64,000 nucleotides of DNA from contig JAHLMP010000001.1 of NCBI GenBank assembly GCA_018920315.1, positions 177,049 to 241,048 of the forward strand. Direction: 5' to 3'. Origin of the DNA: Candidatus Aenigmatarchaeota archaeon. Its GTDB lineage: Archaea; Aenigmatarchaeota; Aenigmatarchaeia; GW2011-AR5; JAHLMP01. Each line of letters opens with the position of its first letter. Positions within the stretch are counted from its first letter, which is position 1. A model generated the notes under the pieces. It was not told where the DNA came from. It made no database searches and saw only the letters and a program-made list of their open reading frames with translations. Below are positions 1-64,000 of this stretch, piece after piece. Made by a program: the position numbers and the translations under genes.

Positions 1-322
1 TAAGACCTTTTCTATAAATAATTGTTTGCAACCTTCTTTCAAGCAAATCCTTAACTTCTAATTTTAAAATATCATCAAGTGAATTTACTTCAATCCCTAT
101 TTTTCTCAATTTCTCTATTAACTTTACTTCTTTTTCTTTATCTTTTATCGCATTTAATTCCATTGCTCTTCTTCTAAGTTTTTTGAGCTCTGCTTCAACT
201 CGCCAAATTTCTCTCTTTTTCTTTAACCCATATTCTTTTAACAGTTTTTTTTCCTCTTCTAGATTTTTAAATGGCTTTTTAGGTGATTTATACTTCTTTT
301 TTAATTTTTTAGGATGTCCCAT
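1..322 (-). CDS. rps4: 30S ribosomal protein uS4 (S4P), N-terminal part; the gene runs off the left edge of the window
   Basis: My own minus-strand translation from the ATG (complement of 320-322) gives MGHPKKLKKKYKSPKKPFKNLEEEKKLLKEYGLKKKREIWRVEAELKKL..., a typical archaeal S4 N-terminus. It lies directly downstream of uS13, as in the conserved S13-S4-S11 cluster. It is absent from the ORF track because it is open at the window edge. Confidence 0.8.
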   Translation of the reverse strand, partial: MGHPKKLKKKYKSPKKPFKNLEEEKKLLKEYGLKKKREIWRVEAELKKLRRRAMELNAIKDKEKEVKLIEKLRKIGIEVNSLDDILKLEVKDLLERRLQTIIYRKGL

Positions 323-330
323 CTAATCAC

Positions 331-849
331 CTACCTCTTTTCACCTTTCTCTTTTTTAGCTGCTTGTGGTAGTTCTTTCTTTCTTACAACTCCGATAGTT
401 TTACCTTTTCTAAAACTCTTTCCACCAGTTCTTTGTCCTCTCACAGGCAATCCCATCTCGTGACGAACACCGCGATAAGCTCTTATCTTTTTCAAAAATT
501 CGATGTCTTCCTTTACTTTTAAATCTAAATCTCCTCCTACTAGATGAAAATCTTTTCCTGTTGTTAAATCCTTTCTTCTATTTAAAATCCACGAGGGAAT
601 ACCCTTCGGATTTTTTATGAAATTTTCTATCTCTTTTATTTTTTCTTCACTTAAATCTCCTATTCTCATTCTTGGATTTATTCCAAGTTTTTTGCAAGTT
701 GCATTTGCAAACATAAAACTTATTCCCTTTATTCTTCTCAAACCATTTATAACAGATAGAGAAGCATCTATATCAAACCCAACTATTCTTACAATTCCTT
801 TCTCACTTTTTTCTTCCTCTTTTCCAATCTTTTTCTCTTTCTCTACCAT
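331..849 (-). CDS. rps13: 30S ribosomal protein uS13
   Basis: 172 aa. IVRIVGFDIDASLSV..GLRRIKGI and YRGVRHEMGLPVRGQRT are hallmark S13 motifs. Confidence 0.9.
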   Translation of the reverse strand: MVEKEKKIGKEEEKSEKGIVRIVGFDIDASLSVINGLRRIKGISFMFANATCKKLGINPRMRIGDLSEEKIKEIENFIKNPKGIPSWILNRRKDLTTGKDFHLVGGDLDLKVKEDIEFLKKIRAYRGVRHEMGLPVRGQRTGGKSFRKGKTIGVVRKKELPQAAKKEKGEKR

Positions 850-951
850 AAATTCACCAAATACAATTTAGAATTCTAATATTATTTTAAATTTTTTAAA
901 TCATAACAAAATTGAATATAAGGTATTAAAAATAGAAGGAAAAGATAAAAA

Positions 952-1119
952 TTAATCTACTACAATTGCTCCTACAGGGCAAGAAGCAGCTGCCTCTTTT
1001 ATACACTTTGCTTTAGAATTCTTAACATGAGATTTTCCTTTTTTTAATTCAAAACCTTCTGGGCAAATTGCTGCACAAGCTCCGCAACCAATACATTTAT
1101 CTTTTAGTATTGTTACCAT
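952..1119 (-). CDS. Small 4Fe-4S ferredoxin (55 aa)
   Basis: Own translation gives MVTILKDKCIGCGACAAICPEGFELKKGKSHVKNSKAKCIKEAAASCPVGAIVVD. It has one CxxCxxCxxxCP cluster motif plus a distal C..CP. It is below the ORF-track size cutoff. Confidence 0.6.
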   Translation of the reverse strand: MVTILKDKCIGCGACAAICPEGFELKKGKSHVKNSKAKCIKEAAASCPVGAIVVD

Positions 1120-1182
1120 TTTCTCACCATTTTAAAATTCTTAATAATTTATAAGTATGGATATATTTATAAATTCTATTGT

Positions 1183-1289
1183 GGGCCCGTCGTCTAGCTT
1201 GGTCTAGGATCCGAGCCTAATTGAGCTTAAAGGGAGCTCGAGACAGGAGTTCAAAATTTTATTAGGCTTTGAAAATCTCCTCGGGCCCA
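1183..1289 (+). tRNA. tRNA, Pro-like (NGG anticodon loop ending GGGA), with two introns: 12 nt in the anticodon loop and 20 nt in the T-loop
   Basis: Acceptor GGGCCCG/CGGGCCC plus A73. D-arm GTCT..GGAT. Anticodon stem CGAGC (1212-1216) pairs with GCTCG (1236-1240), but 19 nt lie between them. T-stem AGGAG/CTCCT is separated by 27 nt. Removing 1256-1275 restores TTCAAAT. No CCA is encoded and an oligo-T run follows. The isotype is uncertain (see findings). Confidence 0.8.
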
Positions 1290-1359
1290 TTTTATTAAAG
1301 AAATCTAAATAAAATATAAAACTACTTATAAATAATTGTGAAAACAAAAATAACTATTA

Positions 1360-1836
1360 ATGAGACACTCGATTAAAACAGGACTTAGTTTTGGTCTTAC
1401 TTCTGGAATTATAACAACACTTGGATTAATAATTGGGTTACATTCTGGTACCCATTCTAAATTAGTTATAATAGGAGGCATATTAACAATAGCTATTGCC
1501 GATGCACTCTCTGATGCTCTTGGAATACATATATCAGAAGAATCGGAAAATAAGCATACACAAAAAGAAATATGGGAAGCTACTATAGTAACGTTTCTTG
1601 CAAAATTTATTTTTGCATTAACATTTGCGATTCCTATACTAATATTTCCTTTATCTTTTGCTATTATAGCATGTATAGTTTGGGGATTTTCTTTAATAGG
1701 AATCTTCAGCTATAATATTTTAATAGAGCAGAATAAAAAATCATATAAGGTTATCATCGAACATTTGATTATTGCTCTGGTAGTAATTGTTTTATCACAT
1801 TACGTTGGAGATTTTATTGATTTTATATTTAGATGA
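1360..1836 (+). CDS. VIT1/CCC1-family (DUF125) membrane protein, putative iron/manganese transporter
   Basis: 158 aa polytopic protein. GLSFGLTSGIITTLGL and AIADALSDALGIHISEE resemble the VIT family signature. Confidence 0.55.
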   Translation: MRHSIKTGLSFGLTSGIITTLGLIIGLHSGTHSKLVIIGGILTIAIADALSDALGIHISEESENKHTQKEIWEATIVTFLAKFIFALTFAIPILIFPLSFAIIACIVWGFSLIGIFSYNILIEQNKKSYKVIIEHLIIALVVIVLSHYVGDFIDFIFR

Positions 1837-1941
1837 TTTTTGTGCGAGTTTTGTTTTTATTTATTTTTGTTACGAATTATGGATAAGAATTGAAAAAATA
1901 CAAAAAATAATTTAAAAATGCAAAATTTCAAAAAATAAAAT

Positions 1942-3573
1942 TTAGTATTCTGGAGCTTCTTCTCTGCCAAACTTTTCTGGTGTTTTTGAGCTTGCTTTAG
2001 ATGCTGCTATAACATCATCTATTCTTAGAATCATCTCTGTAGCTTCTGCTGCAGATTTTATTGCCTGTGTTTTTATTTTCAATGGTTCTATAACTCCAAG
2101 TTTCTTCATATCATCTATTTTAGTATGTATAACATCTACTCCCATGTATTTGTTTCCTTTTCCATGTTGCGAAATTAGCTCTACTACTACATCAATAGGA
2201 TCCATTCCTGCACTTTCTGCTAGTGTTTTTGGAATTATCTCTAAAGCTTCTGAAAACTTAGTAATTCCTAATTGTTCTCTGCCTCCAACTGATTGTGCAT
2301 ATTCTCTTAATCTTAATGCTAACTCTATTTCAATTGCTCCTCCACCTACTACATATTTTCCTAACTCTATTGCTGAGATAACGCCAAGCACTGCATCTTC
2401 CATTGCCCTCTTTGCTTCATCAACCACATGCTCAGTACCTCCTCTTATTAGTATAGTTACCGATTTAGGATTCTTGCAATTCTCTACAAAAATCATTGCT
2501 TCGCCAGCAATCTTTCTTTCCTCTACTAAGCCAGCGTAACCCAAATCGCTTTCGCTCACCTCGTCTAAGTTGCTTATAATTGTTGCTCCCGTTGCTTTAG
2601 CTAACTTGCTCATATCGCTTTCCTTTACTCTCCTTACAGCTAAAACTTTATTCTTCGCTAGATAATGTAATACTAGATCATCAATTCCTTTCTGACAGAA
2701 AACAACATTGCATCCTGTTCTAATAACCTTTTCAGCTATCTCTTTGAGCATCTTTGTTTCTTGTTGCAAGAATTCTTGCATCTTCTCTGGCGAGGTAATC
2801 TCTATCTTTGCTTCTGTTTCTGTTGATTTTATTTCTAAAGCACTCTCTACAAGTAATATCTTTGCTTTTTCAATTCTTTTTGGCATATTTGGATGAGCAG
2901 ATTCTTTATCTATTACTATACCTTTTATTAATCTTGTATCATCTAAACTGCCTCCCTGCTTCTTTTCTATCTTTATATCGTCCTTGTTTATCACTACTTT
3001 TTCTCCGATCTTCTCGGCAACAGAATTTACTGCTTCTACAGCAAGCTTTGCTAAGCTTTCTTTTGCTGATTCTCCGCTTTTTCCAGTCATTGCTGTCATT
3101 GCAATCTTTTCTAAAAGTTCTACATCGTTTATTGTTATTTTTTCTGCGGTTTTGTCTAATATCTCAAGTGATTTTGCTGCTGCCATTCTAAATCCTTTTG
3201 CAATTGTTATAGGATGTAAATTTTGTTCAAGAAGCTCTTCTGCCTTTTTTAATAGCTCTCCCGCAATAACTACTGCAGTAGTTGTTCCATCGCCGACCTC
3301 TTCTTCCTGTGTTTTTGCTATTTCTACCATCATTTTTGCTGCTGGATGCTCTATCTCCATCTCATCCAATATCGTTGCACCATCGTTTGTTATTATTACA
3401 TCTCCTATGCTAGAGATTAACATTTTGTCCATTCCCCTTGGTCCCAATGTAGTTCTTACCGCATCAGCTATTGCTTTTGCTGCCTCTATGTTTTTTCTTT
3501 GTGCATCCTTGCCAGTCTGTCTTATTGTACCTTCTGGCAATACTAATATCGGTTGGACTAAACCTCCATTCAT
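1942..3573 (-). CDS. ths: Thermosome subunit (group II chaperonin)
   Basis: 543 aa. Contains [36 protein letters not shown] and VVGGGAIE, the canonical thermosome/CCT motifs. Confidence 0.95.
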
Positions 3574-3674
3574 GTAAGACCACCTATTAAAGGTTGGAAG
3601 GAAGATATTTTAAATCTATAGAAATATAAATTTATAGAAAGATTTAAAAAATTAATCGAATTGTTTCGATAAGA

Positions 3675-3992
3675 GTGGATTACATGCTTTATCTTGAAAT
3701 AATAAGATATCTTCTGATTATATTCTCCTCGGTCACACTAGGAAATTACATAATACTTAGAAAAACTGAAATAAAAAAAATTATCTCATCTACGATAATT
3801 CTATTTTTCTATTCTATATATCTATATTACTTTTTGTATTACTTTTTTCCTTTCGTTCCTTGGATTATAAAAGATGCTTTATTTTGGATTTTAATTTCAA
3901 TAATATTTAACAGAGGCGAAGGTGTGATACATAGTATTCTAACAGGAATTTCCAGCTTTTTTATTTTCTTTGTTCTTCATTTTCTAATTTAA
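3675..3992 (+). CDS. Hypothetical small membrane protein
   Basis: 105 aa and very hydrophobic (about 3 TM). No recognisable motif. An alternative ATG lies at 3684. Confidence 0.35.
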   Translation: MDYMLYLEIIRYLLIIFSSVTLGNYIILRKTEIKKIISSTIILFFYSIYLYYFLYYFFPFVPWIIKDALFWILISIIFNRGEGVIHSILTGISSFFIFFVLHFLI

Positions 3993-4064
3993 TAATTACA
4001 GTAATTTGATTGAAATAATGATAAGCTCGTAATATTTATATGGTTTTATGATAATCTTATTATT

Positions 4065-4340
4065 ATGGCAGCGCCTTATAAAAGAATTTACAAACATACT
4101 GGCCCAAGAGGAAAGGAAAAATATATAAGTTGTGGATTTTGCAAAAAGCTTGTTCCAAGATACAAAACAATCGCAATATATAAATCTTTTGGAATTTCAG
4201 ATCCTTATTTAAAAAAAGAAATGGAAATAAAGACAATACCGCTAAAAAGAAAGGTTTATGTTTGTATGCAATGTGCAAGACATAGGGGCATAGTAAAGAT
4301 AGGAAAAAGTAGAAAAAGTAGACCGCTAAGGGAAGAGTAA
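4065..4340 (+). CDS. rps26e: 30S ribosomal protein eS26
   Basis: 91 aa. PRGKEKYISCGFCKKLVPRYKTIA and YVCMQCARHRGIVK align with the two Cys pairs and basic blocks of eukaryotic/archaeal S26e. Confidence 0.7.
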   Translation: MAAPYKRIYKHTGPRGKEKYISCGFCKKLVPRYKTIAIYKSFGISDPYLKKEMEIKTIPLKRKVYVCMQCARHRGIVKIGKSRKSRPLREE

Positions 4341-4362
4341 TTTTAGCAAATATTTTTTAATT

Positions 4363-6048
4363 ATGATTTTTATGTTAGGAAAATTAAAAAGAATCTTTTC
4401 AAAAGAGAAAAAAATAAAAAGTGAAGAAAAAATAGCAAGAGAAACAAGAGCTTCCCTTTTACTAAAGTCTTTGAGACCAGAAGAAGAAAGAGTTGAAAAA
4501 ACTAAGAAATCTGAATCATCTTATGAATTTCCAAAATTTAAAATATTTACAGAAAAAAAACCGATAATCACTTCAATACAACCACCAATAAGATATTCGC
4601 TAATCTACCCTTATGCGTTTGCTTTGATAAGAAAGGATCCGATCTCAGGAAATTTACTGTATCATGTAATAGAACCATCATTATATGAAAATGAAGAAGA
4701 GATATTAGAAAAGATAAAGAGAGGGTTGAATCAGATAATAGACATTTCTCCGAGAGTAATAAAGAATAGAGAAAAGATGATAGAATTTTTAGAAGAAAAG
4801 GTTCAAAATCTTTTATCCCAATATGGGATAAAAATATCTAAAAGAGAATATTTGAAAATAATGTATTACATATATAGAGATTTTGTAGGACTAAATGAAA
4901 TAGAGCCGCTAATGAATGATCCTTTTATTGAAGATATTAGCGTAGATGGCATAAATCTTCCTGTATACGTTGTCCATCAAAAGCTTGGCTCGATAAAAAC
5001 TAATATAATATATAATGATATTGAAAAGTTAAGAGAATTTGTAGTAAAACTTGCTGAGAGATGCGATCGTTACATAAGTTATGCAGAACCCTTACTTGAT
5101 GGGAGCTTGCCAGATGGATCTAGAGTACAAGCTACACTTACTGGTGATGTTACAACAAGGGGACCAACATTCTCAATAAGAAAATTCAAAGAAGAGCCAC
5201 TCTCACCAATAGATTTAATTATGCTTAATACAGCATCTACAGAGCTAATGGCTTATTTATGGTATTTAATAGAAGCTAAAAGAAATATAATGATCTGTGG
5301 TGGCACTTCTACAGGAAAAACATCTTTGCTTAATGCGATATCTGTTTTTATACCTTATGAAGCTAAGATTGTTTCAATTGAAGATACTCGTGAACTAATG
5401 CTTCCTCATGAGCATTGGGTCCCTGGTGTAGCTCGCCCTGCTTTTGGTGCATCTGGAATAGGAGAAATTACAATGTTTGATCTTCTTAGAGAGAGTTTTA
5501 GACAAAATCCAGATTATCTTGTTGTTGGAGAAATAAGAGGTAAAGAAGCTTACGTAATGTTTCAAGGAATGGCCTCTGGGCATCCTTCTTTTGCTACTAT
5601 GCATGCTGCAAGCTTAGAAGATATGATAAAGAGATTGGAATCTCCTCCCATAGAGCTTTCGCCTTACTTAATAGAAATATTAGATATTGTTATCATAATG
5701 ATACATGCAAAAGAAAAAGGAAAAAGTGCAAGAAGAATAAAAGAAGTTTTGGAAATTCAGAATATAGATAAAGCAACAGGAAATGCAAACGCGATTAGAG
5801 CGTTTACATGGATTCCTGCAGAAGATAGAATAGAGTTTAAAGGTTATTCTTGGGTGTTGAATAAGATATCGATAGACAAAGGTATATCAATGAGAGAAAT
5901 TTACAGAGACATAGAACAAAGAAAAATGGTATTGGACTGGCTTGTGAAAAATAATATAAGATCTATTTCTAAAGTTGCAAAATATGTTGAAATGTTTTAT
6001 AAAGAAAGAGAGAGGTTGATGAAGATTATAAAAGAAGTCGAAGAATAA
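4363..6048 (+). CDS. FlaI/PilB-type secretion ATPase (GspE / type II-IV secretion NTPase family)
   Basis: 561 aa. Walker A is GGTSTGKTSLLNA and Walker B region is DYLVVGEIRG. SIEDTREL and the His box (GHPSFATMHA) are typical of archaeal archaellum/pilus assembly ATPases. Confidence 0.85.
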   Translation: MIFMLGKLKRIFSKEKKIKSEEKIARETRASLLLKSLRPEEERVEKTKKSESSYEFPKFKIFTEKKPIITSIQPPIRYSLIYPYAFALIRKDPISGNLLYHVIEPSLYENEEEILEKIKRGLNQIIDISPRVIKNREKMIEFLEEKVQNLLSQYGIKISKREYLKIMYYIYRDFVGLNEIEPLMNDPFIEDISVDGINLPVYVVHQKLGSIKTNIIYNDIEKLREFVVKLAERCDRYISYAEPLLDGSLPDGSRVQATLTGDVTTRGPTFSIRKFKEEPLSPIDLIMLNTASTELMAYLWYLIEAKRNIMICGGTSTGKTSLLNAISVFIPYEAKIVSIEDTRELMLPHEHWVPGVARPAFGASGIGEITMFDLLRESFRQNPDYLVVGEIRGKEAYVMFQGMASGHPSFATMHAASLEDMIKRLESPPIELSPYLIEILDIVIIMIHAKEKGKSARRIKEVLEIQNIDKATGNANAIRAFTWIPAEDRIEFKGYSWVLNKISIDKGISMREIYRDIEQRKMVLDWLVKNNIRSISKVAKYVEMFYKERERLMKIIKEVEE

Positions 6049-6181
6049 AAATTCTAAATTGATTATTAAGTGAATTATAAGATGATTTCGGTTTGTTATA
6101 TATTTGGTGTATTCCCTTTTGAGTGATGTAAAAAAGCTAAGAAAAAATAATTAAATATTAAAAGATAAAAATAACCTTTGT

Positions 6182-8941
6182 ATGATTGTTCAAGTTCTTG
6201 ATTGCGATTATATACAAAACCACAAACCAATAATAAGAATATTCGGAAAAACTGAGAATGGAAATCCAATATGCTTATTTTATGAAGGTTTCTTACCTTA
6301 TTTTTATGTATCTGGTAATGAAGAAAAGATAAAAGAATTTTTAGATGAAAATGAAAATGTCATAAAAATAGAGAAAGAGAAAAAGTTTGAATCTATCGGC
6401 TATCATAAAGAGCCGATCGATGTTCTTAAGATTACTTTATCCTCGCCTAGTGAGGTTAGCAAGCTAAGAGACTTGCTAGAGCAACAACCTTTTGTAAAAA
6501 AGGTTTACGAGGCTGACATACTTTTTAAATATAGATTTATGGTAGACTTTGGAATAATGGGGATGAGATGGATAGAAGTAGAAGCTAATAGTTTGCACAC
6601 AACTACGGTGAAAGTTCCTTCATTTCAAATAGTTGGTAATAAAATAAAGTTAATTGAAAAGGATGAAAATTGTAAACTTAAGTATCTTTCGATTGATATA
6701 GAAGCTCTCCCAAAAGATTATTCTAAACCACTTGAACCTAAGGATTGTCCGATAATAATGATTTCTCTTGCATTTAATCCACCGATGAAAGGAAAAGATT
6801 CTCTTGTTTTGTTAACAAAAAATGTAAATGCTGATAATAAAATAAACATCATAAATTTTGAAAATGAAGAAGAGATGCTAAAAAAGTTCTTGGAAATAAT
6901 AGATGAATACGACCCAGATATAATAGTTGGTTATAATATAAATAATTTTGATCTTCCTTTCATTATAGAAAGATTAAAAATTAATAAACTTCCACAAAAT
7001 ATAGGGAGATGCTCACTAAAGCCTGCAATAATAAGAAAGTTTGGTGGGAGCGAAGAGTGTGACATTCCTGGAAGAATTGTATTCGATCCTTATCAAATAA
7101 TAAGAAGAGATCCTTGGATGAGATTTAAGAGATATGATTTAAATACAGTTGCAAAAGAGCTTCTCGGAGAAGAAAAAATTGAAATAAAATATAAAGAGAT
7201 GGAAAAGTATTGGAATGGAGATGAAGAAAAATTGAAAAAATTCATTCTTTATTCTAAAAAAGATTCAGAGTTGGCTTTAAAATTGGTTATAGAAAAGGGT
7301 CTTATAGAAAAATTCTTTGAGCTTTCTAAGATTTCTGGATTATTACTTCAAGATACTTTTGGAGGCCAAGCCATAAGAGTTGAGATAAGATTGCTCCATG
7401 AATTCAAGAAAAGAAATCTTTTAATGCCCTGCAAGCCCTCGAAAGAAGAAATTAATAGAAGAACTTTGGAAAGAGAAAAATATGGATTAATAGGAGCTAC
7501 AGTACTAGAACCTAAAAGGGGTTTGTACAAAAATAAATGTATTCTTGTTCTCGATTTTACATCTCTTTATCCTAGCATAATCCAAACATATAACATTTCT
7601 CCTGATACAATTATATTGGATGAGAAGGAAACTCCAAAAAAGATTATAGAAACTCCAATGAAAGCGAAGTTTGTCGATGCTTCTATATATCAAGGAGTTA
7701 TGCCATCAATCTTAGAAGAATTAATGAAAAAAAGAAAGGAAATAAAAAAAGAATTAAAAAATGCTAAAGGTGAAAGAAAGAAGATTCTTGACTACATGCA
7801 ACTTGCTATAAAAACTATGGCAAATAGCTTTTATGGCTATACTGGTTTTCTAATGGCAAGATTATATATGCTTGACATTGCTAATGCCATTACAGCAATT
7901 GGAAGAGAAAATTTAGCAAAAACGAAAAAGATAATTGAGAGCAACTTTCCATACAAAGTTATTTATGCAGATACAGATTCGGTGTTTTTAGAAACGGGTA
8001 TTACTAACTTAGAAGAAGCGAAAAAAGCTGGAGAAGAAGTTTCTAAGTTTGTTACAGAAAACTTGCCCGGTTGCTTAGAATTGAAATTTGAAAAGATATA
8101 TAAGAGTTTTATAATCCTTACAAAAAAGAGATATGCTGGTTGGGCATTCGAGCCTAGCGATAGCGAATGGAAAGATTATATTGATATGAAAGGAATAGAA
8201 ACTGTTCGTCGTGATTGGTGCGAGCTCGTTGAAGAAGTTACAGGAAAGGTTATTGAACTTGTTCTTAAGAAAGATGATATAAACGAGGTAGTAAATTATG
8301 TCAAAACTATAATTCAAAAATTGAGAAAGAATGAAATACCTTTAGAAAAATTAGCGATTGTTAAAGGATTAACTAAACTTCCTTCCTCTTATAAAGGTAT
8401 TTTGCCTCATATAGAGGTAGCGAAAAAAATGATAGAAAGACATCCAGAAAATCCTCCGAGAATAGGAGATAGAATAAGTTTCGTTATAGTTGCTGGTAGT
8501 GGAATGGTATCAAAAAGAGCAGAAAGCTTGGATTATGCAAAAGAGCACAAGCTTGCAATTGATTCTAATTATTATATTATGAGTCAAATACTGCCACCAA
8601 TAGAAAGAATATTAAAGGTAATTGGAGTTTCAAAAGATGAGTTGATTCAAAGCGCAACCCAAAGTACGATAAAAGATTTGCTATTTTCAAAATTTGAAAA
8701 AAATAATGATAAAATGAATTATATAGAAAAAAATTGTGAAAATGAAAGGAAAGATAACGAAAATGCAAAAATCTTATTTAATGAGAATTCAAAAATAAAT
8801 ATTTTAGAAGGATGGGAAAACTTTATATGCGAAAAATGTAACAAAATTTATAAGGTTATGCCTCTTAATGGGCTTTGCAAATGTGGAGGAAAATTAGTTA
8901 TAAAATATAATGAGTATGTCTCTAAATATTGTAAGCAGTAA
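6182..8941 (+). CDS. polB: Family B DNA polymerase with a C-terminal C4 zinc-ribbon extension
   Basis: 919 aa. Exo motifs are present (LSIDIEA, YNINNFDLPF). Pol motifs are DFTSLYPSII, KTMANSFYGY and YADTDSVF. The tail carries CEKC..x14..CKCGG (8828-8884). Confidence 0.95.
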   Translation: MIVQVLDCDYIQNHKPIIRIFGKTENGNPICLFYEGFLPYFYVSGNEEKIKEFLDENENVIKIEKEKKFESIGYHKEPIDVLKITLSSPSEVSKLRDLLEQQPFVKKVYEADILFKYRFMVDFGIMGMRWIEVEANSLHTTTVKVPSFQIVGNKIKLIEKDENCKLKYLSIDIEALPKDYSKPLEPKDCPIIMISLAFNPPMKGKDSLVLLTKNVNADNKINIINFENEEEMLKKFLEIIDEYDPDIIVGYNINNFDLPFIIERLKINKLPQNIGRCSLKPAIIRKFGGSEECDIPGRIVFDPYQIIRRDPWMRFKRYDLNTVAKELLGEEKIEIKYKEMEKYWNGDEEKLKKFILYSKKDSELALKLVIEKGLIEKFFELSKISGLLLQDTFGGQAIRVEIRLLHEFKKRNLLMPCKPSKEEINRRTLEREKYGLIGATVLEPKRGLYKNKCILVLDFTSLYPSIIQTYNISPDTIILDEKETPKKIIETPMKAKFVDASIYQGVMPSILEELMKKRKEIKKELKNAKGERKKILDYMQLAIKTMANSFYGYTGFLMARLYMLDIANAITAIGRENLAKTKKIIESNFPYKVIYADTDSVFLETGITNLEEAKKAGEEVSKFVTENLPGCLELKFEKIYKSFIILTKKRYAGWAFEPSDSEWKDYIDMKGIETVRRDWCELVEEVTGKVIELVLKKDDINEVVNYVKTIIQKLRKNEIPLEKLAIVKGLTKLPSSYKGILPHIEVAKKMIERHPENPPRIGDRISFVIVAGSGMVSKRAESLDYAKEHKLAIDSNYYIMSQILPPIERILKVIGVSKDELIQSATQSTIKDLLFSKFEKNNDKMNYIEKNCENERKDNENAKILFNENSKINILEGWENFICEKCNKIYKVMPLNGLCKCGGKLVIKYNEYVSKYCKQ

Positions 8942-9602
8942 TAGAAAAGATGTTGGCACGAGTGTTGATAAAAAATTATATGAAGAAAACAAAATTCTTG
9001 TAGATTATCTGACAAATATAGGCGCAATAAAAAGTGAGAAAGTTAGAAAAGCTTTTCTAAATGTTCCTCGTCATTTATTCTTAAAAGATAAATCTTACGC
9101 TTATATAGATACTCCTCTCCCAACCTTAAAGGGTCAAACCATCTCGCAACCAAGTATAGTAGCGATAATGTTAGAAAATTTAGATTTGCACCCAAATCAA
9201 AAAGTTCTTGAAATTGGAGCAGGCACAGGATGGAATGCTGCATTAATTGGAAGTATAGTTTATCCTGGAAAGGTTTTTACTATTGAAATAGAAAAAGAGC
9301 TTGTTGAATTTGCTAAAGAGAATTTGAATAAATTGAATATAAAAAATGTGGAGATAATTCATGGGGATGGAAACTTTGGTTATGATAAAGAAGCACCTTA
9401 TGATAGGTGTATAATAACTGCAGCTTGCTCAATAATACCTCCACCATTAATTGAACAATTAAAAAAAGATGGAAAACTTATTGCTCCTATTGGTACAAGA
9501 TTTTCTCAAAGACTTGTTTTATATGATAAAAATAAAAATTCTTTCAAAGATTTGGGGGGTTGCATCTTCGTTGAACTTAAAGGAAAATATGGTTTCGAAT
9601 AA
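8910..9602 (+). CDS. pcm: Protein-L-isoaspartate O-methyltransferase
   Basis: 230 aa. QTISQPSIVAIMLENL and VLEIGAGTGWNAALIG are PCMT signatures. The 5' end overlaps the polB stop, so the exact start is uncertain. Confidence 0.85.
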   Translation: MSMSLNIVSSNRKDVGTSVDKKLYEENKILVDYLTNIGAIKSEKVRKAFLNVPRHLFLKDKSYAYIDTPLPTLKGQTISQPSIVAIMLENLDLHPNQKVLEIGAGTGWNAALIGSIVYPGKVFTIEIEKELVEFAKENLNKLNIKNVEIIHGDGNFGYDKEAPYDRCIITAACSIIPPPLIEQLKKDGKLIAPIGTRFSQRLVLYDKNKNSFKDLGGCIFVELKGKYGFE

Positions 9603-9617
9603 AAATCTTGGCTTGAG

Positions 9618-10358
9618 TTATTCTAAAATTGTTATAAGGTATATCAAAATTATCCCTAATAAAAATACCAAAAAATTCTTGATAAATTCTTTTATTTTAG
9701 TTTTTTCCCTTAGTATCGGAATTAAATCGGAAGAAGAAATGTATAAAAACCCCCCACCAGCAAAAGAAAGAAGAATCGGAATCATAGAGAGTATATTTCC
9801 GAGAAAATAATATCCGACAATTCCTCCTAGAACACAACTTAATGCCGTGATAAAGTTCAAAAATATTGCTCTTTTTACTTTAAACCCTGAATAAATAAGA
9901 ACGCCAAAATCTCCTAACTCCTGTGGTATTTCATGTAAGGCGATTAAAAAAGTAGTAACAAAACCAAAATTTAAATTAACTAGAAATGATGAAGCTATAA
10001 CAATACCATCAATAAAATTATGCAAAAGATCTCCAACTAAGTTCATATATCCAAAAGAATGAATCTTACATTTATAATCGTGGCAGTGCCTCCATTTTAT
10101 AATCTTTTCTAAGAACAAAAAGGAGATATAACCGAAAATAAAATAAAGAAATATTTTTATTAAGTTGCTGCTTTTTTCATTTATTGCTTCTGAGAGAAGA
10201 TGGAAAAAAGCCCCTGACAAAAGAGCTCCTGCTGAGAAAGAAATGAAAAATAATAAAATTTTATTTAATGTTTTTTCCTTTAATAAAAGGCAAAACATCC
10301 CTACAAAAGAAATTAAACTTATTATGAATGTACTAATAATTATAAATATCAACTCCAT
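9618..10358 (-). CDS. ZIP-family divalent metal transporter (ZupT-like)
   Basis: 246 aa polytopic protein with HNFIDGIVIA and HEIPQELGDFGVL motifs. Confidence 0.8.
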   Translation of the reverse strand: MELIFIIISTFIISLISFVGMFCLLLKEKTLNKILLFFISFSAGALLSGAFFHLLSEAINEKSSNLIKIFLYFIFGYISFLFLEKIIKWRHCHDYKCKIHSFGYMNLVGDLLHNFIDGIVIASSFLVNLNFGFVTTFLIALHEIPQELGDFGVLIYSGFKVKRAIFLNFITALSCVLGGIVGYYFLGNILSMIPILLSFAGGGFLYISSSDLIPILREKTKIKEFIKNFLVFLLGIILIYLITILE

Positions 10359-10455
10359 TTAAATCATCTTTTATTTTCTATTAATTATAAAGATGTGGAA
10401 ATTTCAATTTAAAGTTTATAAAAATGGTAGAAATTATTAATTAGAAATTGCAAAA

Positions 10456-10554
10456 GCCCCCGTAGCTCAGTTTGGATAGAGCACCAGCCTCCTAAGCTGG
10501 GGGTCGTGAGTTCGAACCTTTATAATAATTAAAGAGAAATTCTCACCGGGGGCA
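10456..10554 (+). tRNA. tRNA-Arg (anticodon CCU) with a 24-nt T-loop intron
   Basis: Acceptor GCCCCCG/CGGGGGC plus A73. D-arm GCTC..GAGC. Anticodon arm CCAGC-CTCCTAA-GCTGG. T-stem GTGAG/CTCAC. Removing 10517-10540 restores TTCGAAT. No CCA is encoded. Confidence 0.9.
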
Positions 10555-10639
10555 TTTTGGAAATTGTTTTCTTGAGCTTTTTTCATTTTTATTTGTTCAA
10601 ATAAATGCTTAAATAAATAATTTATCTAAAATTATATTC

Positions 10640-12007
10640 ATGAGGAATGAAGCAATCATAACTTTTATTTTACTTTTGGCAAGTATATCAGGAATGGGCT
10701 ATAGTGCTGCATTAAACGTAACAAGTAATAAAGTCGAGCTTCTATCTTATGTCAATACTGAAAGTAATGTTACAATGCTCAATTTGACTTTAAGTAGAAA
10801 TGAAACTAGTAATGAAACTATTAGGATAACAAATATAATAATTAATTTTAACTCTACTAACGAAAATTTGAATGCAAGCATAACTAATCTCGTTGTTTGC
10901 ATTTATAACTCAACTATAAACGAATCTCAAAAACTTGGTTGTAGCTCTAGATGGAATGTTAGCAGCGATGTTAATAGAACAAATATTACGATCTCTAATT
11001 TCACAATTTCTAATAATGAAAATAAAACAATTCTAATAGTTTATGAAATAAATAGAAGTGTGATTACTCCTATAAATGTTTCTTTATTTTTAACAAATGA
11101 CTCTTTGATAACAAATGCTACAAATATTACAATCTCTTTTTTAAATGGAAAGGATTATAACTCAACGTCTCGATATTTCTCTTCTAATTTTACTCAAATT
11201 CAAGACTTACATGCAAATGCAAAGCTATTACCAAGATATGTAGATACAAATGTTAAAGAGCAAGAAATAGTTTATATAGTAAATTCTAGTGGAAAAGATG
11301 ATATTAAAAGTATAATTCTAGAAGTTCCATCAAACTTTTCAATAGTCTCTAATAATATAAAATTCGTTATAACTAAGAGTGACAACACTACCGCTACTTT
11401 CTCATCTTGTACAGATCTCTGTAAGCTAGAAGAAAATAAAATAAATCTAACATCGCAGGCAGGAATAAAACTCTCTATTATAAATATTTCTTTGAATACT
11501 ACAGAAGATGAAGGCGACTTTACTTTTAACTCTAAAATATATGGAGAAAATTTGAGCGATGTTTCTACAGATGTTAATGGAAGCGAAACAAAATTATTTG
11601 TTAAACAATTATTTAATATTACAAACGTTGGCGTAATGAAAAACATAGCAATAGTAAATGGGAGCGACTATTGGCTATTTAACTTCACAATAATTATGAA
11701 TGCAAATGTTTCTGGACTTATACAATTCAAAATGAATGATTGGAAATCTGACAGCAAGAACGCAACAATACCAATAACTAATGGAACAGGAGATAACGCT
11801 ACATACTATGCAAGCATGTGGCTTAGTGGAAATGAAAGCAATATCTTTAATGTAACTAATGAGTATAACATAAATAGAGGCGTGAGATTAAATGCAATAG
11901 AAAATAGAAACTATACTCTAATACTAAAGATGATAATTCCTAGAGGAATTCCTATTGCAAGCGATTGGTGGACTACGTATAGCATGCTATTTAGATCTAT
12001 TCCTTGA
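10640..12007 (+). CDS. Secreted/surface protein extremely rich in N-glycosylation sequons
   Basis: 455 aa with an N-terminal hydrophobic signal-like segment. By eye there are roughly 35-40 N-x-S/T sequons (NVT, NLT, NET, NST, NAS, NIT and others). I recognise no family. Confidence 0.6.
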   Translation: MRNEAIITFILLLASISGMGYSAALNVTSNKVELLSYVNTESNVTMLNLTLSRNETSNETIRITNIIINFNSTNENLNASITNLVVCIYNSTINESQKLGCSSRWNVSSDVNRTNITISNFTISNNENKTILIVYEINRSVITPINVSLFLTNDSLITNATNITISFLNGKDYNSTSRYFSSNFTQIQDLHANAKLLPRYVDTNVKEQEIVYIVNSSGKDDIKSIILEVPSNFSIVSNNIKFVITKSDNTTATFSSCTDLCKLEENKINLTSQAGIKLSIINISLNTTEDEGDFTFNSKIYGENLSDVSTDVNGSETKLFVKQLFNITNVGVMKNIAIVNGSDYWLFNFTIIMNANVSGLIQFKMNDWKSDSKNATIPITNGTGDNATYYASMWLSGNESNIFNVTNEYNINRGVRLNAIENRNYTLILKMIIPRGIPIASDWWTTYSMLFRSIP

Positions 12008-12043
12008 AATTAATTGATTATTAAATATGAGGTTTGCATAAAA

Positions 12044-13009
12044 ATGAAGATAAAAGATTTTTGTAAAATATATTTTGCATTATTTTTATTTCAAATTTTA
12101 GCAAATGTTGCTTTTTGTGAAGTTACAGGAAATTTAAGTTTGAATATTAGCTTTGCAAATACCTCTATACATATTGTTACTGGCCTATATGGAATGACAG
12201 TAACAACAACTACAACAATACCAGAAGAAACGAATACTACTACAACTATTGCTACATTATCAACAACGACAAGCACTACTACAACGACAACTACAACAAC
12301 GACAACTACAAGCACTACTACAACAATTTTTCTTCGCGAGTCAGAATTAAAAAATGTAAAGTTGGACCTAAATAAAACAAATAAAATAATAGAGGAGATT
12401 AAAGAATTTATAAAACTTGATGAAAATAAAGCTAAAAAAACTACAGAAAAAATAATAAAAGATATTAACATTAAATATGAACTTTGGATAGAAAATAGCA
12501 CAAACCTAACTGTCAAAATTTTTTATAATGGCACCAAAAAACTAAATAATCTTATAATTTATCAATATATTCCAAAAAAATTTGCAAACACAACTAAAGA
12601 ACTTGGAATAATTACAGATGAAAAATTGAAAATAATAGAAGAGGATCCAAAAATTTTATTTATTTCGCCTTCTGTTGAAAAAGGTAAAGAAATAATAATT
12701 ATTTTCTCTGCTGATAAGAGACTAAAAAAAGATATAATCGATGAATTTGAAACTATAGTTTTTGCAGACAATTTTTCATTAGAGATAAATATATTATTTT
12801 TTGTCGTACCCGTTTTTCTTTTAATCATAATTTTGCTCGTGTATTATATATATGAGAAGAGAGAGAAAGAAGCTCACTATAAATACTCTTTCAAAAGAAG
12901 AGTATCTATATGGTTTATCATAAAAATTAAAATGAAGCATCTCAAGCAAAGAATAAAAGATAAATTAAAGAAAGAAGAAGCAGAGTTTAGATATCAATAC
13001 AAAGTATAA
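12044..13009 (+). CDS. Surface protein with a poly-Thr linker and a C-terminal TM anchor
   Basis: The signal-like N-terminus is MKIKDFCKIYFALFLFQILANVAFC. A Thr-rich tract covers about 12197-12325. A C-terminal TM segment (FFVVPVFLLIIILLVYYIY) is followed by a basic tail. The ORF track starts at 12014 on a non-ATG codon. Confidence 0.55.
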   Translation: MKIKDFCKIYFALFLFQILANVAFCEVTGNLSLNISFANTSIHIVTGLYGMTVTTTTTIPEETNTTTTIATLSTTTSTTTTTTTTTTTTSTTTTIFLRESELKNVKLDLNKTNKIIEEIKEFIKLDENKAKKTTEKIIKDINIKYELWIENSTNLTVKIFYNGTKKLNNLIIYQYIPKKFANTTKELGIITDEKLKIIEEDPKILFISPSVEKGKEIIIIFSADKRLKKDIIDEFETIVFADNFSLEINILFFVVPVFLLIIILLVYYIYEKREKEAHYKYSFKRRVSIWFIIKIKMKHLKQRIKDKLKKEEAEFRYQYKV

Positions 13010-13039
13010 AAAATAAAAATCTAAATGAACTCAATTCAA

Positions 13040-13366
13040 TTATTTTATAATATTTTTTGATCCTGTTCTTTCTGATAACTCTTTTATCAATTTTGAAGAG
13101 ATGTCCTCACCAAGCTTATCTAAATCTATTATAAGAGAAATTATTTTACACCCATCTCTTCTTGGCTCTCCGAAAATAGCCCCAACTATTCTATAGTTTT
13201 CTTCAGCTACTAAACATGCATTTGGATTTTTTAAAAATAACTCATTCATCTTTTCTTTTGTTATCATTTCTCTTGATTTTGGAGGAAATTTTGCTTCTAA
13301 ATATAAAATCTCTTCTATATCTTTTTCATTCATTTCTCTTATTTTTATATTTCCCATAATTTTCAC
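13040..13366 (-). CDS. Small GNAT-like acetyltransferase domain protein
   Basis: 108 aa. IREMNEKDIEEILYLE and YRIVGAIFG resemble a GNAT N-terminal half. The protein is short, so the call is weak. Confidence 0.35.
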   Translation of the reverse strand: MKIMGNIKIREMNEKDIEEILYLEAKFPPKSREMITKEKMNELFLKNPNACLVAEENYRIVGAIFGEPRRDGCKIISLIIDLDKLGEDISSKLIKELSERTGSKNIIK

Positions 13367-13381
13367 TATTAATTCTATAAA

Positions 13382-15268
13382 TTATTTTGAATAAAATATT
13401 GGCCTTCTTGACAAGAATTTATCCAAAGGTAATCGATTATAAGGAAATTCTTCTGTATTCTCCTTTATATATTTAATAATCTCTTTCAAAGATGCCTCTT
13501 TTATCACATCGCCTTGTTTTGTTCTTATTCTTACTGACAATTTATTTGGAAATTCTCTCTTTTCTTTCTCACCAAAAACTATTATTATAGGTATCCATTC
13601 CATTTCTGCTTCTCTTATCTTTTTTGCTATTGTTAGATCTCTATCGTCTATATCTACCCTTATTTTATTTTTTTCAAGTTCATTTGAAAGAATTTCAGCA
13701 TCCTTTATAAAATTATTACTCACACAACAAATTCTTACTTGAGTTGGCGCTAGCCAAAATGGAATTGTTGGCAACTTATTTTCTCTTTTTTCCATATAAG
13801 CCTTTTCAAGAATAGCGTAGATAACACGCTCAACTGCTCCACTTGGGGATAAGTGTAATATTATGGGATACTTTTTAGTTCCATCAGAGTCGATAAATTG
13901 AATTCCATATCTTTTAGCATTTTCTACGTCAATCTGGTCTGTTGTTAATGCCGCTGCTTTATCTAACGCATCTACAAAATTTAGCTCATATTTGAATATA
14001 AAGTAAAAGAATTGTTTATCCCACATTTCCAAAAGTGCTGGTTTTCCCCACATCTTTACAAAGCTTTTAATGAACTCTTTATTATTTTCATAGAAATCTT
14101 TAGTAACTCTTATAGCAAGCTCGAGATAATCTTTTCCTATTTCAAATTTTTCTTGGAGATTAATTGCAAGCTCAAACCTTTTTTTAATTTCTTCTTTTGC
14201 TTGGTCTATATCTCTACAAAAGGCATGGCAATCTGGCATTGTGAATGCTCTTAATCTTCTTAAGCCAGCTAGCTCTCCTCTTTGTTCAACTCTAAAGCTA
14301 TATTTTGTAAGTTCATAGAGCTTTATAGGTAGATTTTTATAAGATATTATCATATCCTTTGCTAAAAGAAATTGTCCAAAACAAGCAGAGAACCTTAGAA
14401 AAACTTTTTTATTTGGAGTTTGGATTTTATATTGTCTTGCTGGGAATCTATTCAAATAATCTTTCAATGCAGGATGCTCATAATCATACATTATGGGTGT
14501 TTCTACTTCCATTGCTCCGTACTCCTTTGTTTTTGTTGTTACATATTCTTCTATTAAAGATTTCATTAATCTTCCTTTTGGTAGATATCTCAAATTTCCT
14601 GGATCGCTTGCAGGTTCATAATCCACTAGTTCTAATTTTCTCATAAGCTTTGTGTGTGGAGGCTCTTCTTCAACCTTTCTTGATTTTGCCATCTCATATC
14701 GAGCGAATTTTTCTAATCTTCTATATGAACCGAAATCAAAACCAATTATATTTCCTTCTTTTAATTCTATTTTGCTTAAATTTCCATCCGGCTCTATTAT
14801 ATACCATTCCGACTTTAATTTTTCTTCTTTTCTAAGCGCTTCTGAAACTTCTTCTACTCTAATTTCTCTTGAAAGCTCGGAAAGAGGATGCCCTTTACAT
14901 TTTATTTGAAAGCTTTTATACCATCCAAAAGGAGCGCGAAAAACTTCGTATTTTTCTTTTAGTTTATCTTCCGCACTTTTTAAGATTTTTATTGCAATCT
15001 CTGAAGAAGCTAATTCGCTGCTAAGATGAGCATAAGGATATAAAACTATTCTCTTAACATTTAGCTGAGATGCTACTTTATTTATTTCATCGAACAAATT
15101 TTCAACAACTTGCTCTACATTTTTTTCATCATATTTTTCTACAGCAACAAAAACAACTAAACATTCATCAACCTTTTCAAAATTTTTTTCCAATTTTTCT
15201 GCTTGCTCAATTGCCTTTTCTTTTGCTTCATATTCTATAAAGTCTGCATGTATCAAAAGTATTTTCAT
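13382..15268 (-). CDS. thrS: Threonyl-tRNA synthetase, archaeal type with N-terminal editing domain
   Basis: 628 aa. The MKILLIHADFIEYEA N-terminus is typical of the archaeal ThrRS editing domain. Class II core motifs are present (FRVEQRGELAGLRRLRAFTMPD, HLSPSGAVERV) along with a C-terminal anticodon-binding domain. Confidence 0.9.
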   Translation of the reverse strand: MKILLIHADFIEYEAKEKAIEQAEKLEKNFEKVDECLVVFVAVEKYDEKNVEQVVENLFDEINKVASQLNVKRIVLYPYAHLSSELASSEIAIKILKSAEDKLKEKYEVFRAPFGWYKSFQIKCKGHPLSELSREIRVEEVSEALRKEEKLKSEWYIIEPDGNLSKIELKEGNIIGFDFGSYRRLEKFARYEMAKSRKVEEEPPHTKLMRKLELVDYEPASDPGNLRYLPKGRLMKSLIEEYVTTKTKEYGAMEVETPIMYDYEHPALKDYLNRFPARQYKIQTPNKKVFLRFSACFGQFLLAKDMIISYKNLPIKLYELTKYSFRVEQRGELAGLRRLRAFTMPDCHAFCRDIDQAKEEIKKRFELAINLQEKFEIGKDYLELAIRVTKDFYENNKEFIKSFVKMWGKPALLEMWDKQFFYFIFKYELNFVDALDKAAALTTDQIDVENAKRYGIQFIDSDGTKKYPIILHLSPSGAVERVIYAILEKAYMEKRENKLPTIPFWLAPTQVRICCVSNNFIKDAEILSNELEKNKIRVDIDDRDLTIAKKIREAEMEWIPIIIVFGEKEKREFPNKLSVRIRTKQGDVIKEASLKEIIKYIKENTEEFPYNRLPLDKFLSRRPIFYSK

Positions 15269-15324
15269 AAAATTGTTAATCTTGCGAAAATATTATAAAT
15301 CTTAAATAAATGAATAAATAATAA

Positions 15325-15450
15325 AGCCCCGTGGTGTAGCGGTCAAGCATATCGGCCTTTGGAGGTTGATCCAAAGATGTGAAAAAAGATGAGCTAACGA
15401 AGAAAGCCGAAGACCTCGGTTCGAATTTTTCGAGAATCCGAGCGGGGCTA
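15325..15450 (+). tRNA. tRNA-Gln (anticodon UUG) with a 42-nt canonical anticodon-loop intron and an 11-nt T-loop intron
   Basis: Acceptor AGCCCCG/CGGGGCT (A1-U72) plus A73. Anticodon stem TCGGC/GCCGA. The loop CTTTGG^...^A has its intron at 15363-15404, where CTTT pairs with GAAG and the flanking bulges are 3 nt. T-stem CTCGG/CCGAG. Removing 15426-15436 restores TTCGAAT. An oligo-T run follows. Confidence 0.9.
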
Positions 15451-15482
15451 TTTTTATTTTTTAACTTTTAATTTGAAATTAA

Positions 15483-16097
15483 ATGAAAGAAGAATGGGAA
15501 AATCTCGCTAACATATATGCAAAGAAAAGATGGTATGGAAAAGGACTTTTTAAATTTGAGAGAATATTATTGCAAAAGATTTCAAATTTTGTTGATTCTG
15601 TAATAGATGTTGGTTGCGGAACTGGAAGGCATATAAGAGTTTTAAAACAGAAAAATGTTTTTGTAATTGGATTGGATTTTTCTTTAAACATGATAAAAGA
15701 AGCTAAAAAAATGTGTAACGCATTCTACATTTTAGGAGATGCTAGAGAACTACCATTTAAAGATTCTTCTGTAGATTGTTGCATTTGTCTTGGAAATACT
15801 ATTGCATCTGTAGGAGAAAAGAGAAATAAACTCATTTTTGGTGCTCAATTGGCGATTGATGAAATGCTTAGAACAGCTGAAAAATTAGTAGTTGTTGATT
15901 TTAGAGAAGGAAAAAGAAGTTATGAAAAAAGATTTATAAATAATATACCATACACAACAAGAAGTTGGAAATTAAAAACAGCTATAGATTTGTTCAAAAA
16001 ATCTAAACATAAAGAAAAAATAAGAAAAATGAAATTAGTAAAAAATGTAAAGCTAGGTGGACATAACTTCTTCTATATAATTTGTTTTCTAAAATAA
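15483..16097 (+). CDS. Class I SAM-dependent methyltransferase
   Basis: 204 aa with motif I VIDVGCGTGRH and LGDARELPF. The substrate is unknown. Confidence 0.7.
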   Translation: MKEEWENLANIYAKKRWYGKGLFKFERILLQKISNFVDSVIDVGCGTGRHIRVLKQKNVFVIGLDFSLNMIKEAKKMCNAFYILGDARELPFKDSSVDCCICLGNTIASVGEKRNKLIFGAQLAIDEMLRTAEKLVVVDFREGKRSYEKRFINNIPYTTRSWKLKTAIDLFKKSKHKEKIRKMKLVKNVKLGGHNFFYIICFLK

Positions 16098-16141
16098 TTT
16101 TTATTAATTTGTCGTTCTAGATATGATTATAGAGGTAAAAC

Positions 16142-16690
16142 ATGGAAGATAAAGAAAAAAACGAAATTGTGGTTTTAAGACTTTCTCATAGAAAGAATAG
16201 AGATAAGAGGGTAACTACACATGTAGCTTTAGTTGCCAGAGCCTTCTCTGCTAAAAAATGCTTTTATGCTGGAGATAAAGATGAGGAACTTGAGAAAAGA
16301 ATAAAAAAGGTTGTTGAAAAGTGGGGTGGATATTTTCGAATAGAATATTCAAAAAATTGGAAAGCTTTATTAAAAGAGTTGAAAAATGAAGACTATTTTA
16401 TAGTTCATTTAACAATGTATGGAATTCCTATACAAAATTTGATAGAAAAAATAAAAAATAAAGAAAAAATTGTCGTAATAGTTGGTAGTGAAAAAGTTCC
16501 TAGAGAAGTTTATGATTTGGCAGATTGTAACTTAGCTATAACGAATCAACCACATAGTGAGATTGCAGCTCTTGCAATATTTTTAGATAGAATTTTTGAT
16601 AGCACAGAGCTTTATAAAGAATTCGAGAATGCTAAAATAAGAATAATTCCAAGCAAGCGTGGTAAAAAAGTGTGGCAAAAAAGTGATTGA
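16142..16690 (+). CDS. trm56: tRNA (cytidine56-2'-O)-methyltransferase aTrm56 (SPOUT)
   Basis: 182 aa. [62 protein letters not shown] closely match the archaeal Trm56 family. Confidence 0.9.
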
Positions 16691-16692
16691 AA

Positions 16693-17748
16693 ATGAAAAT
16701 TTGCGATAAAATAAAAAATATTAATTTATTAATGAAAGAAGAGTGTTTGGATGCAATACTTCTTATAAATACAAAAAATATTAGAGAAAGAAATATAGAT
16801 TATTTTGTTTCACAACCAGTTTATGATTTTCCATGTTTATTGATAATAACAAATGATAAAATAAAATTAGTAACATCTTTGCTAGAGGATATAAAAGAAA
16901 GAGGTATAGAAATATTAAAAACAAAAAACCCTATTAGTAAGGAAATCGTCTTGGAGCATTTGAAAGAATCAAAAACTATTGGTATAATTGAGGATAATTT
17001 TCCATTGTCTATTAGAAAATTTCTAAAAGGAAAGAGATTGGTAGATATAAGTAAAAAAATGGCAAAAAATAGAGAAATAAAAAGCATCGTAGAAATAAGA
17101 AAAATAAAATTTTCTTGTAAAATCGCAGAAGAGTGTATAAATGAAATAAAAGAAAATATATCAAGAAGAACCAAAGAAAATGAAATAGTAAAAATGATAA
17201 AGAGTGTTATTGCAAAGTACGAAGAAGCTTCACTTGCATTTAATCCAATAGTAGCAAGTGGAAATAGATTATCAATTATTCATCCATTTCCTCAATATTC
17301 TTCAAGGATGATAAAAGATTTTTGCATAGTAGATTTTGGTATTAGATATAAGGGTTATTGTTGCGATGTTACAATTCCTTTCGTTTTAGGGTATTTGAAT
17401 AATAAAAAGAGAAAAATAATAGAAACTGTGGATGAAGCTTATAGAAAAACGCTCGAGATGATAAAACATACAAAAGAAGTGAGTGAAATTTTTAGAAATA
17501 TTAACGAATTTATAAAAATCTCTTCTGGTTGTGAATTAAAGCATGCACTTGGTCATGGAATTGGTTTAGATGTTCATGAACCTCCAGACATATCCATAAG
17601 TAGTGAGGAAGAGTTAAAAGATGGAATGGTTTTTACTATAGAACCAGGAATTTATACTAAAAGTTTTGGATGTAGAATTGAAAACGTTGTTTATTTAAAA
17701 AATGGAGTGAAGACATTAAGCAATGCTGAAGTAGTAGAAAAACTCTAA
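16693..17748 (+). CDS. M24-family Xaa-Pro peptidase / aminopeptidase P-like
   Basis: Contains DFGIRYKGYCCDVT, HALGHGIGLDVHEPP and FTIEPGIY (pita-bread fold metal ligands). The ORF track starts at 16687 on TTG. The first ATG is at 16693. Confidence 0.8.
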   Translation: MKICDKIKNINLLMKEECLDAILLINTKNIRERNIDYFVSQPVYDFPCLLIITNDKIKLVTSLLEDIKERGIEILKTKNPISKEIVLEHLKESKTIGIIEDNFPLSIRKFLKGKRLVDISKKMAKNREIKSIVEIRKIKFSCKIAEECINEIKENISRRTKENEIVKMIKSVIAKYEEASLAFNPIVASGNRLSIIHPFPQYSSRMIKDFCIVDFGIRYKGYCCDVTIPFVLGYLNNKKRKIIETVDEAYRKTLEMIKHTKEVSEIFRNINEFIKISSGCELKHALGHGIGLDVHEPPDISISSEEELKDGMVFTIEPGIYTKSFGCRIENVVYLKNGVKTLSNAEVVEKL

Positions 17749-18116
17749 TTTTTACTCTTCTCTATAATTTCTATCTTATTTGCGATTATTTCAAGCTCAT
17801 TATTATAATCTGCAACCTTTCCAAAAATTAAAATCTTATCATTTTTATTTATGAAAACTTCTCTTACATTAAACATTACAACATTTATTTTATTGTTATT
17901 TTCGTCAGAGATAATAAAAAGTAGAGTATTCTTAGAAAGCTTTGGTTCATTCGCAACTTTACCAAAAGTTTGAATTTTTTGACCAAGAAGATTATAATCT
18001 ATTTTGCTTAACTCTACTTCTCTATAAGTTGTGAACATTGAAAAAATAATGAGAAATATTATTCCTATAATAGTAATTAATAATGAAATTCTATTTAATT
18101 GTTTATCGGAAATCAT
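17745..18116 (-). CDS. Membrane-anchored OB-fold protein
   Basis: 123 aa with an N-terminal TM helix followed by a pattern like the tRNA_anti/OB-fold family (QKIQTFGKV...INVVMF...ILIFGKV). The function is unknown. Confidence 0.4.
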   Translation of the reverse strand: MISDKQLNRISLLITIIGIIFLIIFSMFTTYREVELSKIDYNLLGQKIQTFGKVANEPKLSKNTLLFIISDENNNKINVVMFNVREVFINKNDKILIFGKVADYNNELEIIANKIEIIEKSKN

Positions 18117-18164
18117 AACAAAATATGATTTTATAAAAATTATTTAAAATTAGACTTTTATAAA

Positions 18165-18614
18165 TCAGCCCGCTACTTTGCTAGGTTTTCTTACAGGAAA
18201 CCAATTGGAAAGTTCTTTTAAAACCTCTTCCTCTAATTTTACTCCACTAGCAACTATATCTGTTAGGGTTATTATTCCTAAAAGTTTGTTATTCTCTACT
18301 ACTGGCAATTTTTTTATTTTATTTTCTGTCATTATCTCTGCAGCTTTTTCTACTTTCTCGTTGGGAGGAATTGTAATTACTGGGGAGCTCATTATTTCTT
18401 TTATCGGAATATCTAGCTCTAGCCCTTTTGTTAAGACCTTTGTAACTAAATCTCTTTCTGTAACTATCCCTATCACTTTCTCATTCTTATCGAGAATTAC
18501 CACAGAACCTATGTTATTCTCTATCATTGCATCTAAAACATCTTTTATGCTTGCATCTTTTGAGAATACAAAAACATTTTTTCTCATTATATGTTTAACT
18601 AGAATTCTTCTCAC
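18165..18614 (-). CDS. CBS-domain pair protein
   Basis: 149 aa with two CBS repeats (IGSVVILD..GIVTERDL and KKLPVVENNKLLGIITLTDI). Confidence 0.8.
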   Translation of the reverse strand: MRRILVKHIMRKNVFVFSKDASIKDVLDAMIENNIGSVVILDKNEKVIGIVTERDLVTKVLTKGLELDIPIKEIMSSPVITIPPNEKVEKAAEIMTENKIKKLPVVENNKLLGIITLTDIVASGVKLEEEVLKELSNWFPVRKPSKVAG

Positions 18615-18625
18615 CTCTTCTTATT

Positions 18626-19786
18626 TTAAATTTTCATTTCTAATATATTTAAATTCTTTTTATAATCTTCTATTTTTGCTATATTTCTCTTTTTCTTATG
18701 TTCTCTTAAAAATTCTTTTATCTTGCTTGATAAATATTTCTTACATTCTCCACAAAACCTTTCTCCTTTTTTACATTCACTATATATCTTTTCTATTTTT
18801 TCGTCATTTTCTTCAAAGAAATAAAAAAGATATTTATAAACTAAGCAGATATCTGGATTTCCTCCTTTCTCTTTTTGTTCTTTTAAACTTTTTTGACCTC
18901 CTGTTAATGCTTTCCAGACTTTTCTCTCAACATCCTCTTCTGAATCTGTTGTAAATATGCAACTTTCTGGCTCAGAAGATGACATCTTCTCTCCCTTTAA
19001 TCCAGGAAGAAACTTTGAATGGATTTGAGCTGGTTTATAAAAACCTAATTTTGGTGCGACATATCTAGCTATACCTCGCCAATAAGGATCTTGGTCTACA
19101 GCAGCTGGAATTAAACATGGTATATTCTTTTTATTTAACACACTTGGAAGAAAACACGGAGCAGCCTGTAATGCTGGAAAGAAAATTATCCCAATATTGG
19201 ATTCCTTTTTAAAACCAAATACTGCGCTTGCTGTTGAATATGTAACATTACGAGCAATCTTTATCGCTATCTTATATAACAATTTTATGTCTTTTGTATT
19301 TTGTATGATATATGTCTTTTCTGGATTAAAACCAATTGCCGCTATATCTAAAAGATTTTCCTCTACATTTTTATTTATCTCTTCAAGGGTTTGCTCTTTA
19401 ATTAAAAATTTTTCATCATCAGTAATTTGAAAATATAGCTCACAATCGAATTTATCTTGAAGCCACTTTGTAAATATCCATGGAATCAAGTGCCCTATGT
19501 GAGTTTTTCCCGATGGACCTCTTCCTGTATATAAGAAAAACTTTTCTCCTTGTTCATATTTATCTAATATCCAATCTAAATCTCTATGCGCAAAAAAAAT
19601 ATTTCTTCTTAGAAGAAAGTGTAATTCCTTAGTGTGCTTTTTTATTCTCTCTAAAATTTTACTATCTATTAATTTTAGTCCAAATTCTTTGGTTAGTCTC
19701 TCGTAGTCTACTTTACCCTCAACGCTCCATGGTGTCACTTCAAACTCTTTTTTATATTTCTTTTTCGCCATTTTTCTTTTTTTCAT
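18626..19786 (-). CDS. trpS: Tryptophanyl-tRNA synthetase (archaeal/eukaryotic type)
   Basis: 386 aa. The HIGH region is GRGPSGKTHIGHLIP and the KMSKS equivalent is KMSSS. A C-terminal Cys pair is present. Confidence 0.9.
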   Translation of the reverse strand: MKKRKMAKKKYKKEFEVTPWSVEGKVDYERLTKEFGLKLIDSKILERIKKHTKELHFLLRRNIFFAHRDLDWILDKYEQGEKFFLYTGRGPSGKTHIGHLIPWIFTKWLQDKFDCELYFQITDDEKFLIKEQTLEEINKNVEENLLDIAAIGFNPEKTYIIQNTKDIKLLYKIAIKIARNVTYSTASAVFGFKKESNIGIIFFPALQAAPCFLPSVLNKKNIPCLIPAAVDQDPYWRGIARYVAPKLGFYKPAQIHSKFLPGLKGEKMSSSEPESCIFTTDSEEDVERKVWKALTGGQKSLKEQKEKGGNPDICLVYKYLFYFFEENDEKIEKIYSECKKGERFCGECKKYLSSKIKEFLREHKKKRNIAKIEDYKKNLNILEMKI

Positions 19787-19979
19787 ATGAACCTTCTTTT
19801 TCTATATTTGGAATGATATCTTTAACTCTTTCTATAAATATTTTTTCTGTGCAGCTTGCACATAACCAAAATTCTTTTTTTCCTTTTTGTAATCTTTTTA
19901 CTATTTGAATTCTTCCTACTTGATCTGCTTTAAATCTTCTTTTACAAATATTACATTTATGAAATTTTATCATATACAT
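19752..19979 (-). CDS. Small zinc-ribbon protein (hypothetical)
   Basis: 75 aa with CNIC...CASC. Its 3' end overlaps the trpS start. Confidence 0.4.
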   Translation of the reverse strand: MYMIKFHKCNICKRRFKADQVGRIQIVKRLQKGKKEFWLCASCTEKIFIERVKDIIPNIEKEGSYEKKKNGEKEI

Positions 19980-20024
19980 TATTTTTAAGCTAATTAATTA
20001 ATTTTTTACTTAGAGAATTATTTA

Positions 20025-22169
20025 TTATTCCAACTTCTTTCTTTCTCTTATTTTTTTTATTGTTATATCCTTTAGCTCTTCTGGTATTTTTTCAAACTTT
20101 ACATCTATTAGAGAGAAAAATCCTTTTCCGTTTGTCGCAGACTTTAACGCTGCTTCAAAACCGAACATTTCAGCTACAGGAAGTTTTGCCTCTATAATAC
20201 ATGTCCCCAATTCATTCTTCATATCCAATATTTGTCCTCTTCGATTTTGTATCAAATCTATTACACTTCCCATATATTCTTCTGGTAAATCTATTCTTAT
20301 TATTTGTATAGGCTCTAGAAGTGTTGACTTTGCTTGTAGCATCGCTTCGTATATTGCAAACTTTATTGCAGGAATAACTTGTGCAGGTCCTCTATGGACA
20401 GCATCCTCATGTAGCTTAGCATCTACCAACTTAACCTTTAATCCTGCGCAAGGCTCTTTTGCTAAAGGACCTTCATCACAAGCTTCTTCAAAAGCATCTA
20501 AAATCATTTCAATAGTTTCATTTAGGTATTGAATTCCTTTTGTTGCATCTATAAAAACATTTCTCTTATATATACTCTTCGTATTTTTTGCATCTTCTTT
20601 ATTCATTCCATAATCTACAAGAAGATTCCAAAAGTCTTTTTTCTTTACTATTCCTTCTTCAATTTTTCCTTCGACCAAAGCTTCATAAACACTTCTCTCA
20701 AGTGGCTCTACAACAATATAAAATCTATTGTGTTTGTTGCTTGATTTTCCTTCTATTATAGGAGACTCTTTTTCTACAGTTTCTCTATATACTACAATAG
20801 GTTGCGTTGCTACTATCTCTATTCCTCTATCCCTTAAAGGTCTTTCTATTTTCGCATCTATATGAAGTTCTCCGAGCCCGGAAACAAGATATTCGCCTGT
20901 TTCTTCATTTATACTTACAACTAAGGTTGGGTCTTCGCAGCTTTTTTGTTTCAAAAATTCCATAACCTTTGTTAAATTTCTTGGGTCTTTTGGTTCAATA
21001 GATTTCGTAACTACTGGTTCAAATATATGTTTAATTGCCTCAAAAGGTGCTATTGGTTGCGAAGCTATCGTTTCTCCAGAGAATGCTTCTGGAATTCCAA
21101 TTATACCAACGATATTTCCAGCTTTAACCTCATCTACCTGAATGTAATGCGGGCCTTTATACAAAAGAACTTGCTGAACCCTCTTTTCTAATTGTTTTCC
21201 AACTAAATAGACTTGCTGCCCTTTCTTTATACTTCCAGAAAATATTCTTGCGGTAGCAACCATTCCTGCATGTGGGTCTGGAACTAATTTTGTTACTACG
21301 GCTCCAAGTTCTCCGTTCACGTTACATTCTATCATATCCTTGTATATTTTACTATCTTTCTCTCCTGTCCATATCTTATCTATTCTATACTTTTGAGCTT
21401 CTTTTGGATTTGGTAAATGTCTTATAACCATATCTAAAACAATTTTATGAAGAGGTGCTTTTTTAGCTAACTCATCGTCTTTTTCTTGGGTGCAATACTC
21501 TATAATATCTTTAAATGTTATTCCAGTTTTTTTCATAAAAGGTACAGAAATAGCCCATTTTCTATATGCAGAACCAAAGGCAACGCTACCATTTTCTACA
21601 TTTACAAGCCATTTTTCACCAAATTCTTTTTCTGCATATTTAAGTATTAATCTATTTACATCGTTTATTATCTTTGTAAATCTTTCTTGCATTGCTTGTG
21701 GCGTAAGTTTTAATTCTCTTATTAATCTATCGACCTTATTTATGAAAAGAACTGGTTTAACCCTTTCTCTAAGAGCTTGCCTAACTACAGTCTCTGTTTG
21801 TGGCATTACTCCTTCAACCGCGCAAACAAGAATTATTGTTCCGTCTACAGCCCTCATAGCTCTCGTAACATCTCCACTAAAATCTACGTGGCCAGGTGTA
21901 TCTATTAAATTTATTAAATACTCTTCACCTTCGTATTCATGAACCATGCTTACATTTGCTGCATAAATAGTTATACCGCGCTCTTGCTCTTGCTTGTCAA
22001 AATCTGTCCATAAAGCTTTGCCTGCAACTTCTTCGCCGAGCATCCCTGCACCGAGCAAAAGGTTATCTGTCAAAGTTGTTTTTCCATGGTCTATATGCGC
22101 TGCTATACAAATATCTCTTATCTTTTCTTGTTGTTCCATTAACTTTTCTAAAAATTTTGAGTCGATCAT
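20025..22169 (-). CDS. fusA: Translation elongation factor aEF-2
   Basis: 714 aa. The G-domain carries AHIDHGKTTL, DTPGHVDF and NKVD. The diphthamide loop HEDAVHRGPAQ is present. Confidence 0.95.
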   Translation of the reverse strand: MIDSKFLEKLMEQQEKIRDICIAAHIDHGKTTLTDNLLLGAGMLGEEVAGKALWTDFDKQEQERGITIYAANVSMVHEYEGEEYLINLIDTPGHVDFSGDVTRAMRAVDGTIILVCAVEGVMPQTETVVRQALRERVKPVLFINKVDRLIRELKLTPQAMQERFTKIINDVNRLILKYAEKEFGEKWLVNVENGSVAFGSAYRKWAISVPFMKKTGITFKDIIEYCTQEKDDELAKKAPLHKIVLDMVIRHLPNPKEAQKYRIDKIWTGEKDSKIYKDMIECNVNGELGAVVTKLVPDPHAGMVATARIFSGSIKKGQQVYLVGKQLEKRVQQVLLYKGPHYIQVDEVKAGNIVGIIGIPEAFSGETIASQPIAPFEAIKHIFEPVVTKSIEPKDPRNLTKVMEFLKQKSCEDPTLVVSINEETGEYLVSGLGELHIDAKIERPLRDRGIEIVATQPIVVYRETVEKESPIIEGKSSNKHNRFYIVVEPLERSVYEALVEGKIEEGIVKKKDFWNLLVDYGMNKEDAKNTKSIYKRNVFIDATKGIQYLNETIEMILDAFEEACDEGPLAKEPCAGLKVKLVDAKLHEDAVHRGPAQVIPAIKFAIYEAMLQAKSTLLEPIQIIRIDLPEEYMGSVIDLIQNRRGQILDMKNELGTCIIEAKLPVAEMFGFEAALKSATNGKGFFSLIDVKFEKIPEELKDITIKKIRERKKLE

Positions 22170-22270
22170 TGGTATCAGCCAAAATAATTAAGCAATAAAT
22201 AAATATTTTTAATCTTTAAATCTTTGTTTTATATTTTTATATTTTATGATTTTTGAATGGTAATAGAGAT

Positions 22271-22597
22271 ATGCAAAAAGCAAGAATAAAGCTTATAGGA
22301 ACATCACCAAAAGAGCTTGACGAAATATGCAAAGAAATAAAATCTATTGCTGAAAAGCTAGGCGTACCTGTATCTGGACCGATATTTCTACCAACTAAAA
22401 AGCTACGTGTTCCTGTTATGCGAACGCCATGTGGCGATGGTATGCATCGTGGCGGTGGAGGAGGAAATTGGGAAAGATGGGAGCTAAGAATACACAAAAG
22501 ATTGATAGATGTTTCCGCGAATCCAAGAGTTTTAAGGCAAATTACAAGAATTCCAATACCTAAAAATGTGAAGATCGAAATAGAGATAAAGGATTAG
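22271..22597 (+). CDS. rps10: 30S ribosomal protein uS10
   Basis: ARIKLIGTSPKELDEICKEI, WERWELRIHKRLIDV. The ORF track begins at 22253 on TTG. ATG at 22271 is the likely start. Confidence 0.9.
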   Translation: MQKARIKLIGTSPKELDEICKEIKSIAEKLGVPVSGPIFLPTKKLRVPVMRTPCGDGMHRGGGGGNWERWELRIHKRLIDVSANPRVLRQITRIPIPKNVKIEIEIKD

Positions 22598-22686
22598 GTA
22601 TTTCATTTCTCTATAAATTAAAAATATTTTACGAAGTTAATGAAAATTCTCATTCCATTTATTTCTAATTTTTGTTAAGAGAAATT

Positions 22687-23817
22687 TTATAACCTCTTTT
22701 TTCTTTCTCCTAAAAATGGTTTTGCGTATTCATAGAAACTTTCATTTGCACAAAGGTTTTCATAATCAAAGAAATCTGTGTCTGAAACTTTTCTTATGTT
22801 TACCGCATCTGCAATAGGAACGCTACTAATTTTAAAATCTTTTTCATCTGGGTCATAAATAATAGATGCCATCTCTCCGTATCTTTCTTCACTAATCATA
22901 TTTATACAATGTTTTCCAGCTTCTATTGCCAACCTTCTTTCTATTTCTATAGGTCTACCATTTCTTAGCTGATACGTTAATGCAATGTTTGCAGTTTTTA
23001 TATTATATCCTTTACTTTCACAGAATTTTTCAATCTCGTCTCCAAGACAAATAGCTAAAGCTAATGGATCTAATTTTTCGTGACCAAAAGCATCCTTTTT
23101 TTCTTTTTTTATATGAGATTGTAGCCCAATCAATCTTGCCCCTTCGGCAACGGCAACCACACAATAGCCATTATTCTTATAATATCTTTCGATTATTCTC
23201 TCACAAATATCGTCAATAGAAAATTCCTTTTCTGCGGGAATTATTAAATCAGCATTTCCATAAGCACCTGCAGCGGTAACTACCCAATCTGTATTTCTTC
23301 CAAACATTGTTATTAGAGCGACCCTACTATGAGCATATGCCGTTTCGATACTTTCTCTTACAGTATCAGCTGCCTTTTTTGCAGCGCTTGGATATCCGAA
23401 ACAAAAATATGTGTGCGATAGATCATTATCCATTGTTTTCGGCCATCCTACAATATTTGTTTTGAATTCTTCATAAAGATCTTTTGCAACACTTAAAGTA
23501 TCTTCGCCACCAAGAGCAATAATAGCATGTATATGATTTTTCTTTAGATTATCTTTTACCCTTTCTAAATCTGGCTTTGTTCGAGACGATTTTAGTACTG
23601 TCCCGTTACTTGATAACAAATCTTCAAGTTCTTCGTTTGTGAGATTTAAATCTAAAAACAATTCTTCTTCCATACCCTTCCATCCTTCAAGACATCCCAA
23701 AATATCGTATCCTTTTTTCTTAGCTTCTATTACTGCTCCTCCTATTCCTTGGTTGAGCGTTGCTACATGACCTCCACCTGTAAGTATAGCTATCCTCTTT
23801 TTCATTATTTTCACCAC
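22687..23817 (-). CDS. PfkA-family 6-phosphofructokinase, probably PPi-dependent
   Basis: 376 aa with IAILTGGGHVATLN, LGGEDTLSVA and WPKTMDNDL. The Asp-after-GGE/D and Lys-in-PKT pattern matches the PPi-PFK signature. Confidence 0.75.
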   Translation of the reverse strand: MVKIMKKRIAILTGGGHVATLNQGIGGAVIEAKKKGYDILGCLEGWKGMEEELFLDLNLTNEELEDLLSSNGTVLKSSRTKPDLERVKDNLKKNHIHAIIALGGEDTLSVAKDLYEEFKTNIVGWPKTMDNDLSHTYFCFGYPSAAKKAADTVRESIETAYAHSRVALITMFGRNTDWVVTAAGAYGNADLIIPAEKEFSIDDICERIIERYYKNNGYCVVAVAEGARLIGLQSHIKKEKKDAFGHEKLDPLALAICLGDEIEKFCESKGYNIKTANIALTYQLRNGRPIEIERRLAIEAGKHCINMISEERYGEMASIIYDPDEKDFKISSVPIADAVNIRKVSDTDFFDYENLCANESFYEYAKPFLGERKKRL

Positions 23818-23818
23818 C

Positions 23819-24733
23819 TTATATTTTCGGATATCTTCTCATGATATCTTTTATATCCTTTATAAGCGATATTGCTTCCTCTTTTGGTCTCATAAAAACA
23901 TTTCTCCCTATTACGAATCCTGTGACTCCTGCACACAAACATTCTTCTACCTCTCTCATCATTTCATTATAATCTTTCTTTTCTCCTCCTGCAATAAGCA
24001 CTTGCGTTTTTCCTGCTGTTTTAACTAATTCTCTTACCATTTTTTCTTGACTCCATGAAAGAGTATCATTATATTTTCTGTATTTTCCTTTTGGGTCATA
24101 GCTTTCCTCTATTTTTCCTGTTGTTGTATCTACACTCTTAGGTTTTTTTGGCATATTTAGTTTTACTAAATCAGCACCAAGTTCTAAGGCAACTCTTGCC
24201 GCATAATCTACCATAGCGAAGGAGTCACGACCTCCATGAGCTTCTACATATTTTCCACGTGGATAACTCCACATTATTGTTGGAATGTCAAACTCTTCTG
24301 CTTTAATTCTTATTTCTCTCCATCTTTCAAAATCTTCATCTTGTCTTGGAGAACCAACATAGAGAGTATAGCCAATTGCACACGCTCCTAATTCAAAAGC
24401 TTCTTCTGGCGTAGCAACAAGTGGAGATATGGGAGCTTCATCACTTGGTATGTTTGTCTTTCCATTGAGCTTTAATACCAATGGAATCTTATCTCTATAT
24501 CTCTCATACCAATATTTCTTTGCTATGCCTATATGAAGTACTACACCAGAAACTCCTGCTTCTTCTGCTAATGATAATATATATTCTGGATCTTTGCTTT
24601 TTTCGTTATCAAAGAAATCGGAGGGTCCATGCTCTAATCCATGATCATAAGGAAGGAGTAATATCCTTCCCTGTCCTGGTCCATACTCGTGGGAAATTTT
24701 TGCTAATTTATCTTCTTTCGTCATTAATTTCAT
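23819..24733 (-). CDS. fba: Class I fructose-bisphosphate aldolase, archaeal DhnA/FbaB type
   Basis: 304 aa. LLLPYDHGLEHGP and VKLN (Schiff-base Lys region) fit the DhnA-family TIM barrel. It lies 1 nt from the PFK gene. Confidence 0.8.
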   Translation of the reverse strand: MKLMTKEDKLAKISHEYGPGQGRILLLPYDHGLEHGPSDFFDNEKSKDPEYILSLAEEAGVSGVVLHIGIAKKYWYERYRDKIPLVLKLNGKTNIPSDEAPISPLVATPEEAFELGACAIGYTLYVGSPRQDEDFERWREIRIKAEEFDIPTIMWSYPRGKYVEAHGGRDSFAMVDYAARVALELGADLVKLNMPKKPKSVDTTTGKIEESYDPKGKYRKYNDTLSWSQEKMVRELVKTAGKTQVLIAGGEKKDYNEMMREVEECLCAGVTGFVIGRNVFMRPKEEAISLIKDIKDIMRRYPKI

Positions 24734-24834
24734 AATTAAGAATGGAAAAATAACGAATTAAAATTTTTAGTTGCTTTTATTATTTTCTTATAATTTTAAT
24801 AATTTTTATTTATATGAAACTTTCACGGGCAGAT

Positions 24835-25248
24835 CTACTTTACTATAAGTTTTGCTTTTTCTATAGAGTATTCCCAATCTTTTGGGAGAATTCCCTTTCT
24901 AATATAATATTCGGCAAGTCTTCTTATCTTCGATTCCACAAGTTGAAAAGCATGACGACATCGCTTATCTTTTTTATTTATTTGAAGATGATTATACATA
25001 ATTACTGCTTTCTTTAACAAATTAAACAAATCTTCTGGAACATTTTCTCTTTCTTCTGGCACGTGCTTTTTTATCACTTCCCGAATAGAAAGATTGTACA
25101 TCTTTACTTTAGGTATTCCATATTGATCTCTAAGAATATGGCCTATCTCACTTGGTTTTTTTCCTTCTTTGAATAATTTTATTATAAGCCTTTCCACTTC
25201 TTCTTTTTCATACTTTGGCAATTCTTTAAGCTTTGATTTCGATGTCAT
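24835..25248 (-). CDS. rps15: 30S ribosomal protein uS15 (S15P/S13e)
   Basis: 137 aa with PSEIGHILRDQYGIPKVK and RLAEYY. Confidence 0.85.
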   Translation of the reverse strand: MTSKSKLKELPKYEKEEVERLIIKLFKEGKKPSEIGHILRDQYGIPKVKMYNLSIREVIKKHVPEERENVPEDLFNLLKKAVIMYNHLQINKKDKRCRHAFQLVESKIRRLAEYYIRKGILPKDWEYSIEKAKLIVK

Positions 25249-25249
25249 A

Positions 25250-25885
25250 TTATCTACCTCTATACCTTCCTCTTCTTTTTATTTCTTCTAATCTTTTTAT
25301 AACTAACTCTGCCTTTTCATAATTTTCTCTATATTTTTTTAAAATAATATTCCAAGCTTCATTTAAAATATTAAAATGAGCTGACTTTATCGATTGATAA
25401 AGTAAATATAAATCTGTTGCCTTATCTTCAATTCTACTTGAATAAAAACCTAAACCAAAATCTATGAGATATATTTCATCATCTTTTAAAATAAAATTTG
25501 ATGTTGTTAAATCTCCATGAATTATATCTTTTGAATGAAGAAGTGCTATATAATTTGCTATAATTTTAAAAATCTCTTCAATTTTCTCTTTCGAAAGATT
25601 CTGAAGAACATCCTTAAGTTTTTTTCCGTAAATAAACTCCATTTTTATTTTATATTCTTCTGCACTAATAACTTTAGGAGTTTTTACTCCAAGCTCTCTA
25701 GCAACCCTTAATAACTTCGCTTCTTTCTTAGTTCTTATTCTTCTCAGTTTCTCATCTATCTCTCTAATTCTATAACTCTTTTTTATTCTATCTTTAACTA
25801 CAATGTTCTCGCTCTCTAAATATATAATTGCCTCTGCTCCTCTTTGCAGGATTTTTATTTGATAAGAATTTTTTTCATTTTTCAT
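25250..25885 (-). CDS. bud32: Bud32/PRPK atypical kinase (KEOPS subunit)
   Basis: LQRGAEAIIY, HGDLTTSNFIL and LIDFGLG. The ORF track extends to 25957, but that hydrophobic extension overlaps the divergent ferredoxin gene. I prefer the ATG at 25885 (MKNEKNSYQ). Confidence 0.8.
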   Translation of the reverse strand: MKNEKNSYQIKILQRGAEAIIYLESENIVVKDRIKKSYRIREIDEKLRRIRTKKEAKLLRVARELGVKTPKVISAEEYKIKMEFIYGKKLKDVLQNLSKEKIEEIFKIIANYIALLHSKDIIHGDLTTSNFILKDDEIYLIDFGLGFYSSRIEDKATDLYLLYQSIKSAHFNILNEAWNIILKKYRENYEKAELVIKRLEEIKRRGRYRGR

Positions 25886-25919
25886 AATTTTTAAATATTT
25901 TAAAAAGAAATAAAAGTTA

Positions 25920-26105
25920 ATGACAAGTGAAAAAATTCTCCTAATAGACAGAAACAAATGTATTCGTTGCTTTGGTTGTGTAGCAGTTTGCCCAGTTCAA
26001 GCATTAGAGTATAGTAAAGAAGGCCCTAAATGGATAGAAAACCGTTGCACGCGTTGCAAAATATGTTCGAATTTCTGCCCCGTAAAAGCTATTAGGTGGG
26101 CTTAA
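25920..26105 (+). CDS. 2x[4Fe-4S] ferredoxin
   Basis: 61 aa with CIRCFGCVAVCP and CTRCKICSNFCP. It abuts the geranylgeranyl reductase gene. Confidence 0.8.
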   Translation: MTSEKILLIDRNKCIRCFGCVAVCPVQALEYSKEGPKWIENRCTRCKICSNFCPVKAIRWA

Positions 26106-27269
26106 ATGATAAAAATAGATAAAGAAGTAGATGTAATTATTGTAGGTTGTGGACCAGCTGGCTCATGGTGCGCTAAAAGATTAGCAGAATATGGAGTAAA
26201 CGTTATTGTATTAGATAGAAATGAAGAGATAGGAACTCCTGTAAGATGTGGAGAAGGGTTTTCTAAAACTATAGAAGAGAGATTGAATCTCAAACTTCCA
26301 TCATTTTGCATTGCTCAAAAAATTGATGGCGCATTTATTTATGCACCTAATGGTAAATTTGTTGAGGTAAAAGGATTTGGATATGTTTTGGAGAGAAAGA
26401 TGTTTGATAAATGGTTAGCAATAGAAGCTTCAAACGCGGGAGCAAAAATACTAGCTAAGTCTTATGTTTACGATTTGATAAAAGAGAAGGGAAAAATAGC
26501 TGGAATAAAAGCAAATATTGTTGGAGAGGATATGGAGATAAAGGGAAAAATAATAGTTGGAGCTGATGGGGTAGAGTCTATGATTGCAAAAAAGGCAGGA
26601 ATAAATACTACCTGCTCGCCTTTTTTAGTTGACTCTGGTTTTGAATATGAACTTGCAAACATAAAGCTTAGAGATGAAAAAAAGCTTGAAATATTTCTTG
26701 GTAATGAAGTAGCACCCCGAGGATATGTTTGGATTTTCCCAAAAGGAAAGAATAGAGCAAATGTTGGCGTCGGAATAGTTGGCTCTAACGAAAAAGGAGC
26801 GAGATATTATCTTGATAAATTTATAGCCTCACGTGAAGAATTGAGAAAAGGTAGTATAATAGAAGTTAAAGGTGGTGCAATTCCGGTTGGAGGATTCTTA
26901 AGAGATATGGTTAAAGAAAATGTATTATTAGTTGGAGATGCTGCTCATCAAGTAAATCCTATTCATGGCGGCGGCATAGGAGAAGCTATGACAGCAAGCG
27001 AGATAGCAGCAAAGGTTATAAAGAAAGCATTAGATAAAAATGATTCGAAAGTATTGAAAGAGTATAATACTCTTTGGTACAAGTCCCGCGGCAATACTTT
27101 GAAAAAGATAGAAAAACTTCGTGAGATTGTTGAAAAACTTAGCGATGATCAATTAAACAAGCTTGCCGAAGCATTGGAAGGCGAGGACATTTATGATATT
27201 ACTCATGGAAATTATTTGAAGCTTGTCAAAACTTTATTAAAACTTGGTTTCAAGCTTGCTGGATTTTAA
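26106..27269 (+). CDS. Geranylgeranyl reductase family flavoprotein (archaeal lipid saturation)
   Basis: 387 aa. The FAD fingerprint is DVIIVGCGPAGSWCA, with RCGEG and LVGDAAHQVNPIHGGGI also present. Confidence 0.85.
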   Translation: MIKIDKEVDVIIVGCGPAGSWCAKRLAEYGVNVIVLDRNEEIGTPVRCGEGFSKTIEERLNLKLPSFCIAQKIDGAFIYAPNGKFVEVKGFGYVLERKMFDKWLAIEASNAGAKILAKSYVYDLIKEKGKIAGIKANIVGEDMEIKGKIIVGADGVESMIAKKAGINTTCSPFLVDSGFEYELANIKLRDEKKLEIFLGNEVAPRGYVWIFPKGKNRANVGVGIVGSNEKGARYYLDKFIASREELRKGSIIEVKGGAIPVGGFLRDMVKENVLLVGDAAHQVNPIHGGGIGEAMTASEIAAKVIKKALDKNDSKVLKEYNTLWYKSRGNTLKKIEKLREIVEKLSDDQLNKLAEALEGEDIYDITHGNYLKLVKTLLKLGFKLAGF

Positions 27270-27362
27270 AGACAAAAAAATTTATTTATAAATTGATAAA
27301 AAATTTCAAGATATAACGCGCAAGATAAAAATGTGAAATAATAAAAAATTCTAAAAATAAAA

Positions 27363-28340
27363 TTAGCAAATGTTTTCGTTTCCAGGTGTCGGAGCCATTT
27401 CCTTAAAATCTAGTATATCTACATCACTATCGCTTCCATTTGGACATCTTCCTACAGCTCTATCTTCGCTTGGCTTAGGTGCGTTATCGCTTTTTATTCC
27501 ATCGTCAAAGCTTCCATAAGTTACCTGATCTACTATTGTATCATCTTTCTTAAGCATTATCATTCCTTTTGTTAATCCAAGTTTATCTGTGCAATTTATT
27601 ACTACATAACCCTTTGCTTCTATTGTAATTCCATTGAGATCGCAATAATAAGTTGTGTTGCTTTCGCTTTTCTTTGTTTCTAATTTCCATGTGCTTAGAT
27701 TTACACTAAAAACTTCATTGTTATACAATTCTACCCATTGTTCATAAGTGTAGTTGCTTTCGTTTCTCTTTATGAAGAACTCATTTATCACAACCTTTGG
27801 TGGAATATTTAACATTTGCTTTTTCATCCCTTCCATTCTCTCTACTTCAGATTGCAATATCATTTTCATTTTTTCGCAACTTTTATTCATCTCATTGAAG
27901 TGCATTCCATAGTACTTCTCGCTTATTGAGCCCAGCTCTATGGTACGCTCTATATAACCATTTTTCGATTCGCATCTTTCAACAATTTTTGAAGGAGTTT
28001 TAATAACCGAAAGTAGTACATCAGAATTTTTTATACTCCACTCTGTAGAATTTGATGAACTTTTCACAATAATCTCACTATCGCTTTTGCTAAGCTTTTG
28101 GAATACTTCCTCGCTGCTTATATAGAAATAAAACTTTCCATATGATGTTTGAATTTCTCTTTCTATTCTTTCTGGACCTTCAAAACTTTTTGTATATCCT
28201 GGTATTTCATATACATCGCTTGTGTTAATATTTAAAAGTAGTGCTCCTGTTGGCGTATAGCTATTATCAAATTGTTGAGAAATATATGGAATTGCTACCA
28301 AACTTGCTATTATACTAGCAAGCATAAAGGCAACTCTCAT
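27363..28340 (-). CDS. Secreted protein with a C-terminal lamin-tail domain (LTD)
   Basis: 325 aa with an N-terminal signal/TM. VINEFFIK..EQWVELYNNEVFSVNLSTWKL...IMLKKDDTIVDQVTYG is the LTD pattern. Confidence 0.6.
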   Translation of the reverse strand: MRVAFMLASIIASLVAIPYISQQFDNSYTPTGALLLNINTSDVYEIPGYTKSFEGPERIEREIQTSYGKFYFYISSEEVFQKLSKSDSEIIVKSSSNSTEWSIKNSDVLLSVIKTPSKIVERCESKNGYIERTIELGSISEKYYGMHFNEMNKSCEKMKMILQSEVERMEGMKKQMLNIPPKVVINEFFIKRNESNYTYEQWVELYNNEVFSVNLSTWKLETKKSESNTTYYCDLNGITIEAKGYVVINCTDKLGLTKGMIMLKKDDTIVDQVTYGSFDDGIKSDNAPKPSEDRAVGRCPNGSDSDVDILDFKEMAPTPGNENIC

Positions 28341-28450
28341 AATTCTTAAATTAATCTTTGCTTGTATATATAAAGTTTTTATAATCTATTTTTATCATAA
28401 AAGAAAGTGGAAAATACTTTAAATGATTTTTAGATCTTTCAAAAAATCTG

Positions 28451-28669
28451 TTAATTGAAGTTATCTTCACTTATATTGTCCTTTACTTTTTGAGTGTTTT
28501 TAACTAATCTTGTTACATATCCGGCAACTTTATTTTTCATTCTTTTTGTTAATGGAAGTTTCATCTCCTCTACCAAAATCTTATTTTTTTCAAAGTTATC
28601 TGTAAATTTGTTTGTAGCTAATAATTGAAATGCTAACAGCTTGATGTCTTTAGACCTTATTCTTCCCAT
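28451..28669 (-). CDS. rps17e: 30S ribosomal protein eS17
   Basis: 72 aa. The MGRIRSKDIKLLAFQL N-terminus is typical of S17e. Confidence 0.8.
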   Translation of the reverse strand: MGRIRSKDIKLLAFQLLATNKFTDNFEKNKILVEEMKLPLTKRMKNKVAGYVTRLVKNTQKVKDNISEDNFN

Positions 28670-28793
28670 CTTTAATCACTGAGATAAAAGTTTATAAAAA
28701 AATTAAATATTTAAATAACTTAAAATTTCTTGCATGTTTAAAATAAAAATATCTACCGATAACAATAAAACAATTTAATTCAACTCTAATCTT

Positions 28794-29747
28794 ATGAAGA
28801 TTGTAAAAAAAGCTTACCTTGCTTCATTTCCTATTGGGCATATTGCTCTCGATGAAAGTGGTTCGCTAATTCTATTCAAAGATTTTAGAATAGATAAAAA
28901 TGAAGTTCTCGAAGAATTGAAAAAAATGGGATATGAAATTATAGAAAATGATTTCTCTAAAAGCATTGGAAGAAAAAAGATTAGAAGAATTGCAATTATG
29001 AGTGGTGCAGTAAAGGATGATAAAGAGTTCAATAAAATTTTAATTGAATTTGGCATAAAATTTAGCGAAAGTAGAATGAAGATAGAAAGAGAAAAGGTAA
29101 TAATAAGAGCTTACGATATTTTAAAAACAATTGAAAAATTTTATCAACCTTTAAAAGAAAGATTTAAAGAGCTTTGTTGGCTTTATAGCCCTACCACAAA
29201 ATTAAGTGATGAAAAATTAGAAAATATTTTGAATAAAATTAAAAACTCTAAATTTGAAGAAGAATTTGGAATAAAAATTCTAGATAAAGATAAGAAGATA
29301 TTAAAAGAATTGGGAGATTTCGTTTATTTATCTAAAAACATAAAAAATGAAATCGAAGAATATACAAAAGAGGAGATAAAACAAATTGCTCCAAATTTAT
29401 CTTATATTGCTGGCGAAGACATTGCGTTAATGCTTCTTTCCTATGCAGGTTCTCTAAAAAATCTTGCGAAGATGAGTGCTTCGACAATTCAATTATTGGG
29501 TAGTGAGAAGGCTTTATTTAGGCATTTGAAAAATAGAGAAAGGGTTAAACCACCAAAACACGGCTTAATTTATAATTCTCCATATATAAAAAATTCTCCT
29601 AAAGAATATCGTGGAAAGATTGCTAGAATTTTAGCATCTAAAATAGCTCTTGCTGTAAAAATAGATTTTTATTCTCAAAGAGATGAAAGAGAGAGATTAA
29701 AAAAAGAGTTGGAAGAAGAAATTTCAAAAGTGATGAAAAATGAATAA
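28794..29747 (+). CDS. nop5: Nop5 (Nop56/58) box C/D RNP core protein
   Basis: 317 aa with the Nop domain LAKMSASTIQLLGSEKALFRHL..PPKHGLIY. It overlaps the fibrillarin start. Confidence 0.9.
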   Translation: MKIVKKAYLASFPIGHIALDESGSLILFKDFRIDKNEVLEELKKMGYEIIENDFSKSIGRKKIRRIAIMSGAVKDDKEFNKILIEFGIKFSESRMKIEREKVIIRAYDILKTIEKFYQPLKERFKELCWLYSPTTKLSDEKLENILNKIKNSKFEEEFGIKILDKDKKILKELGDFVYLSKNIKNEIEEYTKEEIKQIAPNLSYIAGEDIALMLLSYAGSLKNLAKMSASTIQLLGSEKALFRHLKNRERVKPPKHGLIYNSPYIKNSPKEYRGKIARILASKIALAVKIDFYSQRDERERLKKELEEEISKVMKNE

Positions 29748-30420
29748 AGAGGAAATTACGATAAAAAGTAGAAATGAAAAAGAAAGTTTGATTGAGTTAT
29801 TTGATAATGTATTTTTTGATAATGAAGAGAAGAAAATTTATACCAAATATACTACAAAAAGCTCAGAAGAATTGCGAGAATGGGATCCATATAGAAGCAA
29901 AATAGCAGCAGCAATATTAAATGGATTAAAAAATTTTCCATTTAAGAGAGGTTGTAAAATTTTGTATTTGGGTGTTTCTACAGGGACGACATGTTCGCAC
30001 ATAAGCGATATAATAAGTAGTGATGGAATAATCTATGGCGTAGACTTTGCTGAACGTGTGTTTTACTTATTTTTAGATTTAGCTAAGAAGAGAAATAACA
30101 TTGTCCCTATATTTGCAGATGCAAGATTGCCTAATAATTATTTCTGGGTTGAAGAGGTTGACATTGTTTATTGCGATATAGCACAACCAGACGAAATAGA
30201 TATTGCGATAAGAAATGCAGAGATATTTCTTAAGAAAGATGGACATCTAATCATAGCGATAAAATCTAGAAGTATAGATGTTACGAAAGAGCCGGAAATT
30301 ATATATAAAAATGAGATAAATAAACTTGAAGAAAATGGCTATAAAATATTAGAATTGATAAATTTAGAACCCTATGAAGATTCTCATGCTTTAGTTGTTT
30401 GTATTAAAAATAAGGAGTAA
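29740..30420 (+). CDS. flpA: Fibrillarin (rRNA/tRNA 2'-O-methyltransferase)
   Basis: 226 aa with REWDPYRSKIAAAI, ILYLGVSTGTTCSH and VYCDIAQPD. Confidence 0.95.
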   Translation: MNKEEITIKSRNEKESLIELFDNVFFDNEEKKIYTKYTTKSSEELREWDPYRSKIAAAILNGLKNFPFKRGCKILYLGVSTGTTCSHISDIISSDGIIYGVDFAERVFYLFLDLAKKRNNIVPIFADARLPNNYFWVEEVDIVYCDIAQPDEIDIAIRNAEIFLKKDGHLIIAIKSRSIDVTKEPEIIYKNEINKLEENGYKILELINLEPYEDSHALVVCIKNKE

Positions 30421-30449
30421 ATTTAACATTTATTAAAAATCTATAAAAA

Positions 30450-31550
30450 TTATTTTACTTCTATCAATTTTTCTTTCGAAGATATTTGTTTTATTTTTTC
30501 TTTGAATAGATCAAATTCCTCCCTACTTATCAAGCCTCCTGCAGCAAGTTTATGTCCACCAGTTATTGCTGTTCTGAAATCTTTACTAGCTTCTTTTAAT
30601 AATCGATTTATATCTATCTTACCACTTTGGTTTCTTACTGAAAATTTCACTTTGTTTCTACTTACCTCCCATAAGAAAATTATCTTGTTAGGATAAATTT
30701 CTGAAAGTTTCGTAGAAATTACTGAACGCAAATTATATTTTGACTTAATTTCATAAAATAATATATTTTCTGTTATTTCCGCATTATTTTTTATACTTGC
30801 AAGTATGCCTACAATCTCATTTTGTACCCTTTCATAATATTCTATCATCTCTCTTCTTTGCTCTATTTCTTTTATATTGTCCATGCTTTCTATAATCTTC
30901 GCAATTTTTTCTGAAGAGATATGCGATGCTCTCATTGCAGTTATTATATCACTAGCCTTACCAAATATAGAATTAATGAAATTTTTCTTTATATCTCCTT
31001 GTATAAACTCTTGGTAAAGATTTTTTCCTTCTTCTATCAAATCTAAGGAATTGTTTATATTATAATCTCCTGCTATTCCTATAAGTGAAATCCACAAATA
31101 ATTTTTCATATCGATTATTTTCGAGCATAATTTATATATTAAATATGACGTAGATTGATAAACATCCTTTTCAAGAAGTGGATTATAATATATGATTCTT
31201 TTAAAATTTATCATATTTGTGATTTGATGGTGATCTATTACCAAAGTTTCACTTATTCCTTCTAATCTTCTACATAGATTTTTCTCTTGATCTATAGCCA
31301 AGTCTAATACTATTATTTTTGTTGGAATTGCTAACTTAATCCTTTGTATTAATGTTTTTGTAAGCGGCATTGGCTGAGAAATTATGAAATCACTTGATTT
31401 TCCAATTCTTTCTTTTAAAAATTTATTTATTAGAACGCAGCTGCAAATACCATCTGTATCGTTGTGAAATATTGTTGTTATTATATCTTTTTCTGTGATA
31501 TTTCTTAGAAATTCTATTGCATTTTTCTCTCTTATTTCAAGATTTTTCAT
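30450..31550 (-). CDS. DHH/DHHA1 phosphoesterase (NrnA/RecJ-like)
   Basis: 366 aa with HNDTDGICS, IDHHQ and GGHKLAAGG motifs. Confidence 0.75.
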   Translation of the reverse strand: MKNLEIREKNAIEFLRNITEKDIITTIFHNDTDGICSCVLINKFLKERIGKSSDFIISQPMPLTKTLIQRIKLAIPTKIIVLDLAIDQEKNLCRRLEGISETLVIDHHQITNMINFKRIIYYNPLLEKDVYQSTSYLIYKLCSKIIDMKNYLWISLIGIAGDYNINNSLDLIEEGKNLYQEFIQGDIKKNFINSIFGKASDIITAMRASHISSEKIAKIIESMDNIKEIEQRREMIEYYERVQNEIVGILASIKNNAEITENILFYEIKSKYNLRSVISTKLSEIYPNKIIFLWEVSRNKVKFSVRNQSGKIDINRLLKEASKDFRTAITGGHKLAAGGLISREEFDLFKEKIKQISSKEKLIEVK

Positions 31551-31809
31551 ATCTTTTCAATATAATTCTTAAATTTAAGTTGTTTATTTTCTGTGTATAA
31601 AATTATTACCTTATAGTTATTAATTATCCTCGCAGCTTTACTTTTGCTCCTTTTATTAAAACTCTTGATATAATTATTAGAATTTTATTTCGACAATAAG
31701 TAAATTACCGATTCTAAATATTTAAATTATTTAATTTCTATTCTGTAGTAACATTACCTCATATTGAAACTAGTAAGAATATAAAAATCGACTTTTAAAT
31801 GGTGAGAAA

Positions 31810-32847
31810 ATGAAAGAAGTTGGAATCATAGGTTATGGTGCTTATATTCCAAAATATAGAATAAAGGTAGAAGAGATTGCAAGAATATGGGGAGGAGAAA
31901 TTCCTCAGTTAGGCGTAAATGAAAAAGCTGTAGCTGACATAGATGAAGATACTGTAACGATTGGAGTAGAAGCTGCTAAAAATGCTCTGAAAAGAGCTCA
32001 AATAAATCCTAATGAAATTACTGCTATATTCGTTGGTTCAGAATCTCATCCATATGTAGTAAAGCCAAGCGGAACTACGGTTGCCGAAGCAATAGGAGCT
32101 TCACAAAATCTATTTTGTGCAGATCTGGAATTTGCATGTAAAGCTGGGACCGCTGCTATGCAAATTTGCTATGCAATGATAAAGGCTGAGATGATAAGAT
32201 ATGGCTTAGCAATAGGCGCTGACTGTGCACAATCAAGGCCAGGCGACGCTTTAGAATTTACCGCTGGTTCTGGTGGTGCAGCCTTTATACTTGGAGATGA
32301 AAAGGAAGCTTTAGCAAAAATAGAAGCAACAACAAGCTTTGCTACAGATACTCCAGACTTTTTTAGAGTAGAGGGAGAATTTTATCCTAAGCATGCAGGA
32401 AGGTTTACAGGAGAACCAGCGTATTTTAAACATGTAATAACTGCGACAAAAAATCTTTTCGAAGCAACGGGCTTTACTATAAATGATTTTGATTATGTAG
32501 TTTTTCATATGCCAAATGGAAAATTTCCTTTAAAGGCTGCTAGAGAATTGGGAATTCCAAAAGAGAAATTGGAAAAAAGCTTAGAGATTGTAAGAAATAT
32601 AGGAAATACCTATTCTGGCTCTTCTCTTCTTGGGCTTTGCAATGTTTTAGATATTGCAAAACCAAACGAAAGAATATTGTTAACTTCCTATGGTAGTGGA
32701 GCTGGTTCTGACTCATTCTCAATTATTGTTAAAGAAAAGATAGAAGAAAAGAGAAATCTTGCTCCATTAACAAGCTATTATTTAAACAAAAAAGAATATA
32801 TCGATTATGGAATTTATGTGAAACTTAGAAGAAAGCTTCGACTATAA
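31810..32847 (+). CDS. Archaeal HMG-CoA synthase
   Basis: 345 aa. [15 protein letters not shown], the catalytic Cys context ([11 protein letters not shown]) and the FHMPNGKF and NTYSGS regions are present. Confidence 0.85.
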
Positions 32848-32931
32848 TTTTATCGCTGAGTTTAAGTAAAGAAAAGTATTTAAATTTTCGATGTTTTTGA
32901 TGTAATAAATACTTATTATGAGTTGATAAAA

Positions 32932-33231
32932 ATGAATATGATATACGCCGCGTTATTGCTTCATTCAGCTAAAAAAGAGATAAATGAAGAGAATTTGAAA
33001 AAAATTGCAAAAGCGATAGAAGAAAATGTTGATGAAGCTCAAATAAAGGCTTTAGTAGCAGCGCTTGAAGGTGTTAACATAGATGAAGCAATAAGAGGTG
33101 CAAATTTTCCTGTTGCAACTAGTGTAACAGCTACACAAACTGCTGAAGAAAAGAAAGAAGAAAAGAAAGAAGAAGAAACTGAAAAGAAAGCAGAAGAAGC
33201 TGCCGCAGCATTATCATCTCTTTTCGGATGA
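32932..33231 (+). CDS. rpl12: 50S ribosomal stalk protein P1 (L12e)
   Basis: [19 protein letters not shown] plus an acidic/Ala tail ending ALSSLFG. Confidence 0.9.
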
Positions 33232-33243
33232 TTTTTTATATTT

Positions 33244-35007
33244 TCATTTACTATACTCTTCGTTTTGAATTAAAATTGCCTTTATTCTTCTTATTCCAGC
33301 GCCGACTCCTTCTTCCTTTATTATTTTAAATTTACCTAATTTTGAAGTATTATCTACATGAGGTCCTCCGCAAATTTCTTTTGAATAATCTCCTATCATA
33401 TAAACAGAAACTATCTTGCCATACTTTTCTTCAAAAAATCCTAAAGCTTTTATCTTTTTTGCCTCTTCTAAAGGCATGTCAACGCGTTTTACTTCTAAAC
33501 CTTCTTTTATCTTTTCATTAACAATTTTTTCAACCTTTTCTATTTCTTCCTTTGTTAATTTTTTATCATGGGTGAAGTCGAATCTTAATCTTTCTGAAGT
33601 TATATTACTTCCAACTTGTCTTACATGATCGCCCAAAACTTCTCTCAAGGCTTGATGCAACAAGTGCGTTGCAGTATGATACTTCTTTGAAATTTCGCTT
33701 GCGTCTAATAAACCACCTTTGAACATTCCTTTTGCTGCAGTTCTACTTAATTCCTGATGTTTTTTATATTCTTCTTTAAATCCTTCCTCATCAATTTCAA
33801 TCCTTCTTTCTCTTGCTATTTCTTTTGTAAGCTCCAAAGGGAATCCAAATGATTGATACAAAAGAAAAGCATTCTTTCCATTAATATAATTTTCTTTTTC
33901 TACGATCTTTTCAAAGAAGTTTAATCCACGTTCTAAAGTCTTCTCAAATCTTTTTGTTTCATCCCGTAGGGTATCGATTATAAAACTTTTTTTGCTTATC
34001 AATTCTGGATAATCTTCATGATATATGCTTATAACTACTCTTGCGAGTTCTGATAATAAAGAGACATCGCATTTGATAACGTAGCAAGACCTTATTGCTC
34101 TTCTTATCAATCTTCTTAAAACATAGCCACGCTCAACATTCGATGGAAGTAAACCCTCGCTTAAAGCAAACACTGATGCTCTTATATGGTCTGCAATTAT
34201 TCTTTCATGTTTGATATCCTTTATTTTAGAATTTTTTCTGATTTTTTCTATAATAGGTAAGAATAACTCTGTATCATAAACATTATCCTTGCCTTGAAGT
34301 ATTGCAGTTGTTCTTTCTACTCCCATGCCTGTATCAACATTTTTTTGTTTTAATAGTTCATAACCATTTTCTGTCTTATTATATTCCATAAAAACAAGAT
34401 TCCATATCTCAAAATACTTTCCACATTTGCAACCTGGTTTACAATCTTTGGAACATTTCTCTTTTCCTGTGTCAAAGAATATTTCAGTATCTGGACCGCA
34501 AGGCCCCCTTTCTCCTACAGGACCCCACCAGTTGTCTTTCTTTGGATTTAAGAATATCCTTCTTTCAGGAATTCCTAATGATTTCCAAATTCTTATGGCT
34601 TCGTTATCTCTAGGAGCATCGCTATCACCCTCAAAAACTGTAACGCTCAATCTATTTACATCTATTTTTAGAAACTTTGCCAAAAATTCGAATGCAAATT
34701 CTATTGCTTCTTTTTTAAAATAATCTCCTAAACTCCAATTTCCAAGCATCTCGAAAAATGTATTATGAAAAGCATCGCCAACATCGTCGATATCATCTGT
34801 TCTTAGGCATTTTTGAACGTTTACCAATCTTTTGCCAGCCGGGTGTGGCTCACCAAGCAAATATGGCACTAAAGGATGCATTCCAGCAGTAGTAAATAAT
34901 ACAGTTGGATCATTTTCTGGAATTAATGGAGCGGATTTTATTTCAATATGGCCTTTACTTTTAAAAAACTCTATATATTTTCTTTTAAGCTCCCTTGCGG
35001 TAATCAT
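33244..35007 (-). CDS. alaS: Alanyl-tRNA synthetase, bacterial-type catalytic core plus editing domain, lacking a C-Ala domain
   Basis: NDPTVLFTTAGMHPLVPY, FFEMLGNWSLGDYFK, GPCGPDTEIF, VDTGMGVERT. The editing domain carries HTATHLLHQALREVLG and CGGPH. About 587 aa from the MITARELK start. The ORF track extends 15 codons upstream. Confidence 0.9.
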   Translation of the reverse strand: MITARELKRKYIEFFKSKGHIEIKSAPLIPENDPTVLFTTAGMHPLVPYLLGEPHPAGKRLVNVQKCLRTDDIDDVGDAFHNTFFEMLGNWSLGDYFKKEAIEFAFEFLAKFLKIDVNRLSVTVFEGDSDAPRDNEAIRIWKSLGIPERRIFLNPKKDNWWGPVGERGPCGPDTEIFFDTGKEKCSKDCKPGCKCGKYFEIWNLVFMEYNKTENGYELLKQKNVDTGMGVERTTAILQGKDNVYDTELFLPIIEKIRKNSKIKDIKHERIIADHIRASVFALSEGLLPSNVERGYVLRRLIRRAIRSCYVIKCDVSLLSELARVVISIYHEDYPELISKKSFIIDTLRDETKRFEKTLERGLNFFEKIVEKENYINGKNAFLLYQSFGFPLELTKEIARERRIEIDEEGFKEEYKKHQELSRTAAKGMFKGGLLDASEISKKYHTATHLLHQALREVLGDHVRQVGSNITSERLRFDFTHDKKLTKEEIEKVEKIVNEKIKEGLEVKRVDMPLEEAKKIKALGFFEEKYGKIVSVYMIGDYSKEICGGPHVDNTSKLGKFKIIKEEGVGAGIRRIKAILIQNEEYSK

Positions 35008-35030
35008 TACTATTCTCACCCATATGAAAT

Positions 35031-35456
35031 TTACGAAGTAACATTTATGCATTCTAAACTTGAGTAAACCAAAATTTCGCAGAGATTTTTTATTATATTT
35101 TCTCTAGTTAAACTATCTTTATCTATAACTCTTTCACCATTATAACTTTTCATTACAATTTTCTCTTCACTACTATTTCTTTCTTTTACCACTACTTGAA
35201 TTTCACCAAAATTTGTTGTATATTTTTCAGGAATCGTTTTTACAAAATCTATAATATTTTGCATTTCGCTTCCATACTGATTATTTGAATTGTAATAAAT
35301 TGAAATTATTGTTATGCCTCTTCTAAGATATTCTATTTCCTCTTCTTCTCTATTTTCTCTTGGAGCAAACCACATAACTAATGGATAAGATAATATTGAA
35401 AGTAACATTATTCCAGCTAATAACATCGAGGCTATCACACTTCTTTTCATTTTCAT
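35031..35456 (-). CDS. Hypothetical membrane-anchored protein
   Basis: 141 aa with one N-terminal TM helix. I recognise no family. Confidence 0.4.
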   Translation of the reverse strand: MKMKRSVIASMLLAGIMLLSILSYPLVMWFAPRENREEEEIEYLRRGITIISIYYNSNNQYGSEMQNIIDFVKTIPEKYTTNFGEIQVVVKERNSSEEKIVMKSYNGERVIDKDSLTRENIIKNLCEILVYSSLECINVTS

Positions 35457-35493
35457 AAAGATAAAGTTCTAAAATAAGAAATTAAACTTTTTA

Positions 35494-35577
35494 TAGCCCC
35501 GCTCGGATTCTCGAAAAATTCGAACCGAGGTCAGCTGGTCCAGAGCCAGCTATGCTTGACCGCTACACCACGGGGCT
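35494..35577 (-). tRNA. tRNA-Gln (anticodon CUG) with an 11-nt T-loop intron
   Basis: The reverse complement reads AGCCCCGTGGTGTAGCGGTCAAGCATA-GCTGG-CTCTGGA-CCAGC-TGAC-CTCGG-TTCGAA[tttttcgagaa]T-CCGAG-CGGGGCT-A. The intron occupies 35508-35518. Confidence 0.9.
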
Positions 35578-35639
35578 TTAATTTAACTTAAGAAAACCAA
35601 ACTTAAATTTTATATTATTAATGAGCTAAATAAATATCA

Positions 35640-35984
35640 ATGAAAAAGCCAAAAATAGAAGAAGTTGAATTTGGAAAAATTAAAATAGATGGAAAAGAGT
35701 ATGGAGCAGAGAATGATATAATATTATTTTGGGACGGTAAAATTGAAAAGAAAGAAAAATCTCATTTTATTTCTGAAAAAGATTTTAAGAATATATTGGA
35801 AAGAAATCCTGAAATAGTAATTATAAGTACAGGTTTTCATGATTGTGTAAAGATAGATAAATCAATAGATGTAATCGCGAGAATGCATAATGTAAAATTA
35901 TTTAAATTAAAAACATTGGACGCATGCAAGAAATTTAATGAATTAGAGGGAAAAATAGCAATATTTATTCATCCTACATGCTAA
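35640..35984 (+). CDS. Mth938-like (DUF498) domain protein
   Basis: 114 aa. Pattern FGKIKIDGKEY..DIILF...PEIVIISTG...KLKTLDACKKFNEL fits the Mth938 fold family. Confidence 0.5.
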   Translation: MKKPKIEEVEFGKIKIDGKEYGAENDIILFWDGKIEKKEKSHFISEKDFKNILERNPEIVIISTGFHDCVKIDKSIDVIARMHNVKLFKLKTLDACKKFNELEGKIAIFIHPTC

Positions 35985-36026
35985 ATCGTTTATCTTATTG
36001 TGATTTTGTTTTAAATTTTAAAGCAA

Positions 36027-36569
36027 CTATATGCTTCTCAATTTTCTTTCTAATATGCTAATAGCTCTTTTTACATCGCCGAAAGATTTTGCTCCTGCAC
36101 AAACTATTCTTCCTGAAGAAAATAGAAGAAATGCGACCTTCGGTTCAAATAATCTATAAACTAACCCAGGAAACTGCTCTGGTTCGTATTCGCTTGCTTC
36201 TAACGAAAATGCTAACTCATCTAGGTTTAGCTCCTTTTCAAGATTAACAGTTACAACTATATTTTCTATCTTTATCTTCAATTTTTTCTCGTCAACTCTA
36301 ACACCAGCCTTCTTTATCTTTTTTACGATTTCCATAATAGCTTTTTTAACTTCTGGCACAGAGCGAGCACCAACGCATATTATTTTTCCAGAGCGAAAGA
36401 TCAATGATGCTGCTCTTGGCTCTTTCAATCTATAAACTAACCCAGGAAACTGCTCTGGTTCGTATTCGCTTGCTTCTAAAACTGTAAGTAGTTTGTCAAG
36501 TGGCAATTGCTTGTCGATATTTGTAGAAGCTACAACATTTTCTATTATTATTTTTTTATGTTCTGCCAT
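36027..36569 (-). CDS. tbp: TATA-box binding protein
   Basis: 180 aa with two TBP repeats, each containing YEPEQFPGLVYRL and SGKIxCxGAxS. Confidence 0.95.
   Translation of the reverse strand: MAEHKKIIIENVVASTNIDKQLPLDKLLTVLEASEYEPEQFPGLVYRLKEPRAASLIFRSGKIICVGARSVPEVKKAIMEIVKKIKKAGVRVDEKKLKIKIENIVVTVNLEKELNLDELAFSLEASEYEPEQFPGLVYRLFEPKVAFLLFSSGRIVCAGAKSFGDVKRAISILERKLRSI
36151..36203. repeat. 53-nt perfect direct repeat, copy 1 (inside TBP C-terminal repeat)
   Basis: aatctataaactaacccaggaaactgctctggttcgtattcgcttgcttctaa is identical to 36427-36479, which lies 276 nt (92 codons) away. Confidence 0.9.
36427..36479. repeat. 53-nt perfect direct repeat, copy 2 (inside TBP N-terminal repeat)
   Basis: Identical to 36151-36203. 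The flanking DNA on both sides is diverged. Confidence 0.9.
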
Positions 36570-36617
36570 TTGTTCACCTCTTCTTATTTATGAAAGTAAA
36601 AATATTTAAGAAAATAT

Positions 36618-38180
36618 TTAAGATTGTTTCTCAGTCTCTTCTAATTTTTCTTTTCCAATCTTTTTTTCAATCATTTCAAAAATCTTTCTCCTAACTTCAT
36701 CAAATTTTCTTTCGGTTAGATAGCTTATCGAGCTTGCTACCTCATTGCCATATCTATAAAATATTTCCATTCTTCTTTTTGCTTGATATGCTTTTCTTTT
36801 TCCACTTAGATATATTGCGAGTTTTCTTGCAACTTGTTGAATTGCTAGCTTTATTTCTTTTACAATCTCTGGGTAAGATGCTATAGCGTTTTTACTTTCA
36901 GAAACGAAAGGCACCCAAACAGAGCAAACATGAACAACTAACTTTAGCGAAGCATTTGGTATTCCTTGTATTTCTTCAATTCCATATCTTTTCCAATCTA
37001 TTTCTTTTACAGCCTCTGTAATTGCACAAGCCCCTTGTTGATAAATTAATGGTACTTTATTAGCAAATCTTATAAGCTCGAACTCTTGCGAGTCTTTTGT
37101 CCCATAAACTACTCCTGCCTCAACTATAAATGGAAAGCCTCTATAAACTTCTGGTTCTCTTGTGATTGATGCTATAAACTCTGCATCAGGAAACATCCTT
37201 TTTAAACTTCTATTTAATTCTTCTTCACCTATAGGAGATAGACAATCTATTGGTGGTCTTTGAATTTTAACTTTTTGCATCGCTTCAAGTAATTTCTCTA
37301 CATCCTTTTTCTCAAGACTCTGTGGCTTAGCCTCTGGGCTAAGCTTAGCCAATTTGCAAATTTCTCTTGCAGTTTTTTCTCCTACTGAGCAAAATTCATT
37401 GATTAAAAAGCCTAGCAAATTTCTAGATTTTGTTTCAGATATTAGTCTAACTAGAGTCCAAAACTCTACACCATAAGGATGCGGCTTTATTTCTTTTGCT
37501 TGTTTTGGAAGAGAATTTGTGCTTCTTTCAAATACAATTCTTTCCTCGTGTGGCGGATAGAATATTATTCTTGCAAATGGATTGGAAAGTGATGTATATT
37601 TTAAATATGTTTCCACTTGTTTTCTATATTTTCCTACTAAAGTGACTTCTACTTTAGTTCCTCTTTCTTTTATACCATTATTAATATATTCTTCTTTTTC
37701 AATTATAGGGTCGTTTTTCTTTGTATCTATAAGGATTTCGTAATAATATGTAGGCTTATTTGGCGATGTTCTGCTCCATATCTTTGTTGGTGTTCCAGTA
37801 GTGAGCTGAGAATAAAGTACAGTTGTTGAAATTCCTAGACCTTGTTGTCCTCTGTTTTGCTTTATTTTATGGAATTTAGAGCCATAGAGCAATTTTCCAA
37901 AAACTCTAGGTATATTCTCTTTCACTATTCCTGGTCCATTGTCTTCAACACTAACAGAGTAAACATTTTCTTCTTTCAATTCTTTTATTTTAACTACAAT
38001 CTCTGGAAGTATTCCAGCCTCTTCACAAGCATCTAAAGAGTTATCTACAGCTTCTTTTACTGCCATAACCAAAGCTTTTACTGGATTGTCAAACCCTAAA
38101 AGATGTTTGTTTTTTTCAAAAAACTCGCTTACTGATATTTCTCTAATATCTTTTGCAAGCTCTTCGGCTGTTTTTTTCAT
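36618..38180 (-). CDS. top6B: DNA topoisomerase VI subunit B
   Basis: 520 aa. The GHKL ATPase carries EAVDNSLDA, VEDNGPGI and GQQGLGIS, followed by H2TH and transducer regions. Confidence 0.9.
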   Translation of the reverse strand: MKKTAEELAKDIREISVSEFFEKNKHLLGFDNPVKALVMAVKEAVDNSLDACEEAGILPEIVVKIKELKEENVYSVSVEDNGPGIVKENIPRVFGKLLYGSKFHKIKQNRGQQGLGISTTVLYSQLTTGTPTKIWSRTSPNKPTYYYEILIDTKKNDPIIEKEEYINNGIKERGTKVEVTLVGKYRKQVETYLKYTSLSNPFARIIFYPPHEERIVFERSTNSLPKQAKEIKPHPYGVEFWTLVRLISETKSRNLLGFLINEFCSVGEKTAREICKLAKLSPEAKPQSLEKKDVEKLLEAMQKVKIQRPPIDCLSPIGEEELNRSLKRMFPDAEFIASITREPEVYRGFPFIVEAGVVYGTKDSQEFELIRFANKVPLIYQQGACAITEAVKEIDWKRYGIEEIQGIPNASLKLVVHVCSVWVPFVSESKNAIASYPEIVKEIKLAIQQVARKLAIYLSGKRKAYQAKRRMEIFYRYGNEVASSISYLTERKFDEVRRKIFEMIEKKIGKEKLEETEKQS

Positions 38181-38192
38181 TTTATCTACCTT

Positions 38193-38705
38193 TCATATTT
38201 CTTCCATTTCAGATTCTCTATAATTCTCTCTTTTTTTAATACATAATTGTAAAAATCTAAAAACATAAGAATGGCTATAACCTTCTATTATTTTTTCTAT
38301 TACATCTCTTGCAAAATTTAGACCATCACCTTTTCCTATCATAGAAACAGTTTTTCCATAAATGCATATCTTTGTGTTTGTCATTTCTTCTATTTTCTTT
38401 CTTACTTTCCCTTTAGTGCCTATTAGTCTTGCTCTTATCCTTTGCAAAGTATTTCTATTTTTAGATATAGGTATTACATAAAGTATATAATCTTTAAAAA
38501 GTTTTCTTGCATTTTCATAGCTAAAACCTCTTCCAATTGCTTTTATAACATTTGATGTAACATAAGTGTTGAATCCATCGCCCACAATTAATACTTCATT
38601 ATTTATTTTTATCTTTACATTACCTTCTTTCTCGATATCTTTTTTGAATTTCTTTACTGTGTTAACCCTCTCTTTTGGTATTCTTACTATTATTCTTTGG
38701 AGCAT
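38193..38705 (-). CDS. KH-domain RNA-binding protein (Dim2/Pno1-like)
   Basis: 170 aa with two KH-like modules (IGRGF...; LIGTKGKVRKKIEEMT). Confidence 0.6.
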   Translation of the reverse strand: MLQRIIVRIPKERVNTVKKFKKDIEKEGNVKIKINNEVLIVGDGFNTYVTSNVIKAIGRGFSYENARKLFKDYILYVIPISKNRNTLQRIRARLIGTKGKVRKKIEEMTNTKICIYGKTVSMIGKGDGLNFARDVIEKIIEGYSHSYVFRFLQLCIKKRENYRESEMEEI

Positions 38706-38786
38706 ATTGATTAAAATCTATTTAGAAATTTTTAAGTTTTGATATAGAAATATTTTAATAAGTAAAAATAATTTTTGGCTGGGAAC

Positions 38787-39119
38787 ATGATATTTGAACT
38801 CTTTGGAATATTGCTTATTGTGCTAGGTATCTTTGGTTTGCATCAAGCTATAGAAGGGGATAAGGGAGATAAAGAGACGCTTATACTTATTGTAATTTCT
38901 TTAATTATTCTTTTTGTTGGTGGTATGACATTTATAAGCAGAATAAGCTTTGAAATATTAATAAGAAGAATTTTAGGAATTTTTTGTATGCTATTTGGTA
39001 TTTTCCTTTTTGGAATATTTCCAGGCACGGGCTACACACATGCAGGATTTAAAAATGTAGGAATATTTTTTGGATTTCTTATTTTTGTTTTTGGAATTTA
39101 TCTTCTATTTTGTAGTTAA
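38787..39119 (+). CDS. Hypothetical small membrane protein
   Basis: About 110 aa with 4 predicted TM helices and no motif. The ORF track starts at 38775 on TTG. Confidence 0.35.
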   Translation: MIFELFGILLIVLGIFGLHQAIEGDKGDKETLILIVISLIILFVGGMTFISRISFEILIRRILGIFCMLFGIFLFGIFPGTGYTHAGFKNVGIFFGFLIFVFGIYLLFCS

Positions 39120-39196
39120 ATATAAAAAATATTTACTATAATTAAGTCTATTAAAAACCTTTCTTCATAAACAATTTTTCAATAAAGTACACCCTT

Positions 39197-39481
39197 CTAC
39201 TTTCTTTTTGTGACAGTTGGAAGAATTATTGGTGGAGGAAGTTGTAAATCTTCTGAAATGCTAATTATCTTTGTTAGACATCTTCTGAATATAGCATTTG
39301 TTATTTGAATCAAAATGTCTTCTGACAAAGATTTTTTCTTTTTCCATTCCTTTAAAATTTCCTCGCTATTTTCATATTTTGCTAATAGCTCTCCTTCTAT
39401 TCTTACATATCCTATATTTGGTTCATATTTTGTATTAAATTCAAATTCGATGCTTATAACATCTTCTCCAAACAAACTCAT
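39197..39481 (-). CDS. Hypothetical protein (start uncertain)
   Basis: 94 aa from the ATG. The same frame stays open and protein-like for 36 further codons upstream without an ATG, GTG or TTG (see findings). Confidence 0.4.
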   Translation of the reverse strand: MSLFGEDVISIEFEFNTKYEPNIGYVRIEGELLAKYENSEEILKEWKKKKSLSEDILIQITNAIFRRCLTKIISISEDLQLPPPIILPTVTKRK

Positions 39482-39690
39482 TTCTTTTTTCTCAACATTT
39501 TTTATTGTTGGTGTAGAACTTACAGATATCTCTTTAGCACTTTCTATCTTCTTGTTTTCTCCTTCTATTTTATTAAATCGTATTCCTATTATAATTCAAA
39601 TCACCACATCTTTTTAGTTATAAAATTTTAATCTTTGAACTTTTAATTTGAAATTATTTAAATATTATTTTACAAATAGTTAAAATTAAA

Positions 39691-40245
39691 ATGGTGATTG
39701 ATTTGAAAGTTTTGGTTCCTCTTGCAGAAGGATTCGAAGAGATAGAAGCTATTACAATAATAGATGTACTAAGAAGAGCGAAAATTGATGTCGTAACAGC
39801 ATTTCTTCAGTCAAATCTTGTTGAAGGTGCTCACAAAATTAAAGTGATAGCAGATAAGAGAATATCTGAAATAAATGAAGATGAATTTGATGCTATTGTG
39901 CTTCCTGGAGGAAATCCTGGATATATAAATTTATCTAACAGCAAAACAATAATAGAGCTGATTAAAAAATTCGATGAAAAAAATAAGATAATTGGAGCTA
40001 TATGTGGAGCTCCTTTAGTATTAGCTAAAGCTGGAGTAATAGAAAATAAAATAGCGACCTGTTATCCGGGATTAGAAAAAAATCTACCAAAACCAAAGGA
40101 AGGAAGAGTAGTAATAGATAAAAATATAATCACATCAAAAGGACCTGGCACTGCATTATTATTTGCAATAAAATTAGTTGAAATGTTGTTAGGAAAGAAA
40201 GAAGCGATGAGACTCAAAGAAGAGCTTGTAGTTAGTGATGTATAA
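39691..40245 (+). CDS. DJ-1/PfpI/ThiJ family protein
   Basis: 184 aa. The nucleophile elbow AICGAPLVLAKAG and LPGG are present. Confidence 0.85.
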   Translation: MVIDLKVLVPLAEGFEEIEAITIIDVLRRAKIDVVTAFLQSNLVEGAHKIKVIADKRISEINEDEFDAIVLPGGNPGYINLSNSKTIIELIKKFDEKNKIIGAICGAPLVLAKAGVIENKIATCYPGLEKNLPKPKEGRVVIDKNIITSKGPGTALLFAIKLVEMLLGKKEAMRLKEELVVSDV

Positions 40246-40466
40246 TGCTGGAGAATGAAGAGTATAAAGTACTGAAAAAGATAGCAGAAACACAAGTTAT
40301 AACAAAGTATGAATTGGCAAAAAATTTTAGCAATTTAAATCCTCATATAAACAAAATAATAGAAAAGTTACTTGAAAGGGGGTATATAGCAAGAGTTAGC
40401 TTTGGAACAAACTATTTGGTTATAACAAATTCTGGAATGAGAGCAATATGGGAGTATGAAAAATAG
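40245..40466 (+). CDS. Small winged-helix DNA-binding protein
   Basis: 73 aa with an HTH-like ITKYELAKNFS...KIIEKLLERGYIARV. Its start overlaps the DJ-1 stop (ATAATG). Confidence 0.5.
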   Translation: MLENEEYKVLKKIAETQVITKYELAKNFSNLNPHINKIIEKLLERGYIARVSFGTNYLVITNSGMRAIWEYEK

Positions 40467-40562
40467 TAAAGCATTTATACAATTCTTTAGAATTTGATAG
40501 TTTTAGATAATTTTATATTTAATAAAGTTAATAATAATGATTAAGTGAGTGAAGGTGAAATA

Positions 40563-41777
40563 ATGAGAAAGAATTTTTTTATCTTTTTGTTTGCAATGTT
40601 TTTTCTATCTTTTGCTTTCATCAAAATAGTAATTTCTCAATCTATTGATGAAAAGATAAAATGTGAAAAAAATGTAACTTTTGTAGGAGAAAATATAATA
40701 TGCGAAGCTAAAGAATGTAGAAAAGGTGTGTGGTTTATATCAAATAAGATAGGAGAACCGATAAAAAATATTGTAACAGTAGACATTCCTCCTAATAAAA
40801 TAGTACTGCCAACTACAGAAGAAGGGTTGGTTTCTTTAAATGTTATATGTTTCGAGCCCTCTGATTACTATGGAAAGGAAATACAAGTTATTAAGGGTGT
40901 AGACCTTCTTTGTAATAACTTTTGTAGAATTTTAAAACCATGCACATGTGTTGCGATTAACTGCACAAAAGGCGTTTTATCGATATCATCTTATAATGGA
41001 ACTCCTTTAGAGAAAGATATAACAAAATTGGTTTCAGTATCACCATTTGAATTTAACTTTAATGCTACTGGGACAGGAACTATATTAGCAAGATTAGATT
41101 GTTTTGAGCCAGTAATTCTGAGTAGAGCAAATAAAATAGAAATTGCTAAATCATGTATAGGAAATATATCATTAGAGTTAAGACCAGAATTATTAATCGA
41201 GTCTAACAAGACTTATACATTATCTTTAATGATTGCAAAACCTTCTGGAGTTGTAAATTGTGAAAATAAAACAATCTATATAAGAAGAGGTTCTTGTAAT
41301 GGTATAATTGAATGTAATACTACGCAAGATGTTCCTTGTACATTCTACACCCCAAGCGAACCAAGAACATATGAATATTATGCATGTATAGATAAAAATG
41401 ATGATAACGATTTCTTAGATGAAGGAGAAAGTTTTGGCGTAAACATTCAAGTTATAGAAAGGCCACAAGAAATTAAAATAGAAAATATTGAATGTACTAG
41501 CAATATATGCAAATTCAATATAACTAAAAACACGATAAACGAAAGTTTAACTATTATAATATATCTCTTTGAAGAGCCCAGTGGAAAAATATACTTCTCC
41601 TCTTTATTAAGTTTAGACAAATTTTCAATTGGTGAGAAAAGAGTCTTTTTATCTCCACCGCCAGAGGTTGCTAATTGTTCAAGAGGAACTCAATTAACAG
41701 CCTTGTTTCATGTATATAAAAGCGAGAAGTTTGGTGAAAGAATTTTTAGAACTAAGAAAAGTGCATTTATCTGCTAA
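40563..41777 (+). CDS. Cys-rich secreted protein with internal repeated modules
   Basis: Signal-like N-terminus and more than 20 Cys by eye. Two modules share C-x3-C-x-KGV-x2-IS...G-x-P...CFEP. A GGTGA lies upstream of the ATG at 40563. The ORF track starts at 40545 on GTG. Confidence 0.55.
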   Translation: MRKNFFIFLFAMFFLSFAFIKIVISQSIDEKIKCEKNVTFVGENIICEAKECRKGVWFISNKIGEPIKNIVTVDIPPNKIVLPTTEEGLVSLNVICFEPSDYYGKEIQVIKGVDLLCNNFCRILKPCTCVAINCTKGVLSISSYNGTPLEKDITKLVSVSPFEFNFNATGTGTILARLDCFEPVILSRANKIEIAKSCIGNISLELRPELLIESNKTYTLSLMIAKPSGVVNCENKTIYIRRGSCNGIIECNTTQDVPCTFYTPSEPRTYEYYACIDKNDDNDFLDEGESFGVNIQVIERPQEIKIENIECTSNICKFNITKNTINESLTIIIYLFEEPSGKIYFSSLLSLDKFSIGEKRVFLSPPPEVANCSRGTQLTALFHVYKSEKFGERIFRTKKSAFIC

Positions 41778-41796
41778 TTAAATATCTCGTGATATT

Positions 41797-42225
41797 ATGG
41801 CTCAATTAGCACTTGAATATATAGTAAGAATTCTAATCTTAGCTGTTGTTGCAGCAATAATAATTTTGACAATTATAAACTTTTATGATGATATAAAGAT
41901 CGCGATAAGCAATTGGCTATTTCCAAAAAAAGATAAAATAGAGTTCCCTAAAACTATAACAAAAGATAGCTTTTCTTCAGCAGAGATAGCTAATTATATT
42001 GTTAGTTGCTATTCTGCTATGATTTCTATTCCAGAAACTGAGCAAAAGGATATGGTTTGCTATGTGTTATTATCGAGAAGTGGATTTTCCGCATCTTCTA
42101 CAGAAATTTTAGCATCTATTCCAGCGGATATTAAACAGAATGTAGAGATTCGCGCAAGTTTTACAAAAGATTATGTTAAGATTGAATTTAGAGATATTAA
42201 CAATAAGATATTAGTAACAGAATAA
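41797..42225 (+). CDS. Type IV pilin-like protein (class III signal peptide, DUF361-like QxxxE)
   Basis: The N-terminus MA-QLALEYIVRILILAVVAAIIILTII has Gln at +1 and Glu at +5, followed by a hydrophobic helix. This is the archaeal pilin/archaellin-type signal, with an unusually short leader. Confidence 0.45.
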   Translation: MAQLALEYIVRILILAVVAAIIILTIINFYDDIKIAISNWLFPKKDKIEFPKTITKDSFSSAEIANYIVSCYSAMISIPETEQKDMVCYVLLSRSGFSASSTEILASIPADIKQNVEIRASFTKDYVKIEFRDINNKILVTE

Positions 42226-42308
42226 CTGATTATATTTTAAGATGTAAAAATATATAATCTATACTGATAGAAAATACAAATAATTTGAATTTCTAAGTTC
42301 TAAATCCA

Positions 42309-43676
42309 CTAAAATCTAACATTAACATTTCCGGCTCTTTTTGTAAATGTTTTATTTGCTATTGAATATGCAACTTCTGCGCCTGGCAAAGATAACTCGC
42401 CTTCAACCTTTATTATTTCTTGCACTTTATAGCTTATTATCCTTTCTTCTCCTTTCTTCAATTTTCCAAGTTTCCATTTCAATTCGTAATATTTTTCACT
42501 GCTCTTTATTAGTGGTTTTGGACCAAGGACTTGCTTTATCTTAAATAAAATAGGTATACGATCTATTATAACAACTTTTTCCACGTCTTTACCAGTATTA
42601 TTCTTTACCTCTATTGCTATATCTATTAAATTATCTTTCTTTTTCAAAATCGTTTTTCTTATAACAATACTTCTTAGCTTATAGAAATAATAACAAGTGG
42701 CTAACAAAATTAAAATTATAACTATTAAAATATAGGTATAATCTACTTCGTATTCTATAATTACCTCTTCTCCAACCTTTATAGCTGAAAATGTCCAGAC
42801 AGCGGTATTGTTGTAAAATTCTGGTTTGGGTCCGTAGAGATGTTTATAGGATAATGTGCTAATAGGATGAAAATTTATTGAGAAACTTTCATTATAAGCT
42901 ATTGCGTTTCCAACATTTTTTATATTTATTGTAATTCTCTTGCCGAATAAAAAGTTCTTTGTTTCAATAGTCTTTTCTATCTTTGGTTGTGCTTCAATGA
43001 AAAACTCTTCCACTCTTTTTTCAATAACATTTCCTTTTTGAAACAATAAAACTTCAAGATAGTATTTTCCTGAAGGCAGATTTTCTTTTATTTTTATTCT
43101 TTTCTCGATTTTCTTAGTTTCGTTGATTTTAATGTCAATGGTATCATAAAATTCATCGATCACATTCATCTGCGAGGAAATTATTCTTGAATGGACTAAA
43201 ATATTTTCAACATCCTTAATTCCAGGGTTAAAAATATTTATATTTACATACAAATTACCTCCTGCCTTAAACTCGCCGGAGATAGAAACTTCTTTTATTA
43301 ATAAGTTCATTTCCTTTAGTAATGTAATAAAAAGAGTTTTTTCTTTAGATTCTCCTGTTTTGAATGAAGAGAATAATAATGTTACTTTATATGTACCGGG
43401 CGTGCTATCTGAAAAAGGAGAAAGAATGAACTTTATCGTTTTATTCTCATTTGCCTTTATAGGTCCAATATCTTCTATTGTCATCCATGTAGTAAGACCT
43501 TTTGGATATACTATTATTCTATCGTCTATCTCGCTTCTTATATTAATGAAAATCTCCTTAAGCTCTCCTGTATTTAAATTAATTTTATCTTCTGAAACAC
43601 CTACTTCAAAAGCTCTTGACAATTCGATGAAATTTATCACTAATACTAAAAACAAGAAAGTTAAAACTTTTCTCAT
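42309..43676 (-). CDS. Surface protein with repeated beta-rich (CARDB / S-layer-domain-like) modules and a TM helix
   Basis: 455 aa with an N-terminal signal and repeated modules of about 100 aa. A TM helix (YILIVIILILLATCYYFY) lies about two thirds along. The family assignment is tentative. Confidence 0.45.
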   Translation of the reverse strand: MRKVLTFLFLVLVINFIELSRAFEVGVSEDKINLNTGELKEIFINIRSEIDDRIIVYPKGLTTWMTIEDIGPIKANENKTIKFILSPFSDSTPGTYKVTLLFSSFKTGESKEKTLFITLLKEMNLLIKEVSISGEFKAGGNLYVNINIFNPGIKDVENILVHSRIISSQMNVIDEFYDTIDIKINETKKIEKRIKIKENLPSGKYYLEVLLFQKGNVIEKRVEEFFIEAQPKIEKTIETKNFLFGKRITINIKNVGNAIAYNESFSINFHPISTLSYKHLYGPKPEFYNNTAVWTFSAIKVGEEVIIEYEVDYTYILIVIILILLATCYYFYKLRSIVIRKTILKKKDNLIDIAIEVKNNTGKDVEKVVIIDRIPILFKIKQVLGPKPLIKSSEKYYELKWKLGKLKKGEERIISYKVQEIIKVEGELSLPGAEVAYSIANKTFTKRAGNVNVRF

Positions 43677-43741
43677 GAATTTATATTTATTTGCTTTTGT
43701 TTTTAAATTTATTTATACCATGATAGACTCAAGAAAATCAT

Positions 43742-43882
43742 GCGGGGGTAGCCAAGTGGTCAAAGGCGCAGGGTTGAGGTAAATTTGCAGAAGCCCTGTC
43801 CCTTAGTGGGTTCGTGAGTTCGAATTTTGCTCAAAATATCGTGAAAATAAGTAAAAAAGCGACGAAAATCTCACCCCCCGCA
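43742..43882 (+). tRNA. tRNA-Leu (anticodon GAG) with a 13-nt anticodon-loop intron and a 44-nt T-loop intron
   Basis: Acceptor GCGGGGG/CCCCCGC plus A73. Anticodon stem CAGGG/CCCTG with loop TTGAGG^[43780-43792]^G. A long variable arm (TCCCTTAGTGGGT) is present. T-stem GTGAG/CTCAC. Removing 43825-43868 restores TTCGAAT. Confidence 0.9.
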
Positions 43883-44099
43883 TAAGGGTATTTTCCTACG
43901 ATATTTTCGTATAATTTGTATGGAAAAATTTAACATTGTTTACTTGCCATTCCTCCTCCCTTTAAAAAGTAGAATGTTTTTGAAAATAAAAATTATTGCT
44001 GATAAGAAGTAATTAGATTTTATTTATGCGTATGCTATTACTTATTATTCTATCAAAATTTTTTATTTTCTTTAGTTTTATTGAGTTGAGAATTTTTGA

Positions 44100-44309
44100 T
44101 TATCTCTCGCTCTTTTTCGCAAGCCTTACATACTTTTTATTACCTTCCCTTCTGCACTTAACAGCCCCCCATTTTTCTAGCTTATTTACCCAAACATTAA
44201 CATTATTTACTTTAACTTTTAATTTATCTGCCAACTCCTCAAGTAAGAATTCTTTTTTCGGATATTTTTTTAATATCTTAAGTACGTCTTCTTGGCCCAC
44301 CTCAATCAC
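44100..44309 (-). CDS. Small winged-helix DNA-binding protein
   Basis: 69 aa. EDVLKILKKYPKKEFLLEELADKLKV...GAVKCRREGNKKYVRL is wHTH-like. Confidence 0.5.
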   Translation of the reverse strand: MIEVGQEDVLKILKKYPKKEFLLEELADKLKVKVNNVNVWVNKLEKWGAVKCRREGNKKYVRLAKKSER

Positions 44310-44381
44310 CGAATTAATCTTTCATTCTACCATCTAATTATTATATAGTATTATGAATTTAAATAAAAAAATAAACTGCTA

Positions 44382-44996
44382 TTAACTACTTGCTATTAAT
44401 AATTTGTTATTGACCTTTATTTGATTGCAAACTCCTTCTATTTTTATTGTTCCATTATATGTTAGATTTGCAAACGCGTTTAATATTTCTAGTGTAGCAT
44501 TTTCTATGTTAAGCTCTATGTTTGGTATTTTTATTCTTCCGCTTGTGTTTTCAAATTTAATATAATCTATTTTAAAATTGTTGAGTGAAATTTGCTCAAA
44601 GGTATTATTCAAAATTTTGATTTCTTTTCCTGTTATATTAATTTTGTTTATATTTGCTTTTGAAAATCTTCCAATTAAAGAAAATTGGCTCTCTTTCTTT
44701 TGAATGCTGCCTGAAAAATTAAATATTGTACTCTCTTCAGAAATTGTATCTAATAGAATTTCTCCAACAACTATAGAATAGTTACTGCTAGACTTTAGTA
44801 TTATCTCTTCTATTTCTGATTTTAATAAAAATTCTTTTACTTCTATTTCTATATGAAAATTAGATTGTTTTTGCGAGGAAGAAATATTTAAAAATGAAAA
44901 GAAATCTAAAGGAAAGGTCTTTGCAGAGAAGAGTATATAACCGATCAAGGAGAGTAATAAAATAAAAATTATCGCTGTTAAAATAATTCTCGGCAT
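44382..44996 (-). CDS. Hypothetical membrane-anchored protein
   Basis: 204 aa with one N-terminal TM helix and an Asn/Ile/Ser-rich ectodomain. Confidence 0.4.
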   Translation of the reverse strand: MPRIILTAIIFILLLSLIGYILFSAKTFPLDFFSFLNISSSQKQSNFHIEIEVKEFLLKSEIEEIILKSSSNYSIVVGEILLDTISEESTIFNFSGSIQKKESQFSLIGRFSKANINKINITGKEIKILNNTFEQISLNNFKIDYIKFENTSGRIKIPNIELNIENATLEILNAFANLTYNGTIKIEGVCNQIKVNNKLLIASS

Positions 44997-45157
44997 ACTA
45001 GTTAATTTACATTTAAATATTTAATAGCTAATAGTTACATAATTTTTGGATTCACTAAGAAATAAAATTAGAAAACATTTTATTTAATTTATTGGTGATT
45101 TCACTTACAAATTTTAAAATGATATAAAATGAATATTGTGATAATGGTGTTTGATTA

Positions 45158-46327
45158 ATGTTGCTCCAAATTGATATATTAAATATTGTATGGTATGTAA
45201 TTTTTTTCTTATTAATCTTTCTTTATCCAAGGATTATGCTAACACAAATGATAACGAAACTAGAAGAGTCTGCAAATAGAATTGAAGGATTTTCTGCAAA
45301 GTCTAGACAATTCATAATAAAAAAAATAGGAAAAGATTCAAAAAAGGTTGAAGAAAAAATAAAAAGATTTCAGGAATTCTTTGCAATAGAACCTTCATCT
45401 TTGGATCCTTTTGGAATAGTTAAAAAGCTGGATCAACTATCTAGAAATGTAGAATCTAGATTTGATGAATTTGTTGACGAAATAGCTAAAGAAAAGTTGA
45501 AAAAGGAAAAGCAAATGATAAATTTTGGTCTAAGAGCTGCTATAAGTGTTAATGTAATAGCAAAATTAGTAAGACATTATGTTGAGATGGTAAAGAAATA
45601 TAAAAACCTCCAAATAGCATTGATTCTACAAATGCAGCTTCCAATGATAGAGGAAATTGCAAAAAGTGAGCTTAGAGGCACCGAAGCATTTATAAACTGC
45701 TATCCTATAGGCGATTCGATTGGCCCTCTGGTTGCTGCATCTATGATGAAAAAGAGTAAATACTTGACAAAGGAAATTGTGTATGATAGAAGAAAGATAT
45801 TTGAAAAAGAAGTCTTTATAGTAAAGGCTTCTGGTCCAGAGCCAAGATTAGGAAGAGTAGACGAAGCTATTCTAAAGATTATAAAAAGAAGAAAAATTGC
45901 AAAGGTTATAACAATAGATGCAGGAAGTAAATTTGAAGGAGAAAAAACTGGAAGTATAAGTGAAGGCATTGGTTTTGCAATGGGCGGCAGTTTTGAAAGA
46001 GAAATAATAGAAAATATTTTGTTACCAAGAAAAATACCACTAGAATCTATTATAGTAAAGGTTGGATTTGAAGAAGCAATAATGCCAATGAAAAAGGAAA
46101 TAATGAAAAGTGTTCCGCTTGTAATAGAAGCCGTTGAGGATGCGATAAAACGAACAAAAGAAAAAGGAAGTATTTTAGTTATAGGTGTAGGAAACTCTTG
46201 CGGCATTGGAAATAGCCAAAAAGAAATTAAAGAAATTGAAAAGAAAATAAATGAAATTGAAAAGAAGTATTATGTTAAGAAGAAAAAAAGAAAGGGTTTT
46301 CTAGAAAAGCTCGGGATTAAAATTTAG
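45158..46327 (+). CDS. Conserved archaeal membrane protein, DUF1512-like
   Basis: 389 aa with an N-terminal TM, a long helical region and then a globular C-terminal part (VIGVGNSCGIG). The resemblance to DUF1512 comes from memory of the family architecture, not from a search. Confidence 0.4.
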   Translation: MLLQIDILNIVWYVIFFLLIFLYPRIMLTQMITKLEESANRIEGFSAKSRQFIIKKIGKDSKKVEEKIKRFQEFFAIEPSSLDPFGIVKKLDQLSRNVESRFDEFVDEIAKEKLKKEKQMINFGLRAAISVNVIAKLVRHYVEMVKKYKNLQIALILQMQLPMIEEIAKSELRGTEAFINCYPIGDSIGPLVAASMMKKSKYLTKEIVYDRRKIFEKEVFIVKASGPEPRLGRVDEAILKIIKRRKIAKVITIDAGSKFEGEKTGSISEGIGFAMGGSFEREIIENILLPRKIPLESIIVKVGFEEAIMPMKKEIMKSVPLVIEAVEDAIKRTKEKGSILVIGVGNSCGIGNSQKEIKEIEKKINEIEKKYYVKKKKRKGFLEKLGIKI

Positions 46328-46398
46328 AATTAAAATTTAGTAAAATTTTCCGAAACTAGATTTCTATAATTTAAAAATACTTGAGAATAATTAATTTT

Positions 46399-46968
46399 AT
46401 GCAGCTCCCGCCAATAGAGGATTTGGTTTGGGCTTTTTTTAAAGTGCCTCAATATGTAAGAACAGGAGTTTTTCTTAACGATCTTATAAACTTTATAATA
46501 CTACCAAGTGCTGTACTTATAATCTTCCTTATTTCAGCAGCCCACGTATTTATTCCTGGAATTCTAAGAGAAAGGTGGAAAACTTTTATAGCATTAGTTT
46601 TTTATATGGTAATTGTTTCCCAAGGTATTTATGCTTATTTCGCAATTTTCTTTCAAGGATATGTGATGATATTTATCATCTTTGCTTTTATATTCTTCGC
46701 GATCACAAGATTTATTCCTATGAAGTATTGGGAGGCTGGAGCAAAAGTTGCAGCTAAATACGGAGAAAAGAGCCAAGACATAAAGAGATTGCAACAAGAG
46801 CTAGAAATAAAAATGAGAGAAAGGGAAAGAGTTCAGGGTTATCTTAACCAAGCCATAGCTGATGGGAGAAGAAGAGATGTTCAGATGTGGCAAATCCAAT
46901 TAAATGAAATAGAAAGGGAAATAGATAGACTAAAAATAAGAATTGAAGAATTGAAGAAGATGCCATAA
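46399..46968 (+). CDS. Hypothetical polytopic membrane protein with a C-terminal coiled coil
   Basis: 3-4 TM helices followed by KRLQQELEIKMRERERV...LNEIEREIDRLKIRIEELKK. The ORF track starts at 46381 on TTG. Confidence 0.4.
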   Translation: MQLPPIEDLVWAFFKVPQYVRTGVFLNDLINFIILPSAVLIIFLISAAHVFIPGILRERWKTFIALVFYMVIVSQGIYAYFAIFFQGYVMIFIIFAFIFFAITRFIPMKYWEAGAKVAAKYGEKSQDIKRLQQELEIKMRERERVQGYLNQAIADGRRRDVQMWQIQLNEIEREIDRLKIRIEELKKMP

Positions 46969-47091
46969 TATTTTTTCAATTTAATTAAAACTATATGAAG
47001 TATTAGCTTTAACTTATTAAATTTTTCTATTATCAAACATATATTTTTAACTACCGAAAAGTAAATAAATATATAAAGATATATTAAAAAT

Positions 47092-47592
47092 ATGCCTAAC
47101 GGACAAAAAGGTGTAATATTGGATATTGGAGCTCTGCTAACTCAGTATTTACAACAGCGAGCAACGAATATTGAAGAGCTCCAAAAGGTTTCAACAGATC
47201 CTACGAAGATAGTAGATTATATTTTCTATGGTACTTTAGAAAAAGATCCGACAACAAACCAAATTAGACGCCGTGGTGGATTGCTTAATATTAGTGACGA
47301 TCCATCTGGAAATCCTTTAAGTGGAAATGATATTTTTAGTCCAATAGATCCATCTACAATGACAATGAGTGTGCCTATTGGCTACTTGATTGGAGTTGCG
47401 AATGAAAGAATGACAGAAGCAGATTACTATGGAGCTGCAATAGAAATTGGTGCTATCAAAGATTTGTCTCGACCACTATCAGATTTCATTTACGCTTTCG
47501 CTCTTACGAATATGTTGAGCGAGGAGCAACAAACGCCAAGGCCTACAGAAAGAAGAGACGATCGCTTTTCATTTTCTTATCCTTATTTTTAA
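47092..47592 (+). CDS. Hypothetical soluble protein with atypical composition
   Basis: 166 aa, rich in G, P, T, Q and D and poor in K compared with its neighbours. I recognise no motif. Confidence 0.4.
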   Translation: MPNGQKGVILDIGALLTQYLQQRATNIEELQKVSTDPTKIVDYIFYGTLEKDPTTNQIRRRGGLLNISDDPSGNPLSGNDIFSPIDPSTMTMSVPIGYLIGVANERMTEADYYGAAIEIGAIKDLSRPLSDFIYAFALTNMLSEEQQTPRPTERRDDRFSFSYPYF

Positions 47593-47672
47593 TTTTTAAA
47601 TAAAAGCTTAAGCAATGAAAAAAGGTTTTAAAGCTTGCTAAAAAAACTAAAGAAAAATAATTAGCCAAAATG

Positions 47673-48695
47673 CTAAATTGGAGTTGCTAAACTTTCGTCG
47701 TCCTTATAAATTTTTTCATTTATTATCATATCCTTTTTTATTAATGGTTTCGGTTTCTTTACTGCTTCAACCCTAAAGAAGCTTGAGTTATACCAATCGA
47801 AATCTGACTTAATTTTTATTTTTTCAAATAAAGGAAACTTTTCTTCAAATCTGAACATATTACCTTTAATATCTGGATAGACGTTAAATTGCCTCTTTAT
47901 ATCCGTAATTACAAATCCCATATCATAAAGCATCTTCTCAATATAATACCATTTAGTTCGAGAAGCTTCTAGAGGAGTTATTCCGAAATAACCACTACTA
48001 CCTATGCCGCGAAGAGCAGAAACTAAACGAGAAAAAAATAGTTTTAATCCTAACAAGGTTTCAACTGGGTCTGTAATAAAAACATCAAAGCTTTTTTCAA
48101 ATTCTCTAGGAATTTTTCTTTGTGCATCATAGATATGGGCTTCTAAATTTAATTTATATTTTTTTGCAATGCTATTTATAAAATTTACAATTCTTTCATC
48201 TATCTCCAAAACAACTACTCGCTTAGGTAGTCTTGTAAGCGAACAAGCAATGCTAATTAAATCATCATCTCCTAAAACTATAATATCTCGATATATGTCC
48301 CCACGTTCATGAATAAATTCAACTCTTCTAACTATTCCTTCTGGATCGATAAATCCTTGATCATATTTTTCTATTGCTTCTGGGCGATTTTTGCAAATCC
48401 TTTCAAATCTTTCCAATATTTTTTTATAGAAATTCGAAACTATATATCCAGTAGACTCACAAGACTTGCATCTTGCGTTTATTTTTTTAATTTTCAAATT
48501 ATTTATAATATTTTTGTCTACTAATTTTATCTTTCCATCATGAGAAATTTTTATTATTCCTTTATTTTCCATTTCTTCAATGATTTCTAAAAACTCCTTG
48601 ATTGAAGCATCTTGATGATAAAGTAAATAGTAAAAACTCTTCTCGCCACTAATCAATTGCTGAATTATTTGATTCGCTATTCTCTCTCTTTCCAT
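47673..48695 (-). CDS. bpsA: DUF43-family aminopropyltransferase, BpsA-like (branched-chain polyamine synthase)
   Basis: 340 aa with VLGDDDLISIA, VVLEIDERIV and FDVFITDP motifs. It lies immediately downstream of speH. Confidence 0.6.
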   Translation of the reverse strand: MERERIANQIIQQLISGEKSFYYLLYHQDASIKEFLEIIEEMENKGIIKISHDGKIKLVDKNIINNLKIKKINARCKSCESTGYIVSNFYKKILERFERICKNRPEAIEKYDQGFIDPEGIVRRVEFIHERGDIYRDIIVLGDDDLISIACSLTRLPKRVVVLEIDERIVNFINSIAKKYKLNLEAHIYDAQRKIPREFEKSFDVFITDPVETLLGLKLFFSRLVSALRGIGSSGYFGITPLEASRTKWYYIEKMLYDMGFVITDIKRQFNVYPDIKGNMFRFEEKFPLFEKIKIKSDFDWYNSSFFRVEAVKKPKPLIKKDMIINEKIYKDDESLATPI

Positions 48696-48700
48696 TTCTA

Positions 48701-49072
48701 TTAACCTCTATCTATTTCTATTTTCTTGTAATATTTTGGTTTAAACCTTCTCAAAAAGAATTCAAAGGCCTTCTCGACCTTTTTCTTTTCTCCGCAACTA
48801 AAAATATCGAGATTAACTAAGTTGTATTCGGGCCAAGTATGTATAGAGATATGACTTTCAGAAATAAGAACTATTCCCGTGACCCCCCATGGCTTGAATT
48901 GTTTGTAGTAACTCTTTATCTTTTTCATTCCTGCAAATCTCACAGCACTTTCCATCACTTCCATTACTTTTTCTTTCTTCGCTATTAGTTCTTGTTTTGC
49001 TCCATAAAGATCCGCTACTATATGTTTTCCAACATTCACTCTTCCTTTTTCTTCTAAATTCTTCTCTACCAT
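48701..49072 (-). CDS. speH: S-adenosylmethionine decarboxylase proenzyme (SpeH type)
   Basis: 123 aa. HIVADLYG and the self-cleavage context ISESHISIHTWPE are present. A GGAGGA lies 9 nt upstream of the ATG. Confidence 0.85.
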   Translation of the reverse strand: MVEKNLEEKGRVNVGKHIVADLYGAKQELIAKKEKVMEVMESAVRFAGMKKIKSYYKQFKPWGVTGIVLISESHISIHTWPEYNLVNLDIFSCGEKKKVEKAFEFFLRRFKPKYYKKIEIDRG

Positions 49073-49223
49073 GGGAATCGTCCTCCATAAATTTCACCCC
49101 GAATAATAAAGATTATCGCTCTACTTACATTTAAATTTTTTAGAAATTTTTATACTAAATAGTATTTTTCTAATAAGCAACGAAATCTCAAGAATTAAAT
49201 TATTTTGTTTTTATTATGAATTT

Positions 49224-50891
49224 ATGTTAAATCTAAGTGAAGATATTTTAAGAAAAATAGAGCTTTATACCTTGGAAAATGCTGTAACTCACAATGGAAA
49301 AGCTGTTAGTAAGCCCGTCTTGAATAAAATTCTTGCCGACCACAAAGAATTGTTAGAAAATATAAAAGAGTTAAATGAAATAGTAGAAAGAAAAGTAGAA
49401 GAAATAAATAAAATGAAGCTTGAAGATCAAAAAATAAAATTAGAGCTTTTGGGGTGGCAAAAGAAAAATATTGAAGAAAAGGAAAAGTCTTTAAAAGATA
49501 TTGCAAAACCAGGAGAAAGATTTGTTGTTAGATTTGCACCAAATCCTGACGGGGCTCTTACCATAGGTAATGCCAGACCAGCGATCTTATGTGATGAATA
49601 TGCAAAGAGATATAATGGAACTTTTATTCTAAGATTTGATGATACTGACCCTAAAATTAAAGTTCCGGAAAAAAGATTTTATCGTTGGGTAATAGAAGAT
49701 TTGAAATGGCTTGGGATAAAAATAGATAAAATAGTTTACCAATCAAAGAGGTTGAAAATATATTATGAGTATGCAGAGGAGCTTATAAAAATGGGTAAAG
49801 CTTACGTGTGCACTTGCGATGTTGAAGAATGGAGAAAATTAAGAAATGAAGGAAAACCCTGCAAATGTAGAGAGCTTTCTCCTGAAGAAAATTTGATAAG
49901 ATGGAAAAAAATGTTTAATGAATATAAAGAGCATGAAGCGGTGCTAAGAATTAAAACAAGTTTAGTGCATGAGAATTTCGCAGTTCGCGATTTTCCTGCT
50001 TTTAGAATAGTTGAAGATTGCAAGCATCCATTAGTTAAAGCTAGAGTTTGGCCTTTATATAATTTCGCCTCAGCAATAGATGATTATCTTCTTAATATTA
50101 CACATATTTTAAGAGGGCAAGAACATTCAACCAATGCAACAAAACAAGAATTTATATATAAATATTTTGGTTGGGAATATCCAAAAGTTTTTATATTAGG
50201 AAGGATTTCTTTAAGTGATATGGTTTTAAGCAAAAGTAAAATTAGAGCAGGAATAAATAATAAAATCTTTTCTGATTGGAATGACCCAAAACTTGGAACA
50301 ATAAGAGCACTAAGACGTCGCGGTTTTTCACCAGTAGCGCTAAGAAAGATAATTCTAGATATAGGAATAAAGCCTAATGATGTTGTGATAAGTAAAGAAA
50401 ATTTAGAAGCTTATAATAGGAAAATCGTTGACGAGCTTGCCAATCGTTATTTCTTTGTTAAGGAGCCAATAAAAATAAAAATAGAAGGACTGCCATTTAA
50501 AAGCAAGAAAATAAGTTTGCATCCTACAATAGATAGAGGCTATAGAGAATTGAATTTTGACAAATATTTTCTTATTGAGCGTGAAGATTTTGAAAGATTC
50601 AGAAGAAATGTTGTAAGATTAAAGGACTTGTGTGACGTTGTCTTAGATAAAAATTGTAAATTAGTTAATATAGAGTATACTAAAGAAAAAGACATTCCAA
50701 AAATACAATGGGTTCCTTTTGAGTTCAAAATAAGAACAAAAGTAATAATGCCAGATAAAACTCTCCTAGGATATGGAGAGTCGAATCTGAAAAATTTGAA
50801 AGAAGGTGAAATAATTCGATTGGAAAGATTTGGATTTTGCAGAGTTGAAAAAGTAAGAAAGAGTGTAACACTTGTTTTCACACATAAATAA
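49224..50891 (+). CDS. gltX: Glutamyl-tRNA synthetase (archaeal type)
   Basis: 555 aa. FAPNPDGALTIGNARPA is the HIGH-region equivalent and VLSKS is the KMSKS equivalent. The C-terminal beta-barrel anticodon-binding part is present. Confidence 0.9.
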   Translation: MLNLSEDILRKIELYTLENAVTHNGKAVSKPVLNKILADHKELLENIKELNEIVERKVEEINKMKLEDQKIKLELLGWQKKNIEEKEKSLKDIAKPGERFVVRFAPNPDGALTIGNARPAILCDEYAKRYNGTFILRFDDTDPKIKVPEKRFYRWVIEDLKWLGIKIDKIVYQSKRLKIYYEYAEELIKMGKAYVCTCDVEEWRKLRNEGKPCKCRELSPEENLIRWKKMFNEYKEHEAVLRIKTSLVHENFAVRDFPAFRIVEDCKHPLVKARVWPLYNFASAIDDYLLNITHILRGQEHSTNATKQEFIYKYFGWEYPKVFILGRISLSDMVLSKSKIRAGINNKIFSDWNDPKLGTIRALRRRGFSPVALRKIILDIGIKPNDVVISKENLEAYNRKIVDELANRYFFVKEPIKIKIEGLPFKSKKISLHPTIDRGYRELNFDKYFLIEREDFERFRRNVVRLKDLCDVVLDKNCKLVNIEYTKEKDIPKIQWVPFEFKIRTKVIMPDKTLLGYGESNLKNLKEGEIIRLERFGFCRVEKVRKSVTLVFTHK

Positions 50892-50909
50892 GCTTAGAAA
50901 ATGAAAAAC

Positions 50910-51206
50910 TTAAATTATCTCTGTAGTTTCTTTTTCTCCCTTTTCAGCTTCGAACAAGGATGGCGATATAGACTTTATTATGACTATTTCTCCTATGCTC
51001 TGCACCATTTGAAATGGAATCACTACTCCTTTCTTTGAACCAACTATATCTGCAAGAAAAGACCCCTTCACAACATCTACTATTATAGCTCTCACTTTGA
51101 ACTTCTCCAAATCAAGCTCTAAATTCGAGATTTTACCGCAATACGAACCTTTGTCAGTAAATACATCCTTTCCTATTAAATTAGAAAATTCTTCTATTGT
51201 TGCCAT
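50910..51206 (-). CDS. PRC-barrel domain protein
   Basis: 98 aa. LIGKDVFTDKGSYCGKISNLELDLEKFKVRAIIV fits the PRC barrel pattern. Confidence 0.6.
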   Translation of the reverse strand: MATIEEFSNLIGKDVFTDKGSYCGKISNLELDLEKFKVRAIIVDVVKGSFLADIVGSKKGVVIPFQMVQSIGEIVIIKSISPSLFEAEKGEKETTEII

Positions 51207-51311
51207 TTATTTCACCAAATTTAATATTAATTATAAATTTGCAAAAATATTTAAATACCTTTTGTTTTTAGTTTTTTTGTATTTATTATCTCACTACTAA
51301 TTATTGAAAAT

Positions 51312-52571
51312 TTAAAGAAAATCTCTTATATTCTTTTCGCCTCTTTTTATCTTTCTTTCTATGACTTTATCTTCAAGCAGCAATTCTCCATAAACCCCAT
51401 CATAACCAGGCTTTATATTTAATTTTCCTTCTCTATTTTTTATTATCAAATCAACAAGATTTTCATCCACTTCTTTAAGCTCTTCTTCATTAGCATTAAG
51501 TAGCGTAGCCAATTCGCTTCCAAATCTCGATATAAATTTTTCTTCTATTTCAAAAACCTTTTTAGAAAATAGATTAAGTTTATATTTTTTTGCTATTAGC
51601 TCTGTTAATGGTAGTATCTTTATGAAAGGTATTGCATTTTTTGGAACAAATCCACGAGGCCTGTCTGCAAGTTCTTCTACACGATGTAAAACACCAATAG
51701 TCAATGGTTTTTTGCATACCGGGCAAATATTATTTAATTTTAAACTTTCTTCTGGATCTAAAATTACATTACAATTTCTATGACCATCATAATGATACTT
51801 TCCATACGAAGGGTCTACCTCAATAGTAAAAAGAAATTTTTTAGAGTCTTTATTTTTTATTATCTTGATCAACTCATCATAACTAATCTCTTTCATCTCA
51901 AAAACGTTGCACTCTCTACCTATTCTCGAACTCCAAGGCGAATGAGAATCTGAATTTGATAGTAATGTAAATTTATCCAAAGAGCTTAATCTCCAATTCA
52001 TCTCAGGATCGCTTGAAAGTCCAGTTTCTATTGCATGTATATTTTTTTCTTGGTCCTGAAAACATTCTTTTATAGAGTCAAATCCAGACTTTGAACCGAA
52101 AATTCCGAACCAAGGAGTCCATGCATGAGCTGGAAATATAAAATTATCTTCAGAGATTTCTACAATCTTCTCTACAAATTCTGGACAACTCATCTCTATC
52201 GTAGGTCTTCCATCGGATTTTAGGTTAGTTTTATTCTCCAAAAATTCATTAATTTTCTTTACATCATCAAAACTTTTAGAAAGAATAACTAAATGTACCT
52301 TTCTTAATTTCTTTTCTTGTAAATAAACTAAGGAAACCTCTCCAGAAAGAATAAAATACATACCTTTATAAGAATATACCCCGCAATTGCTTTCAACTTC
52401 TTCCAACTTTTCCTCTATTTCATTTAGCCATAAAGGATGAGTAAAATCGCCTGTGCCCAACAAGTCGAGTCCTTTTCTCTTTGCATAATAGCAAAGCTCT
52501 TCAATATTCATTTGCTTAGATGTTGCTCTTGAATAATGTGAATGAATATGCAAATCGGCGATTATTCGCAT
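51312..52571 (-). CDS. Endonuclease Q-like PHP-domain protein with zinc ribbon
   Basis: 419 aa with ADLHIHSHYSRATS, LSNSDSHSPW, DPSYGKYHYDGHRNC, CPVCKKPLTIGVLHRVEELADR and GYDGVYGEL. This matches the EndoQ (COG1379) architecture. Confidence 0.7.
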   Translation of the reverse strand: MRIIADLHIHSHYSRATSKQMNIEELCYYAKRKGLDLLGTGDFTHPLWLNEIEEKLEEVESNCGVYSYKGMYFILSGEVSLVYLQEKKLRKVHLVILSKSFDDVKKINEFLENKTNLKSDGRPTIEMSCPEFVEKIVEISEDNFIFPAHAWTPWFGIFGSKSGFDSIKECFQDQEKNIHAIETGLSSDPEMNWRLSSLDKFTLLSNSDSHSPWSSRIGRECNVFEMKEISYDELIKIIKNKDSKKFLFTIEVDPSYGKYHYDGHRNCNVILDPEESLKLNNICPVCKKPLTIGVLHRVEELADRPRGFVPKNAIPFIKILPLTELIAKKYKLNLFSKKVFEIEEKFISRFGSELATLLNANEEELKEVDENLVDLIIKNREGKLNIKPGYDGVYGELLLEDKVIERKIKRGEKNIRDFL

Positions 52572-52614
52572 AGTTTAAATTTAAATTTTACTAATTAAAA
52601 TGAATATTTTAGAT

Positions 52615-52747
52615 GGGTCTGTGGTCTAGTGGTTATGATTCCTTAAAGGAATAACAAACGTTGCCTTGACGTGGCAAAGATCGCCGGTTCGAAATTTTAA
52701 GTGAATAAATGAAAAAATTAATAAAAACGAAAATCCGGCCAGACCCA
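52615..52747 (+). tRNA. tRNA-Val (anticodon GAC) with a ~20-nt intron at the D-stem/anticodon-stem junction and a 40-nt T-loop intron
   Basis: Acceptor GGGTCTG/CAGACCC plus A73. D-arm GTCT-AGTGGTTA-TGA[~52639-52658]CG. Anticodon arm TTGCC-TTGACGT-GGCAA. T-stem GCCGG/CCGGC. Removing 52694-52733 restores TTCGAAT. Confidence 0.85.
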
Positions 52748-52748
52748 T

Positions 52749-54002
52749 ATGAGCACAAAATTAAAAAAAGAATTGACTTTACTAGAACTTGTACTAATGG
52801 GCGTAGGAATTATCGTTGGCGCTGGGATTTATGTATTAATAGGAATTGGTGCGAGCTTAGCTGGTAATGCTTTATGGATTTCTTTTATATTGGCTTCTCT
52901 TGTAGCAATTTTTACTGGCTTATCTTACGCGAAACTTTCTTTTCTTTTTCCAAAAAGCTCTGCAGAATATATTTATATTAAAAAAGCTTTCAATGAAAAT
53001 TTTGCATTAGCAACTGTATTATTAATAATATTAAGTAGTGTTGTTGGAGCAAGTGTTGTATCAATAGGTTTTTCACAAATATTTACTAACTTTCTTCAGC
53101 TTTTTTTAAAAATTAATATAAATATTTCTCCTAATATTTTGGCTATTATTCTAATTTTGATTTGTTGTTTTTTCTTAATGCTGGGAATAAAACAATCTGC
53201 TGTTTTGTCTGTTGGCGCAACCTTTTTCTCTATTATGGGACTGCTAATAATTATATTCTTTTCAATACCTTATTTTGGAAAAGAAGATATATTCCTTATT
53301 AAAAATCCTTTTGGAATTTTTGAGGCGAGCTCATTAATATTCTTCGCTTTTATAGGATTTGAAAGCATACCGAGATTGGCAGAAGAAGCTAAAAACCCAA
53401 AAAAAGATATACCGCTTGCAATAATTCTTTCTATTATTATTACAACAATTATATATGTACTAATTTCTATTTCAGCTATTTCTATAATTGGTTCTGAAGC
53501 TTTATCGTCTAGTGAGAATCCTTTAGGAGATGTTGCAAAGAGTATATTTGGTATTTACGGCTTATTGTTAGTTTCCTTATTTGGACTTTTTGCGACATTT
53601 TCAACAAGTTTTCTCATTCTTCTTAGCACAAGTAGAATTATTTATGGTGTTGCGGAGCAAAAGATTCTTCCAAAAATATTTTTATCAATCTCTAAAAAAA
53701 GAAGGGTTCCACAAAATTCAATACTATTTGTAACTATTTTCAGCATATTATTCTGTTTTTTAAGAAATTTGAAATTATTGGCAACTCTTGCCGATTTTTT
53801 CGTCTTATTTATATTTATATTGGTCAATATTTCGCTAATCAGAATTTTGAAAAGTAGAAAAGATAATAAAAATATTTTCTTACCTTTCTTAGCAACATTT
53901 CTCTGTTTTATTTTATTATTTAGTATAAACCCCATGATCTGGATTTTGGGTATGTTTATTTATGGTCTAGTTTTTCTTATTATTTGGAAGATTAGAAAAT
54001 AA
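52749..54002 (+). CDS. APC-superfamily amino acid permease
   Basis: 417 aa with about 11-12 TM helices. The N-terminus KKELTLLELVLMGVGIIVGAGIYVLIG is typical of the APC family. The ATG lies 2 nt after the tRNA-Val discriminator. Confidence 0.8.
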   Translation: MSTKLKKELTLLELVLMGVGIIVGAGIYVLIGIGASLAGNALWISFILASLVAIFTGLSYAKLSFLFPKSSAEYIYIKKAFNENFALATVLLIILSSVVGASVVSIGFSQIFTNFLQLFLKININISPNILAIILILICCFFLMLGIKQSAVLSVGATFFSIMGLLIIIFFSIPYFGKEDIFLIKNPFGIFEASSLIFFAFIGFESIPRLAEEAKNPKKDIPLAIILSIIITTIIYVLISISAISIIGSEALSSSENPLGDVAKSIFGIYGLLLVSLFGLFATFSTSFLILLSTSRIIYGVAEQKILPKIFLSISKKRRVPQNSILFVTIFSILFCFLRNLKLLATLADFFVLFIFILVNISLIRILKSRKDNKNIFLPFLATFLCFILLFSINPMIWILGMFIYGLVFLIIWKIRK

Positions 54003-54078
54003 TAAGCCAATATAATGGATTTTTATGTATTGTTTCTAATTATTTATCTGAAAGTAATTTTAATTAAGTGTCGATTTT

Positions 54079-55887
54079 ATGAAAACTTCAAAGAGTATAA
54101 AGGAAAAAATTGTACCAGACACATCTATATTGATTGGAGGAGTTTTGTCAAAATTAATTGAAAGTAAGGAGCTAAAAAATGTAGAAATAATAATTCCCGG
54201 CTTTGTTGTCGATGAATTGCAAGCGCAAGCATCTAAAGGACTCTTGGTTGGATTTAAGGGATTGGAAGAAATAAAAAAACTAAACAAACTTGCAAATGAA
54301 AGAAACGATATAAAAGTTGTACAAAAGGGGAGGAGACAAACATTAGAAGAGATAAAGCTCGCTAAATCTGGAAGAATAGACGCTTTAATAATGGATGTGG
54401 CAAAAAAAGAAAATGCTACACTATACACAAGCGATTTAGTGCAAAAGGATGTTAGCGAAGCGATGGAGATAAAAACTAAATATTTCAAGCCTTATGAAAC
54501 AAAAAAGAAGTTAAAGATAGATGACTTCTTAATTCCTAATGCTTTATCTGTCCATCTTAAAGAAGGTGTTCCACCAATAGCAAAGGTTGGAAAGCCTGGA
54601 AGATTTGAGCTTGTAGAAATAAGAAAAGAACCATTAACTATAGATGAGTTGGAAGCTATAATCCATGAGATAATGAGCGCAGCTAGATATGAATCTGGAT
54701 TTATAGAGATGGTAGAAAAGGAAGCGACCATCATACAACTTAATGATAAAAGGATAGCAATCTCAAGACCTCCGTTCTCAGATTGCATAGAAGTTACAAT
54801 TGTCAGACCAATAGTAAAGCTAAGTATAGAAAACTACAAGATGCCAAAAGAATTGAAAGAAAGAATAATGAAAGGTGAAGGTATAATAATTGCCGGTCCT
54901 CCTGGTTCTGGGAAAAGTACATTGGCTGCATCCATAGCTGAATTCTACGAGTCATTAGGAAAGATTGTAAAGACTATTGAGCAACCAAGAGATTTGCAAG
55001 TAAATGAAAAAATAACTCAGTATACTAAACTCAAGGGTGATTTGGAGAAGACACTCGACTTTATTCTTCTAGTAAGACCAGATTATACTATATTTGATGA
55101 GGTTAGAACAACAAAAGATTTTATAGCATTCAAGGATATGAGACTCGCTGGTATAGGAATGGTAGGTGTTGTTCACGCAAACTCACCAATAGATGCAATT
55201 CAGCGTTTCTTAGATCGTGTAGATCTTGGAATGCTTCCACACATAGTAGATACTATAATCTTTGTTAAATTTGGTGAGATAGATAGCGTATATAAACTTT
55301 CATTAGTTGTTCGCACTCCCACAGGAATGACGGAAAGTGATCTGATCAGGCCTATTGTAGAGGTTAGAAATTTCTTAACAAATGAACTTGAATATGAGAT
55401 TTACAGCTATGGAGAAGAGAAGATTGTTGTACCGATAAAAAAAGAAGAAAGCGCTATAGAAAAGCTTGCGAAATCAAAGCTAAGAAGTGAGGTAGAAAAA
55501 TATATTAAAAATCCTGAGATAGAAATTTTTGGAAATAAAGCTATTGTTAAAGTTGAAAATAAGGATGTACCAAAGCTTATCGGAAAAGGAGGAAAAACAG
55601 TAAAAGAGATTGAAAAGAAAGTTGGAATAAGTATAGAAATTCTACCTAAGGTGCCAACGCTTAAAATACCTATAGAATTTTCTTTTGAAGAAGTTGGAAA
55701 TGCTTTGACCTTTTCATTTGAAAAAAACCTTCAGAATAAGAGAGTGAACTTTTATTATGATAATCAATTTATTATTTCTGCTATAGTTGGAAAGAATGGA
55801 AAAGTTAGAATAAATAAAAATAGCAAAGAAGGAAAAAGAATTTTAGAAGCTCTAATAAATGATAAATTGAAAGTTTTCTACGATTAA
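54079..55887 (+). CDS. PIN domain - PilT-like ATPase - KH domain protein (COG1855-type)
   Basis: 602 aa. The N-terminal PIN domain starts IVPDTSILI. Walker A is GPPGSGKSTLAAS. The C-terminal KH domain carries LIGKGGKTVKEIEKKVG. Confidence 0.75.
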   Translation: MKTSKSIKEKIVPDTSILIGGVLSKLIESKELKNVEIIIPGFVVDELQAQASKGLLVGFKGLEEIKKLNKLANERNDIKVVQKGRRQTLEEIKLAKSGRIDALIMDVAKKENATLYTSDLVQKDVSEAMEIKTKYFKPYETKKKLKIDDFLIPNALSVHLKEGVPPIAKVGKPGRFELVEIRKEPLTIDELEAIIHEIMSAARYESGFIEMVEKEATIIQLNDKRIAISRPPFSDCIEVTIVRPIVKLSIENYKMPKELKERIMKGEGIIIAGPPGSGKSTLAASIAEFYESLGKIVKTIEQPRDLQVNEKITQYTKLKGDLEKTLDFILLVRPDYTIFDEVRTTKDFIAFKDMRLAGIGMVGVVHANSPIDAIQRFLDRVDLGMLPHIVDTIIFVKFGEIDSVYKLSLVVRTPTGMTESDLIRPIVEVRNFLTNELEYEIYSYGEEKIVVPIKKEESAIEKLAKSKLRSEVEKYIKNPEIEIFGNKAIVKVENKDVPKLIGKGGKTVKEIEKKVGISIEILPKVPTLKIPIEFSFEEVGNALTFSFEKNLQNKRVNFYYDNQFIISAIVGKNGKVRINKNSKEGKRILEALINDKLKVFYD

Positions 55888-55906
55888 AAACTATAAGAAA
55901 TAATTC

Positions 55907-57217
55907 TCATAACTTAAACTTCTTGAAAATATCTAAACCTCCTCGAAGCAAAGGCTTTTTCATTACTTTCATCATCTTTTTCATATTTTTGTAAGTAGAT
56001 AAAAGTTCGCGAACATCTTCTTCTTTCACTCCAGAGCCACGAGCAATTCTTCTTACTCTTGAATTATCTATTATCTCTGGATTTTTTCTTTCTTCTATTG
56101 TCATAGATTTAACTATATGCTTCCATTTTTCCATCTTCTTTTCTTGAATATTTAAGTCGATATTCTTTGATTGCGGAATTCTTAGGCCAAGCATCTCTAA
56201 TATTTTATCTATTGGTCCTGTTTTTTGCATCATCTCTATTTGCGCGCAAAAATCTTCTAAGTCAAAATCTTCTTTTATTATCTTTTCCGCTATTTCGGGC
56301 TTTGCTACTTCTTTGACCTTTTCCATTAATGTTTCCATATCACCAAAACCCAATAGTCTTGAAACAAATCTTTTTGAATCATAAAGTTCTATATCATCTA
56401 TCTTCTCTCCAACTGTAATGAATTTTACTGTTGAATCTGTAAACCTCGCAGAAGTTAAAGCTCCGCCTCCTTTTGCTGTAGAATCTAATTTAGTAACAAT
56501 TATTCCTGTAATTCCTACAAGTTTATTAAACTCTTGTGCTTGAATGCCAGCAACTTGTCCTAAATCTGCTGGAACAACCAAGAGTATTTCTATGGGTTTT
56601 ATTATATTTGCTAAGTCTACAAGCTCCTTTGCTAATTCTTCATCTAATGCATCTCTTCCTGCAGTATCAAATATTATAATATCATATTTCTTTAACTCTT
56701 CCAAAGCTATTGTTGCTATTCTTCTTGGGTCTTTTTCTTCTTTCAATAAAAAGCATGAAATATTTGCCTTCTTAGCTAATTGTTCTAACTGCTCCATTGC
56801 TGCTGGTCTATAAGTATCGCAAGAAGTAACCGCTACGCTCATACCTTTCTTTCTATAGAAATTTGCTAACTTTACTGCTGTTGTTGTTTTACCACTTCCA
56901 AAAAGGCCAACAAGCATTATTCTACCTTTCTCTAATTTTATTTTTGCTTCTTTTCCAAGAATGTTCGCAAGTTCTTCAAAAACAACATAGATTGTATGCT
57001 CTTTCAGTGTTAACCCTTCTTTTGGTTTCTCTTCTAGAGCTCTCTTTCTTATCTTTTCGGACAATTGAAAAACAAGATTGACATCTACATCGCTTGCTAA
57101 TAATGCCCGTTGAATCTCTATAATCATTTCATCTATCTTGCTCTTGTCAACCGTGCCTCTCAATTTATCTATTGCTTTTCTTAGTCCTTCTTTTAACTTT
57201 TCTAACATTTTTATCAA
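55907..57217 (-). CDS. srp54: Signal recognition particle protein SRP54
   Basis: 436 aa. The NG domain carries GLFGSGKTTT, DTAGR and TKLD. The M domain is Met-rich. Confidence 0.95.
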   Translation of the reverse strand: MIKMLEKLKEGLRKAIDKLRGTVDKSKIDEMIIEIQRALLASDVDVNLVFQLSEKIRKRALEEKPKEGLTLKEHTIYVVFEELANILGKEAKIKLEKGRIMLVGLFGSGKTTTAVKLANFYRKKGMSVAVTSCDTYRPAAMEQLEQLAKKANISCFLLKEEKDPRRIATIALEELKKYDIIIFDTAGRDALDEELAKELVDLANIIKPIEILLVVPADLGQVAGIQAQEFNKLVGITGIIVTKLDSTAKGGGALTSARFTDSTVKFITVGEKIDDIELYDSKRFVSRLLGFGDMETLMEKVKEVAKPEIAEKIIKEDFDLEDFCAQIEMMQKTGPIDKILEMLGLRIPQSKNIDLNIQEKKMEKWKHIVKSMTIEERKNPEIIDNSRVRRIARGSGVKEEDVRELLSTYKNMKKMMKVMKKPLLRGGLDIFKKFKL

Positions 57218-57291
57218 ATAAAGTTAGAATAGGAAGAAATAAAAATAAATTAAAATTGACTTTAATTTTTAGAATTGAAATAATAAGTATT

Positions 57292-57831
57292 ATGGAAACT
57301 ATAGAATGCATAAAAACTAGAAAAAGTGTGAGAAAATTCAAGAAAAAGGATATAGAAAAAGAAAAACTTATAAAGATATTAGAAGCTGCTATTAATGCTC
57401 CTTCATCTGGAAATCTTCAAAATTGGGAGTTCATAATAGTTAGAGATGAAGAAAATAAAAAACATGTAGCTAAAGCTGCATTGAATCAAAATTTTATTGC
57501 TGATGCAAGCGTTGTGATAATAGCATGTTCCAATAATGATAAGATTATTTTCTATGGAAAAAGAGGAAGAGATCTTTATGCCATCGAAAATGTAAGTGCC
57601 GCTATACAAAACATTTTGCTTGCTGCTAACGATCTAGGGATAGGAAGTTGCTGGGTCGGTGCATTTGACGAGAAAGAACTTAAGAAAATTCTAGAAATAC
57701 CTGAAAATGTTAGACCTCTTGCAATAATTCCATTGGGCTATCCTGACGAAAATCCTGAGAAACCTGTTAGAAGATCGCTTTCGCAAGTTGTATTTGAAGA
57801 AAAATATGGAAAGAAACTAAAAATATTTTGA
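57292..57831 (+). CDS. Nitroreductase-family flavoprotein
   Basis: METIECIKTRKSVRKF, APSSGNLQNWEF. The ORF track extends to 57172, but that part overlaps srp54 and is hydrophobic junk. Confidence 0.8.
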   Translation: METIECIKTRKSVRKFKKKDIEKEKLIKILEAAINAPSSGNLQNWEFIIVRDEENKKHVAKAALNQNFIADASVVIIACSNNDKIIFYGKRGRDLYAIENVSAAIQNILLAANDLGIGSCWVGAFDEKELKKILEIPENVRPLAIIPLGYPDENPEKPVRRSLSQVVFEEKYGKKLKIF

Positions 57832-57877
57832 TTGAAGATGAAAATTTTATTCGAAGCTATGTTGCATTTAAGCGATT

Positions 57878-58564
57878 TTGATGAATTCGAAAGAAAAAAC
57901 AATATTAGGAATTGATGAAGCAGGAAGAGGTAGCGTAATAGGACCTTTAGTAATATGTGGTGTTTTAGTAGAAGAATCTAAAATTGAATTAATAAAAGAT
58001 GCTAAAGATTCTAAACTTCTTTCCCCTAAAAAAAGAGAAATATTAGAAAAAAAACTTAAAGAAGTTGTAAAAGATTTTGCAGTAATAAAAATTTCTTCAG
58101 AGGAGATTGACAAGCTTAGAAGTGAAAAAAATCTAAATAAAATAGAGATAGAAAACATGCAAAAGATAATAAATCTTTTTAATCCAGACGTTGTAATTAT
58201 AGACTCTCCTGAAAAAAATGTAAAAAAGTTTGAGAAGAAGATTCGAGAGAAGATAAGGAAAGATAATATAAAAATAATTTGTGAAAATTATGCGGACAAG
58301 AAATACAAGATTGTCGGTGCAGCTTCTATAATTGCAAAGGTCGAGAGAGATAGAGAAATAGAAAAAATAAAAGAAGAATATAAAATTGATTTTGGTTCTG
58401 GCTATCCTAGTGATGAGAGGACTATTGAATTCTTAGAAAATATTATAAGAAATGAGAAAGAGCTACCAAAATTTATAAGAAAGAGCTGGTTCACAGTAAA
58501 AAGATTAGGTAAGAAAAAATTACAAGCAAAGATAAAGTATTTTTTAGATTCCTATAATGCATAG
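57878..58564 (+). CDS. rnhB: Ribonuclease HII
   Basis: 228 aa with GIDEAGRGSVIGPLV, ADKKYKIVGAASIIAKVERD and GSGYPSD. Confidence 0.9.
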   Translation: MMNSKEKTILGIDEAGRGSVIGPLVICGVLVEESKIELIKDAKDSKLLSPKKREILEKKLKEVVKDFAVIKISSEEIDKLRSEKNLNKIEIENMQKIINLFNPDVVIIDSPEKNVKKFEKKIREKIRKDNIKIICENYADKKYKIVGAASIIAKVERDREIEKIKEEYKIDFGSGYPSDERTIEFLENIIRNEKELPKFIRKSWFTVKRLGKKKLQAKIKYFLDSYNA

Positions 58565-59016
58565 AATAAAAAGAAATAAATCAAAAATAAATGTCTTAAA
58601 GGAAGAATTATGTGAATTTTTTTATTAAAGCTTAGTATTGTTAAAAATAGGTTGGAAGCAAAAAGAAAAAACCATGGAAAAAAGAATGGAAAAAATATTA
58701 GAGCTTCAGAAAGCCTATCGCAAGTAACATCGATAATATAACCTTCTTTGTTGTTAAGTTTGTATCTTCTCGCGATTTCACCATCCAAAGCATCTAGAAT
58801 TAGTATTAGAATTAGTAAAATCGCAGCTATAAATCTATGAAAGTCGAAAATTAAAATAAATATTATACTTAGTATTACGGTAAAAGATGATATGAGATTT
58901 GGATTTACTTTTGGAAGATATAAACCAGAAAATAAAAATTCTCTAAGTTTTATTAAATCTTTTGAGATTTTCAATTTCCTAATCTTTTCTCTTCTCGATT
59001 TCATCATATCAATCAA
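58552..59016 (-). CDS. CDP-alcohol phosphatidyltransferase family protein (short)
   Basis: 154 aa membrane protein. DALDGEIARR...G...D...CD matches D-x2-DG-x2-AR...G-x3-D-x3-D. Confidence 0.6.
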   Translation of the reverse strand: MIDMMKSRREKIRKLKISKDLIKLREFLFSGLYLPKVNPNLISSFTVILSIIFILIFDFHRFIAAILLILILILDALDGEIARRYKLNNKEGYIIDVTCDRLSEALIFFPFFFPWFFLFASNLFLTILSFNKKIHIILPLRHLFLIYFFLFYAL

Positions 59017-59486
59017 ATTAAAATAAAAACAAATAATAAGAATAATGTTAAGATTATCTCTAAAACTAATCTTGAGTTATTAGAAAGTGAAATGATTCGA
59101 ACTTCTTTTTTTGAATATGGATAAAATGGTCTAGAAACTCCAAACAAAAAATCTGTAGAGTAATGAAGAATTAAGCATAAAGAAAATATCTTTATTAAAG
59201 TTTTATCTAATACGAAATATAAAAATGATGCAAGTAAAGAAAAAATAAGCATGCCAATAAATTCGTGAAGTATTGTCCTTGATTTTGCTCCAAACTTCTC
59301 TTTTAATATCTTTTCTTTCTTTTCTAAAATGTAGAAAATATGATCCAAATCTAAAAAGGTGGAGGAAGCGAGTATCAATAAAAAATATTTACTAGCATTT
59401 TTGAAGATGAGATCTACAAATATGTAGGAGATTAAAAAATGGAATAGCGGATTCATGAAAATCTTAAATTTAAACTCGATTAGCAA
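59013..59486 (-). CDS. Membrane-bound metal-dependent hydrolase-like protein (DUF457/YdjM-like)
   Basis: 157 aa polytopic protein with a His/Asp pattern (FHF, DLDH, HEF, HYSTD). The assignment is tentative. Confidence 0.35.
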   Translation of the reverse strand: MLIEFKFKIFMNPLFHFLISYIFVDLIFKNASKYFLLILASSTFLDLDHIFYILEKKEKILKEKFGAKSRTILHEFIGMLIFSLLASFLYFVLDKTLIKIFSLCLILHYSTDFLFGVSRPFYPYSKKEVRIISLSNNSRLVLEIILTLFLLFVFILI

Positions 59487-60691
59487 ACACTTATCTCTTT
59501 ATATATCAATTCCATACAAAACTCGTAGATTTTAGATAGCTCTTCCTCTATTATTTCAATTACTTTTTTTCTCATTTCTTCTATTGGTGTTTTATTTGGA
59601 ATTATTTGTGCCGAAGCTATCATTGGCTTGTCTATTGGCTCGCCTATTTGAGAAACGAGCCAAACATAGACTTCTTTAGCATCTATTATATTGTATATCT
59701 TTTCAGCAATTCTATGAGAAAGCACATTATATATCTTTCCAATATGACTTACTGGGTTTTTTCCTGCCGCTGCTTCACTTCCTGTTGGTCTATTAAGTGG
59801 TATTACCCCATTTACTCTATTTCCTCTTCCTACCTCGCCGCAATCAGCATCTTCTGCACAAGTACCAGTAACAGTAAGATATACTCCTGCAATACCTCTG
59901 CCTTTTCTATCAAGAGTATTCATATAAACAAATGATTTATAGCTCGTTCTATTTCTAACAAATTTTCTAATCTCTTCTAAAATCTCTTCTTTTTTAATAA
60001 AATAATCGTTCTCATCTTTTACAAACCTATCTATAAGTGGCATTGCTATAGTTAAATACAACTCACTATTTTTTCTAATTCCCATTACCTTTACATCCTC
60101 TCCTGACTCTGGAAACATTTTTTTAAATTCTTTTGAATTTAAAAATCGCTCTGTCTCTAAAACGATTTTTTCTGTTTCACTGAGAGGAGCGTAACCAACG
60201 ACTGCAGACGTATCATTAGCACCAAAAACCTTTGTTTCAAATGCTCTTTTGAATATATCCTGCAAAGCTTTAGAGCCTGGCTTTAATTCTATTTGATAGG
60301 TCATATGCTTTTCTGGATCTACGAAGCGTATATGCTCTTGAAGCCATTGCTTAGCTGTTTTTATTACTATGCTTTCGATATCTATTTTTTCATGATCAAC
60401 AATGAATGTTGCTCTATCACCAATAACCATTTTCATGGGCTTTATAATTCTTCCTCCTCCAAATTTTTGTTCAGCCTCGCCAGCAACAAGCAAACTTTTA
60501 TCAATATTATGATGATAAATCACGCCAAACTTTTTCAAATATTCCTTTGAAAGTTCTATCGAAATTTTATTCATCATAGAATCGCAAATATAGTCAGGAT
60601 GACCTAATCCTTTACGTTCAACTATTTCAGTTCTTTGCTCAAAAACAGGAACGCTTCTCAACTCTTCTACAACGATATTTCTCATAAACAT
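59480..60691 (-). CDS. mat: Archaeal-type S-adenosylmethionine synthetase
   Basis: 403 aa. ERKGLGHPDYICDS and GTCAEDADCGEVGRGNR are typical of archaeal MAT. Confidence 0.9.
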   Translation of the reverse strand: MFMRNIVVEELRSVPVFEQRTEIVERKGLGHPDYICDSMMNKISIELSKEYLKKFGVIYHHNIDKSLLVAGEAEQKFGGGRIIKPMKMVIGDRATFIVDHEKIDIESIVIKTAKQWLQEHIRFVDPEKHMTYQIELKPGSKALQDIFKRAFETKVFGANDTSAVVGYAPLSETEKIVLETERFLNSKEFKKMFPESGEDVKVMGIRKNSELYLTIAMPLIDRFVKDENDYFIKKEEILEEIRKFVRNRTSYKSFVYMNTLDRKGRGIAGVYLTVTGTCAEDADCGEVGRGNRVNGVIPLNRPTGSEAAAGKNPVSHIGKIYNVLSHRIAEKIYNIIDAKEVYVWLVSQIGEPIDKPMIASAQIIPNKTPIEEMRKKVIEIIEEELSKIYEFCMELIYKEISVC

Positions 60692-60747
60692 TCACATTAA
60701 TTTACAATAAACTTTAGATTAAAGTTTTAAAAAATTAAAAATAATTC

Positions 60748-61953
60748 ATGTTTGAAATTTTTTTATTCTTTTTATTTGGAATTGTTGCTGGAGTAGTTGC
60801 TGGTATAATTCCTGGAATACATCCAAATTTTATTGCGATCGTTGTTTCTTCTCTACTATTTTCGATTTTTCCTAATAATATAGATTTTATTGCTTTCATA
60901 GTTGCTATGGGAATAACCAACTCTTTTATAAGTGCTATACCATCAATACTTTTGGGAGCTCCGGAAGAAGAAAGCTGCTTAGCTATTCTTCCTGGTCATT
61001 ATTTTTTGATGAAAGGTTATGGATACTATGCTGTTAAACTTACAATTGTTGGAAGTTTATCTGGATTTATATTTTGTTTATTCGTGCTTCCTATAGCATA
61101 TTTCATTTTTCCATTAATATATAATTTGATTAGAAATTTCATTCATATTATTTTGCTCGTTGTAGTTCTTTTTACAATATTATTAGAAAAAAGTAAAAGA
61201 AAAATGATTTTGGCTACATCTATCTTTCTAATTTCTGGAAGTATAGGAATTTTCGGAAACGACTTACCAATAAATCAAAACTTTTACTTATTTGTTGCTC
61301 TTACAGGCTTGTTTGGCATACCAACTCTATTATTATCGATAAAAAGAGCGGAGTCTTTACCAGAGCAAAAAATGAAAGAAAAGAATTTATCTATAAAAAC
61401 GATAAATAAAGCTATATTTAGTGGTAGTATTGCTGGTCTTATTACAGGCTTGTTGCCAGGTGTTGGAGCTTCTCAAGCAACCATGATAGCAACCTTAGGA
61501 AAGGTCTCGCGAGAATACTTCTTATTATCACTTGGAGCTGCTACTACAAGCAACGTGTTCTTCTCATTTCTTGCTCTTTGGCTAATAGGAAAACCAAGAA
61601 GCGGATTGGCTATTGCTGTTAAAAACTTTGTTGGATATGTTGGATTTGAAGAATTTTTAACATTTATAATAATTTCATTAATTGCATCAAGCCTTTCAAC
61701 AATTGTTGGATTATGGATATCGAAAAGATTCCTAGAAACATTATCAAAACTAGATTATAGAAAAATAAATATATTTGTAGCGATGTTTCTCTTCTTTTTA
61801 ACATTTATTTTTTCTTCCTTTTATGGAATATTTCTTTTAATTATAACTACATCGCTTGGAATTTTTACAATTACTTCTAAAGTTAGAAGAGTAAATCTAA
61901 TGGGATTTTTAATACTTCCTACAATCCTATTCTTTTCAGGAATATATTTTTAG
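60748..61953 (+). CDS. TctA/DUF112-family membrane transporter
   Basis: 401 aa polytopic protein with GIIPGIHPN and LPGVGASQA motifs. Confidence 0.7.
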   Translation: MFEIFLFFLFGIVAGVVAGIIPGIHPNFIAIVVSSLLFSIFPNNIDFIAFIVAMGITNSFISAIPSILLGAPEEESCLAILPGHYFLMKGYGYYAVKLTIVGSLSGFIFCLFVLPIAYFIFPLIYNLIRNFIHIILLVVVLFTILLEKSKRKMILATSIFLISGSIGIFGNDLPINQNFYLFVALTGLFGIPTLLLSIKRAESLPEQKMKEKNLSIKTINKAIFSGSIAGLITGLLPGVGASQATMIATLGKVSREYFLLSLGAATTSNVFFSFLALWLIGKPRSGLAIAVKNFVGYVGFEEFLTFIIISLIASSLSTIVGLWISKRFLETLSKLDYRKINIFVAMFLFFLTFIFSSFYGIFLLIITTSLGIFTITSKVRRVNLMGFLILPTILFFSGIYF

Positions 61954-61991
61954 ATCAAAGATGTAAATTGCTTCATGAGTATTCTAAATAG

Positions 61992-63296
61992 CTATTCTAG
62001 AATCTTGCCAAGTAAGAAATTTCCTTTCAATCCAATAACTTTAACATTTATAAAACATCCTAACAAATTCTTGTATTGTTTATTGTTGCAAATTATTATT
62101 GGCATATATGCATAGTTTCTTCCTACATATCCTTTTCCTTTTATAATTTTATCTATTAAAACTTCTCCTTCCCACCCTATCCAAGATTTATTTATTTTAT
62201 TTGCAATTTCTTTACAAATTTTGTGAAGAATTTTGCTTCTTTTACTTTTTATATTAGTTGGAGTTTGCTTCAATTTAGATGCTGGAATTATTTTATGAGG
62301 AGAAAATCTTGATATATTCACCTTATTTGGTTCTATTCTCTTTATTAATTCCACTGTTTCTAAGAAATCTTCCTCGCTCTCGCCAGGATATCCAACAATT
62401 ACATCTGTCCATAAATTGAGCTCTTTAAAATGTCTTCTAAATTTTTCTACTATATCTATGAAATCCTCTTTCTCATATCCTCTATTCATTAAATTTAATA
62501 TTTTATTTGAGCCACTTTGTACTGGTAGATGCAAGAACTTAAATATTCTTTCATCTCTATATATTCTAAGCATCTCATTAGATATTTTGATTAAATTCTT
62601 AGGATTCATCATTCCTATTCTTATAAAATATTTTCCTTTAATATTAGACAGTATATTCTCAAGCAAATTGGGAAGAAGAGGAACTTTGCCTTTATCTAAC
62701 CCGTAGCAGGCTACATCTTGCCCTGTAATCCAAAATTCTTTTGTACCATATTCTTTAGCAAGCTCTATCTCTTTTATTATTTTATCTTCTGGGAAAGAGA
62801 AAACGTTTCCTTTTGCAAATTTTGTTGCGCAAAAATAACAAAAGGAGTTACAACCAGAGCAAATAGGAATTATTGATATAACTTTATTTTCTTGAATTTT
62901 TGGAAGCAAAATTTTTATCTCATTATTTTTTCCTAAAAACTCTACTTTTTCATTTCTTATTATTTTAAAAACAGCTTTATCTATCTTTGTGATATGATTC
63001 GTACTTACTATATTTGCATCAGGTGCTATTTCCTTTATTTCATTGTAATGTGTTTCTGGTAAACAACCCGCGACTATAATCTTTTTTCTCGGATATCTTA
63101 TTGAGATTTCTTTTATTCTATATAACATTTTATTTACAGTAGCCTCTTTCACTGAGCATGTATTAATTATTATAATATCGCTATTTTCTATATTATTTAC
63201 TAAAATAAGTCCTTTTCTTGATAATATTCCTTTTATTATTTGAGATTCTGCAATGTTATTACTACAACCATAGGTTTCTACGTAAATGTTTTGCAT
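61992..63296 (-). CDS. Radical-SAM methylthiotransferase (MiaB/MtaB-CDKAL1-like tRNA modification enzyme)
   Basis: 434 aa. The UPF0004 N-domain starts YVETYGCSNN. The radical SAM motif is CSGCNSFCYFC. A C-terminal TRAM-like region is present. Confidence 0.85.
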   Translation of the reverse strand: MQNIYVETYGCSNNIAESQIIKGILSRKGLILVNNIENSDIIIINTCSVKEATVNKMLYRIKEISIRYPRKKIIVAGCLPETHYNEIKEIAPDANIVSTNHITKIDKAVFKIIRNEKVEFLGKNNEIKILLPKIQENKVISIIPICSGCNSFCYFCATKFAKGNVFSFPEDKIIKEIELAKEYGTKEFWITGQDVACYGLDKGKVPLLPNLLENILSNIKGKYFIRIGMMNPKNLIKISNEMLRIYRDERIFKFLHLPVQSGSNKILNLMNRGYEKEDFIDIVEKFRRHFKELNLWTDVIVGYPGESEEDFLETVELIKRIEPNKVNISRFSPHKIIPASKLKQTPTNIKSKRSKILHKICKEIANKINKSWIGWEGEVLIDKIIKGKGYVGRNYAYMPIIICNNKQYKNLLGCFINVKVIGLKGNFLLGKILE

Positions 63297-63381
63297 TTCA
63301 ATCGTGCCATATTAAAACTTTAAAAAGGTTTATTATAATTTTAATAATTAATTAAAAAGAAGATAAAATAAAGTGGTGTGG

Positions 63382-64000
63382 ATGGCAAATATTCTCAATG
63401 TTAAGCAGGGTGTATTAGATGCATTAAGAAATATAGGACTGAACTTATATGAAAGAAAATTGTGGGTTGCGTTGCTCTCTAAAGGAAGTGCAACTGCCGG
63501 AGAGCTTGCAGACATTTCAAACGTTCCAAGATCAAGATGTTACGATGTTTTAGAATCATTAGCAGACAAGGGATTTGTAATAATACAACCTTCTAAGCCC
63601 ATGCGATACGTTGCTATAAAGCCAAAAGAAGCTCTTGAAAAGGCTAAAAAAAGGTTACTACAAAGAACTGAAGAAATGATAAAGAGAATAGACAATCTTG
63701 CAGCAAGCGAAATAATAAAGGAACTTGAGAAAATATATGTAGAAGGAATAAGGATAGTTAGGCCAGAAGATTTTTCAGGAGCTCTGAGAGGTAGAGATGC
63801 TTATTTAGAGCAAATAGAAACGATGCTTGAAAACGCTAAAAAATCTGCAAAATTCTTGCTTACAGAGCAAGCTTTGCAAGAAATATATGAAAAGAAACTG
63901 AAGGTTTTTGAAAAGGCTTCCAAGGCAGGAATTCAAATAAAGATTGCAGCACCTATAACAAAGAAGGCCGAACAAATAGTAAAAGAACTTAAGAAGTATG
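63382..64000 (+). CDS. TrmB-family transcriptional regulator (partial; runs off the right edge)
   Basis: Own translation gives MANILNVKQGVLDALRNIGLNLYERKLWVALLSKGSATAGELADISNVPRSRCYDVLESLADKGFV..., a TrmB-type wHTH. Confidence 0.7.
   Translation, partial: MANILNVKQGVLDALRNIGLNLYERKLWVALLSKGSATAGELADISNVPRSRCYDVLESLADKGFVIIQPSKPMRYVAIKPKEALEKAKKRLLQRTEEMIKRIDNLAASEIIKELEKIYVEGIRIVRPEDFSGALRGRDAYLEQIETMLENAKKSAKFLLTEQALQEIYEKKLKVFEKASKAGIQIKIAAPITKKAEQIVKELKKY

Follow-up and report, generated by a model that had tools for sequence, protein, structure and literature searches.

Six tRNA genes with predicted introns at T-loop position 59/60 in an Aenigmatarchaeota archaeon

Results

We analyzed a 64,000-nucleotide stretch of DNA, referred to here as the window. 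It is archaeal, with a GC content of 30%, and a MAG of Ca. Aenigmatarchaeota is the closest species representative. The sequence matches the NCBI MAG contig JAVZLL010000001.1, and identical loci are present in independent assemblies (two NCBI MAGs and one Logan assembly). The host is a hot-spring/thermophilic DPANN archaeon of the Aenigmatarchaeota. The window carries six tRNA genes with six distinct anticodons (Pro-AGG, Arg-CCU, Gln-UUG, Gln-CUG, Leu-GAG and Val-GAC), and all of their stems are intact. The genes and their proposed introns are as follows, with splice sites marked by ^.

1183..1289, + strand: tRNA-Pro(AGG) gene, 107 nt, mature 75 nt; ARAGORN after intron removal
1219..1230, + strand: tRNA-Pro anticodon-loop intron, 33/34, 12 nt; relaxed hBH, register ambiguous by 1 nt; BHB scan H 4 bp, h 3 bp, 3' bulge AA^A
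1256..1275, + strand: tRNA-Pro T-loop intron, 59/60, 20 nt; TGAA:UUCA; without inner helix (BHL type)
10456..10554, + strand: tRNA-Arg(CCU) gene, 99 nt; ARAGORN after intron removal, T-stem complementarity
10517..10540, + strand: tRNA-Arg T-loop intron, 59/60, 24 nt; H 3 bp plus G57.A mismatch, inner helix 5 bp, 3' bulge AU^U
15325..15450, + strand: tRNA-Gln(UUG) gene, 126 nt; 57 nt from the ThrRS gene
15363..15404, + strand: tRNA-Gln(UUG) canonical intron, 37/38, 42 nt; BHB scan H 4, h 5
15426..15436, + strand: tRNA-Gln(UUG) T-loop mini-intron, 59/60, 11 nt; CGAG:UUCG; BHL type
35494..35577, - strand: tRNA-Gln(CUG) gene, 84 nt; ARAGORN after intron removal
35508..35518, - strand: tRNA-Gln(CUG) T-loop mini-intron, 59/60, 11 nt; identical to that of tRNA-Gln(UUG)
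43742..43882, + strand: tRNA-Leu(GAG) gene, 141 nt, mature 84 nt; ARAGORN after intron removal
43780..43792, + strand: tRNA-Leu(GAG) intron, 37/38, 13 nt; H 3 bp, h 6 bp, 3' bulge AA^G
43825..43868, + strand: tRNA-Leu(GAG) T-loop intron, 59/60, 44 nt; CGAA:UUCG
52615..52747, + strand: tRNA-Val(GAC) gene, 133 nt, mature 73 nt; ARAGORN after intron removal
52638..52657, + strand: tRNA-Val D-arm intron, 23/24, 20 nt; strict hBHBh', H 4, h 5, h' 5, bulges UG^A and AA^A
52694..52733, + strand: tRNA-Val T-loop intron, 59/60, 40 nt; near-strict hBHBh', CGAA with UUCG, inner helix UUUUA/UAAAA

Raw ARAGORN on the 64-kb window returned a single, mis-folded tRNA call, and the Rfam tRNA model gave 0 matches to the window at the gathering score. 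A partial Rfam match to tRNA-Arg, at 28.2 bits, stops in the T-loop. Exact deletion of the six T-loop intervals, which are those of the original prediction, allows ARAGORN to call six full-length tRNAs. When all ten proposed introns are removed, Val-GAC, Pro-AGG and Leu-GAG are called without any intron option. ARAGORN miscalls the anticodon of tRNA-Gln(UUG). The BHB scan and ARAGORN after removal bear out the predicted total of ten introns in the six genes. No further tRNA genes were found in the 64-kb window.

In all six genes an insert of 11–44 nt lies between T-loop positions 59 and 60, and its deletion leaves a TTCRAAT loop. The T-stem halves are perfect complements spaced 18, 18, 27, 31, 47 and 51 nt apart, confirming the range of 18–51 nt given in the original prediction. 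It had also been proposed that the four nucleotides ahead of the last two intron bases (TGAA, AGAA, CGAG, CGAA and CGAA) pair with U54–R57 in every gene. These 4-mers are at the expected sites and form four pairs in five of the six genes, but the central helix of tRNA-Arg has only three pairs and a G57.A mismatch. Among control 4-mers from the same introns, 2.9% reach four pairs and 19.6% reach at least three. The T-arms and introns of the two tRNA-Gln genes are identical, so the six genes represent five independent cases. Across the window and relatives, positions 54–57 form three or four pairs with intron nucleotides n-5..n-2 in 16 of 17 T-loop introns. The pairing covaries: opposite a G at position 57 stands a C in 9 of 11 independent cases, and opposite an A stands a U in two of four and never a C.

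In every gene the 3' splice site, AA^U or, for Arg, AU^U, falls within a 3-nt bulge adjoining the 5-bp T-stem. RNAfold minimum free energy structures contain the helix stacked on the T-stem, together with the 3-nt 3' bulge (AAU), in five of the six; the central helix of tRNA-Arg was not predicted. T-arm precursors do not fold with significantly lower energies than shuffled sequences (z -0.5 to -2.3), and support for the motif is thus positional, not thermodynamic.

The 5' side is less uniform. Two 3-nt bulges had been expected in each intron; the 3' bulge is present in all six, and a closed 3-nt bulge around the 5' site, as in a strict hBHBh' motif, is found only in Arg, Val and Leu. The inner helix has 5 bp in Arg, 4–5 bp in Val and a marginal 2 bp in Leu, and is absent from Pro and both Gln genes. 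Because the 5' site of Pro and Gln lies in a loop, their motif is BHL/hBH and not strict BHB. A58 and A59 can also pair in these genes, which places the predicted 5' site at a helix end or triloop with no clean bulge. The other introns of the same genes obey the same rule and have the same AA^N 3' bulge. An AGAUGA motif occurs within the 37/38 intron of tRNA-Gln(UUG).

T-loop inserts range from 11 to 114 nt and are unrelated in sequence, sharing only a 3'-terminal YGAR-NN motif; the smallest form is the 11-nt minimal bulge-helix-loop mini-intron. Together, these data support the assignment of the 59/60 inserts as introns of the archaeal bulge-helix-bulge (BHB) type, with U54–R57 as one side of the central helix and the T-stem as the outer helix.

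The flanks of the window on the same contig, within 10 kb, contain three more tRNA genes, each with an ordinary 7-nt T-loop. Leu-UAA and Thr-UGU are 2–4.5 kb upstream of the window and Met-CAU is about 4 kb downstream.

L085:12062-12203: Leu-UAA, normal T-loop
L085:14410-14519: Thr-UGU, normal T-loop
L083:5036-5164: Met-CAU, normal T-loop

With these genes, the 59/60 tally for the window and flanks is 6 of 9. There are about 15 introns in the nine genes, approximately 1.7 per gene.

We also looked at relatives. A 59/60 insert is present in 11 of 28 tRNAs sampled from other DPANN genomes. This frequency of about 40% comes from genomes of Aenigmatarchaeota, Nanoarchaeota/Woesearchaeota and unclassified DPANN. 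The exons of tRNA-Arg are 100% identical between the window and the closest relative (L003), for which ThrRS identity is 91%, whereas the intron and flanks are only about 50–60% identical (intron about 55%). The position of tRNA-Gln beside ThrRS is conserved across DPANN, and these orthologues have the 59/60 intron in some genomes and lack it in others. In other DPANN genomes, tRNA-Gln and tRNA-Arg orthologues keep the TTCGAAT loop intact.

The original prediction held that the 59/60 intron is a fixed, genome-wide architecture. All six tRNAs of the 64-kb window have the intron, as do both orthologues in L003, and yet the three flanking genes have 7-nt T-loops and the tRNA-Gln of the next-closest Aenigmatarchaeota locus, L026, has no 59/60 intron. 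The three same-contig genes, an observation of the kind that the prediction itself had named as counting against it, rule out an intron in every tRNA gene of the genome, and we give fixation almost no weight. Position 59/60 is instead a recurrent hot spot in DPANN archaea.

Discussion

Gene anatomy, positional complementarity, the conservation of exons against the divergence of introns, and the presence or absence of the intron in orthologues strongly suggest that these are six functional, intron-rich tRNA genes, each very probably with an endonuclease-type intron between positions 59 and 60.

Could the inserts instead be retained, the tRNAs working with enlarged T-loops or extra hairpins? The feature is common to all six genes of the window, as retention would allow. 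However, the unrelated sequences share only the 3'-terminal YGAR-NN, the part needed for a splice site, and otherwise drift as intergenic DNA does. A T-loop of 18–51 nt would abolish the conserved T-loop/D-loop elbow, and orthologues as well as the three neighbouring genes have the standard loop. Retention is highly improbable. Equally improbable is that the loci are decaying pseudogenes or insertion scars, with functional intron-less copies elsewhere. That standard finders miss them would fit decay, but the exons have stayed identical between species and the flanks have not, the stems of six genes with six different anticodons are all intact, tRNA-Gln keeps its place beside ThrRS across DPANN, and each insert sits exactly at a splice-competent register.

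Slightly more room, though still little, is left for removal by a route other than the BHB endonuclease, or by an unusual EndA with T-arm-specific recognition. The relaxed BHL motif in Pro and Gln and the imperfect helix in Arg would be in keeping with this, and DPANN EndAs have lineage-specific loops (PMC5829648). On the other hand, the geometry is exactly that of an EndA substrate, the EndA of ARMAN-2 cuts an hBH intron at the same position in vitro (PMC3239211), and the introns are far too short for self-splicing.

For introns removed by the tRNA splicing endonuclease, we infer the following pathway. The precursor T-arm would have no 7-nt loop; U54-U55-C56-R57 would pair with the YGAR that ends 2 nt before the 3' end of the intron, and this 4-bp helix would stack on the T-stem. 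The 3' splice site would thereby be placed in a 3-nt bulge, A-A^U60, and the 5' site, A58-A59^N1, would lie four base pairs away on the opposite strand, in a 3-nt bulge in Arg, Val and, weakly, Leu, and in a hairpin loop in Pro and Gln. EndA would cut at both sites and RtcB ligase, helped by archease, would join the exons. Only the joined product could then adopt the T-loop and elbow contact and receive the T-loop modifications. A broad-specificity endonuclease, the absence of an elbow before splicing and T-loop modification after splicing are reasonable to expect. The contig encodes an archease some 9.5 kb upstream; no EndA or RtcB genes were found in the window and flanks (84 kb) or in the other loci examined.

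Introns at 59/60 have been described in archaeal tRNAs before, but they are unusually common here. The ARMAN and Thermoproteales precedents invoked in the original prediction are sound (PMC3239211, PMC4090602), and 59/60 is among the known non-canonical intron positions (PMC4090602). In ARMAN-2, pre-tRNA-Cys(GCA) has a relaxed hBH/BHL intron at 59/60 that is cleaved in vitro (Fujishima et al. 2011, PMC3239211), and tRNA-Pro(GGG) of Candidatus Micrarchaeum acidiphilum ARMAN-2 has introns at 53/54 and 59/60 (PMC3239211). An A34 tRNA-Pro(AGG) has been reported in ARMAN-4 and ARMAN-5 (PMC3239211). ARMAN-2 and the host share the intron position, the T-stem as outer helix, a DPANN affiliation and the relaxed bulge-helix-loop form, seen here in the Gln and Pro introns. 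They differ in phylum, which is Aenigmatarchaeota here, and in that the ARMAN-2 introns are individual cases, whereas six of nine neighbouring genes are affected here. The ARMAN-2 enzyme is a three-unit epsilon2 endonuclease of broad specificity with an ASL loop.

The multi-intron tRNA genes of Thermoproteales belong to Crenarchaeota with an (alpha-beta)2 EndA and have their introns at scattered positions, whereas one non-canonical site dominates here. With about 1.7 introns each, the nine genes match or exceed the highest published density, that of Pyrobaculum calidifontis, which has 71 introns in 46 tRNA genes, or 1.54 per gene (PMC8450103, PMC4090602). In Thermofilum pendens and Cyanidioschyzon merolae, circularly permuted tRNAs are joined at 59/60 (PMC3218864), the same BHB-defined processing junction in the T-loop; their genes place the 3' half ahead of the 5' half, whereas the exons here are collinear. 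The original prediction likened the geometry to that of the 37/38 anticodon-arm intron, and pairing positions and folds bear this out. Measured against the 5-bp stem and the 7-nt loop, the two are identical, with the intron after the sixth loop nucleotide and loop nucleotides 1–4 in the central helix. The difference is that the T-arm takes the place of the anticodon arm and the helix strand is the invariant UUCR instead of a variable anticodon-loop sequence.

Every tRNA gene of the 64-kb window escapes both ARAGORN and the Rfam tRNA model. Because such genes are missed, tRNA counts in DPANN archaea, which serve to assess MAG quality and to infer lost or split tRNAs, are possibly badly underestimated. 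A more speculative idea, which we consider rather doubtful, is that 59/60 is the main site of tRNA introns in several DPANN phyla, on a par with 37/38 or ahead of it. If true, it would point to T-arm-directed intron gain or to selection for an interrupted T-arm, for example to hide the integrase attachment sites that lie in the 3' half of tRNA genes or to gate T-loop modification and elbow formation, and would explain many of the 'missing' tRNAs of DPANN annotations. Since 59/60 recurs across DPANN and dominates here, this lineage is a good system for asking how non-canonical introns are gained, why 59/60 is favoured and what the substrate range of the DPANN splicing endonuclease is.

Recovery of six interrupted tRNA genes

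The window has a GC content of 30%, and its products include proteins that are hallmarks of Archaea, among them thermosome, family B DNA polymerase, aEF-2, topoisomerase VI B, Nop5, fibrillarin, a ThrRS with an archaeal editing domain, aTrm56, TBP and a branched-chain polyamine synthase. The ThrRS is identical to a protein on the NCBI MAG contig JAVZLL010000001.1 (GCA_044343345.1, 197 kb), of which approximately positions 123,097-187,096 are the counterpart of the window. The nearest species representative in the genome collection examined is a hot-spring Candidatus Aenigmatarchaeota MAG (locus L003; ThrRS identity 91%). The branched-chain polyamine synthase gene (BpsA, window 47673-48695) is in keeping with a thermophile and with closest MAGs that come from hot springs.

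On the raw window, ARAGORN called a single, mis-folded tRNA, and Rfam returned nothing at the gathering score. At a permissive E-value, the only tRNA match of Rfam was truncated (28.2 bits), ending in the T-loop of the Arg gene. This failure of standard tRNA detection is informative in itself. By reading, we find six loci (Pro-AGG, Arg-CCU, Gln-UUG, Gln-CUG, Leu-GAG and Val-GAC) with acceptor stems, D-arms and T-stem halves all present as the original prediction described. Exact removal of the six intervals it proposed as T-loop introns yields TTCAAAT or TTCGAAT loops, and ARAGORN then calls all six genes. Once every proposed intron is taken out, ARAGORN needs no intron option to call Val-GAC (73 nt), Pro-AGG (75 nt) and Leu-GAG (84 nt). 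An independent scan, which required only that the T-stem and the acceptor stem be paired and that a single deletion restore the T-loop, returned the same six genes and no others in the window. A GC-island scan, a T-arm plus acceptor-stem finder and a relaxed scan for normal T-loops revealed no extra tRNA in the window; as a positive control, the relaxed scan recovered three flanking tRNAs. Two ARAGORN identities, caused by wrong intron placement, were corrected by hand: 'Stop-UUA' is Gln-UUG and 'Phe' is the flanking Met-CAU. The T-arms of Gln-UUG and Gln-CUG are identical, including their 11-nt inserts, and thus the six genes represent five independent cases.

Comparison with other genomes provides sequence-based evidence that the six loci are live, intron-containing genes. 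The window and L003 share tRNA-Arg exons that are 100% identical; in the intron, the 3' AAAGAGA segment is kept and the rest is about half identical, similar to the flanks. The Gln-UUG locus is 97% identical overall, with in-gene differences confined to the 42-nt intron. The window tRNA loci recur in another NCBI MAG and a Logan assembly, and orthologous tRNA-Gln and tRNA-Arg genes of other DPANN genomes have uninterrupted TTCGAAT loops.

A predicted splice motif in the T-arm

If an intron after nucleotide 59 forms a bulge-helix-bulge (BHB), nucleotides 54-57 are predicted to pair with intron positions n-5 to n-2, the final two nucleotides of the intron plus U60 to form a 3-nt bulge, and the T-stem to resume at nucleotide 61. 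The 4-nt pairing with 54-57, originally claimed for every gene, is present in five, each with four pairs, while Arg has three pairs plus a G57·A mismatch. Across the 17 T-loop introns of the window and its relatives, 16 have three or four pairs; among all other 4-mers within those introns, used as the control, 2.9% have four pairs and 19.6% at least three. Position 57 covaries with its partner: G57 is opposite C in 9 of 11 independent cases, and A57 is opposite U in two of four and opposite C in none of four. For five of the six genes, the structure predicted by RNAfold contains the T-stem, a helix stacked on it and an AAU bulge of 3 nt.

The two closed bulges that had also been proposed are found in part of the set only. 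The inner helix (h'), which would be needed to close the 5' bulge, has 5 bp in Arg, 4-5 in Val and 2 in Leu, and is absent from Pro and Gln; given this variation, the motifs span a near-strict hBHBh' to a relaxed hBH (bulge-helix-loop). The fold energy of the T-arm precursors is not significantly below that of shuffled controls (z -0.5 to -2.3), so the case for introns rests on positional complementarity, not stability. The original observation is confirmed, and interpretation of the 59/60 inserts as BHB introns is supported. We also looked for sequence similarity among the 59/60 introns as a sign of transposition, and it was not significant (Leu versus Val, p = 0.07).

Other introns and neighbouring tRNAs

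The original count of ten introns in the six genes is correct. The introns outside 59/60 obey the same pairing rule, mostly with the same AA^N 3' bulge.

Window introns at other positions (H, central helix; h, outer helix)
Pro: 33/34, 12 nt, H of 4 bp
Gln-UUG: 37/38, 42 nt, canonical
Leu-GAG: 37/38, 13 nt, canonical
Val: 23/24, 20 nt, strict hBHBh' with 4-bp H and 5-bp h and h'

For the intron in the anticodon loop of Pro, a check by eye led us to reject a mirror-image BHB and to prefer the canonical topology at 33/34.

The 10-kb flanks on either side of the window, on the same contig, contain three more tRNA genes.

tRNA genes upstream (locus L085) and downstream (locus L083) of the window
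Leu-UAA, L085:12062-12203: D-loop and 37/38 introns, ordinary 7-nt T-loop
Thr-UGU, L085:14410-14519: 37/38 intron, ordinary 7-nt T-loop
Met-CAU, L083:5036-5164: D-loop and 37/38 introns, ordinary 7-nt T-loop (the ARAGORN 'Phe')

The 59/60 intron is therefore present in six of nine tRNA genes, and the ordinary T-loops of these three neighbours refute the idea that it is a fixed, genome-wide architecture. Over the 84 kb of window and flanks, there are approximately 15 introns in nine genes (1.7 per gene). The highest published density is that of Pyrobaculum calidifontis, with 71 introns in 46 genes; Thermoproteales average 0.84 per gene (PMC8450103).

Mini-introns of 11 nt, all built alike (one helix strand of 4 nt, then NN^N, 4 further nt, the complementary strand of 4 nt and AA^N), are located in the T-loop of both Gln genes (window 15426-15436 and 35508-35518) and in the D-loop of Leu-UAA (L085:12084-12094; GGUC AA^A UCUU GACC AA^A). 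They seem to be a minimal bulge-helix-loop unit. Separately, all four long canonical 37/38 introns of the contig, in Gln-UUG (window 15363-15404), Thr, Leu-UAA and Met, contain an AGAUGA motif, which is absent from the 59/60 introns and from the relatives' introns. In Gln and Met it is preceded by (C/G)UGA plus 4 nt (for example, CUGAAAAGAGAUGA), an arrangement that resembles a D'/C'-type K-loop or C/D-box element. The three pairwise alignments among the Gln, Thr and Met introns score z 2.8-6.3 against shuffles. The Nop5 and fibrillarin genes are at window 28794-30420.

Splicing and processing genes

Splicing would most likely proceed by standard EndA cleavage at both sites of the T-arm BHB or bulge-helix-loop (BHL), followed by RtcB ligation, with the outer helix supplied by the T-stem and one central-helix strand by the invariant UUCR. 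Because TTCGAA is self-complementary, many 59/60 introns end in CGAA-AA; the same property explains the mis-folding of Gln-CUG by ARAGORN.

No EndA or RtcB gene was found in the 84 kb. For EndA, there was no match by Pfam on 30 window ORFs, in the gene tables of three flanking loci, or by tblastn of the M. jannaschii protein (query checked against PDB 1a79) against all 1.45 Mb of loci examined. The 84 kb does contain a gene for archease, a cofactor of the RtcB ligase (L085:20266-20519, roughly 9.5 kb upstream of the window). Some 700 nt from tRNA-Gln(UUG) is the gene for aTrm56 (window 16142-16690), the methyltransferase that makes Cm56 in the T-loop. The closeness of both genes to these tRNAs is probably coincidental. 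The 3' end of tRNA-Val is 2 nt before the ATG of an amino-acid permease ORF (52749-54002; site, 52747-52749), with no terminator-like T-run in between.

Distribution in DPANN and relation to known introns

In 80 ThrRS-centred loci from species representatives, we find 11 further tRNAs with the same kind of insert, which follows TTCRAA and has YGAR-NN as its last nucleotides ahead of U60. Gln, Arg, Pro, Glu, Ala and Tyr are among the isotypes. These tRNAs come from Aenigmatarchaeota, Nanoarchaeota, Woesearchaeota and unclassified DPANN MAGs, and the inserts in relatives range from 11 to 114 nt. Seventeen other DPANN tRNAs from these loci have normal T-loops, and the insert is missing from all seven tRNAs of the non-DPANN loci, Bathyarchaeia included. 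The resulting DPANN frequency of about 40% is rough, given small samples in which one tRNA is over-represented. Of the ThrRS-adjacent tRNA-Gln genes, those of the window, L003, L024, L030 and L043 carry the intron, and those of L005, L007, L011, L015, L020, L026 and L052 lack it. Position 59/60 is therefore a recurrent hot spot at which introns are gained and lost. In L024 (9483-9888, minus strand), from an uncultured DPANN archaeon, the tRNA-Gln has a 95-nt T-loop intron; upstream of this gene are two tandem 70-nt copies, each beginning with the tRNA-Gln 5' acceptor sequence (AGCCCCGTAGCCGTAGG...CTGACGGGCTA).

The window tRNA-Pro (1183-1289) has the anticodon AGG, with an A at the wobble position, which is rare in Archaea. 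A tRNA-Pro(AGG) is present in ARMAN-4 and ARMAN-5 (PMC3239211).

Position 59/60 is a listed non-canonical intron site (PMC4090602). The 59/60 intron of ARMAN-2 pre-tRNA-Cys, whose motif is a relaxed hBH, is cut in vitro by the epsilon2 endonuclease, and tRNA-Pro(GGG) of ARMAN-2 has introns at 53/54 and 59/60 (PMC3239211). In Thermofilum pendens and Cyanidioschyzon merolae, permuted tRNAs are joined at 59/60 (PMC3218864), and a link has been drawn between an extra 'L3' loop in DPANN endonucleases and greater disruption of tRNA genes (PMC5829648). In the literature, of which our coverage is incomplete, we found no description of Aenigmatarchaeota tRNA introns or of 59/60 predominance in DPANN. 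The window is a new, unusually dense example of an already known kind of intron.
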